Below, one piece after another: positions 1 through 33,582 of a stretch of 33,582 nt of DNA. A program made the position numbers and the translations under genes. The DNA is from Promethearchaeota archaeon. Its GTDB lineage: Archaea; Asgardarchaeota; Lokiarchaeia; Sigyniarchaeales; SOKP01. The notes below the pieces were generated by a model. It did no database searches and was not told where the DNA came from. It saw only the letters and a program-made list of their open reading frames with translations. The stretch lies in assembly GCA_016930515.1 (NCBI GenBank), contig JAFGGO010000188.1, positions 1-33,582 on the forward strand, read 5' to 3'. Positions within the stretch are counted from its first letter, which is position 1; the number at the start of each line of letters is the position of its first letter.

Positions 1-40
1 AAAAGAAATTGAAAAAATAAAGAACTACAAAAAACAATTT

Positions 41-2029
41 TTGAATTATCTTCAATTTGAGCTTCATTTTCTAAAATTTCAAATCGTTGAGACTTTATTC
101 AGTTTTATTTTCGCTTTAGAAAAGGGTGATGATATAGATTTATGGTTTAATCTCACATTTCCAAAAAATATTAGCAACAGGAGTTTTGCTGTTTACGATA
201 AAATTTCAGAATTTAAAAACCGTTGGAACTTAGAGGAATATCTTAAAAAAGAAATTGATTTAGAGCAAAAATCTATCCCTTATTGGAAGTATGTTTTTTT
301 TTACGATAAAGACATATCCGCATGTGGGGTAGATCCCATTGTTATTGAAAATAATATCATTATATTATTGCTCCAAATGGCACAGACATTTTCTGATAGG
401 GAGGATTATAATGCTTATAAGCATGGATTAAGATGCTATTCATCCTCTATGACAGTATCAATTAAACCAGATAATGAAAAGATTTTTACTCAAATGGGTT
501 TTGCAAAAAACGGAATGAATTTTCTGACTAAAAGTAAAAATAACGGAGATATTCTCATTAATTCAACATTTAAATCGTTTTCTCCCAAAGAAGATTTATA
601 CATAATTGAAGAAGCATCAAAACTTTTGAAAAATATCATTAATGTAAGAAAATCTCATTTTAGCGAAGAACAGAATGTCGATATATATTATTGTGAACGT
701 GAAAAAAAGTTTTTCTATTCAGACGATTATACATTATTAGGATTTTCAAAATCAGCAACCTCATCAATTACAATTCTAAAACAAGCAGATATATCATATC
801 AAAAGGGTAAATATGAGGAAGCCATAGTTCGTTTTCAAAAAGTATTACAAGTAGATAATTCCTGTGATATTGCCATTATGGGGTTAGGATATTGTTTTTA
901 TCGTCTTAATAAGTTTAATGAATCCATAAATTATTTCAAAAAATACACGAAAAATAATCGAGCCGAATATTGGAATAGAGCACAATTCACATTAGCTCTT
1001 TGTTATCTTGCTAAAAACGATTTAAAGTCAGCTGATGAAGAATTAACGGTTCTTATAAGTCAATGTTCTGAAGATGACAATATTCTTACTATTTCCAGAT
1101 ACCTCCTTGCAAACATAAAATTGAATCTAAACGAGCAATATTTTAATGAAACGGGAAAAAATAATTCAAGCTATATCAAATCAGCATCGAAATTATTAAA
1201 TAAAACAGAAGAAAATGGTTTTGATAAGCCCGAAATATGGTTTAAACTAGCGCTTGTTGAGACATATTTGAAGCAATACGAAAAAGCTAAGATGATATAC
1301 AAAAAAATAGAACACAATTTTCCAGATGATATTGCAGCTAAATTGAACCTTGCTCATTTAGAAATAGATTTGAACAGAGATCTATCACTTGCCGAGACAT
1401 ACTTAAACGAATGTTTAGAATTAGATGATAATCACTTTAATACATTGGTAGGTCTCTCGGTCATAAAAATGAAACAAAAAAAGCAAGACGAATGCTATGA
1501 AATTAGTCAGAAATTACTTTCTTTAGCCAAAAATCCCATAGAAAAAAAGATTGCTTTTAACAATATGGGATGGTATTACTTCGAACTTGGAAATAATGAA
1601 GAAGCATTAAAGTATTTCAAAAATGCTCTTAAAATAGATGATTCTTTTGATAATTCCATAAATGGATATATGGATTGTTTGTGGAATCAAGGAAAATTTA
1701 ATGAGATTATAGAATTTACAAAGAATTATGAATTTAAAGATAAAAATAAATTTTATTTAAAAAAAAGAGCTTATGCTTTTTCACAATTGAATGACCACGA
1801 AGAAGCTATAGGCATAATTGATAAATTGATTGAACTTTTTGATGATGATAAAAGATTTTTAAGCGATTTATACGATTCCAAAGCAGATATTTTAGAGAAA
1901 AAAGGGGAGATTGATGGTGCATTGAATTATTTTCAAAAATCATTAGATACGGGAACTGGAGATTATGAATTTACTCCTGAAACAAGGGAGAAGTTAGAAA
2001 ATTTAAAGGCAAAATATAAAAAAATATAG
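41..2029 (+). CDS. TPR-repeat protein with an uncharacterised N-terminal domain (true start may lie upstream of the window)
   Basis: Multiple TPR consensus repeats, e.g. ADISYQKGKYEEAIVRFQKVLQVD and AFNNMGWYYFELGNNEEALKYFKNALKID; very AT-rich. Confidence 0.85.
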   Translation: MNYLQFELHFLKFQIVETLFSFIFALEKGDDIDLWFNLTFPKNISNRSFAVYDKISEFKNRWNLEEYLKKEIDLEQKSIPYWKYVFFYDKDISACGVDPIVIENNIIILLLQMAQTFSDREDYNAYKHGLRCYSSSMTVSIKPDNEKIFTQMGFAKNGMNFLTKSKNNGDILINSTFKSFSPKEDLYIIEEASKLLKNIINVRKSHFSEEQNVDIYYCEREKKFFYSDDYTLLGFSKSATSSITILKQADISYQKGKYEEAIVRFQKVLQVDNSCDIAIMGLGYCFYRLNKFNESINYFKKYTKNNRAEYWNRAQFTLALCYLAKNDLKSADEELTVLISQCSEDDNILTISRYLLANIKLNLNEQYFNETGKNNSSYIKSASKLLNKTEENGFDKPEIWFKLALVETYLKQYEKAKMIYKKIEHNFPDDIAAKLNLAHLEIDLNRDLSLAETYLNECLELDDNHFNTLVGLSVIKMKQKKQDECYEISQKLLSLAKNPIEKKIAFNNMGWYYFELGNNEEALKYFKNALKIDDSFDNSINGYMDCLWNQGKFNEIIEFTKNYEFKDKNKFYLKKRAYAFSQLNDHEEAIGIIDKLIELFDDDKRFLSDLYDSKADILEKKGEIDGALNYFQKSLDTGTGDYEFTPETREKLENLKAKYKKI

Positions 2030-2271
2030 TCATAAAAATTTAAATTATTATACAGTTTACAACCTTTTTATTCTTCTTCAAACTTTTCCACGGTCAGCTG
2101 CACATAGTCCCCCTTGCTCAGGCCGAGCACCTTGAGTATTTTCTTGTCCAACACGACCCCCAGCGAGTTTCCAACGGTGGTGATTTTTCCAACTGTTTGT
2201 GCTTTTTTCGATGTCACGATCGTAAAAATACAACCAAGTTATTAAAATGTTCGCATTTGATTGCACCCTAA

Positions 2272-2350
2272 TTATAACTAAATTATAACTCTCTCGTTTT
2301 TTAAAAGCTAACCAATACTTGTTATCATATGGTTATAACATATTATAACC
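2272..2350. promoter_or_regulatory. Four TTATAAC motifs, including the near-perfect inverted repeat GGTTATAACATATTATAACC (2331-2350); putative operator/promoter
   Basis: Read directly from the sequence upstream of the 2383/2739 ORFs. Confidence 0.45.
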
Positions 2351-2382
2351 TCATAAAATAAATTAACAAACAAAAAAGCGAG

Positions 2383-2769
2383 TTGTTTAAAAAAGTGAAA
2401 TGTACAACATCTACAAGCTTGGCTTGTAAAAACGACGAGGAATGGGAAGCAGAGATATTGAAAGCGTGGACGAACTCCGAGGGTGTTGAATGTCGCTTAG
2501 TTTTTCAATCGAGATCGCAAGACATTGCAGATTCTCCCGTTCCAAAAGACGAAAAAAGCCAATCGAACAGGCCGATTTTTCGAGGACTTCGATGGGCGTA
2601 CACCACGCCGAAGGGGGGCGTTTTGTTCAAGCGAAACTCCCACGAGGCGTGGATACCAGAAAAAGCTATCGCAGGTAGCTACGATAAGGATAAAGGCATC
2701 CTTCAAGACATCTCGGTTTACTCGTGGTTTACCGTTAATTGGAAAGAATCGATCGCTCGAGGAAGATAA
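2383..2769 (+). CDS. Hypothetical protein
   Basis: 128-aa ORF overlapping the start of the next gene; no recognised motif. Confidence 0.4.
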   Translation: MFKKVKCTTSTSLACKNDEEWEAEILKAWTNSEGVECRLVFQSRSQDIADSPVPKDEKSQSNRPIFRGLRWAYTTPKGGVLFKRNSHEAWIPEKAIAGSYDKDKGILQDISVYSWFTVNWKESIARGR

Positions 2770-5132
2770 AATTGATAGAAAAAAAAGAAGCGAAAGAACG
2801 CAAGGCGATAAGGAGCAACCTGCTTCCGAGCAAACGATCAAAATACTCTTTAAATAAGGCGGGTCAGGAGCTCTACGAATTCGTGCTTTTTCAATACCTC
2901 AAGTCCGATGTAGAAGAGCTCAGACTCTCGGCAGCATACGAATCGCTCGCAATAGAGATATATCGAGATGCTCTCAAGGAACAGGTTGATTTTAGCTCTT
3001 TTTACAAAAAGCTAAGCGTTAAAGAACCAAAAGTCGTGTCAGCTGCGTTAGTTTACATCAGCATTCAGGTGAAAGGAATCTATATTTCGTTTCCAAAATT
3101 CTTAGAGCACTTTAATCAACCCGTTTCTCGCTCTTCAATCGGTCAAGGGCAGGCAAGCTTGTTTCGAATGTTGATTCGCCTCGAAAAATATAAAATTCTG
3201 TACGAATTCAGCTCGTTCGCACTTTTAAAAGACAATTACGATGAATCAGTTGAAGCACTCATAAATATCTACGGCGATCGCTTATGTGCAAAGGACATCT
3301 TGTCGCAAAAAGAAATCGCCTCTATCATATCTTTTTTTCGAACCAATAAACGCTTTTTCGAAAGAAAAAACACGAGCCATTATTTAAAAAATCCCAAAAA
3401 TGCAGCAGCAATTTCATGTTACGCTTATCTTTTATTTGAAAAAGACCTTGAAATACCCTTGGTGGACTTTTCGAACTCGATAGAATTCAGGCTTCGCTCA
3501 CGGTTAGACGAGACCCTTTCGGAATCGAAAACGACATATCAAAACGCACCAGATACCCTCAGGAGCGCCAAGCCCGAATTCGTCAGGTTATACTATAAGG
3601 AAGACCTTGAGAATTACAAGAGAAAAGTTTCCTACTGGATCGTGCACTTCGTTCAACTCCTCAAAGATTGGATCTTCTCGAAATCAATCCCGAGCAAGGA
3701 CCTTGAACTCGTTCGAGAATGCTTGAACGGCGAATTCGTTCGGGAATGCGAGCTCTTATTTGATTCGGTAGTAGATAGGGGATTCAAGCCGAGTTATTGG
3801 GGAAAAAACGACATATTCTACTATTATACTCCCAAAATGGCAGCCTTATCGGTCGTATATCGCTCCTGCAGGATTCAAAAGCATCTACAAACTTTAGTTA
3901 ATAAAGCAACATGTAAAGCTCTTGAAGAGGAGGGACTCATCTTGAAACACGAACGAATTAGCTCCGATTACATTTGGAGGAACGACAATTGGCTTCACGA
4001 CAAGCTACGAGACCTCGTGAAAACGAAAAACCAGCGATACACGAGACCGTATTTCACATCCCTTTGCAAGAGGCTGTTAAGGCGATTTTATCACGAGGAA
4101 ACCGATTTCCTGCTCCAATTATACTCCAAAACGGATTTGGAACCCCAAGAATTCGCGGAAAAGCTTAATATCTACGGTAGAACCATTACGTGGCTGGTAC
4201 GACTAATGGAAACGCACAATAAATTCACGGAAGCGCGCGTTTTTCACGCCATTCGACGGTTTATTGAAAGTCACATCCCCAAAGAATCCAAGAATGGCTT
4301 TCTCGCATGGTTAAAAAAGATGCAACAAACGAGGTGCACCTACCTTCGACACAACCACTTCTGTTATCAATTCAAGTACGACCTCTCAAAAGTAGACTCC
4401 CTTCCAGGCTTGAAATCGTACTTGAACGACATTTACGAGGGAAATTTTCCACGAGCGTTGTTCGGGGACCCAAACAGCTTGGGCATCTCTGACCTGAAAT
4501 TCACGGGTTCGAAGACGGAACCCATCACCGCAATATCCGTTAAAGCATATTTCAAGGATATCGTAAGAGAATCTCACTCGCACGAGCTTATCGGTCTTAC
4601 AAGAGCGGTATTCAAGCAATTCAAGGAGAGCAAGATGGGACGCAAGCCCGATCACCCCACCGTTCAGGCACACTTGCTTCGCTATCACGAAAACACGCTC
4701 GCCATTGAAGTCCCCGTTTGGTTGAACGCAGTCGACGGAAGGAAAGCGTTTCGGGGACACATCGCTCTTCTCCTAATTAAAAAAAACACGCTAATGGTGG
4801 TAGATTACAAGCGCGATAAGAGCGAAATGTTCAAGTGCATCCCACAAGTAACTGCCTACGCTCTAGTACTTCAATATCGCTTGGAACAATTAAGCAAGAC
4901 ATCTTTCGAATATAAGTGCGCATCGTTTTCAAAAGATCATTACATCGAATGGGATCTCGCAAGCGCGCTCGAAAAGATCGTGGAATACACCAAACTTCAA
5001 GACGCTTCGAGAAACACCCCACTGACCTATTCAAATAGTTCAGTGAATCTCAACCTAACAAGCGTGTTAGATTCGTTGAAACAGTCGCTCAAATACGATA
5101 AAGTAAACGATTCCAAAAAAATCGAAGTTTAA
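2739..5132 (+). CDS. Multidomain protein: TFIIB/cyclin-like helical repeats, possible HTH, C-terminal PD-(D/E)XK nuclease-like domain
   Basis: AIEIYRDAL...VVSAALVYIS, KNPKNAAAISCY and TPKMAALSVVYRSCR resemble TFB cyclin repeats; the C-terminal AIEVPVW...GHIALL...VVDYK...PQVTAYAL resembles a RecB-like nuclease. Confidence 0.55.
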   Translation: MERIDRSRKIKLIEKKEAKERKAIRSNLLPSKRSKYSLNKAGQELYEFVLFQYLKSDVEELRLSAAYESLAIEIYRDALKEQVDFSSFYKKLSVKEPKVVSAALVYISIQVKGIYISFPKFLEHFNQPVSRSSIGQGQASLFRMLIRLEKYKILYEFSSFALLKDNYDESVEALINIYGDRLCAKDILSQKEIASIISFFRTNKRFFERKNTSHYLKNPKNAAAISCYAYLLFEKDLEIPLVDFSNSIEFRLRSRLDETLSESKTTYQNAPDTLRSAKPEFVRLYYKEDLENYKRKVSYWIVHFVQLLKDWIFSKSIPSKDLELVRECLNGEFVRECELLFDSVVDRGFKPSYWGKNDIFYYYTPKMAALSVVYRSCRIQKHLQTLVNKATCKALEEEGLILKHERISSDYIWRNDNWLHDKLRDLVKTKNQRYTRPYFTSLCKRLLRRFYHEETDFLLQLYSKTDLEPQEFAEKLNIYGRTITWLVRLMETHNKFTEARVFHAIRRFIESHIPKESKNGFLAWLKKMQQTRCTYLRHNHFCYQFKYDLSKVDSLPGLKSYLNDIYEGNFPRALFGDPNSLGISDLKFTGSKTEPITAISVKAYFKDIVRESHSHELIGLTRAVFKQFKESKMGRKPDHPTVQAHLLRYHENTLAIEVPVWLNAVDGRKAFRGHIALLLIKKNTLMVVDYKRDKSEMFKCIPQVTAYALVLQYRLEQLSKTSFEYKCASFSKDHYIEWDLASALEKIVEYTKLQDASRNTPLTYSNSSVNLNLTSVLDSLKQSLKYDKVNDSKKIEV

Positions 5133-5161
5133 ATCTTTTTTATCAAATACCCATTTATAAT

Positions 5162-6898
5162 ATGGAACCATATTTTTATCTCGTTGCTTTCATTTACGCA
5201 CTCGTTTTAATCGCGATTGGTGCCCTGCGCTTGTTGGTGAAATATATTTACGCCAAGAATAACAAGACGGAATCTAATAGAATCATTATATTGTTTTGGA
5301 TCGTTTACGGTGCTTGCTTGGTGGTTCTCGGAATTTTCACTGGATTGGCAATGGTTTCTTATCTAAACGCAAAAAAAGACCTTTTAAACGCCTTGTACAT
5401 GTGTGCGCTCGGACTCTCGTGGGCCGTCTTGATACCCATCGTTCGAAACTCCCGCAGGTTCAAGACCAAGTACCAAATTACAATGGATATCCCGTCAAAA
5501 TGGAAATCGAAGGGCACGATCCGCTTGGGCAAGGTCTTTTATAAAAACAACACCAAGCACCCTTTTTTCTTGAACTTGGAGGACATGGCGCAGCACGTGT
5601 TCGTGTGCGGCATCACGGGCACGGGCAAGAGCAACTTCATGCAAAACTTGCTCTTACAGTTTTCAAGACAACACGGTGAAGTGCCGTTCCTGTTGGTGGA
5701 ATTCAAGGGAGAATATCAGCACCTTCAGAGCAGCATCGACGACCTGCTCATCCTCAAGCCAGGCGTGAACTTCTCGATCAACATTTTTAATCCCGAAAGA
5801 AGCGACCCGCACATTCACGCCGAGCGCATCTACCAGATCTTCGAAAGCGGGGGTCTTCTCGAAAATGTGGACTACACGCCACAGATGGAACGCGTTTTCG
5901 TGGACATCCTCAACAAGGTAGTCGAAAATAAGAAAAACAGGAGCTGGAAGAGGTTTCAGGACATCGCACAACAATATGCTAGCGACGAGCATAATAACGA
6001 CATCACGTTTAAGAAAAGCGTGGTTGCCATCGAAAACAGGATACGCAGGTATAGCGTTGGTACCCTCAAGCACATTTTCGACAAGAAATCGCTCGACGTG
6101 CGAGAATTGTTCAAGCACAAGGTCCTTCTCGACCTCAGTTCCATCATAAGGCTTGGTGGCGAAAAAGAAGACGCCTTGTTCTTCCTCAACATGATCCTCA
6201 AATACCTGTGGGATTGGAACTTGGAACAAGGGAGCAAGAACTACAGCGGCATAAGACATGTGACGGTGATAGAAGACGCTCAATACTTCGCACCGCAGGA
6301 GCTCAGCTCTCGAACGAAGCTCACGAGCTACCTCGAGGACATTGCCCTCCTGCTAAGGGGTACGGGCGAATGTCTCATCACGCTCGCAACGAGGCCGAAC
6401 CTGAGCAAGGAGATCCTCGCCAATTGCGGAGTGTTGGTGGCATTCCAGATCCACATGCAAAAGGACCTCATGCAAGAGCTCCTCAACTTGACAGACTGGC
6501 AGGTAAAATACTTGTCAGAGCTCAAGAAAGGACAATGCATCATGCGCATTAATTCAATTGAAAAACCGTTCGCCCTTCAATCGTCGCTCGTGAAGCGTAC
6601 TTGGCCTTCTGATGAAGAAATAGCAGAAAAAAACAAGTTAATTTTAAGGAAAATAGGGACGAATCTTTCGAAAGAAAAAAGGAGCAACGAGATCGAATCC
6701 ACAAACGAAATGAGCAACAATAAAGTGTTAGTATCTGATCAGTCGCTAAATTTAACAGGTAAAGTAAAACAAGATAAGTTTTATTGCAAATTATGCGGGA
6801 CCCCTTTAAGCGAAGAAACGATTTATTGTAAAGGTTGCGAAAATCGACTCGAATTGGAAGACCTCGTTAAAGAGTTGTACAATAAACAGAACAATTAA
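5162..6898 (+). CDS. Membrane-anchored HerA/VirB4/TraD-like (DUF87-type) P-loop ATPase with a C-terminal Zn ribbon
   Basis: Three N-terminal hydrophobic helices; HVFVCGITGTGKS Walker A; EFKGEY; VIEDAQ Walker B; CKLC...CKGC. Confidence 0.8.
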   Translation: MEPYFYLVAFIYALVLIAIGALRLLVKYIYAKNNKTESNRIIILFWIVYGACLVVLGIFTGLAMVSYLNAKKDLLNALYMCALGLSWAVLIPIVRNSRRFKTKYQITMDIPSKWKSKGTIRLGKVFYKNNTKHPFFLNLEDMAQHVFVCGITGTGKSNFMQNLLLQFSRQHGEVPFLLVEFKGEYQHLQSSIDDLLILKPGVNFSINIFNPERSDPHIHAERIYQIFESGGLLENVDYTPQMERVFVDILNKVVENKKNRSWKRFQDIAQQYASDEHNNDITFKKSVVAIENRIRRYSVGTLKHIFDKKSLDVRELFKHKVLLDLSSIIRLGGEKEDALFFLNMILKYLWDWNLEQGSKNYSGIRHVTVIEDAQYFAPQELSSRTKLTSYLEDIALLLRGTGECLITLATRPNLSKEILANCGVLVAFQIHMQKDLMQELLNLTDWQVKYLSELKKGQCIMRINSIEKPFALQSSLVKRTWPSDEEIAEKNKLILRKIGTNLSKEKRSNEIESTNEMSNNKVLVSDQSLNLTGKVKQDKFYCKLCGTPLSEETIYCKGCENRLELEDLVKELYNKQNN

Positions 6899-6964
6899 TT
6901 ATGAAAGGTCAAAATAAAAAAATATTAAAATTTAGAGTAAGATTCATTGCAAATGAATGACAAC

Positions 6965-7102
6965 CTACTCTTTTTCTTCCTTGTATTCGGGATTGTTCGG
7001 ATTTAATTGATTCGACCTATTATCGACCGAAGCTTGATAAGCAGGGTTGTTCGGGTTCATTGAGTCGGACCTATCGTCGTTTGAACTGCGATTTTTTCCC
7101 AT
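6965..7102 (-). CDS. 45-aa peptide with two NPNN repeats
   Basis: GGAGGT SD upstream of the ATG at 7102; internal repeat DDRSDSMNPNNPAY / DNRSNQLNPNNPEY. Confidence 0.7.
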   Translation of the reverse strand: MGKNRSSNDDRSDSMNPNNPAYQASVDNRSNQLNPNNPEYKEEKE

Positions 7103-7140
7103 AAACTTTACCTCCTTTTGATTGTAATTTTCATAAGCGA

Positions 7141-8052
7141 TTAAAAATTTCCAAAAAGTGTCCTCCACTCTTCTCTCGTTGCATGACCAGAAGCTTTCTT
7201 TAGGGTATTATAAAATTCGTTCAATACCCCTTTAGAATAATCGTCTAATATGGATCTATTGGGATATATTTTATCGGGTATTAAGATCTCATTTCCAATA
7301 ATAAAAGTTGCTTGGTTAAAAAAGGTCTTTAAACCATTTTTCCAATCATTAATTTTAGACTTGAGAAAAATTTGTTCCACGAGGCGCTCTATTACATAGG
7401 ATTTCAAGGGCTTTCCCCAATGAATGTTCCAATATTTAAGCAGTAAGATGAGCTTGGTTGCTTTTCCGTTCCTTAACTTGTTTATCGCGCTCAAAGCTCT
7501 CAAATCCAAGTTAGGATTCACAAATTTCAAGTCATTCATTCCATTAGGCACCCGTAACACATCGTTGTTGTACTTGATAGCTGGAATGCAATCAAAATCG
7601 CTCGACTGAGAGTCATTAAAATATATTCTAATGGGTATGGCGTGGGCGTATGGAAAGTCTTTCAAGATTTCCATGTCAACATTATATCGATTTTTAAGTA
7701 TATCCAAGTGAGTTCTTAGCATGACGAACAATTGACTTCCACGATTAACTCGGTTACTGACGAAATTTCCCGCATAACCTTTCTCAACATATACGAGATA
7801 CGCGTCTACATCGTAATGTTTTCGAATGAGCGTGTGCCTATCAAAGCTTCCTCCGTAATTAAAGTGAAGCAGTTCCATGTCCAATTGATCGTTGAATGCG
7901 GGAAAATACATCGAGCGAGGTTCACGCGATATAACCTTGAGGTGACGAGTGAGATACGCAGTTAGGTTCTTGATGTTCTCTACTTTCCCTTCAGTCACTG
8001 AGATCCTATTAATTAACCGTTCTAACCTGTGTTCGATACTTTTTGGAGACAA
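7141..8052 (-). CDS. SMODS / cGAS-DncV-like (Pol-beta superfamily) nucleotidyltransferase
   Basis: GGSFDRHT...YDVD (GS + DxD), third Asp in FDCIPA, LILLLKYWN, KSYVIE. Confidence 0.8.
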   Translation of the reverse strand: MSPKSIEHRLERLINRISVTEGKVENIKNLTAYLTRHLKVISREPRSMYFPAFNDQLDMELLHFNYGGSFDRHTLIRKHYDVDAYLVYVEKGYAGNFVSNRVNRGSQLFVMLRTHLDILKNRYNVDMEILKDFPYAHAIPIRIYFNDSQSSDFDCIPAIKYNNDVLRVPNGMNDLKFVNPNLDLRALSAINKLRNGKATKLILLLKYWNIHWGKPLKSYVIERLVEQIFLKSKINDWKNGLKTFFNQATFIIGNEILIPDKIYPNRSILDDYSKGVLNEFYNTLKKASGHATREEWRTLFGNF

Positions 8053-8138
8053 ATCACTTATTGAACGATCATTATTATTTAAATGTTATGATATTCCACG
8101 AGTAGAATAAAGAAATTATAGAGTAGGACTACTTCAAA

Positions 8139-8810
8139 TTAAAACAACTTCGTTTGATTCGATTCACGCACGATGGGACACTCAACATACCTCCATCCCT
8201 GCTCCCTGATGATGCTTTCGTACTTTTTCAAGCCACTATATTGAGGCGCAACTATGAAAAAAAAGTTGTACGATTTCGTTGATGGTACGGAATTTGAAAC
8301 ATACTTGGAATACACGTTGAGCTGCCTCATCAGGTCCCCTAAAGTGATGCTTTACGCTTTTACCTCAAAGATCAAGTTCACCAACGATTCTCCCTCCACT
8401 ACTTGAACCACTCCATTACCATCTGCTCTCCTCGGTTTGGGGTGGCTCACGCTGCACGAGACGTGCAAGTCTACGAACCCAATGTCTCTTCCCTCATCGT
8501 TTTCAACTGGCAATTCGAGCGTTTTTTTATGCGGTAGAAACTTCATTTGGTATCGTATTAATAACTCTTCAATGCGATCGTCGTATAAAGACTTGAAGTT
8601 AATTTTAACTAGTATTGGAAGTACCCATTCACGACATATCTCTTCAAGGCTTTCGTCCTTATACAACCACGTGATTATCTTGTCGTGAGACATTGACTTG
8701 AGATCAGGGTCCTTATAACCCATCTTTCCCATCCACGTGGCGTCCGCATTAAGCTTTTTTCTATAACGAGAATTGCTGCGATCGAACGACATTACAATAC
8801 TCTCCATCAT
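8139..8810 (-). pseudogene. PD-(D/E)XK nuclease-like gene interrupted by an in-frame TAA (8352-8354)
   Basis: ORFs 8352-8810 and 8139-8330 share a frame: IGFVDL...IFEVKA*SITLGDLMRQLNVY. Confidence 0.65.
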
Positions 8811-9004
8811 TTAATGTTATTTAAAGAAAAAAAAAACAGATTCTGTTAAAACTGAAAATGAAATTGTAAGCTGGTTGATGAGAATTCTGAGATCCTGAAC
8901 GTCTGCTATTTAGAATTGTATTACTATAATCGCTCAAAATATCAATCTCGAACTTTTTAAGGTAGATTCTAGACCATTTTGTAAAACCATTTAGAATTAT
9001 CTAA

Positions 9005-10216
9005 ATGATCGTTGATCCTAAACCCAAGAGCAAGGCGTTCGATTGGATTTCCACCCAGATGAAAAAAGGTGAGAAATTAGAGTTCGAACGGCTCGGGAAC
9101 TGGGTAATCGCGGGTTCGGGAAACTACGAAAAAACTCAGATCGACGGAAGGTACAGGGAAAGTTGCAACACTTATCGAGGGGCAATCACCTGCGAGCACC
9201 ACAAGACCGAAAGTCTGACGCCTCAATTCACGAGATGTCGCAAGTTTGACTGCGAAACCTGCTTTCCCGCCGCAGCCTCCGAAAAAGCGAGAGACATCGA
9301 ACAAAAATTGTTATCATTTAAGGAATCGGCAATGGATAAAGGAATCGACATTGGAAATTACGCAAGTATCGTCTTGACTTACAAGGCACCATTAACACAC
9401 CTAAAAACCTACGACGCCTTTAAAAAATTGAGACGGAAAGCAGGTTCGATCTTGAAAAGCAATGAACTTTTGGGTGGAGTAATCATTAATCACGCTTGGG
9501 TATTGAAGTGCGGTCATTGCAATCGGAAGCTAGCAGAGTGCCAATGCGAACAAACAAAACTGAAAGCCACAATTAATCACCACTTTCACGCCATCGGGTT
9601 TGGCTTCCTGACGCACTCGAAAGAGTTTCAGAAAAGAAATCCTGGTTGGGTGTACGTGAACCACGGCAGGCGAAAAAGCCTCCACGAAACCCTTTTTTAT
9701 TGCCTGAGCCACTGCGCGCTGTGGAGAAAACCAGACGGAAAATTATATCCCGCTTATGCATACTTCGGGTGGCTCAGCTCTCGCAAGTGCAGGATCGTGG
9801 ACATCAAAACCTCGTGGAGGGCTGTTAGATGCGGTCAATGCAAGAAAGAACTCAGGGAAATAACCGACGGGCTTTCTGTTTCGGGCGACTTACCTTTCTT
9901 CCCCGATAACACATCACTAAAAACGAAAGCCAAGAAGCTCGGAATCGCAATCGAAGGCAAGACGCCCAAAAAAATCAAGCTAGAAATACAAAAACGAGTG
10001 GTAAACAATCAAAATTTCAATTGCTCCCTCGACGAGAGCAGGGTGCGCTTTGGAAATCTCGTGAAATATCGCATCGTTTCGATAGCGTACGAGATAGCAG
10101 ACGTTCAGGATCTCAGAATTCTCATCAACCAGCTTCGCGCGTATAGAAAACGGGATCGAAAACGAGCGATAGAACTAGCAAAACTCGCTCTAAAAGCGAC
10201 TGGAGAATACGGATAG
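9005..10216 (+). CDS. HUH rolling-circle initiator/transposase-like endonuclease with Zn-finger motifs
   Basis: N-terminal C..CRKFDCETC, motif I SIVLTY, motif II HHFHAIGFG (HUH), motif III TLFYCLSH; extra CxxC pairs. Confidence 0.7.
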   Translation: MIVDPKPKSKAFDWISTQMKKGEKLEFERLGNWVIAGSGNYEKTQIDGRYRESCNTYRGAITCEHHKTESLTPQFTRCRKFDCETCFPAAASEKARDIEQKLLSFKESAMDKGIDIGNYASIVLTYKAPLTHLKTYDAFKKLRRKAGSILKSNELLGGVIINHAWVLKCGHCNRKLAECQCEQTKLKATINHHFHAIGFGFLTHSKEFQKRNPGWVYVNHGRRKSLHETLFYCLSHCALWRKPDGKLYPAYAYFGWLSSRKCRIVDIKTSWRAVRCGQCKKELREITDGLSVSGDLPFFPDNTSLKTKAKKLGIAIEGKTPKKIKLEIQKRVVNNQNFNCSLDESRVRFGNLVKYRIVSIAYEIADVQDLRILINQLRAYRKRDRKRAIELAKLALKATGEYG

Positions 10217-10227
10217 TCATGACTATC
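10212..10227. other. Perfect 16-bp palindrome GATAGTCATGACTATC over the HUH stop codon
   Basis: Direct reading; extends with one bulge to TACGGATAGTCATGACTATCGTA. Confidence 0.8.
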
Positions 10228-10257
10228 GTATATATTCATTGGAACGCACATTCAAAC

Positions 10258-10449
10258 TTACTTTTCATCTTCTCGTTTTCTAATATCTCTGATTCTCACT
10301 AATTCACGGAATTCCTGCTGTTTTTGCCTTATGATCTTTCTCCGCTCGACGATCCCTATCCTGTTTTTCCTCAGCAAGTCCTCCAATTTCTCGGTAAACT
10401 CTTCGAGCGTCAGGTTCTTGTCCATGACCGAGTCGTAGTCGATGCTCAC
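10258..10449 (-). CDS. Small helical protein (63 aa); its 5' ~47 codons form the core of the array repeat
   Basis: GTG start preceded by a GAGGTG SD; substitutions between copies are mostly synonymous. Confidence 0.6.
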   Translation of the reverse strand: MSIDYDSVMDKNLTLEEFTEKLEDLLRKNRIGIVERRKIIRQKQQEFRELVRIRDIRKREDEK

Positions 10450-10559
10450 TGTGTGGTAATCACCTCAACTAATCTGTTAAAACGACTTGTAACGTAATTT
10501 TACAAGGGTTATTTAAACGAAATATCGAGCCCGCCTTTATATGTGATTGCATTTCGAAA
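10309..10559. repeat. Array repeat R1 (full)
   Basis: GAATTCCTGCTG...GACCGAGTCGTAGTCGATGCTCAC...ATGTGATTGCATTTCGAAA. Confidence 0.95.
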
Positions 10560-10722
10560 GGAAGAATCGAGGAGTTTTATAAGATCCGTTCGGATTGATA
10601 GATAAACGACCATGTTTCGAAGGCAAGATAATGCAACGATAATAACAAATTCAAGGAGAAAATGCGATTGATGACTCTCGAGACCGAAGAATTCAACGAG
10701 AGAAGAACTTCCGAAATCGATC

Positions 10723-10760
10723 GATTCAGTTTCGTACCATTTACCTTTAAATACGAGATT
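10723..10760 (+). promoter_or_regulatory. Conserved promoter block GATTCAGTTTCGTACCATTTACCTTTAAATA (TATA box)
   Basis: Identical 31-mer also at 12899 and 30906, each ~50 bp upstream of a propeller gene. Confidence 0.7.
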
Positions 10761-10804
10761 CGTCTAATGAATATATAATAAAGACTAAATTGAAATTTAA
10801 AAAA

Positions 10805-12439
10805 ATGAAAAGTATAATTTCGAAGAATAGAACAATTTCAACGCTTTTTTTTACGATATTCCTTTTCTCTCTCTCACTTGGGTTCACGATATCTTTTGGA
10901 GGGATGATCAATGGAGATGCCAGGTACATTCCGATGAGTTCAAATGTTCTTAAAACTTCGCAATCTCCAGATTGGAGCTCGGAAAAGGTTGCAATATGCA
11001 CGAAAATAGGAGAGCAATATAAATCCGAATCAATAATTGACGAAGATGGGAATATATTCGTTGTATGGAGAGATAATAGAAATGATGTGGAATCTTTTGA
11101 TTGGGATATTTTCGTTCAAAAGATCAATTCTTCTACAGGAACAGTTCAATGGACGGAAAACGGCGTAGCTGTGTGTGTATCGTCCGAAGAACAGCATTCG
11201 TACAAGCTCATTAGTGATGGTGCTGGAGGGGTGATTATCGTATGGGAGGATTTTAGGAATGATTATTCAGACATTTACGCCCAAAGAATTGATCCTATTG
11301 GTAATCCCCTATGGACTCCAAATGGAACAATTGTGTGTAATTCCATTAGTTGTCAATATAATCCTGGCATTATAAACGATGGTTCTGGAGGTGCAATTAT
11401 TGTTTGGGAGGATTATAGAAGCGGAAGCGGAAAGTGTATTTACGCCCAGAGAATTAACTCCACGGGACACGCGCAGTGGACTGCAAACGGAACGGTAATC
11501 CGCGCTGAAACTGAAAGTCAAACTAATCCCATTTTAATCAATGACGGTTATAATAACGCCATAATTGCGTGGGTAGAATACTCCGATCCTAGCATCTTAT
11601 TTGTTCAAAAAATAAATTCCTCAGGACAACCACAATGGACACCTGAAGGAGTGATAATCAGTACCGATGTAGAAGGTTATCAATTCCACAAAATAATAAG
11701 TGACGGTCTTGGAGGCGCGATAATCACATGGGAAGATATAAGAGAAGGGGAAAATGACGAAAACATATATGCACAGAGATTAAACTCAAGTGGATATGAA
11801 CAATGGGCTTCGGGAGGTCTTTCTGTCTGCAATTCAACAAATAGTCAAACAAGTCCTTTTCTTATAAGCGATGGTTCTGGAGGAGCAATCATTATTTGGG
11901 AAGATGCAAGAAACGGTAATTACCATGATATTTACGCTCAAAAAATCAATCGAATAGGTCAAGAGCAATGGACCAACAATGGTGTAACAATTTGTTTTCC
12001 GTGGGCTCATTCGAGCTTTCACCAGTCTCAAAAGGCCACAGAATTTGTCTTGGGTTTGTGCGGTTTGGTTAGTGATGAAACAGGAGGCACCATTATATCT
12101 TGGAAAGAGTGGAACGGAAACACGGGAAGAATCTATGCACAAAAAATTGATACTAAAGGCAACACCCAATGGAAAACAAATGGTGCTACAGTTTATACAG
12201 GATATTCGGTATCGAGTATGAATTTAGTTAGCGATGGTTCTGGGGGAGCCGTTGTTATCTGGGCAGAATCATCATATCCAGATATTTACTGCAAGCACAT
12301 TCCGTCTCAGGGATTTCCAGAATCCTCTGCAATAGCGGGATATGAATTACATATTATATTGGCGTCTTTGGGAATCGTAATGGTCGTGATTGGAATTTTA
12401 AGAATTAAAAAACGGAATTTTCAACACGAACTCTTTTAA
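10805..12439 (+). CDS. Surface beta-propeller-like repeat protein 1 (N-terminal TM/signal, Loki-CTERM-like anchor)
   Basis: ~57-aa repeats SDGxGGAIIVWEDxR...DIYAQRINSxG..QW..NG; C-terminal IAGY+TM+basic tail. Confidence 0.85.
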   Translation: MKSIISKNRTISTLFFTIFLFSLSLGFTISFGGMINGDARYIPMSSNVLKTSQSPDWSSEKVAICTKIGEQYKSESIIDEDGNIFVVWRDNRNDVESFDWDIFVQKINSSTGTVQWTENGVAVCVSSEEQHSYKLISDGAGGVIIVWEDFRNDYSDIYAQRIDPIGNPLWTPNGTIVCNSISCQYNPGIINDGSGGAIIVWEDYRSGSGKCIYAQRINSTGHAQWTANGTVIRAETESQTNPILINDGYNNAIIAWVEYSDPSILFVQKINSSGQPQWTPEGVIISTDVEGYQFHKIISDGLGGAIITWEDIREGENDENIYAQRLNSSGYEQWASGGLSVCNSTNSQTSPFLISDGSGGAIIIWEDARNGNYHDIYAQKINRIGQEQWTNNGVTICFPWAHSSFHQSQKATEFVLGLCGLVSDETGGTIISWKEWNGNTGRIYAQKIDTKGNTQWKTNGATVYTGYSVSSMNLVSDGSGGAVVIWAESSYPDIYCKHIPSQGFPESSAIAGYELHIILASLGIVMVVIGILRIKKRNFQHELF

Positions 12440-12484
12440 ATCATAAAATTATTTTTTTAAATGTAATAATACTTAAGAGATGAT

Positions 12485-12734
12485 AAATTCCTGCTGTTTT
12501 TGCCTTATGATCTTTCTCCGCTCGACGATCCCTACCCTGTTCTTTCGCAAAAAATCCTCCAATTTCTCGGTAAATTCCTCGAGCGTCAGGTTCTTGTCCA
12601 TGACCGAGTCATAGTCGATGCTCACTTGATAACACCACCTCAACTAAAACGATATTTTGCCTTGTAATAGCATTCTACAAGGGTTATTTAAAAAGAAGAT
12701 CGAGTCATCGTATATATGTGATTGCATTTCGAAA
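12485..12734. repeat. Array repeat R2 (full)
   Basis: Aligns with R1 end to end. Confidence 0.95.
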
Positions 12735-12898
12735 GGAAAAACGCGAGTGGTTTATGAAGTTTGGTTCTCAGTGAATAATAAACAATCGAACTTGACGAGC
12801 GAGAATTAACAATGAGGACGCTAAAATGGAAGTAAAACCGAGAAGAACGCTTGAAACAATCGAGAAATTAGACGGAAAAAGAAGGCACACAAACGATC

Positions 12899-12936
12899 GA
12901 TTCAGTTTCGTACCATTTACCTTTAAATACGAGATT
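12899..12936 (+). promoter_or_regulatory. Conserved promoter block, copy 2
   Basis: Same 31-mer with TTTAAATA. Confidence 0.7.
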
Positions 12937-12980
12937 ATTCTAATGAATATATAACCTAAGATAATTTAAATAAAAGAAAA

Positions 12981-14801
12981 ATGAAAACGAAAACTTCGAA
13001 AAAAAACATCCATATTAAGTTCTTGTTATCGATACTCCTCATATTTCTTGCCCTTGGATTTTTTTCTAATTTAGGCGTTTTAAACCCCGAGAACGATGAA
13101 AACAAACTGATGGATTCAAATCTTAAAACTTCCCAATCCGTTCATTGGGATTCACGTGAGGTTGCTATATGCACGGAAGACGGAGATAAGTATTATTTTA
13201 CATCAATCTACGACGAATTGGGCTCGAGCTTTATCGCGTGGACTGATCAGAGGGACGAAAGTGAAGATAGGTTGTATCTGCAAAAGCTCAATTCGTCCAC
13301 GGGACAAGTTCAGTGGATCGAAAACGGCTTGTTAATTTCTAATAATGTTATGTATCATGATGGAGCATATATGATTAGTGATGGTGCTGGTGGAGTCATC
13401 ATTGCGTGGGAAGACCATAGAACAGGAAGCGCTGACAAGTACGGCGATATCTACGCCCAGAGAGTTAATTCTACTGGAGATATTCTTTGGACAACTGGTG
13501 GCGTGGCAATCTGTTCCACTAACGATTCTCAATGTCAACCTCATATCGTTAGCGATGGATGTGGTGGTGCAATTATCACGTGGTCTGATGGAAGGAATGG
13601 AGCATATAATTACGATATTTACGCCCAAAGAATCAATTCAACGGGACACACGCAATGGATTGCAAACGGAACAGCCGTTTGTAACGAATTGAACTCTCAA
13701 GTTTACCATGCGGTCGTTAGCGACGGATTGGGAGGGGCAATCGTATTATGGCAAGTTTATCTTGAATTAAACGACGCTCTTTTTGCCCAAAGAATCAACT
13801 CCACCGGAAATGTGCAATGGATCGAGGAGGGCGTTAAAATATCCGATTACCTCGGATCTTGGGGCAATTTTCAATTAATTAGCGACAACAATGGAGGCGC
13901 AACCACAGTCTGGCTTGATTGGGAGAATGGACAGTTTAATCCGAAGGTTTACGCACAGAAAATAGATTCAAATGGGACCTTGCAATGGGGGAATTATGGC
14001 ATCCCAGTTTGTACATCAACGGGGAATCAAAATGCTCCAAGAATCATAGGAGACGGGGATGAAGGCGTCATCATCTTGTGGAAGGACGATAGAAACGGAA
14101 ATTACAATATATACGCTCAAAAAATTAATCTTAATGGTGAAGAACAATGGACTCACGATGGCGTTAAAATATGCAATCCAAAATTAGTTTATTCATTAAA
14201 TTTGGTTAGCGATGGGACTGGAGGAGCCATTATTGCGTGGTTAGAATGGAGCGGAAACACGGGAAGAATTTACACTCAGAGAATCGATGACGAAGGTAAT
14301 ACAAAATGGACTCCTAATGGTGTTGCTGTCGTGACGGCATCTGGGATGGAGCGCATGTCATTAGTTAGTAACGGGCTTGGTGGTGCGATCGTATTCATGA
14401 ATAAATACGAGTACCCTTATAATAACATATACGCTCGTTGCATTCCTCACGAGGGCATTGCCAATCCATCTTCTAATCTCGAATTAATCTTGATCATAGT
14501 ACTTTCAATTGTGATAATTTCGATCATAGCAGTGAGTATTTTCGTGGTTCTTAAAAAACGAAAAGCTGGAAAACTCTCTGGTGAAGCAGCTCGCGATAAG
14601 ACCATAGAAAAATTTATGAAAAAGCATAATAGACAAACTCTTGATCCTGATTTTAGGTTAGGATTAGCGCGTCATTACCAAGATAAGGGAGATATCGATC
14701 AAGCGATTCTTAATTACAATATAGTACTCGAGTTAGACCCAGACAATCAAGAAGCCCGAGCGAGCTTGAATTCCATCAACCCTCTCAATCACGAATCCTA
14801 A
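12981..14801 (+). CDS. Surface propeller-like protein 2 with TM and a post-TM TPR
   Basis: Same repeats; TM LILIIVLSIVIISIIAVSIFVVL; TPR LGLARHYQDKGDIDQAILNYNIVLELDPDNQEA. Confidence 0.85.
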   Translation: MKTKTSKKNIHIKFLLSILLIFLALGFFSNLGVLNPENDENKLMDSNLKTSQSVHWDSREVAICTEDGDKYYFTSIYDELGSSFIAWTDQRDESEDRLYLQKLNSSTGQVQWIENGLLISNNVMYHDGAYMISDGAGGVIIAWEDHRTGSADKYGDIYAQRVNSTGDILWTTGGVAICSTNDSQCQPHIVSDGCGGAIITWSDGRNGAYNYDIYAQRINSTGHTQWIANGTAVCNELNSQVYHAVVSDGLGGAIVLWQVYLELNDALFAQRINSTGNVQWIEEGVKISDYLGSWGNFQLISDNNGGATTVWLDWENGQFNPKVYAQKIDSNGTLQWGNYGIPVCTSTGNQNAPRIIGDGDEGVIILWKDDRNGNYNIYAQKINLNGEEQWTHDGVKICNPKLVYSLNLVSDGTGGAIIAWLEWSGNTGRIYTQRIDDEGNTKWTPNGVAVVTASGMERMSLVSNGLGGAIVFMNKYEYPYNNIYARCIPHEGIANPSSNLELILIIVLSIVIISIIAVSIFVVLKKRKAGKLSGEAARDKTIEKFMKKHNRQTLDPDFRLGLARHYQDKGDIDQAILNYNIVLELDPDNQEARASLNSINPLNHES

Positions 14802-14862
14802 AACGATTTCAAATTAAAAGAAATTTTTTTCATTAAAATAAAAATTTATAAGTGAAGGTGCG

Positions 14863-15112
14863 AAACTCTTGGGTCTTAACGCGTATGATCTTTCTCCGCT
14901 CGACGATCCCTATCCTGTTCTTCCGAAGCAAATCTTCCAATTTCTCGGTAAACTCCTCCAAGGTTAAATTCTTGTCCATGACCGAGTCGTAGTCGATGCT
15001 CACTGTGTGGTAATCACCTCAACTATTCTGTTAAAACGACTTGTAATGTAATTTTACAAGGTTTTTTAAATAAGACATCGAGTCATCGTATATATGTGAT
15101 TGCATTTCGAAA
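14863..15112. repeat. Array repeat R3 (full)
   Basis: Aligns with R1. Confidence 0.95.
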
Positions 15113-15207
15113 AGAGCGTAAATGCATTAAAAATTAACAAATGAAACAATAAGCGTTCAAGAAGACAAATATATAAGATTAAATAATTAATTTTATATTA
15201 GTGATCG

Positions 15208-15435
15208 ATGATGAGTAAGATTACGAAAAAGGACTTACACGACCTTATTGAACGAATGCCAGAAGGATTTACATTAGAAGACCTGCAATATCGCTTGTTT
15301 GTCCTTCAAAAGTTGGAGAAAGCAGAAGCGCAACTGAAACAAGGACAAAAAACGACAACGCTCGACGAGATGAGAGATTTGGTAAAACAATGGCGCGGTG
15401 AAATGGAACAAGGAAATACCAGGAACGTTCAATAA
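15208..15435 (+). CDS. Putative antitoxin of a RelE/ParE pair
   Basis: LIERMPEGFTLEDLQYRLFV; paralogous to 21001, 27303 and 28024; lies upstream of the toxin. Confidence 0.7.
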   Translation: MMSKITKKDLHDLIERMPEGFTLEDLQYRLFVLQKLEKAEAQLKQGQKTTTLDEMRDLVKQWRGEMEQGNTRNVQ

Positions 15436-15451
15436 AAAAAATCACTAAAAA

Positions 15452-15736
15452 ATGATTGAAATCCGCTTTCACCCGATTGCAACCGAAGACATGAGGGACA
15501 TTTACACCTATCACGCTCAATTTTCCTTGCAATACGCCGATTCTCTTATAGAAGGGCTTTTAAACACGATAGAAGTTCTCAGAGAGTTCCCCGAAATAGG
15601 TCGAAAATACCCAGAGAACGAACTATATCGTCAATTAATTTATCAAAATTACAGAATCATATACAAATTCGATAAACAAGAAAATAAAATCATCGTGATG
15701 ATCATCGTGCATTGTTCTCGACAATTAAGAATCTAA
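15452..15736 (+). CDS. RelE/ParE family toxin
   Basis: ATEDMRDIYTY...LREFPEIGR...NYRIIY...IVH. Confidence 0.85.
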   Translation: MIEIRFHPIATEDMRDIYTYHAQFSLQYADSLIEGLLNTIEVLREFPEIGRKYPENELYRQLIYQNYRIIYKFDKQENKIIVMIIVHCSRQLRI

Positions 15737-15740
15737 AGGT

Positions 15741-15902
15741 CTCGAGCGTTAAATTCTTGGTTGTCCGTGACCGATTCGTGGTCGATGCTCACTGTTTCAA
15801 CACCACCTCAACCAATCTATAGTTAAGCCTTGTAATGCTATTTTGCAATGGCTTTTTAAACGAAATATCGGGTTGTCCTTTACATGTGATTGCATTTAGA
15901 AA
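15741..15902. repeat. Array repeat R4 (right part only; 4-bp insertion variant)
   Basis: CTCGAGCGTT...CTTGGTTGTCCGTGACC...ATGTGATTGCATTTAGAAA. Confidence 0.9.
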
Positions 15903-16072
15903 GAGAAAATTAAGAGTTTTTCAAGATGATTTTAAAGAAAATTAAAGTAGTCATTACAAATGAGTTAAATTTATAATTTAGCTAGCGCTGGAGGATTTGG
16001 TCAAGATCCTAATGGTTATATGGAGCAAAAACATAAATATTTTGAACTTATAACATAAAATGAAGAAAACTT

Positions 16073-16303
16073 ATGACAACCATACCTGTTGATAAAGAAT
16101 TTTTAGACGATTTGATCGATTTCAAGTTGAAAGCTCTCAAGGAAGAGGTAAATAAAATCCTAGAAAGATGGGATTATAAATCGTCGAACTTATTTCTCCA
16201 GCACGCCATGGACGGTACGATCAACGAAGCAGAAGAGGATGCAATTATATTAAAAAATCTTCAAGATCAAATTCTTGATTTAACGAATAAAAAACAAGAA
16301 TAA
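16073..16303 (+). CDS. Putative antitoxin partner of the DUF6516-like protein
   Basis: Small acidic helical ORF (ERWDYKSSNLF) directly upstream of 16314. Confidence 0.5.
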   Translation: MTTIPVDKEFLDDLIDFKLKALKEEVNKILERWDYKSSNLFLQHAMDGTINEAEEDAIILKNLQDQILDLTNKKQE

Positions 16304-16313
16304 CAGGATTCAA

Positions 16314-16646
16314 ATGAACGCTTTAGAAAAGCTTAATATTGCCAAACTCTTGCTGGAGGAATATTTGGAAAACCTTATCATATCAATATCTGTTAATTAC
16401 GATTTCAAGCGAATCCATGTCCTTTTGAAGGACGGTGTTAACATATACATCGTTTATAACAACCACGAAGAATACAGCTATTCCGTTATTTTTTCCAAAC
16501 TAGAGCTCGATCGTTGTAGGTTTGATAATTACGACAAGGTTTGGGACGTTCCTTCTCGACCGCATCATTTTCATCCAAGATTTAAAAACGAAGCTGTTCA
16601 AAGCAGCATGACGGGCGACCCAAATCAAGACATCCCTCTTATGTAA
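16314..16646 (+). CDS. DUF6516/TumE-like putative toxin
   Basis: YSY...RFDNYD...RPHHFH motif. Confidence 0.6.
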   Translation: MNALEKLNIAKLLLEEYLENLIISISVNYDFKRIHVLLKDGVNIYIVYNNHEEYSYSVIFSKLELDRCRFDNYDKVWDVPSRPHHFHPRFKNEAVQSSMTGDPNQDIPLM

Positions 16647-16703
16647 ATTATTAAAATCAAGAAAATTAATCAAATGATATTAATATTAGTTTGAAAAAGG
16701 GTA

Positions 16704-16813
16704 GAATTCCTGCTGTTTCTGCCTTATTATCTTGCGCCGCTCGACGATCCCTATCCTGTTTTTCCTCAACAAATCCTCCAATTTCTCGGTGAATTTCTCG
16801 AGCGTCAAGTTCT
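16704..16813. repeat. Array repeat R5 (left part only)
   Basis: GAATTCCTGCTG...GAGCGTCAAGTTCT, then homology stops. Confidence 0.9.
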
Positions 16814-16823
16814 TTTTATAATT

Positions 16824-17186
16824 TTACCTAATCCGTATGTTATTTTCTGAAATAATGATTAGTTTATTTAGATATTTATTTTGCTTTAAATCAATATTTT
16901 GCAAGGCTTTTTCTAAAAGCGCATTTGTTGCTTTTGGATGAGGTGATACAACTTGAAGCACTATGATTAATGGTGGTGTCCCCTGAAAAAAGCGATGGAG
17001 CACGCCGAATCCTCTATCGTGAGTTAAGATCGGCAATTTTTTTAAGATAGCGTGTTCAAAAATTTTCTCGTCTTCGATTCCAGCCTGTAAAATATCTTCG
17101 ATTTTTAAAACTTTAAATCCAGCTTTAATCAAGCAGGAAATTGTTGATTTAGCCAGACATTCGTCAACAATTATTTCCATCGACAT
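16824..17186 (-). CDS. DUF5615 family PIN-like toxin
   Basis: IIVDECL...DEKIFEHA...ILTHDRGFG. Confidence 0.85.
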   Translation of the reverse strand: MSMEIIVDECLAKSTISCLIKAGFKVLKIEDILQAGIEDEKIFEHAILKKLPILTHDRGFGVLHRFFQGTPPLIIVLQVVSPHPKATNALLEKALQNIDLKQNKYLNKLIIISENNIRIR

Positions 17187-17198
17187 CCCATTAAATGG

Positions 17199-17441
17199 TT
17201 AAGTGTTAATTATTTCTTCTTCGGGATGATCCATGATATAGGCGGAATAATCTAAAACTGCCCGTATATCTTCGTCCGTAATTCGAGGATATTCCTCAAT
17301 TATTTCTTGAAAAGAAGCACCGTCTCTTAGCATCGTTAAAATAATTGACAACGGTATCCGAGTTCCTTTAATAACTGGTTTACCAGATAAAATTTTAGGA
17401 TCGACAGTAATGCGATCGTTAAATACCTTCATTTTCCTCAA
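17199..17441 (-). CDS. DUF433 antitoxin
   Basis: RITVDPKILSGKPVIKGTRIP...EYPRITDEDIRAVLDY. Confidence 0.9.
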   Translation of the reverse strand: MRKMKVFNDRITVDPKILSGKPVIKGTRIPLSIILTMLRDGASFQEIIEEYPRITDEDIRAVLDYSAYIMDHPEEEIINT

Positions 17442-17524
17442 TAATTATAAAAAAAATCGATCAAATAAACCTTACTATATTCTTAGAGTTAAAATTGACA
17501 AAATTAATATTATAAAACTTACGA

Positions 17525-17714
17525 AGTAAATCCTCCAATTTCTCGGTAAACTCTTCGAGCGTCAGGTTCTTGGTTGTCCGTGACCGAGTCGTAGTCGATG
17601 CTCACTTGATATAACCACCTCAACCAATCTGTAGTAATGCCTTGTAATAGCATTTTACAAGGATTTTTTAAAAAGAAGATCGGGTCATCGTATATATGTG
17701 ATTGCATTTCGAAA
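17525..17714. repeat. Array repeat R6 (right part; 4-bp insertion variant)
   Basis: AGTAAATCCTCC...ATGTGATTGCATTTCGAAA. Confidence 0.9.
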
Positions 17715-17768
17715 AATTCCAGTTTTATGCCAGATGGATTTTTATTTCTAATAAATAATAAGAATGAT

Positions 17769-19676
17769 ATGAATAAAGTAACTAGTCAATATCTCAAAGT
17801 AAATAAAATCATTTTAACCATAATAATAATACTCTTAATGTTCGTCTTTATTAACTCTTCTAATTTATTCGAAAAAAAAGCTCAATATAAACCTCCAATT
17901 GAGCAGGACGGGCTTTCAATTTCTGAGAGCGTGCTTTGGGGCCCTAACGGTCTTTTCCTTAATAATGGAACGTTATTGGGCATTTTAAATACCGATTCTA
18001 ACGAATCGATTGTTTTATGGGGGAAAAACCAACATTTATATGTTCAACTCATCAATTTGACATGTCATGCAAAATGGAATCCCAATGGCGTGTTAGTAAG
18101 TACAACGGGAAATCATTCAAATGCTCAAATGATAAGCGATGGAGAGGGAGGTGTCATTATTACGTATGAAGATTTGAGAAGCGATTGGTATGGAATATCT
18201 GCCCAACGAATTAATTCAACAGGACATGTTCGATGGGGTAAAGAGGGCATTGTTCTCAGTAACATGAATTTTCAAAAATACTATCCCGAGGTGACAAGCG
18301 ATGGCCTTGGAGGGGCAATTGTCACTTGGCAGGATTCTAAAAGCCCATCTCCCTTTTCTTCCGATATTTACGCCCAAAGGATAGATGCTGATGGAACAGT
18401 GTTATGGATACCTAACGGAACGGTCGTTTGTAACGCTACAAATAAACAAATGTCTCCTAAAATTATTAGTGATGGACACGAAGGAGCAATTATTGTCTGG
18501 CAAGATGTGCGAAACGAATGTTTCGATATTTACGCCCAAAGGATAGACACTGATGGAAATGCGTTATGGAAACCAAACGGAACGGTCGTTTGTAATGGAA
18601 CTTTCTTTCATACTGAACTACAGATGGTACCTGATGATGAAGGGGGCGCCTTGATTGCGTGGAGCGACTCTAGAGACAATTGGGATATTTACGCACAGCG
18701 ATTAAACTCCGATGGAATTGCACAATGGACGCCTAACGGAACAGCTATTTGTAATACAAGTTATAAAGAAAAAGATTCAAAAATGATTGCAGATGGTTCT
18801 GGAGGCGCTTTCTTGGTATATCACAAATATAATGGAGAAGATCACGGTAGTTACGCTCAGCGCTTCAATTCTTCTGGGTTTATTCAATGGAATCCAAATG
18901 GTTCGATCGTATGTAGCAAAGGTTGTAATCAAAAGCAATTAACCTTAGATGGTGATGGAGGCTTTCTGATAACATGGGTAGACATAAGAGATTATAGCAG
19001 TCGCAATATCTATGCTCAGAAAGTTAATTCTGATGGATATTGCATGTGGCTCGCCGATGGGACGCTGATATGCGATGCAAAAAACGATCAAACTAATCCA
19101 CAAATAATTTCAGATGGTATAGGGGGTGCTTTTATTATTTGGTCTGATCCCAGAGATTATCCTCAGGTTAAATTATACGCACAAAGAGTCCTGGTAAATA
19201 ACCGCCCCGTTGTAAATCACCCCAACGATATTACAACAACTGTTTTGGGAACTGAGACTATTGAATGGGTGCTGAACGACGATATTGGAACAGGAAAGTA
19301 CCGAGTAACGATTACAGATTCCTTGGAACATTCGTATATCCATTTATCGTGGAGAACATGGGAAAACAACACGAATCTTAATGTTCAAATTAATCGTTCA
19401 AGCGACGGAGTCTTTAATTACACGATAGAATATACTGATAATCAAGGTTTATATGGGCAACTAGATACAGTGATAGTCATCATAAATCCAAAAAACGATG
19501 ACAATATACCAATAGATGACCCAAATGATGACAGTGAAGATCCTGACGATGGAGCAGACACGGCAAATAATAATGAAACAATTCTCGGATATCAAGTATT
19601 GACGATTGGTATCATCACTGGCTTAACATTGGTTTCAATTGCTTTTGTGATTCGTAAAAAGATGAGAATCAAATAA
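17769..19676 (+). CDS. Surface propeller-like protein 3 with an extra Ig-like domain, acidic linker and Loki-CTERM-like anchor
   Basis: Repeats as above; NNRP...DTVIV beta domain; ILGY+TM+RKK. Start moved from 17637 because that stretch lies inside repeat R6. Confidence 0.85.
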   Translation: MNKVTSQYLKVNKIILTIIIILLMFVFINSSNLFEKKAQYKPPIEQDGLSISESVLWGPNGLFLNNGTLLGILNTDSNESIVLWGKNQHLYVQLINLTCHAKWNPNGVLVSTTGNHSNAQMISDGEGGVIITYEDLRSDWYGISAQRINSTGHVRWGKEGIVLSNMNFQKYYPEVTSDGLGGAIVTWQDSKSPSPFSSDIYAQRIDADGTVLWIPNGTVVCNATNKQMSPKIISDGHEGAIIVWQDVRNECFDIYAQRIDTDGNALWKPNGTVVCNGTFFHTELQMVPDDEGGALIAWSDSRDNWDIYAQRLNSDGIAQWTPNGTAICNTSYKEKDSKMIADGSGGAFLVYHKYNGEDHGSYAQRFNSSGFIQWNPNGSIVCSKGCNQKQLTLDGDGGFLITWVDIRDYSSRNIYAQKVNSDGYCMWLADGTLICDAKNDQTNPQIISDGIGGAFIIWSDPRDYPQVKLYAQRVLVNNRPVVNHPNDITTTVLGTETIEWVLNDDIGTGKYRVTITDSLEHSYIHLSWRTWENNTNLNVQINRSSDGVFNYTIEYTDNQGLYGQLDTVIVIINPKNDDNIPIDDPNDDSEDPDDGADTANNNETILGYQVLTIGIITGLTLVSIAFVIRKKMRIK

Positions 19677-19798
19677 AAGTTCTAATATTAAGCAATTATT
19701 CAATTAGATTTTTTTTAATATAATATAGAGAATTTAGTAAAGAAACACTCAGATTTATAAGTATGTAATGCATATTTGCATATATTGTTGATGATTCC

Positions 19799-19999
19799 AT
19801 GAAAGATAAGTGGTGGGATGTTAAAAAGGAAGCTGCGAGATTAAACATGAAAATTAGCGAATATATCGTTTTCTGCCACGAAATTAGAAAGAAAACCGAG
19901 ACAAAAGATAAATTATTGGAAATTTTAGAAAATCCTCTCGAGAACGGAATGAAAAACATCGATGCCATAGTTGCAAGCAAAAACATGTGGAAAACATGA
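19799..19999 (+). CDS. Antitoxin (N-terminally deleted paralog of 28720)
   Basis: Nearly identical to 28720-28950 but lacks ~15 bp covering the MRTSI start. Confidence 0.6.
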   Translation: MKDKWWDVKKEAARLNMKISEYIVFCHEIRKKTETKDKLLEILENPLENGMKNIDAIVASKNMWKT

Positions 20000-20403
20000 A
20001 AGGAATAGACTCAAACATCATAATTTACGCTTTAAATAAGGATTTACCAGAACACGAATCTTGAAGGAACCTCCTTGTAAAAGTCGCCAAGGGACTTGAA
20101 ACAATAGCCATACCTACCGTTGTTTTAATGGAGAGTTATCACGTTCTCGTAAGAGCGTACAAGTTCGCACCTTCCGAAGTAAAAAAACGCTTGGTTTCTA
20201 TCATTGAATCAGAAAACATAAACATATTAGGAGAGGGATTATCTTCGATCTTGCTGGCCTTTGATGTTGCTGAAGAATTTGATACGGGTGGGCGCGACTC
20301 GCTCATTGCTGCCTGTCTATTGGAAAACAATATAAAAGAACTTTACTCACACGACAAAGATTCTGATAAGATTAACCTCATAAAACGAATAGATCCCATA
20401 TAA
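19996..20403 (+). pseudogene. vapC: VapC PIN toxin with an in-frame TGA at 20062-20064
   Basis: MKGIDSNIIIYALNKDLPEHES*RN, versus EHEPCRV in the intact copy at 28947. Confidence 0.85.
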
Positions 20404-20442
20404 TCTTATCATGCATATACCAGCGGATATAAAACACATATT

Positions 20443-20693
20443 AAATTCCTGTTGTGTCTGCCTAATGATCTTGCGCCTTTCGACAATCCCGATGCGATTC
20501 TTCCTGAGTAAATCCTCCAATTTCTCGGTAAACTCCTCGAGCGTCAGGTTCTTGTCCATGAACGAGTCGTAGTCGAGGCTCACTGTTGTAGTACCACCTC
20601 AACCAATCTTTAGTTACACCTTGTAGTACGATCCTACCAAGGCCATTTAAATATGACATCGAGCGAACCTTTACATGTGATTGCATTTCGAAA
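20443..20693. repeat. Array repeat R7 (full)
   Basis: Aligns with R1. Confidence 0.95.
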
Positions 20694-20729
20694 TACATCT
20701 ATCTATAAAAAAATTACTTTTTATGATAA

Positions 20730-21013
20730 TTATAATGACAACATACTCGAACTATGAATTATCCTTAAGATTTGAATTTTTTCTTCAAAAATCCCGTATA
20801 TAATGCGATAATTTCCAAATATTAATTCTCTATAATTGGGATCGTTTAATTCGGGTACTTTTCTTCCCATTTTCTTGAACTGAATTAAATTTTGTACTTT
20901 TTCGCGAACTTAGTCAAAAAAGGAAAGGGGTATTCAAGAGAATCTTGAGCGATATAATCAATAATTTCATTCAAGTCGGATTCTGCGAGCGAAGACCATT
21001 CTATTTTAGCCAT
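20730..21013 (-). pseudogene. RelE/ParE toxin, frameshifted with a stop
   Basis: MAKIEWSSLAESDLNEIIDYIAQDS, frameshift near 20925, then VREKVQNLIQFKKMGRKVPELNDPNYRELIFGNYRIIY. Confidence 0.8.
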
Positions 21014-21201
21014 TTTTCTAATCTCTTTTTCGCGTTTTCCATGACTTTCTCGTGAGGAATTACATTACCCTGCTCAATTTGCTCGACTCCTGCAATAATT
21101 TTCTTTCTTACACATAAATGATACATGATATCATCAATAGACGAATCATCGGGTAATTTTTTAATGAGATCTATGATATCTTCCTTGACATTTATGGTCA
21201 T
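21001..21201 (-). CDS. Putative antitoxin of a RelE/ParE pair
   Basis: LIKKLPDDSSIDDIMYHL...KW; overlaps the toxin start. Confidence 0.75.
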   Translation of the reverse strand: MTINVKEDIIDLIKKLPDDSSIDDIMYHLCVRKKIIAGVEQIEQGNVIPHEKVMENAKKRLEKWLK

Positions 21202-21322
21202 GATACCTCATTTATAATAGTGATTTTTTCTATTAAATTTAATCTTTAATAAAAACCTTTTTTTAATCAGATATAATCCTAGGTTTTTATTACAAGAAAA
21301 TGCTTAATGAGGGAATAAACTT

Positions 21323-21573
21323 TAATTCCCACGTCTTTTGCCTCATGATCTTGCGCCGCTCGACGATCCCAATGCGGTTCTTGCGCAGTAAATCCTCGAG
21401 TTTCTGGGTAAACTCCTCGAGCGTCAGGTTCTTGTCCGTGACCGAGTCGTAGTCGATGCTCACTGTTTCGATACCACCTTAACTAAAACAATATTTTGCC
21501 TTGTAATAGCGTTCTACAAGGGTTATTTAAAAATAACATCGAGTCATCGTATATATGTGATTGCATATCGAAA
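21323..21573. repeat. Array repeat R8 (full)
   Basis: Aligns with R1. Confidence 0.95.
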
Positions 21574-21681
21574 AAAATCGAATATAAATATTGCAAAAAG
21601 TACCCCCATAGATTTAAATTCCAATTACTAATCCTTTAAATAATAAGATCATAAAATCTTCAAAACAAGGAAGAAAAGTTA

Positions 21682-23334
21682 ATGGACAAAAAAATTAATA
21701 GAAATAGAAGAACGCGTGGAACGAGACATTTTGCTTTACTCATACCTATTGTTTTAGGATTGATGTTTTTCAGTGTCGGAACTATTTCCAGCATTGATAT
21801 AATTTTTAATAAGGAAAGATATAAAATCGAAGAAACTACTGGAGTGGACCGCAAGCTCTCTGTAAGTGTTTTAGAAAGCGGCGAAGGAATTCCCATTTGC
21901 AGCGCTGATGGTTATCAATTTGATTCTCACCTAATAAGGGACGATAATGGAGGTTATATCTTTGTTTGGACTGATAATCGAAACGGGAATTATGACATAT
22001 ACTGCCAACGAGTGGATTCCGAAGGAAACTCAAATTGGGGCACCAATGGGGCACCTATTTGTACATTAGCGGAAAATCAAATGTTTCCAGAAATAGTGGG
22101 AGACATTACTGGTGGAGCCATCGTTGCGTGGCTTGACAATAGGAGCGGTAATGGTTATGAGATTTACGCTCAAAAGATTGATAGTTCGGGAAACTTGCAG
22201 TGGTCCGCAAATGGCGTCTTGCTCTCTAACAGGATTGCGTGGGCTGAAAGTCTCAAGTTGACAAGCGACAATAACGGCGGAGCCATCGCAACTTGGTCTT
22301 ACGATTTGGATGGTGTAGGATTCGACATATATGCCCAAAGGATAACGTCGGACGGACAGGTGAATTGGACGGCAAACGGCATTCCCATTTGCGATTTAAG
22401 TGGGACGCAATCTGATTCCTGCATTGTTAGCGACGATGTCGGTGGAGCTGTCATTTTTTGGGACGACTCGAGGATCGGAAATGATGGTATTTACGCCCAA
22501 CGAGTGAATTTAACAGGGCACGCGCAATGGGATTCTAACGGGACGGCCGTTTGTTCCGTTTTGAACGAGCGTGGTTGTTATCCCCGCGCTATTAACGATG
22601 GAACTGGAACGGGAAATGTCATTGTCACGTGGTGCGATTATCGAAGTGAAAATTACGATTCGTTTGCTCAAAAAATCAACTCAACGGGACACGCTCAATG
22701 GCTTCCAGAGGGCGTTCCGATTTGTACGGCTTTAACACATCGCGATCATGCATCTCCCTTAGTCGGTGACGGAGCTGGTGGTGCCATAATTGCGTGGGAC
22801 GAAAGTCGGGTTCTTGGTCTGGATTCCAGTGACCTACAACAAGTATATGCCCAGAGAATTACCTCGGACGGACAGGTGAATTGGACAACAAACGGCGTTC
22901 CCATTTGCGAAGTACCTGGGTATCAGACTTCCACGCAAGTTGCAAGCGATTATTCTGGTGGAGCCGTGATTGCTTGGGTAGACGATAGAAATAGTGATAT
23001 TGAACTTGATCACGACATTTACGCTCAAAAAATTAATATTATGGGGCACATCCAATGGGAACCTAACGGGACGGCAATCTGCCGCAAACCTGGATGGCAA
23101 GTTAGCCCGCAACTGGTTGGCGACGGTTATGGGGGTATTATTATTTCATGGATCGACCATCGTGATATTTACGCCCAACGGTTTAATTTTGATGCTAAAC
23201 GACAATGGTCTCTCTCTAGTGATTCACCAACCATTTCAGGGTTTGATTTATCGATCTTGGGTTCGTTTACCTTGATTTGTTTGCTCTCTATAAGCGTTAT
23301 TCTAATCAAAACCAAGCGTATGCGAAAAGATTAA
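21682..23334 (+). CDS. Surface propeller-like protein 4
   Basis: Eight repeats; C-terminal ISGF+TM+KTKRMRK. Confidence 0.85.
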   Translation: MDKKINRNRRTRGTRHFALLIPIVLGLMFFSVGTISSIDIIFNKERYKIEETTGVDRKLSVSVLESGEGIPICSADGYQFDSHLIRDDNGGYIFVWTDNRNGNYDIYCQRVDSEGNSNWGTNGAPICTLAENQMFPEIVGDITGGAIVAWLDNRSGNGYEIYAQKIDSSGNLQWSANGVLLSNRIAWAESLKLTSDNNGGAIATWSYDLDGVGFDIYAQRITSDGQVNWTANGIPICDLSGTQSDSCIVSDDVGGAVIFWDDSRIGNDGIYAQRVNLTGHAQWDSNGTAVCSVLNERGCYPRAINDGTGTGNVIVTWCDYRSENYDSFAQKINSTGHAQWLPEGVPICTALTHRDHASPLVGDGAGGAIIAWDESRVLGLDSSDLQQVYAQRITSDGQVNWTTNGVPICEVPGYQTSTQVASDYSGGAVIAWVDDRNSDIELDHDIYAQKINIMGHIQWEPNGTAICRKPGWQVSPQLVGDGYGGIIISWIDHRDIYAQRFNFDAKRQWSLSSDSPTISGFDLSILGSFTLICLLSISVILIKTKRMRKD

Positions 23335-23694
23335 ATTCGTTAAAATTCAAATTCTTTTTATTTTTTTTCAAATTAACAGATTTTCAAAAAAGAGATTATT
23401 TTTAATTTTTGAATTTTGATTGAAATCAGAAAATCATTAATTTAAAGTCGACAATAATTTCAAATATGTCATTTCTTTTAATGTTGAGAAAATTAAATGG
23501 TCTTTTTTTTGTACAATCCGTTTATTTTTCTTTTTTCGATAAAAAATTGCTATATTTGATTAATTTCAGTAGTTATTCAAGTTACGACATTATTTGAGGA
23601 ATGATATTCCCATTTTTCGTCGGAATTAATTTTATGATTTTTAAAATTCGATTAAGTTTGTAAATTTAAAAATGCCCTCAAACGGAGAAATCAT

Positions 23695-23767
23695 AAATCT
23701 TTGCGTTTTTTGTCTATGATCTTTCTCCGCTCGACGATTCCTATCCTGTTCTTGCGCAGCAGGTCCT
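23695..23767. repeat. Array repeat R9 (short left part)
   Basis: ATGATCTTTCTCCGCTCGACGATTCCTATCCTGTTCTTGCGCAGCAGGTCC. Confidence 0.85.
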
Positions 23768-23822
23768 TAAACGATATATTAGTGCCTTATATGTTGAGAA
23801 TTCCTTATTCAAAAAAGTATAA

Positions 23823-24257
23823 TTAGTCCCAAAACTCTACTTGAAAACTTGTATTCAGGTTATTTAACTTTTCAAAGTGTTTTTTATCAGAAGTAATGAG
23901 CTTAAAGTCGTTTAAAATGGCAATTGTTCCAATTAACAAGTCCATAATTGGAATAAGGGTTCCCTTTCTTTCGAGAGAAAGCTTGAGTTCGGCAAATTTT
24001 TTTGCTCCCTCGCGAGTTAAGGAGAATATCTTTTTGCGCTTGTCGAATTCATTAAGCATAAGATCAACTATTTTAAGTTGTTCTTTCATTCGTGCTGGAG
24101 ATTGTACTCGATTAATACCATCAAATAATTCCGCAATGTTATAAACGGTTATGCTCTTGTCTATTTGGCTTCTTGTTAATTTGTTATATTTTATGACGAT
24201 ATCTTCTCTTCCCCGTAAAAACCCTATTATTATATTAGTATCCAATAGAACAGTCAT
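23823..24257 (-). CDS. vapC: VapC PIN toxin
   Basis: VLLDTNIII...IAELFDG...PIMDLLIGTIA...LITSDKKHF. Confidence 0.9.
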   Translation of the reverse strand: MTVLLDTNIIIGFLRGREDIVIKYNKLTRSQIDKSITVYNIAELFDGINRVQSPARMKEQLKIVDLMLNEFDKRKKIFSLTREGAKKFAELKLSLERKGTLIPIMDLLIGTIAILNDFKLITSDKKHFEKLNNLNTSFQVEFWD

Positions 24258-24499
24258 TTGGTTTCCTCTGATATTAAATGACGATTCCGTTCTTCTTGAA
24301 TCGTGTCTTCTACTTCTTTCCAATATTCTTCGTCGTCTTTAAATACTCCTACATATTTTAAAAGAATGTCCTCGTTATTCTTGCTTTCTTGAGTATTGCA
24401 AAGACGAAGTATGAGATCTGAATAACTTTCCTTTTCTTTCTTGAATTTCTTTAATTTTTTATAGGCTTTTAAATTTAATGAGATGGTTTTTTGTGTCAT
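24254..24499 (-). CDS. vapB: Archaeal VapB-family antitoxin
   Basis: KTISLN..AYKKL...KESYSDLILRL; ATGA overlap with vapC. Confidence 0.85.
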   Translation of the reverse strand: MTQKTISLNLKAYKKLKKFKKEKESYSDLILRLCNTQESKNNEDILLKYVGVFKDDEEYWKEVEDTIQEERNRHLISEETK

Positions 24500-24526
24500 A
24501 TGATTATTATTAAGCTAAGATTATAT

Positions 24527-24542
24527 AAATAGATATCTATTT
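24527..24542. promoter_or_regulatory. Palindrome AAATAGATATCTATTT, putative vapBC operator
   Basis: Perfect 16-bp palindrome ~30 bp upstream of vapB. Confidence 0.55.
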
Positions 24543-24596
24543 AGATCTATTTACTTTCATTATATGATTCTCAAAAATTATTAAATTCGATATAAT

Positions 24597-24850
24597 AAAT
24601 TCCTGCTGTTTCTGCCTGATGATTTTCCTTCTTTCGACGATTCCGATGCGGTTTTTGCGGAGTAGATCTTACAATTTCTCGGTAAACTCCTCGAGCGTCA
24701 GGTTCTTGGTTGTCCGTGACCGAGTCGTGGTCGATGCTCACTTGATTACACCACCTCAACCAATCTTTAGTTAAGCCTTATAATGCTATTTTGCAATGGC
24801 TTTTTAAATACGATATCGAGTTAACCTATATATGTGATTGCATTTCCAAA
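24597..24850. repeat. Array repeat R10 (full; 4-bp insertion variant)
   Basis: Aligns with R1. Confidence 0.95.
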
Positions 24851-24951
24851 AAGAAATTATCATAGTACAAAATAAACGATAAAATATAAATAAAAAGCGC
24901 GATAATATAAAAAGGATTAAATTTAAGACAAAAAAACCAAGAGATATAGGA

Positions 24952-26859
24952 ATGAACAAAATAGAAAGAAAGTTCCAGAGAAAAAAGATCAAGAGATTAA
25001 AAGGAAAACAAATAAAAACAGGAATTTTATTAATTTTATTTCTTGTATTTCCATTAATAATGACTATTAATCTAGTGCTTGAAATTAATTTCATTGATTC
25101 AGAGAAAATTGAAAACCTTTATCTGAAAAATTCTTTAAGCGTAGCATGGGAAGACGATGGTACATTAATCCATTCTACGACGGAAATTATCTATGATTAC
25201 CAAATGATAACTGATGGTGAAGGTGGTGTGATCATCTCTTGGGCTGACGATAGGAGTAGTGATATCGATATTTATGCTCAAAAGATCAATTCTGAGGGTC
25301 AAATACAATGGGAAGCAAACGGTACGGTCGTGTGTAATGTATCGGGAATTCAATTCAAACCACAAATAGTTAGTGACGGTGAAGGCGGTGCAATAGTGAT
25401 CTGGGAACATTGGGGCACATATTATAAGGATCTTTACGCTCAAAGAATCAATTCCATTGGACAACTTCAATGGAACATTAATGGGGTTCCGATTTGCACT
25501 GCGTATAACAACCAAAGGAATCATCAAGTCATTAGCAATGGCCAAGGTGGTGCAATCATTGTCTGGGAGGACGAAAGAACAGGGGATTATAATTACGACA
25601 TTTACGCTCAATGCATAAATTCGACGGGTTATTTACAATGGATCTCTGATTGTGCTGTTTGTACCTCAGAAAACATACAAAAAAACCCATGCTTATCTTG
25701 CGATGGCGAAGGTGGTGCCGTGATTGTTTGGCAAGATAATCGGAGCCAGAACGGATTTGACATTTACGCACAACGGATAAATCTTGAAGGACTTGCTCAA
25801 TGGATTCCAAACGGAGTCGTTATTTGCAGCGATTTAGGAACGCAAGGAGAAATTCAAATCACCAATATTAGCTCGGAAGGCGTTGCGATCGCGTGGAGCG
25901 ACGATAGAAACGGAAACCTTGATATATACGCACAATTCGTTAACATGTCTGGAATCTCACAATGGTCCGAAAACGGCACGATTGTTTGTAACGCGCAAGA
26001 AGATCAAATTTCTCCACAAATCTGTAGTGATGGTTCTGGGGGCGCAATTATGACTTGGGAAGATTATAGAACTCCCTACGATGCTTACGAGTGGAGCAAC
26101 ATTTACGCCCAGAAAATGGATTCTAATGGCAACGCGCAATGGACTCCGAACGGTTTTACCGTATGTAATAACATTATGCCTCAATTACGCCCCAAGATCG
26201 TTAGCGACGGCTCTGGAGGCGCAATTATAGCTTGGGAAGATATGAGACGCGGAACTCACGCTATTTACGCCCAGTGGGTAAATTCATCAGGTTATTCAAA
26301 ATGGGTCAGTAACGGCACGAATATATGTGGAACATATACCATTCAATATAATATACAACTTGTTAGCGACGGTTCTGGTGGGGCGATCATAGCGTTGCAG
26401 GGAGCAGAAGATGCTTGGAGTTACTTCATTGCTCAACGGAAACGACCAAACGACGCTCCTTCAGTTAAAATCCATCCCGAAGATTTCATCGTTTCCACTA
26501 AATACCCCAGTACGATTATTTGGTCTTTAACCGATGATTCTGGTTTAGGAGAATATCGAGTGATCGCAAATGACTCTTCGGGAAATTATAACACGAAAGT
26601 AGACTGGACTATTTGGAGGAACGATGAGTATCTCTACGTTTATCCCGAAAATTTAGCTTTAGGCGTTTTTAATTTTACGATAGAATATCGCGACAATGAT
26701 GGAGAGTTTGGTCAACCAGACACGGTTATAATAACAGTAACTTACAATGTTACAAGACCGATACCTGGATATGATTCGACGATCACTATTTTTGTATTAA
26801 TTATTTCAGTTTTATCAATTGTTATCATATTCATTCAAAAAGAACAACTCAAGTATTAG
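24952..26859 (+). CDS. Surface propeller-like protein 5 with an Ig-like domain and Loki-CTERM-like anchor
   Basis: Repeats; NDAP...DTVII domain homologous to that of protein 3; IPGY+TM. Confidence 0.85.
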   Translation: MNKIERKFQRKKIKRLKGKQIKTGILLILFLVFPLIMTINLVLEINFIDSEKIENLYLKNSLSVAWEDDGTLIHSTTEIIYDYQMITDGEGGVIISWADDRSSDIDIYAQKINSEGQIQWEANGTVVCNVSGIQFKPQIVSDGEGGAIVIWEHWGTYYKDLYAQRINSIGQLQWNINGVPICTAYNNQRNHQVISNGQGGAIIVWEDERTGDYNYDIYAQCINSTGYLQWISDCAVCTSENIQKNPCLSCDGEGGAVIVWQDNRSQNGFDIYAQRINLEGLAQWIPNGVVICSDLGTQGEIQITNISSEGVAIAWSDDRNGNLDIYAQFVNMSGISQWSENGTIVCNAQEDQISPQICSDGSGGAIMTWEDYRTPYDAYEWSNIYAQKMDSNGNAQWTPNGFTVCNNIMPQLRPKIVSDGSGGAIIAWEDMRRGTHAIYAQWVNSSGYSKWVSNGTNICGTYTIQYNIQLVSDGSGGAIIALQGAEDAWSYFIAQRKRPNDAPSVKIHPEDFIVSTKYPSTIIWSLTDDSGLGEYRVIANDSSGNYNTKVDWTIWRNDEYLYVYPENLALGVFNFTIEYRDNDGEFGQPDTVIITVTYNVTRPIPGYDSTITIFVLIISVLSIVIIFIQKEQLKY

Positions 26860-26916
26860 TGATGAGAAGAATCATTGCGATCTTTTTTTTTTCTTACTAT
26901 TTTTTGGTTAAGGATT

Positions 26917-27001
26917 AATTTCTGAGTCTTTTGCTTTATGATCTTTCTCCGCTCGACGATCTCTATCCTGTCTTTCCTCAGTAAATCCTCGGGCTTTTCG
27001 G
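26917..27001. repeat. Array repeat R11 (left part only)
   Basis: AATTTCTGAGTCTTTTGC...GTAAATCCTCGGGCTTTTCGG. Confidence 0.85.
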
Positions 27002-27030
27002 AAAAAGAGTTTGAACTTTTTCAGAAAAAG

Positions 27031-27315
27031 TTAAAATCTAACAATTCTACTTCCGTGAACGACAATTAAAATTTCGATAAATTCTTTCCCAATTTCGTAT
27101 ACAATTCTATAATCCTTATGAAAGAATTCTCTTAGCGTTTCTTCATTTTTATCTGGAAACTTGCGTCCCATATATGGAAAGTCTTTTAGTTGTTCTATTT
27201 TTTTAAATATTTCTTTAACAAAATTCTTTGCTCTCTTGGGTGAATCTTTTGAAATATAGGACGAAATATTCTCAAGATCTTCCAAGGCACCGGTTGAAAA
27301 TCTCACTCCAACCAT
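27031..27315 (-). CDS. RelE/ParE family toxin
   Basis: ALEDLENISSYISKDSP...FPYMGR...YRIVYEI...VHGSR. Confidence 0.9.
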   Translation of the reverse strand: MVGVRFSTGALEDLENISSYISKDSPKRAKNFVKEIFKKIEQLKDFPYMGRKFPDKNEETLREFFHKDYRIVYEIGKEFIEILIVVHGSRIVRF

Positions 27316-27488
27316 TTTTTCATCCGATCCTTGGCATTTTCAAGGGAGATATGCTGTCCGCTTTCAATTTGTTGTCGTGCTCTATCGATTTTATCGTTAA
27401 GGTATAGTTTATAAGCTATTTCTTCGATACTTAAATCTTCTGGTAATTCCCGAATAAAATCTATCGCAATTTCTTTTGTTGAAGGCAT
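27303..27488 (-). CDS. Putative antitoxin
   Basis: FIRELPEDLSIEEIAYKLY...KW. Confidence 0.75.
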   Translation of the reverse strand: MPSTKEIAIDFIRELPEDLSIEEIAYKLYLNDKIDRARQQIESGQHISLENAKDRMKKWLE

Positions 27489-27637
27489 GTGATTTACAAG
27501 GTAGTTTAATAATTAAAATTTTACTCGTTTTTATCAGATTCTTACAATCTTTCTTATAAATTTAGATAATTTAATAAAAAAGGAAATAAAAAATCAGAAA
27601 TTTTTGTTTAAAGGGGGCTGTAATTGAAGCAAATCTA

Positions 27638-27736
27638 GAGTTTCTGCGCTTTCTGGCGCACGATCTTTCTCCGCTCGACGATCCCTATCCTGTCTTTCCT
27701 CAGTAAATCCTCCAATTTCTCGGTATACTCTTCGAG
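27638..27736. repeat. Array repeat R12 (left part only)
   Basis: ...GATCTTTCTCCGCTCGACGATCCC...TACTCTTCGAG, then homology stops. Confidence 0.85.
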
Positions 27737-27751
27737 TAATGTTTATCCTAT

Positions 27752-28036
27752 TTATAATCTCAGCAAACGACTTCCGTGAAAAACCGAGATAATTTCAACA
27801 AGATCGTCCACGATTCGATATATAATTCTATAGTTTTGAAATAATAATTCGCGAATAAGAGCGTTGTTAAGTTCTGGTACGATCCTTCCAATTTTTGGAA
27901 ATTCTACTAGTTTTTGAACCGAATCGTATAACTTATTGATAAAAATTTTCGCATACGCTGCTGAATCGCGTGCGATGTAATCCTTGATCTCACTTAAATC
28001 TTCAATGGAACGATCTGTCCATTCTAATCAAACCAT
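27752..28036 (-). pseudogene. RelE/ParE toxin with TGA at codon 3 (absent from the ORF track)
   Basis: MV*LEWTDRSIEDLSEIKDYIARDS...FPKIGRIVPEL...NYRIIYR...FHGSRLLRL. Confidence 0.85.
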
Positions 28037-28209
28037 TTTTCGATTACTTCTTTGGCTTTTTCGTTCGATACTTTCTTTCCCTCGTCTGCGTCTTTTAAAC
28101 CACGAAGTATTTTTTCTCTAGCGTATAAATGATACATGATGTCTTCTACGGAAACATCATCGGGAAGATCCTTTATCATTTGAATAATATTTTCTTTTTC
28201 TGTTGCCAT
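28024..28209 (-). CDS. Putative antitoxin
   Basis: MATEKENIIQMIKDLPDDVSVEDIMYHLY...KWFD. Confidence 0.75.
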   Translation of the reverse strand: MATEKENIIQMIKDLPDDVSVEDIMYHLYAREKILRGLKDADEGKKVSNEKAKEVIEKWFD

Positions 28210-28355
28210 GATACAGTCCTCAAGTAAAATATCAAAATCAAATATAATAAACCTATTGATTTTATATATTATAAAATTCATGTATGAAAAGTCATGCTTC
28301 CTCTTTCAATAAATATGGGAAAAATAAAGCCCATTGCAAAAAATTCAAGAGAAAT

Positions 28356-28609
28356 AAATTCTTGCTGTTTCTGGCGTATGATCTTTCTCCGCTCGACCAT
28401 CCCTATCCTGTTCTTTCGCAGCAAATCCTCCAATTTCTCGGTAAACTCCTTGAGCGTCAGGTTCTTGGTTGTCCGTGACCGAGTCGTAGTCGATGCTCAC
28501 TTGATATAACTACCTCAACCAATCTTTAGTAACGCCTTGTAGTACCATCCTACCAAGGCTATTTAAAAAGAATATCGGGTTAACCTATATATGTGATTGC
28601 ATTTCGAAA
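28356..28609. repeat. Array repeat R13 (full; 4-bp insertion variant)
   Basis: Aligns with R1. Confidence 0.95.
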
Positions 28610-28697
28610 AGAAGAGAAATAAAGGAGTTTTTCAAGATCCTTTCTAAACGATCAATAAACATGGAGAACTTGGTAAAGAAACGCTTAGATTTATAAG

Positions 28698-28718
28698 TAT
28701 GCAATGCATATTTGCATA
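28698..28718. promoter_or_regulatory. Inverted repeat TATGCAA-N7-TTGCATA, putative TA operator
   Basis: Lies between a TTTATAA TATA-like box and the antitoxin ATG. Confidence 0.5.
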
Positions 28719-28719
28719 T

Positions 28720-28950
28720 ATGAGAACGAGCATAATCATTGACGATTCCATGAAAGACAAGTGGTGGGACATTAAAAAGGAAGCTGCGAGGTTAAACATG
28801 AAAATCAGCGAATATATCGTTTTTTGCCACGAAATTAGGAAGAAAAACGAGACAAAAGACAAGTTACTTGAAATTTTAGGAAATCCTCTCGAGAATGGAG
28901 CGAAAAACATCGACGCCATTGCTGCAAGCAAGAACACGTGGAAAACATGA
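28720..28950 (+). CDS. Antitoxin (RHH-like)
   Basis: MRTSIIID...WWDIKKEAARLNMKISEYI; ATGA overlap with vapC. Confidence 0.7.
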   Translation: MRTSIIIDDSMKDKWWDIKKEAARLNMKISEYIVFCHEIRKKNETKDKLLEILGNPLENGAKNIDAIAASKNTWKT

Positions 28951-29354
28951 AAGGAATCGATTCAAACGTCATCATTTATGCCCTTAACAAGGACTTGCCC
29001 GAGCACGAACCTTGCAGGGTCCTCCTCGAAAAAGTAGCCAAGGGACTTGAAACTATTGCCATCCCTGCCGTCGTTTTGATGGAGAGTTACCACGTTCTCG
29101 TGAGAGCGTATAAATTCGCGCCTTCTGAAGTAAAAAAACGCTTGGTTTCTATCATTGAATCCGAAAACATAACCATATTGGGACAGGGATTATCTTCGAT
29201 CTTGCTGGCGTTTGATGTTGCCGAGGATTTCGACACGGGCGGGCGCGATTCGCTCATAGCAGCCTGTCTATTGGAAAACAACATCAAGGAAATTTATTCT
29301 CACGATAGCGATTTTGATAAAATTCGACTAATAAAAAGAATTGATCCTGTCTAA
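28947..29354 (+). CDS. vapC: VapC PIN toxin
   Basis: IDSNVIIY...VLMESY...RDSLIAA...IYSHDSDFD. Confidence 0.9.
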   Translation: MKGIDSNVIIYALNKDLPEHEPCRVLLEKVAKGLETIAIPAVVLMESYHVLVRAYKFAPSEVKKRLVSIIESENITILGQGLSSILLAFDVAEDFDTGGRDSLIAACLLENNIKEIYSHDSDFDKIRLIKRIDPV

Positions 29355-29385
29355 ATAGACAGTATCATGGGATTAAAGAGGGGGT

Positions 29386-29635
29386 AAACTCCTGCTGTTC
29401 CTGTCGGATGATCTTCCGTCGCTCGACGATGCCGACCTTGTTCTTTCTCAGCAGGTCCTCGAGCTTTTCGGTGAACTCTTCGAGCGTCAGGTTCTTGTCC
29501 ATGACCGAGTCGTAGTCGATGCTCACTTGATTACACCACCTCAACCAATCTTTAGTTACGCCTTGTAGTAGCGTTCTACCAAGGCCATTTAAAAATAACA
29601 TCGGGTTAGCCTTTATATGTGATTGAATTTCGAAA
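29386..29635. repeat. Array repeat R14 (full; many synonymous differences)
   Basis: Aligns with R1. Confidence 0.95.
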
Positions 29636-29746
29636 ACGAGTAGTGTTTAATAATATAGGTTTTAAGAAATTTTAGAAACAAAGAACGAATAAACCAATAT
29701 TAAAGAAGAATAGAGGCAAAAGAGATGATTGGTAATATTTATTAAA

Positions 29747-29771
29747 TGTCATTTACATTATTAAAATGACA
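29747..29771. promoter_or_regulatory. Inverted repeat TGTCATTT...AAATGACA, putative AbrB-type operator
   Basis: Directly upstream of the AbrB-family gene. Confidence 0.45.
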
Positions 29772-29785
29772 GAGATTTTTATTAG

Positions 29786-30043
29786 GTGTTTAAAACGACT
29801 GAGAAATTAACGCAGAAAGTATCTTCAAATGGGAGGATAGTAATACCCAAGGAGTGGAGGGATAAATTAGCCATCGATGATACCAATTTAGTTGAAATGG
29901 AATTAAACGACGATAATGTAATTCTAATCAGAAAAAAGCTACACCCTCTCGAAATAGAGGATAACCTATTTGATGGAGTTTCTCCTTTCACGGACGAAGA
30001 ATTGGAAGATGTAAAAAAATCATTATTTCCAACTGAAGATTAA
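29786..30043 (+). CDS. AbrB/MazE/SpoVT-family antitoxin
   Basis: KVSSNGRIVIPKEWRDKLAI. Confidence 0.9.
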   Translation: MFKTTEKLTQKVSSNGRIVIPKEWRDKLAIDDTNLVEMELNDDNVILIRKKLHPLEIEDNLFDGVSPFTDEELEDVKKSLFPTED

Positions 30044-30058
30044 TTTATTTGAATTAAC

Positions 30059-30463
30059 ATGACAGAAAAAGCAGTAATTGATGCACAAGTCCTCTTTTAT
30101 TTCCATTACAATTATAAGAAAATCCCCATGATGCTTCAGGAACTGAAGAAAAAGGTAATTGAAGGAGAAATAACCGTAATAATTCCCACTATTGCTATTT
30201 CTGAATTGATTTGGAAAATGCGAAGGGCAGGCAAATTAGAAGCAGTTAAAAAAGCCGTAGAGAGATGGGAACAATCTGAAAATGTGATCATCGACAATTT
30301 TGACATGTCGATCGTAAAGTTTATGCTTAAAAACACTAAGAGTCACGAATTACACGATGAAATCATAGCCATGATATGTAAAAAATACGGTACGAGCATC
30401 ATTTATTCTACTGATAAAAAATTTAAAGAAATATTTAATTTGAATCTGAGATCTTGGAAATAG
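30059..30463 (+). CDS. PIN-domain (VapC-like) toxin
   Basis: AVIDAQV...IPTIAISEL...ELHDEIIA...IYSTDKKF. Confidence 0.85.
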   Translation: MTEKAVIDAQVLFYFHYNYKKIPMMLQELKKKVIEGEITVIIPTIAISELIWKMRRAGKLEAVKKAVERWEQSENVIIDNFDMSIVKFMLKNTKSHELHDEIIAMICKKYGTSIIYSTDKKFKEIFNLNLRSWK

Positions 30464-30491
30464 AAATAGTGCAATAAAAGGATAAATCCTT

Positions 30492-30739
30492 AAATTCCTG
30501 CGTTTTCTGGCGCACGATATTGCGCCGTTTGACGATCCCAATACGGTTCTTGCGGAGTAGATCTTCCAATTTCTCGGCAAACTCTTCGAGCGTCAGGTTC
30601 TTGTCCGTGACCGAGTCGTAGTCGATGCTCACTTGATAACACCACCTCAACCAACAAGTAATGACGCCATAATATCAAGTTAAAAGGGCTTTTTAAAAAG
30701 AAGATCGAGTCATCGTATAAATGTGATTGCATTTCGAAA
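30492..30739. repeat. Array repeat R15 (full)
   Basis: Aligns with R1. Confidence 0.95.
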
Positions 30740-30905
30740 AGGATGGAAAGCGAGGAGTTTATCAAGTCAGGTTCTCAATAAATAATAAACAACGAAACTT
30801 GACATGTGAGAATGAACGACGAGGACGAGAAAATGGAAGTAAAACCGAGAAGAACGCTTGGTACAATCGATATATTTAATGGATAGAGAAAGCACAAAAA
30901 CTTTT

Positions 30906-30936
30906 GATTCAGTTTCGTACCATTTACCTTTAAATA
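30906..30936 (+). promoter_or_regulatory. Conserved promoter block, copy 3
   Basis: Same 31-mer. Confidence 0.7.
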
Positions 30937-30991
30937 TCCATTAAAACTACATAATAACATACCAAAATGTTACAAAAATTTGGAACTAATA

Positions 30992-32614
30992 ATGAATATA
31001 ACAAGAAAAAAAAGAATAATCTTTCAATTTTTAATAGGATTCACTGTTTTATTTTCTATGGGGGTATTTTTTACTATTGGAACGATATATCAAGAAAATA
31101 CAGAAGTAAAAAATAATATAAACGAAATTGATCTCAAAGGATCTAGCATCGTGCCCAACAAGGCTAAAGGAGTCTTGATTTGTAATGCAGAGTTCTTCCA
31201 ATATTATCCAGTGATCGTTTCTGATGAAGATGGAGGAGCAATAATCGCCTGGCACGACGATAGAGAAGATAGATTGGAATACGACATATACGCACAGAGA
31301 ATAAATTCTTCGGGCCATCCACTGTGGAAGACAAACGGTACGGTGATATGCAATCTCCCAGGAGATCAAAACAGAATCCAATTGACTACGGATACTTTAG
31401 GTGGCGCCATAATTACTTGGCAAGATTTTAGGGAGTCTCCTGGTCGCGTTTACATTCAGCGGATAAACTCTTCAGGACATTGCCTTTGGGGTGCCAATGG
31501 AACTATCGTGAGCAATGCATCAGGGAGTCAAAAATATCCAAGATTAATTAGTGACGGAAATGGAGGGGCAATCGTTGTTTGGGAAGACTCTAGAAACGGT
31601 AACGAGGATATATATGTTCAAAAAATAAGCCCTGAAGGTCAATTGCTCTGGGGAGAAAACGGAACTGTCGTGTGCACGAGATCCGAAAAACAGACTTTTC
31701 CAATTATTATTTGCGACGGATCTAATGGTGCTATTATCGTTTGGGACGACGAAAGAAAAGGCGAGAATGACTGCGATATTTACGCACAACGAATAAATTC
31801 ATCAGGTACAGCGTGCTGGATTCTAAATGGAGTTTCGGTGTGCAACGCCTCTGGTAATCAATTTCTTGGTGATGTAATTAACGATAACAGTGGAAACGTG
31901 TATGCTACTTGGGAAGATCAGAGATCTGGCAGAGACATTTACATGCAAAAAATAGATCAAAACGGTTTCCTTCAATGGGATAGCAACGGTTTGGTAATTT
32001 GTAATGCACCTGGGGATCAAGGACATCCCAGCTTGATCTCAGACGGAGATGAGGGTGCAATCCTGATGTGGATCGACGGAAGAGGCGAAAATCTCTATCT
32101 TTGGGACATATACCTTCAAAACGTTAATTCTTCAGGAACTATCCAATGGACCTACAACGGAATTAAGCTTTGTAATTATGTGGGGTATAAATACCGTCCA
32201 GAACTAACAAGTGACGGTAACGGAGGCGCATTTATCACATGGGAGGATCACAGGACGGGTAATGGGAAAATTTACGCCCAGAAAATCAATTCATTAGGAA
32301 TGGAACAATGGAGAACAAATGGAGTGTGTATAGATTCCAAAGGATCCTCACAATCTACTCCAGAACTCGTAAGCGATGGTACAGGAGGAATTATTATCTC
32401 GTGGTGTGGTTCTGGGCCAGGAGCTAATAATATAGACATATACGCCCAGCGCTTGAATTCTGCTGGAACCTTACAATGGATTGATCCTGCCAATTCTGCA
32501 ATTCCCGGATTTGACATGACAATTACAAGTTTAATATTAATGTTTTCAATAATTTCAATCTGCTTGATACTTTTAATCGATAAGAAAAAACAATTTAATT
32601 CATTGAAAACATAA
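30992..32614 (+). CDS. Surface propeller-like protein 6
   Basis: Eight repeats; IPGF+TM+KKK. Confidence 0.85.
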   Translation: MNITRKKRIIFQFLIGFTVLFSMGVFFTIGTIYQENTEVKNNINEIDLKGSSIVPNKAKGVLICNAEFFQYYPVIVSDEDGGAIIAWHDDREDRLEYDIYAQRINSSGHPLWKTNGTVICNLPGDQNRIQLTTDTLGGAIITWQDFRESPGRVYIQRINSSGHCLWGANGTIVSNASGSQKYPRLISDGNGGAIVVWEDSRNGNEDIYVQKISPEGQLLWGENGTVVCTRSEKQTFPIIICDGSNGAIIVWDDERKGENDCDIYAQRINSSGTACWILNGVSVCNASGNQFLGDVINDNSGNVYATWEDQRSGRDIYMQKIDQNGFLQWDSNGLVICNAPGDQGHPSLISDGDEGAILMWIDGRGENLYLWDIYLQNVNSSGTIQWTYNGIKLCNYVGYKYRPELTSDGNGGAFITWEDHRTGNGKIYAQKINSLGMEQWRTNGVCIDSKGSSQSTPELVSDGTGGIIISWCGSGPGANNIDIYAQRLNSAGTLQWIDPANSAIPGFDMTITSLILMFSIISICLILLIDKKKQFNSLKT

Positions 32615-32659
32615 AATCTTTTTTTTCATTAAATATAAAAAAGTCAATGGAGAGGTACG

Positions 32660-32770
32660 AAATTCCTGAGTCTTTTGCCTTATTATCCTTCTCCGATCGA
32701 CGATCCCTATCCTGTTTTTCCTCAGCAAGTCCTCCAATTTCTCGATAAACTCTTTTAAAGTCAAGATTCT
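32660..32770. repeat. Array repeat R16 (left part only)
   Basis: AAATTCCTGAGTC...GTCAAGATTCT. Confidence 0.85.
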
Positions 32771-32780
32771 CATTAAAATA

Positions 32781-33131
32781 TCAATTTTTTTCACGAAAAA
32801 CAGGACCTTCTTTTTCCAATAATAACAATTTCTCTTCAAGGACCTTTACATTCAAGGAACCAATTAATTCTTCAAAAACAGGAAGTACATTTTCGTCTAT
32901 TAATGGATGGATGCTAATTACTACTAAAAAATGTTGTCTTCCGTGCTTAAAATAGATAAAATCCTTGTCATAACTAATAAGAATTCTCCGTTCTCTTCGA
33001 GCTAATTCCATTAATTCGCTATTCTTTATCCCTTTCTTGCCTAAATCTTGAACGGTGACCGTGTCGTGTCCTGAATTTATCAAGAGTTTTTTAAGGTTAT
33101 TGGAAACATTTTCGTCTAATAGAAATCTCTA
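32781..33131 (-). pseudogene. DUF5615 PIN-like toxin with TAG at the expected start codon
   Basis: *RFLLDENVSNNLKKLLINSGHD...ILISYDKDF; the ORF-track start at 33083 would lose the conserved N-terminal D-E-N motif. Confidence 0.7.
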
Positions 33132-33135
33132 TCTT

Positions 33136-33360
33136 TCATGTGTGGGTACTGTTTCGTTCCTCAAGAGTCATTCGGGCATATCCTATAGCAGTAGCTATGT
33201 CTTCTCGAGATAATTGCGGATAGGCATCGATAATTTCATCGAAAGTCTTTCCCGCTTCTAACCATTCGAGAATCAGATCGATCATTATTCTCGTGCCTTT
33301 TATTCGAGGCTTTCCGTGGCAGATATCAGGATCGATTTCTATCTTGCTATTTTGCATCAT
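33136..33360 (-). CDS. DUF433 antitoxin
   Basis: IEIDPDICHGKPRIKGTRI...AYPQLSREDI. Confidence 0.9.
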   Translation of the reverse strand: MMQNSKIEIDPDICHGKPRIKGTRIMIDLILEWLEAGKTFDEIIDAYPQLSREDIATAIGYARMTLEERNSTHT

Positions 33361-33488
33361 ACTATGAATATCATCTTCAGATTCTAATTAATATTTTACC
33401 ATTCATACACGATGGAGTTAAAAATTGAAATTCATTCGATAAATAATATCGAATTATCAAGGTATCGATTTCAATCGATAAAATAGAT

Positions 33489-33582
33489 AAATTCCTGCGT
33501 TATTGGCGCACGATCTTGCGCTGCACGACGATCTATACCATGTTTTTCCGCAGCAGGTCCTCGAACTTTTCGGTAAACTCCT
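33489..33582. repeat. Array repeat R17 (cut by the window end)
   Basis: AAATTCCTGCG...TTCGGTAAACTCCT. Confidence 0.9.

Follow-up and report, generated by a model that had tools for sequence, protein, structure and literature searches.

The window, by which we mean the whole 33,582-nt stretch analyzed (contig C66), comes from a fragmented metagenome-assembled genome (94% complete, 5.3% contamination) in which contig breaks fall inside repeats. Its left side is occupied by an element with an HUH protein gene.

2739..5132, + strand: 797-aa uncharacterized protein, backbone gene of the HUH element (homologs adjoin HUH homologs in L064, L066, and L067; GC3 0.50)
5162..6898, + strand: membrane-anchored HerA/FtsK-like ATPase, recurrent partner of the Rep family (DUF87, FtsK)
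7141..8052, - strand: SMODS/CBASS-like nucleotidyltransferase, defense cargo of the element (homolog near HUH in L060)
8139..8810, - strand: uncharacterized gene divergent from Rep (two ORFs here; single 274-aa ORF beside the C5 paralog)
9005..10216, + strand: HUH rolling-circle initiator (Rep), Rep_1/IS91-like superfamily, with N-terminal Zn finger and single motif-III Y232
10220..10232, + strand: 13-bp motif, consensus TAACTATCGTATA, directly past the Rep stop
10258..10449, - strand: small gene of ~60 aa, the genome's only full-length copy; its 3' tail (about 10258-10300) belongs to the right end of the HUH element

Judged from its sequence, Rep is a single-tyrosine rolling-circle initiator, which agrees with the HUH identity proposed for it in an earlier note on this DNA. 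Across 61 homologs H193, H195, and Y232 never vary, nor do the zinc finger cysteines C78 and C83, and C54, C63, and C86 are nearly invariant; the position four residues past Y232 is H236, and a second motif-III tyrosine is absent. Its ESM neighbors (0.95 to 0.98) carry Rep_1/Zn_Tnp_IS91, with PF01446 on 17 to 64% of members in some clusters, and its top VIA structural matches are HUH Reps, albeit weak ones (Z of 4.6 to 5.6, rmsd of 3.5 to 3.8, ~100 aligned). Neither Pfam nor NCBIfam gave a match, and Foldseek against the PDB gave no significant one. Like Rep_1 (pC194/pUB110-type) and archaeal virus and plasmid initiators, the protein has motifs II and III, a predicted RRM-like HUH fold, and PF01446 among its ESM neighbors; unlike them, it lacks a Pfam match, belongs to a Lokiarchaeial clade found only in integrated form, and is tied to one small target gene in the genus. 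With IS91/ISCR (PMC5714925) it shares an HUH domain with an N-terminal Zn finger, a gene near the element end, and the lack of terminal inverted repeats and of an integrase, whereas IS91 has two catalytic tyrosines in motif III (Y249/Y253; PMC5714925) and the element described here adds an ATPase and other backbone genes and has the array behind the Rep gene. The conserved Rep partners lie on its left, opposite the array. Homologs of the ATPase, whose CedD/VirB4-like match fell below cut-off, occur near HUH genes in L008, L059, L061, L064, L065, and L158 and also at a chromosomal argH locus in congeners.

To the right of Rep, an nhmmer model built from full copies finds 17 same-direction repeat copies (10310-33582; E-values 1e-12 to 1e-82) and none in the window upstream of 10310. 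The cargo between them, on both strands, comprises 6 beta-propeller genes and 10 toxin-antitoxin (TA) pairs; repeats are listed without strand.

10310..10563: repeat 1, full (small-gene codons 47 to 1, SD, promoter region with 7- to 8-bp inverted repeat, divergent promoter region)
10790..12439, + strand: membrane-anchored beta-propeller protein (predicted fold)
12486..12738: repeat 2, full; frame truncated after codon 47
12981..14801, + strand: propeller paralog with C-terminal TPR
14864..15115: repeat 3, full
15208..15736, + strand: antitoxin and ParE toxin (Pfam)
15736..15906: repeat 4, right part only (model 88-253)
16073..16646, + strand: small gene and TumE-like toxin (Pfam, slightly below cut-off)
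16705..16814: repeat 5, left part; DUF5615 end overprints decayed right part
16824..17441, - strand: DUF433 and DUF5615 (PIN-like) pair (Pfam; also on C37 and in congener G003)
17518..17715: repeat 6 (model 57-250)
17637..19676, + strand: propeller paralog; true start probably 3' of the repeat
19790..20403, + strand: decayed PIN pair, 81% identical to the pair at 28699-29354
20444..20696: repeat 7, full
21001..21201, - strand: lone small antitoxin-like gene (no family match; resembles 28024-28281 by eye)
21324..21577: repeat 8, full
21682..23334, + strand: propeller paralog
23695..23771: repeat 9, left part, to model 77
23823..24514, - strand: antitoxin and PIN toxin
24598..24854: repeat 10, full; stop codon and 4-bp insertion
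24952..26859, + strand: propeller paralog
26917..27005: repeat 11, left part
27031..27488, - strand: antitoxin and ParE (Pfam; 82% identical copy on C37 with other neighbors)
27639..27736: repeat 12, left part
27752..28281, - strand: antitoxin and putative ParE-like gene
28357..28613: repeat 13, full; 4-bp insertion
28699..29354, + strand: antitoxin and PIN (same cassette in congener G003, 76%)
29387..29639: repeat 14, full
29786..30463, + strand: MazE/AbrB antitoxin and PIN (Pfam)
30493..30743: repeat 15, full
30980..32614, + strand: propeller paralog
32661..32765: repeat 16, left part
32781..33387, - strand: second DUF433 and DUF5615 pair (Pfam)
33490..33582: repeat 17 (model 1-94), contig end

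The earlier note had counted 17 direct ~250-bp repeats, the first starting ~90 bp after the HUH gene. The number and the position hold (94 bp past the HUH stop at 10216), but only nine copies are full at ~250 bp; seven are partial, with either only the left part (16705, 23695, 26917, 27639, and 32661) or mainly the right part (15736 and 17518), and the copy at 33490 is cut by the contig end. Its reading of the cargo as surface propeller genes or TA pairs is borne out by Pfam (ParE, PIN, MazE/AbrB, DUF433/DUF5615, and TumE-like families) and by the predicted fold of 10790-12439, for which a single-sequence model (pLDDT 63) has propeller proteins as top matches (best E of 1e-10). The repeats do not separate every module of one or two genes, as had been stated, for the interval 17715-20444 holds a propeller gene and the decayed PIN pair with no repeat between them. 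Elsewhere in the genome the repeat model matches contig C37 only, and since the window ends at model 94 and C37 starts at model 96, the array very probably extends ~9 kb onto C37. The variable cassette order that the earlier note had proposed looking for is present: the window contig, C37, and congener G003 hold the same cassettes next to different neighbors, and this second species shows the same architecture. In all, we describe about 20 accessory-gene blocks that have piled up at a small conserved gene, a leftover 5' copy of which bounds every block; literature searches found such arrays nowhere described.

Read contigs from run X1, possibly the source sample, cross the partial copies at 15736 and 23695, and a 157-bp identical contig from run X2, a separate study, joins the HUH stop to repeat 1. 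No circle junctions were seen in read contigs, which cannot reveal rare circles; an apparent "goes back" joint (28771 to 19821) proved to be the paralogous PIN cassette and not a circle, and the remaining read joints were discarded because their sides were <30 nt. Scanning for a 19-bp pattern gave seven chance matches in metagenomes, all without the repeat, and none in viral contigs, and Rfam and ARAGORN searches found nothing.

The repeat corresponds to the promoter region and codons 1 to 47 of a conserved 60-aa Lokiarchaeial gene, encoded on the minus strand, and only copy 1 contains the complete gene. This gene is single-copy and chromosomal in congeners G002, G004, and G005 and occurs in several other genera; its product has no family match and no Atlas match. 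On sequence evidence the repeat is conserved as protein and not as DNA, with a pN/pS of 0.13 across copies and seven different 10-mers at the first 10 nt of its fixed edge; it is not an attC-type recombination site. Each repeat bears its own promoter region with SD and TATA retained, and the right (promoter) part is retained next to plus-strand cargo. In two species together, 18 truncated copies share a sharp edge at codon 47, while partial copies end at model 77-110 or start at 57-116. Recombination is evident along the whole repeat (PHI-type test, p=0.0005; repeat-segment distances correlate near zero), and long identical tracts are shared between copies at differing model positions (1-49, 106-162, ~53-152, and 150-194). 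That the copies are mosaic at many positions favors stacking driven by homology. Overall, a copy resembles its neighbors no more closely than it does remote copies (permutation p=0.45); recent pop-in is therefore not the general rule, and an excess identity of neighbors was dropped as not significant. A purine-rich remnant just beyond the fixed edge, seen in 9/16 copies versus 0 to 3 in control windows, is compatible with a single ancestral joint. Three further candidates for a defined site were rejected: a fixed central crossover at model 88-98, ruled out by the scattered end points of the partial copies; a dif/pdif-like core formed by the promoter inverted repeat, which five copies lack and which is homologous to the palindrome of the native promoter; and a pC194-like CTTGATA, which is present in four copies but sits in the variable SD spacer and is not conserved.

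The HUH element is tied to the same small gene. All six HUH right ends of the clade carry the gene's 3' tail (BLOSUM scores of 19 to 31 in the five outside the window; background reaches at least 22 in 0.25%), and the Rep-borne tail starts within about 10 nt of the codon-47 edge; an exact zero-overlap join of stub edge and tail was not retained, as the alignment is ambiguous over about 10 nt. The stubs have a GC3 of 0.63 to 0.85, compared with 0.50 to 0.62 in the element, a host median of 0.35, and 0.23 to 0.25 in native orthologs. Because the repeat and the Rep right ends contain opposite ends of one gene (its 5' part and its 3' tail, respectively), and because the repeats share the element's GC-rich codon use, the link between HUH and the array is not due to chance, although it does not show that HUH moves the cassettes. 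The 13-bp motif recurs at the same place behind Rep in C5, C101 (twice), L155, L004, and L011 and is a candidate origin or end signal of the element, whose left end was not found. Rep ends bracket cargo on C101 and L155, and Rep-gene stubs with variable ends punctuate cargo in the array-bearing congener; an internal nick site in Rep was rejected because three L155 stubs start at different positions. A search for Rep ends in five congeners came back empty, with the G003 contig ending before the relevant part.

Co-occurrence of HUH gene and array, another check suggested in the earlier note, was only partial. The Rep clade is represented in both array-bearing genomes, by intact genes or by stubs, and both clade and array are missing from three congeners that have the native small gene (a small, related sample), but no HUH homolog in 10 genomes of other genera heads an array. 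The congener array end abuts chromosomal genes, with no HUH and no intact small gene for 19 kb, and no Rep lies near the gene-stub TA arrays at fadH (C149) and rps11 (C159) elsewhere in the genome of the window or near a repeat-flanked TA pair on C63. Arrays without HUH, which the earlier note had named as evidence against its model, thus exist in part.

The reading we prefer, and to which we give about an even chance of being correct, is tandem accretion of cassettes onto a protein gene that serves as an element-borne landing pad. Each cassette would consist of cargo and a stub, the latter duplicating the promoter region of the small gene and its codons 1 to 47, and a circle or incoming stub-bearing fragment would recombine by homology with the intact gene or another stub, with a crossover possible anywhere within ~250 bp and perhaps catalyzed by a RadA-type or other low-specificity activity. 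The intact gene would remain beside its tail while older cassettes shift outward and stubs convert each other and erode. We propose that the stub's divergent promoter drives plus-strand cargo and that the promoter is therefore kept there and lost ahead of minus-strand cargo; TA pairs would counter loss by pop-out. The HUH gene is the Rep of an integrase-free rolling-circle element on the left (Rep, HerA-like ATPase, 797-aa gene, and defense cargo), whose right end provides the small gene's 3' tail and which probably brought the GC-rich version of the gene. The element may spread the platform, and cutting of every repeat would not be required. Accretion does not explain how new cargo is first joined to a stub, and the sharp codon-47 edge with the Rep-borne tail nearby would be explained more simply by site-specific recombination.

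Acting in cis or in trans, Rep itself could carry out such recombination by nicking at the codon 47/48 edge, displacing one strand through stub and cargo, and rejoining it either at the following edge or in the intact gene, with homologous conversion only blurring the copies later. A fixed, one-sided edge, as the repeat has, is usual for HUH strand transfer. The 3' tail at six of six Rep right ends, the Rep ends bracketing cargo on C101 and L155, the lack of an integrase near either array end, and a stub GC3 resembling that of the element rather than the host or native orthologs all suit this account, and HUH enzymes are able to recombine nick sites (PMC5714925). Nevertheless, the edge is conserved as protein and not as DNA, the 13-bp Rep motif is absent from the repeats at ≤1 mismatch, copies without the edge bound four intervals, and the other-gene arrays and the congener array end have no Rep. 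By analogy with IS91/ISCR, moreover, cargo is expected upstream of the Rep gene, and the array lies behind it. We therefore consider a Rep cassette recombinase rather improbable, and similarly doubtful the related idea that Rep is a site-specific integrase for its own element and for nonautonomous cassettes at codon 47/48, an HUH analogue of integrons with a protein-coding attachment site. The earlier model, in which HUH nicks one repeat and terminates at the next, was not upheld given the protein-level conservation, varied partial breaks, and missing motif; of the HUH-based platform it proposed, cassettes without IntI or attC, their varied neighbors, a genuine HUH Rep, and a nonrandom HUH link survive. 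Unlikely, too, is site-specific accretion of the CIME type, by a tyrosine or serine recombinase now lost or acting in trans (host XerA) on a core near codons 46 to 50, in which the gene's 5' end would be replaced by cassettes and its 3' end by the Rep element. Two kinds of element do break the gene at nearly one place, the layout matches IME/CIME tandems (PMC5704250) and Dehalococcoides ssrA islands (PMC3146451), and XerA is encoded in the genome, but about 32 kb of array contains no integrase remnant, the edge has no dif-like 11-6-11 inverted repeat (PMC8371274), and the promoter inverted repeat is, as noted, a native feature missing from five copies.

A promoter-plus-small-gene unit that simply duplicated in tandem and diverged, with selection on the truncated 47-aa products and the promoters and no cassette mobility, would account for the low pN/pS, the retained SD and TATA, the right part kept with plus-strand cargo, and the six paralogous propeller genes. 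This account is nonetheless very unlikely: copies that contain stops and a shared 4-bp frameshift have spread, the cargo families are unrelated, propellers are 32 to 47% identical versus 60 to 90% for stubs, and the same cassettes have different neighbors. Least probable of all, and already largely refuted, is that the array is a classical integron or CALIN or that collapsed repeats produced an assembly chimera. Asgard archaea are enriched in integrons with TA cassettes (PMC9668308), but the absence of IntI and attC reported in the earlier note is confirmed: the sole PF00589 match in the genome, on C90, is XerA (240 bits, cut-off 220, versus 97.5 for integron integrase, cut-off 265), and attC ends (RYYYAAC...GTTRRRY, bottom-strand hairpin) occur in 0/11 repeats on either strand, with mostly weak folding (z of 0 to -1.8, no strand bias), which rules out attC geometry. 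No site-specific integrase was found in the window or C37, past which the true far end may lie. A chimera would fit a fragmented, partly contaminated assembly whose contigs break inside repeats, but the copies have diverged too far to collapse, the Rep junction and two partial copies are spanned by read contigs, and the architecture recurs in a second species.

Among known systems, tandem accretion of IMEs and CIMEs at a target gene in the Streptococcus ICESt1 family (PMC5704250) and the tandem ssrA islands of Dehalococcoides (PMC3146451) are alike in stacking foreign modules at one gene, bounded by partial copies, with the gene whole at one end; they differ in that the array described here has no integrase or integration module, consists of about 21 small units where those systems have a few large islands, has mosaic ~250-bp stubs comprising the 5' end and promoter of a protein gene, and receives the 3' tail from a Rep element. 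Like integrons and CALINs, archaeal ones included (PMC9668308), it is a long, TA-rich row of small mobile modules of one or two genes with variable neighbors, headed by an enzyme gene, but it has no IntI or attC, its repeat is coding and promoter-bearing, and its cargo lies on both strands. Even read cautiously, it is the analogue of a superintegron, >30 kb long and without an integrase, in an Asgard archaeon; behind a gene stub it stores addiction modules along with variable surface proteins, and standard integron finders would miss it. The Rep elements define an uncatalogued integrase-free family with a candidate 13-bp origin, and if Rep does recombine cassettes, the locus would represent a cassette system of a new class and offer a new lead toward a programmable single-stranded DNA integrase. 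Together with the fadH, rps11, and Rep-stub arrays, the locus suggests a general way in which Lokiarchaeia acquire genes.

A nucleotide profile search of the window, the entire contig C66 of a 4.0-Mb metagenome-assembled genome (94% complete), placed 17 direct repeat copies in the stretch that runs from 10310 to the contig end and none before it. By its named homologs the genome falls in Promethearchaeota/Lokiarchaeia. Nine copies are full (~250 bp); of the rest, five retain the left part only, two have mainly the right part, and the contig end cuts one. The cargo comprises six membrane-anchored beta-propeller paralogs (32-47% identical), 10 toxin-antitoxin (TA) pairs and one orphan small gene; a 31-bp leader is identical in propeller cassettes 1 (10723-10753) and 15 (30906-30936) and similar in cassette 2. 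The last copy ends at position 94 of the repeat profile and contig C37 begins at 96; bridged by one inferred base, the two ends match a different C37 copy across 100 bp. The array therefore very probably extends 9 kb onto C37, where four further copies, three further TA pairs, a cheBR-kinase-regulator block and a PKD gene were found, but no recombinase; joined, the contigs would hold at least 21 copies across about 32 kb. A DUF433 gene on C37 is split by a ~1.15-kb insertion (L003 7688-8847) with an unclassified 227-aa ORF.

Read on the minus strand, the repeat carries the first part of a small protein's gene: codons 1-47 with a GTG start, preceded by a Shine-Dalgarno sequence and a TATA-like box; we call such a copy a stub and its codon 47/48 end the edge. 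In three congeners the small gene is single-copy and chromosomal, flanked by epimerase-like and HEAT-like genes, and it also occurs in several other genera. The repeat's non-coding part matches the native gene's upstream region as far as the divergent neighbor, and so is probably a promoter for plus-strand cargo as well; it is retained before such cargo and usually missing before minus-strand cargo. Only copy 1 (10258-10449) has a native-type C-terminal tail, and in all others unrelated sequence directly follows codon 47. Repeat differences are mostly synonymous (pN/pS 0.13), although copies with stops and a common 4-bp insertion have nonetheless spread. Native gene order is apparently broken in this genome and in the congener G003, and no full-length small gene other than copy 1 was found in either. 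GC3 is 0.63-0.85 in the stubs, 0.50-0.62 in the Rep element, 0.35 in the host and 0.23-0.25 in native orthologs; stub values so far above host and native ones, and nearer the Rep element, suggest that this version of the gene was imported, with GC-biased conversion as the alternative. A ~430-aa Lokiarchaeial protein (contig C47 of this genome, 17755-19047; L079, L080, L083-L085) has a C-terminal domain similar to the small protein, which may be a split-off domain of it; in some genomes the small gene sits after a shorter homolog of the larger protein.

The earlier note, which had the HUH protein nick successive repeats and release circles of cargo plus repeat, anticipated variable cassette order; in line with this, copies of the ParE, DUF433/DUF5615, PIN and UPF0175 cassettes, 75-86% identical, have different neighbors on C66, C37 and G003. 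The circular junctions it also anticipated were absent from the assembled contigs. The repeats are mosaic, the nearest neighbor shifting from segment to segment (PHI-type test for recombination, p=0.0005), and long identical tracts between copies sit at differing positions. For two cassettes outside the window the flanking copies are each other's best match, but across the window adjacent copies resemble each other no more than expected by chance.

In the HUH protein (Rep; gene at 9005-10216, plus strand), H193, H195, Y232 and the zinc-finger cysteines are invariant in 61 homologs. Its ESM neighbors carry Rep_1 and Zn_Tnp_IS91, and HUH Reps top its structural matches, which are weak; motif III has one tyrosine, which rules out an IS91 transposase (PMC5714925). 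Twelve of the class's 161 genomes encode homologs, next to which a HerA-like ATPase, a 797-aa gene, a SMODS gene and a divergent gene recur; here all of these lie left of Rep. Within up to 10-15 kb, no Rep locus in other genera has this repeat or any similar array of intergenic repeats. With its partners on the left and no array at those loci, we infer that Rep is part of an integrated element that has no integrase and that ends, on the right, just behind the Rep gene. Paired conserved GTAWTAC boxes upstream of Rep (window 8905-8925; L001, L004, L008, L011) are candidate operator or binding sites. A 42-bp piece of the Rep 3' region (10094-10135) reappears upstream of Rep as a perfect inverted copy (8868-8909), replacing one of two boxes present in homologs; this is a recent rearrangement or an assembly slip. 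The CBASS-like cyclase (7141-8052) has no obvious effector adjoining. The top NCBIfam hit of the HerA-like gene, under cut-off, is CedD, a DNA-import ATPase; in two congeners (L130, L131) the gene is flanked by argH and a GTPase gene, and in one of them it is broken.

Behind the Rep stop is a conserved 13-bp motif, and the Rep end runs into an antisense small-gene 3' tail on C66, C5 and, twice, C101 in this genome, and twice at L155 in a congener's better assembly (GCA_048941705.1). These tails differ mostly at third codon positions and score above 99% of background. Outside the window another copy of the motif comes after the tail; within it, a cassette stub takes that copy's place, completing the small gene. 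The gene's tail thus comes from the Rep element and its front from the cassettes, and the two break points lie within about 10 nt of each other. On C101 and L155, cargo is bracketed by Rep ends and Rep stubs themselves. At C101 (L002 7996-9747) Rep is 5'-truncated and its duplicated 3' end surrounds one 222-aa gene; at L155 (10444-17147) a 185-aa paralog family and other cargo are interspersed with three internal Rep stubs and two Rep right ends, which we read as another stub array, in this case based on the Rep gene.

Elsewhere in this genome, at a distance from any Rep, TA modules also lie between partial copies of fadH and of rps11; these loci are listed with two further ones:

C149 (L135 1385-4158): TA modules between partial fadH 5' ends, both of which stop at the same codon
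C159, 5995-6984: TA islet or gene row bounded by a direct repeat of the rps11 3' end
C63, 1693-2833: TA islet or gene row bounded by a 98-bp direct repeat
C106, 7531-14274: TA islet or gene row bounded by direct repeats of a ~51-bp site

The most likely reading, to which we give about even chances, is that stubs are homology landing pads for cassettes and that the Rep element brought the pad, which it may also spread. Cassettes would enter or leave through a crossover at any point in the stub, the small gene would remain whole next to its tail, and TA pairs would oppose cassette loss. Rep as the cassette recombinase ranks second and is rather unlikely. Against a dedicated role stand the fadH and rps11 modules and a congener's array end, which adjoins a kinase, ABC transporters and glutamate synthase, with neither Rep nor an intact small gene within 19 kb. 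The edge, moreover, is conserved as protein, not DNA, and the purine-rich remnant that 9 of 16 copies have just beyond it (G-content test alone, p=0.09) fits a single ancestral joint.

A site-specific recombinase acting in trans, or since lost, is less probable still. Plain duplication is very unlikely. Least credible of all is an integron or an assembly chimera: as had been noted, the array has no IntI and no attC, read contigs back portions of the assembly, and the junction of Rep with repeat 1 recurs in a second study. Of the HUH-headed cassette platform, the array stands and Rep's dedicated role is rather unlikely; a categorically new HUH integron is unlikely.

The array functions like a superintegron but lacks that system's integrase and sites (PMC9668308); closest in layout are IME/CIME accretion (PMC5704250) and the Dehalococcoides ssrA tandems (PMC3146451), from which it differs in having no integrase. 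Some archaeal recombinases are known to act in a homologous-like way on repeats of ~100 bp (PMC8371274). Term searches of two papers on Asgard mobilomes turned up no array of this kind. The array is real, unusually large, and a new variation on target-gene accretion.

Follow-up and report, generated by a model that had tools for sequence, protein, structure and literature searches.

The attC sites of integrons are long single-stranded DNA (ssDNA) hairpins of the bottom strand, with R'' (RYYYAAC) and R' (GTTRRRY) core sites lying 50-150 nt apart. REPs are imperfect palindromes of 20-40 nt that are dispersed over the chromosome and occur with RAYT (HUH) transposases. Some integrative elements target the 3' ends of genes or tRNAs and carry a replacement end, and such elements can accrete in tandem. 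Concerted evolution by gene conversion is established in rRNA operons, tuf genes and repeated surface-gene families. Canonical attC hairpins are a feature of the archaeal integrons described to date (PMC9668308).

The window (the whole stretch of 33,582 nucleotides analysed here, on contig C66) belongs to the genome of a Promethearchaeota archaeon, denoted G000, and holds an array of repeats; a second array is present in the sister genome G026. The repeat is a piece of a small gene. A hairpin had been proposed for positions 10405-10447 of the plus strand, which lie antisense to the GTG start (10447-10449) and the opening 15 codons of a minus-strand ORF of 63 aa. The first copy, R1, and the elements around it are laid out as follows.

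10258 to 10449, minus strand: R1, small-gene copy of 63 aa, the sole copy with the conserved C-terminus of the family
10258 to 10309, minus strand: 3' end of R1 (codons 48-63), homologous to fragments 3' of the p403 paralogues on contigs C5 and C101
10310 to 10559, unstranded: repeat unit of ~250 nt, with codons 47 to 1, Shine-Dalgarno-like sequence (SD), palindrome H2, TATA box and right-end motif
10405 to 10447, plus strand: proposed hairpin H1, outer stem GAGCGTC/GATGCTC around an inner stem, antisense to codons 1-15
10423 to 10449, minus strand: core S3a, GTG start and codons 2-9, near-invariant within each genome, synonymous sites included
10459 to 10466, minus strand: SD GAGGTGAT, 9 nt upstream of the GTG start, kept in all array copies
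10486 to 10506, unstranded: palindrome H2, CTTGTAA-N7-TTACAAG, between TATA box and SD
10510 to 10517: TTTAAATA box (TATA), upstream of the ORF on the minus strand
10541 to 10559, plus strand: right-end motif ATGTGATTGCATTTCGAAA, near-invariant in G000 and G026

Seventeen full or partial copies of the repeat, all in the same orientation, are found in the window, and four more on contig C37. These 21 copies are confined to C66 and C37, with none elsewhere in the 4.0-Mb genome. All of them break at the identical nucleotide, past the Q-E-F codons (boundary 10309/10310). Arrays occur in only two of the five genomes of the genus (G000 and G026), and a search for further ones with the 19-nt right-end motif returned only G026 and chance matches among genome contigs, and chance matches only among metagenome contigs. 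A scan of the window against Rfam matched no family.

The cargo between the copies consists of toxin-antitoxin (TA) pairs (ParE, PIN/VapB, PIN/MazE, TumE-like and DUF433/DUF5615) and large repeat-rich genes; surface-protein cassettes are likewise separated by the repeat. On C37, two repeat fragments enclose a three-gene block of a CheB/CheR fusion, a PAS histidine kinase and a response regulator (L051, 2187-7150), and the cassette content is therefore wider than TA pairs and surface proteins. At 16705-17714 of the window, the DUF5615/DUF433 pair lies between R5 and R6, a TA operon within one repeat copy: codons 1-26 are found upstream of the operon and codons 12-47 downstream of it, with an overlap of 45 nt. 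An arrangement of the same type is present in G026 (L050 on contig C578, 2417-3330).

This layout is similar to that of integron arrays and the Vibrio VCR arrays in that short cassettes of one orientation, many of them TA pairs, are gathered with the repeats at one locus, and in that the separating repeat has one sharp boundary and a variable length. In contrast to integrons, the repeat here is a gene fragment with a promoter. A crude scan of the 33.6 kb for attC R''/R' sites gave one candidate pair per strand, neither with terminal pairing, and neither H1 nor the whole repeat forms an attC-type ssDNA hairpin. Scans of the larger ORFs of the window and of C37 gave no IntI or recombinase domain, the array running off both contigs.

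According to the preliminary description, H1 would be a folded ssDNA recognition site of the attC/REP kind or an antisense RNA hairpin. The pairing as such is present in R1: GAGCGTC (10405-10411) can pair with GATGCTC (10441-10447) with one G-T, enclosing a weaker CTTGTC/GACCGAG stem, and the G-T/G-U pairs would confer strand specificity on it. As ssDNA, however, the hairpin folds no better than dinucleotide shuffles on either strand and for any allele (z -0.06 to -1.2), and the whole 261-nt repeat is unstructured (z +0.5 on the plus strand, +1.1 on the minus strand). As plus-strand RNA, the canonical allele is at the level of its dinucleotide shuffles (z -0.6). Against codon-preserving shuffles, R1 reaches z -2.2 when the synonymous codons are drawn uniformly, and z -1.2 when they are drawn with the GC-rich usage of the array, in which case 12% of the shuffles fold as well.

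The codon usage of the array deserves attention here. Array copies use G/C-ending codons (ATC GAC TAC GAC TCG GTC ...) in a genome of 35% G+C; the single-copy orthologues found at a conserved chromosomal position in the same genus have A/T-ending codons and no SD. With the GC-rich codons, shuffled sequences fold almost as well as the real one. We do not think that the pairs of H1 are a selected structure; they are better taken as a chance product of this codon set.

Comparison of homologues offers little support for the fold as well. In an alignment of 24 sequences (12 copies from G000, 8 from G026 and 4 single-copy orthologues), the covariation score of the proposed stems is 0.074 versus a shuffled mean of 0.067, a value reached by 117 of 500 shuffles and equalled by controls in which the structure was slid by 1-3 columns. 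Departures from the stems among the aligned homologues are mostly broken pairs, and RNAalifold predicts zero pairs on this alignment. The outer stem is entirely absent in R3. All G026 copies carry TCG -> TCC, a synonymous change, or a further change at this site, breaking the central G-C pair of the inner stem, which is lost without compensation in 13 of the 22 distinct sequences. Both stems are lost in the single-copy orthologues with their AT-rich codons, so that the structure is kept neither in the sister array nor in the chromosomal gene.

With no covariation and with a folding energy no better than that of codon-preserving shuffles, the claim of a functional hairpin fails, barring a modest and post hoc RNA signal in one allele. 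There is no energy gain for the canonical allele or for ssDNA, and the hairpin at 10405-10447 is not a supported feature. Judging from its fold and its variants, palindrome H2 makes a stronger candidate than H1 for a structured element or an operator: as ssDNA its z falls to as low as -4.8 across 18 copies, and the variants CCTTGTAG/CTACCAAGG and CCTCA/TGAGG preserve the pairing.

The allele in question carries a 4-nt insertion, which the preliminary description had reported in four copies and held to improve the hairpin. The insertion is indeed the same in R4, R6, R10 and R13, all of which are frameshifted, and a fifth copy with it lies on contig C37 (L051, 1080-1130). Alignment places the four insertions of the window as follows.

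15757 to 15760, plus strand: 4-nt insertion in R4
17570 to 17573, plus strand: 4-nt insertion in R6
24706 to 24709, plus strand: 4-nt insertion in R10
28465 to 28468, plus strand: 4-nt insertion in R13

The improvement is modest as plus-strand RNA (z -1.7 and -2.5 against dinucleotide shuffles) and absent as ssDNA. The insertion-allele RNA has a defined centroid and a folding energy of -17.1 to -17.9 kcal/mol; against codon-preserving shuffles it scores z -1.6 to -2.9, with 0.8-6.7% of the shuffles as good. These values, and the presence of the allele in five copies, are what speaks for a strand-specific hairpin of the plus strand, acting as ssDNA or antisense RNA, as a functional element that the insertion would improve. 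However, the five insertion copies are one allele rather than five tests, and the hairpin was picked by eye. By direct reading, no TATA-like box is found on the plus strand within 100 nt upstream, and a T7 run past the upstream plus-strand gene would stop the transcript of that gene before the repeat (R2 flank). Together with the broken stems in R3, in G026 and in the orthologues, this makes a functional hairpin very unlikely in our judgement.

A protein made in an alternative frame from the insertion allele was ruled out, as the products of R10 and R13 are dissimilar. On the plus strand the insertion creates TTGGTTG, the exact complement of the leader sequence CAACCAA ~45 nt away (17570-17573 with 17616-17622 in R6, and equivalent places in R4, R10 and R13); the insertion may thus have arisen by templating, as a quasi-palindrome mutation, and not at random. 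Folding of the sense-strand leader and start, including the UUGGUUG/CAACCAA pairing, is no better than that of shuffles (z -0.6 to +0.7).

The near-invariance of the core, which had been offered as a sign of a nucleic-acid-level role, is real. The 24-mer GACCGAGTCGTAGTCGATGCTCAC occurs 11 times at <=2 mismatches versus 0 expected, and at <=5 mismatches it is absent outside C66 and C37. Synonymous sites are frozen as well: third-position diversity over codons 1-9 is 0.03 in G000 and 0.07 in G026, versus 0.25-0.55 in the rest of the ORF. Further downstream, in codons 17-47, diversity by codon position is 0.17, 0.05 and 0.33 and is unchanged by adding the frameshifted copies, a pattern indicating that the copies diverged under selection on the peptide. 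The wider claim, that the core is subject to an influence other than the peptide, is supported by the synonymous sites frozen within each genome and by the propagation of a frame-destroying allele to five copies; a conserved folded element is the part that falls away.

A comparison of the two arrays offers a greater level of detail. The mean distance over codons 1-9 is 0.05 within G000, 0.10 within G026 and 0.19 between the two, a between/within ratio of 2.4. The same ratio is 1.1-1.3 in each of the other segments (promoter region, leader, codons 10-16, codons 17-47). These flanks are mosaic, and their divergence within one genome is about as large as that between genomes. Two synonymous differences, GAC/GAT and TCG/TCC, are fixed in the five aligned G026 copies, and the separately aligned copies G026g and G026h show further changes at the TCG/TCC site; as only two independent arrays (G000 and G026) were available, these fixed differences represent a single comparison. 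Homogeneity within each array combined with genome-specific differences indicates that the core is not slowly evolving and is homogenised per array. Between the two genomes the core differs no less than its flanks, which points to within-array homogenisation rather than to a conserved folded element.

Individual copies display the same behavior. R1 and R14 share an identical stretch of 54 nt at the start, yet in codons 17-47 they are not among each other's three nearest copies (<0.78 identity). In most pairwise comparisons of G000 copies, the longest run of identity falls within -7 to +57 of the start, and for most copies the nearest neighbours in the upstream segment and leader conflict with those in codons 17-47. 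Judging from these affinities, the flanks on either side of the core appear to be uncoupled by recombination. The insertion copies are 96% identical over codons 1-16, yet their upstream and downstream affinities differ, which indicates that the frameshift allele has passed between copies. Low within-genome distance is thus limited to the tract and accompanied by mosaic flanks, as in concerted evolution.

We consider it somewhat more probable than the contrary that the homogeneity of the core stems from a short tract of conversion or crossover where the repeated gene begins, and we infer gene conversion or recombination as the homogenising process. Copies within one genome would repeatedly exchange a short tract at codons 1-9, leading to its near-invariance, either by gene conversion or by crossovers that resolve in the longest stretch of shared identity. 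The core tract would then evolve in concert, while the flanks would retain their old mosaic diversity. The 4-nt insertion would be a frameshift allele of the tract, spread by the same exchanges to five copies whose peptide is dispensable. Gene-conversion systems likewise have copies that are closer within than between genomes over a tract, mosaic flanks and the spread of a non-functional allele. Unlike in the classic systems, the tract here is only ~27-50 nt long, the rest of the repeat is not homogenised, and the tract occupies the start of a truncated gene within a cassette array. Had the repeats been amplified after G000 and G026 split, the core tract would look similar, and a sequence-specific protein or RNA partner, co-evolving with the tract in each genome, could explain homogeneity over ~27-50 nt equally well.

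The location of the core at the start codon hints at another source of constraint, namely selection on translation initiation. The first codons would be fixed as part of a ribosome landing site, together with the SD, that has to be unstructured or well decoded. In agreement with this, the SD bin (diversity 0.08/0.04) and codons 1-9 are the least variable segments around the start, and are separated by 10 nt of higher diversity (0.35). The sense RNA from -45 to +50 tends, if at all, to fold less than its shuffles (z 0 to +0.7), and the lack of an SD and the different codons in the single-copy orthologues suggest that the array version has an initiation design of its own. However, selection for an open start seldom fixes all synonymous sites, the frameshifted copies retain the same core although their product is meaningless, and the copies after R1 are truncated genes that may not need to be expressed. 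An initiation constraint is therefore a rather improbable cause of the frozen sites, and exchange of a short tract remains our preferred reading.

A further explanation involves the small gene and its neighbour. The small gene belongs to a family of 59-63-aa proteins in Promethearchaeota (Asgard archaea) with a conserved basic C-terminus, for which no meaningful match was obtained in Pfam, PHROGs or PDB sequences. It is single-copy in three of the five genomes of the genus, and elsewhere in Promethearchaeota the single-copy gene sits between an AP-endonuclease gene and HEAT/GHMP-kinase genes. In G000 these neighbours are found on other contigs, without the small gene. Members of the family also resemble the C-terminal 55 residues of a ~430-aa protein present in several genomes; one such protein, of 430 aa and not assigned to any family, is encoded in G000 itself (L052 on contig C47, 256-1548), its last 55 residues being homologous to the small protein, and at least seven genomes of the order encode proteins of this type, 425-438 aa long. 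In two contigs of a distant lineage whose small gene is single-copy, genes of 147 and 118 aa are inserted just upstream of it, and a third contig lacks them (L005, 3960-4780, compared with L003, 9852-10000), so that the promoter side of the gene is variable there too, without a repeat.

Next to R1 lies the gene for a protein that we refer to as p403, followed by a short motif.

9005 to 10216, plus strand: p403, Cys-rich, 403 aa, adjoining R1, with an invariant H-F-H, Tyr232 and Cys clusters in the alignment
10219 to 10233, plus strand: motif A1, ATGACTATCGTATAT, directly past the p403 stop codon and kept after all three p403 paralogues

Searches of p403 against Pfam, NCBIfam, PHROGs and PDB sequences and with Foldseek against the PDB returned nothing. 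Its AF2 model (pLDDT 75) has HUH Rep nuclease domains as best VIA-align matches, which are weak (Z 4-5.6) and mixed with generic RRM-like folds; the model thus weakly suggests a fold like that of HUH Rep proteins. Identification as an Fe-ADH, to which the protein length and the synteny in other genomes had pointed, was rejected. Homologues of p403 are found, among the five genomes of the genus, only in the two with arrays; in other Loki genomes they occur in small islands or beside FtsK/HerA-like ATPases. The region at 2000-10250 of the window has 40-46% G+C, as opposed to 35% for the genome, and carries genes for a HerA/FtsK-like ATPase, a CD-NTase-like protein, an AbrB-like protein and p403. 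The region has the look of an integrated or plasmid-like element that borders on the array.

All three p403 genes are followed by the motif ATAACTATCGTATAT and then by a 3' fragment of the small gene ending in ...DVRKRE and a stop codon. Behind the C5 and C101 paralogues this fragment is ~75 nt long and encodes the C-terminal end, and only there is a second motif, GATAACTCTCGTATAC, found beyond it (compared loci: window 10196-10312; L063 on C5, 760-935; L064 on C101, 10665-10830 and 11603-11770). The homology between the 3' end of R1 and the p403-linked fragments spans the region from the p403 stop codon to ~10305-10312, consistent with the Q-E-F boundary at 10309/10310. R1 would thus seem to be chimeric, with a 5' part of the repeat type and a 3' end linked to p403, and the Q-E-F boundary is apparently a site at which recombination joined each of the copies. 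On the far side of the p403 region (~2200-2300), where the small gene might have had its original 3' end, only an A2-like motif is present, at 2289; no convincing fragment was found, and this location was rejected.

These features recall two of the described systems. The locus resembles REP/RAYT pairs in having a short repeated sequence beside a gene with HUH-like motifs. Unlike a REP, the repeat here is 250 nt long, coding, devoid of a significant hairpin and confined to two contigs; neither a stable ssDNA stem-loop nor dispersal over the chromosome is seen. Similarly to end-targeting elements, R1 is chimeric, with its last 16 codons homologous to p403-linked fragments, and all copies break at the same nucleotide. 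In contrast to such elements, the units here are cassettes of 0.7-4 kb without an integrase of their own, it is the promoter-bearing 5' part that is repeated, and the candidate enzyme resembles HUH proteins and not tyrosine recombinases.

In this setting, the core, from the start to ~codon 16, might itself be a sequence-specific recombination or nicking site of the cassette system, with no hairpin needed. The promoter/leader module would be joined there to the module of codons 17-47, some cassettes would be inserted there, and the candidate agent might be the HUH-like p403 or another recombinase. By eye, about 7 of ~10 partial-copy breakpoints (in R4, R5, R12, R16 and three C37 copies) fall inside 10403-10449, which makes up 19% of the unit, so that the core may itself be recombination-prone. 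The uncoupled upstream and downstream affinities across the tract are in line with such a site, as is the restriction of p403 homologues to the two array-bearing genomes. The small-gene 3' fragment behind each p403 paralogue points in the same direction, linking the element and the gene by recombination at the Q-E-F boundary. However, the breakpoints are spread over 45 nt rather than falling on one nucleotide, and several lie in homologous cassettes and are not independent. All or most of the core is missing from five cassette-flanking copies (R5, R9, R11, R12 and R16), so the array does not depend on it. The core resembles motifs A1 and A2 only in TCGTA, which G026 does not keep, and the assignment of p403 to HUH proteins rests on the weak structural matches given above. 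We therefore regard a dedicated site in the core as unlikely, and retain exchange of a short tract between copies as the preferred explanation.

A bolder proposal is that crossover or nicking would take place at the homogenised start-codon core, as part of an archaeal cassette system not described before, in which a HUH-type p403 enzyme, instead of an integrase acting on attC hairpins, would shuffle cassettes between the copies of a split gene. We give this proposal little credence at present.

A real hairpin would have meant that an Asgard archaeon has a recombination site recognised by its structure, in the manner of attC or REP, and would have offered a handle on gene capture by the array. 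The lack of support for it removes a tempting but wrong mechanistic anchor. Any model of the array must instead rest on the short tract homogenised in each genome, the sharp Q-E-F boundary shared by all copies and the link to a p403-type element. The array itself remains of interest, and its layout is unusual.
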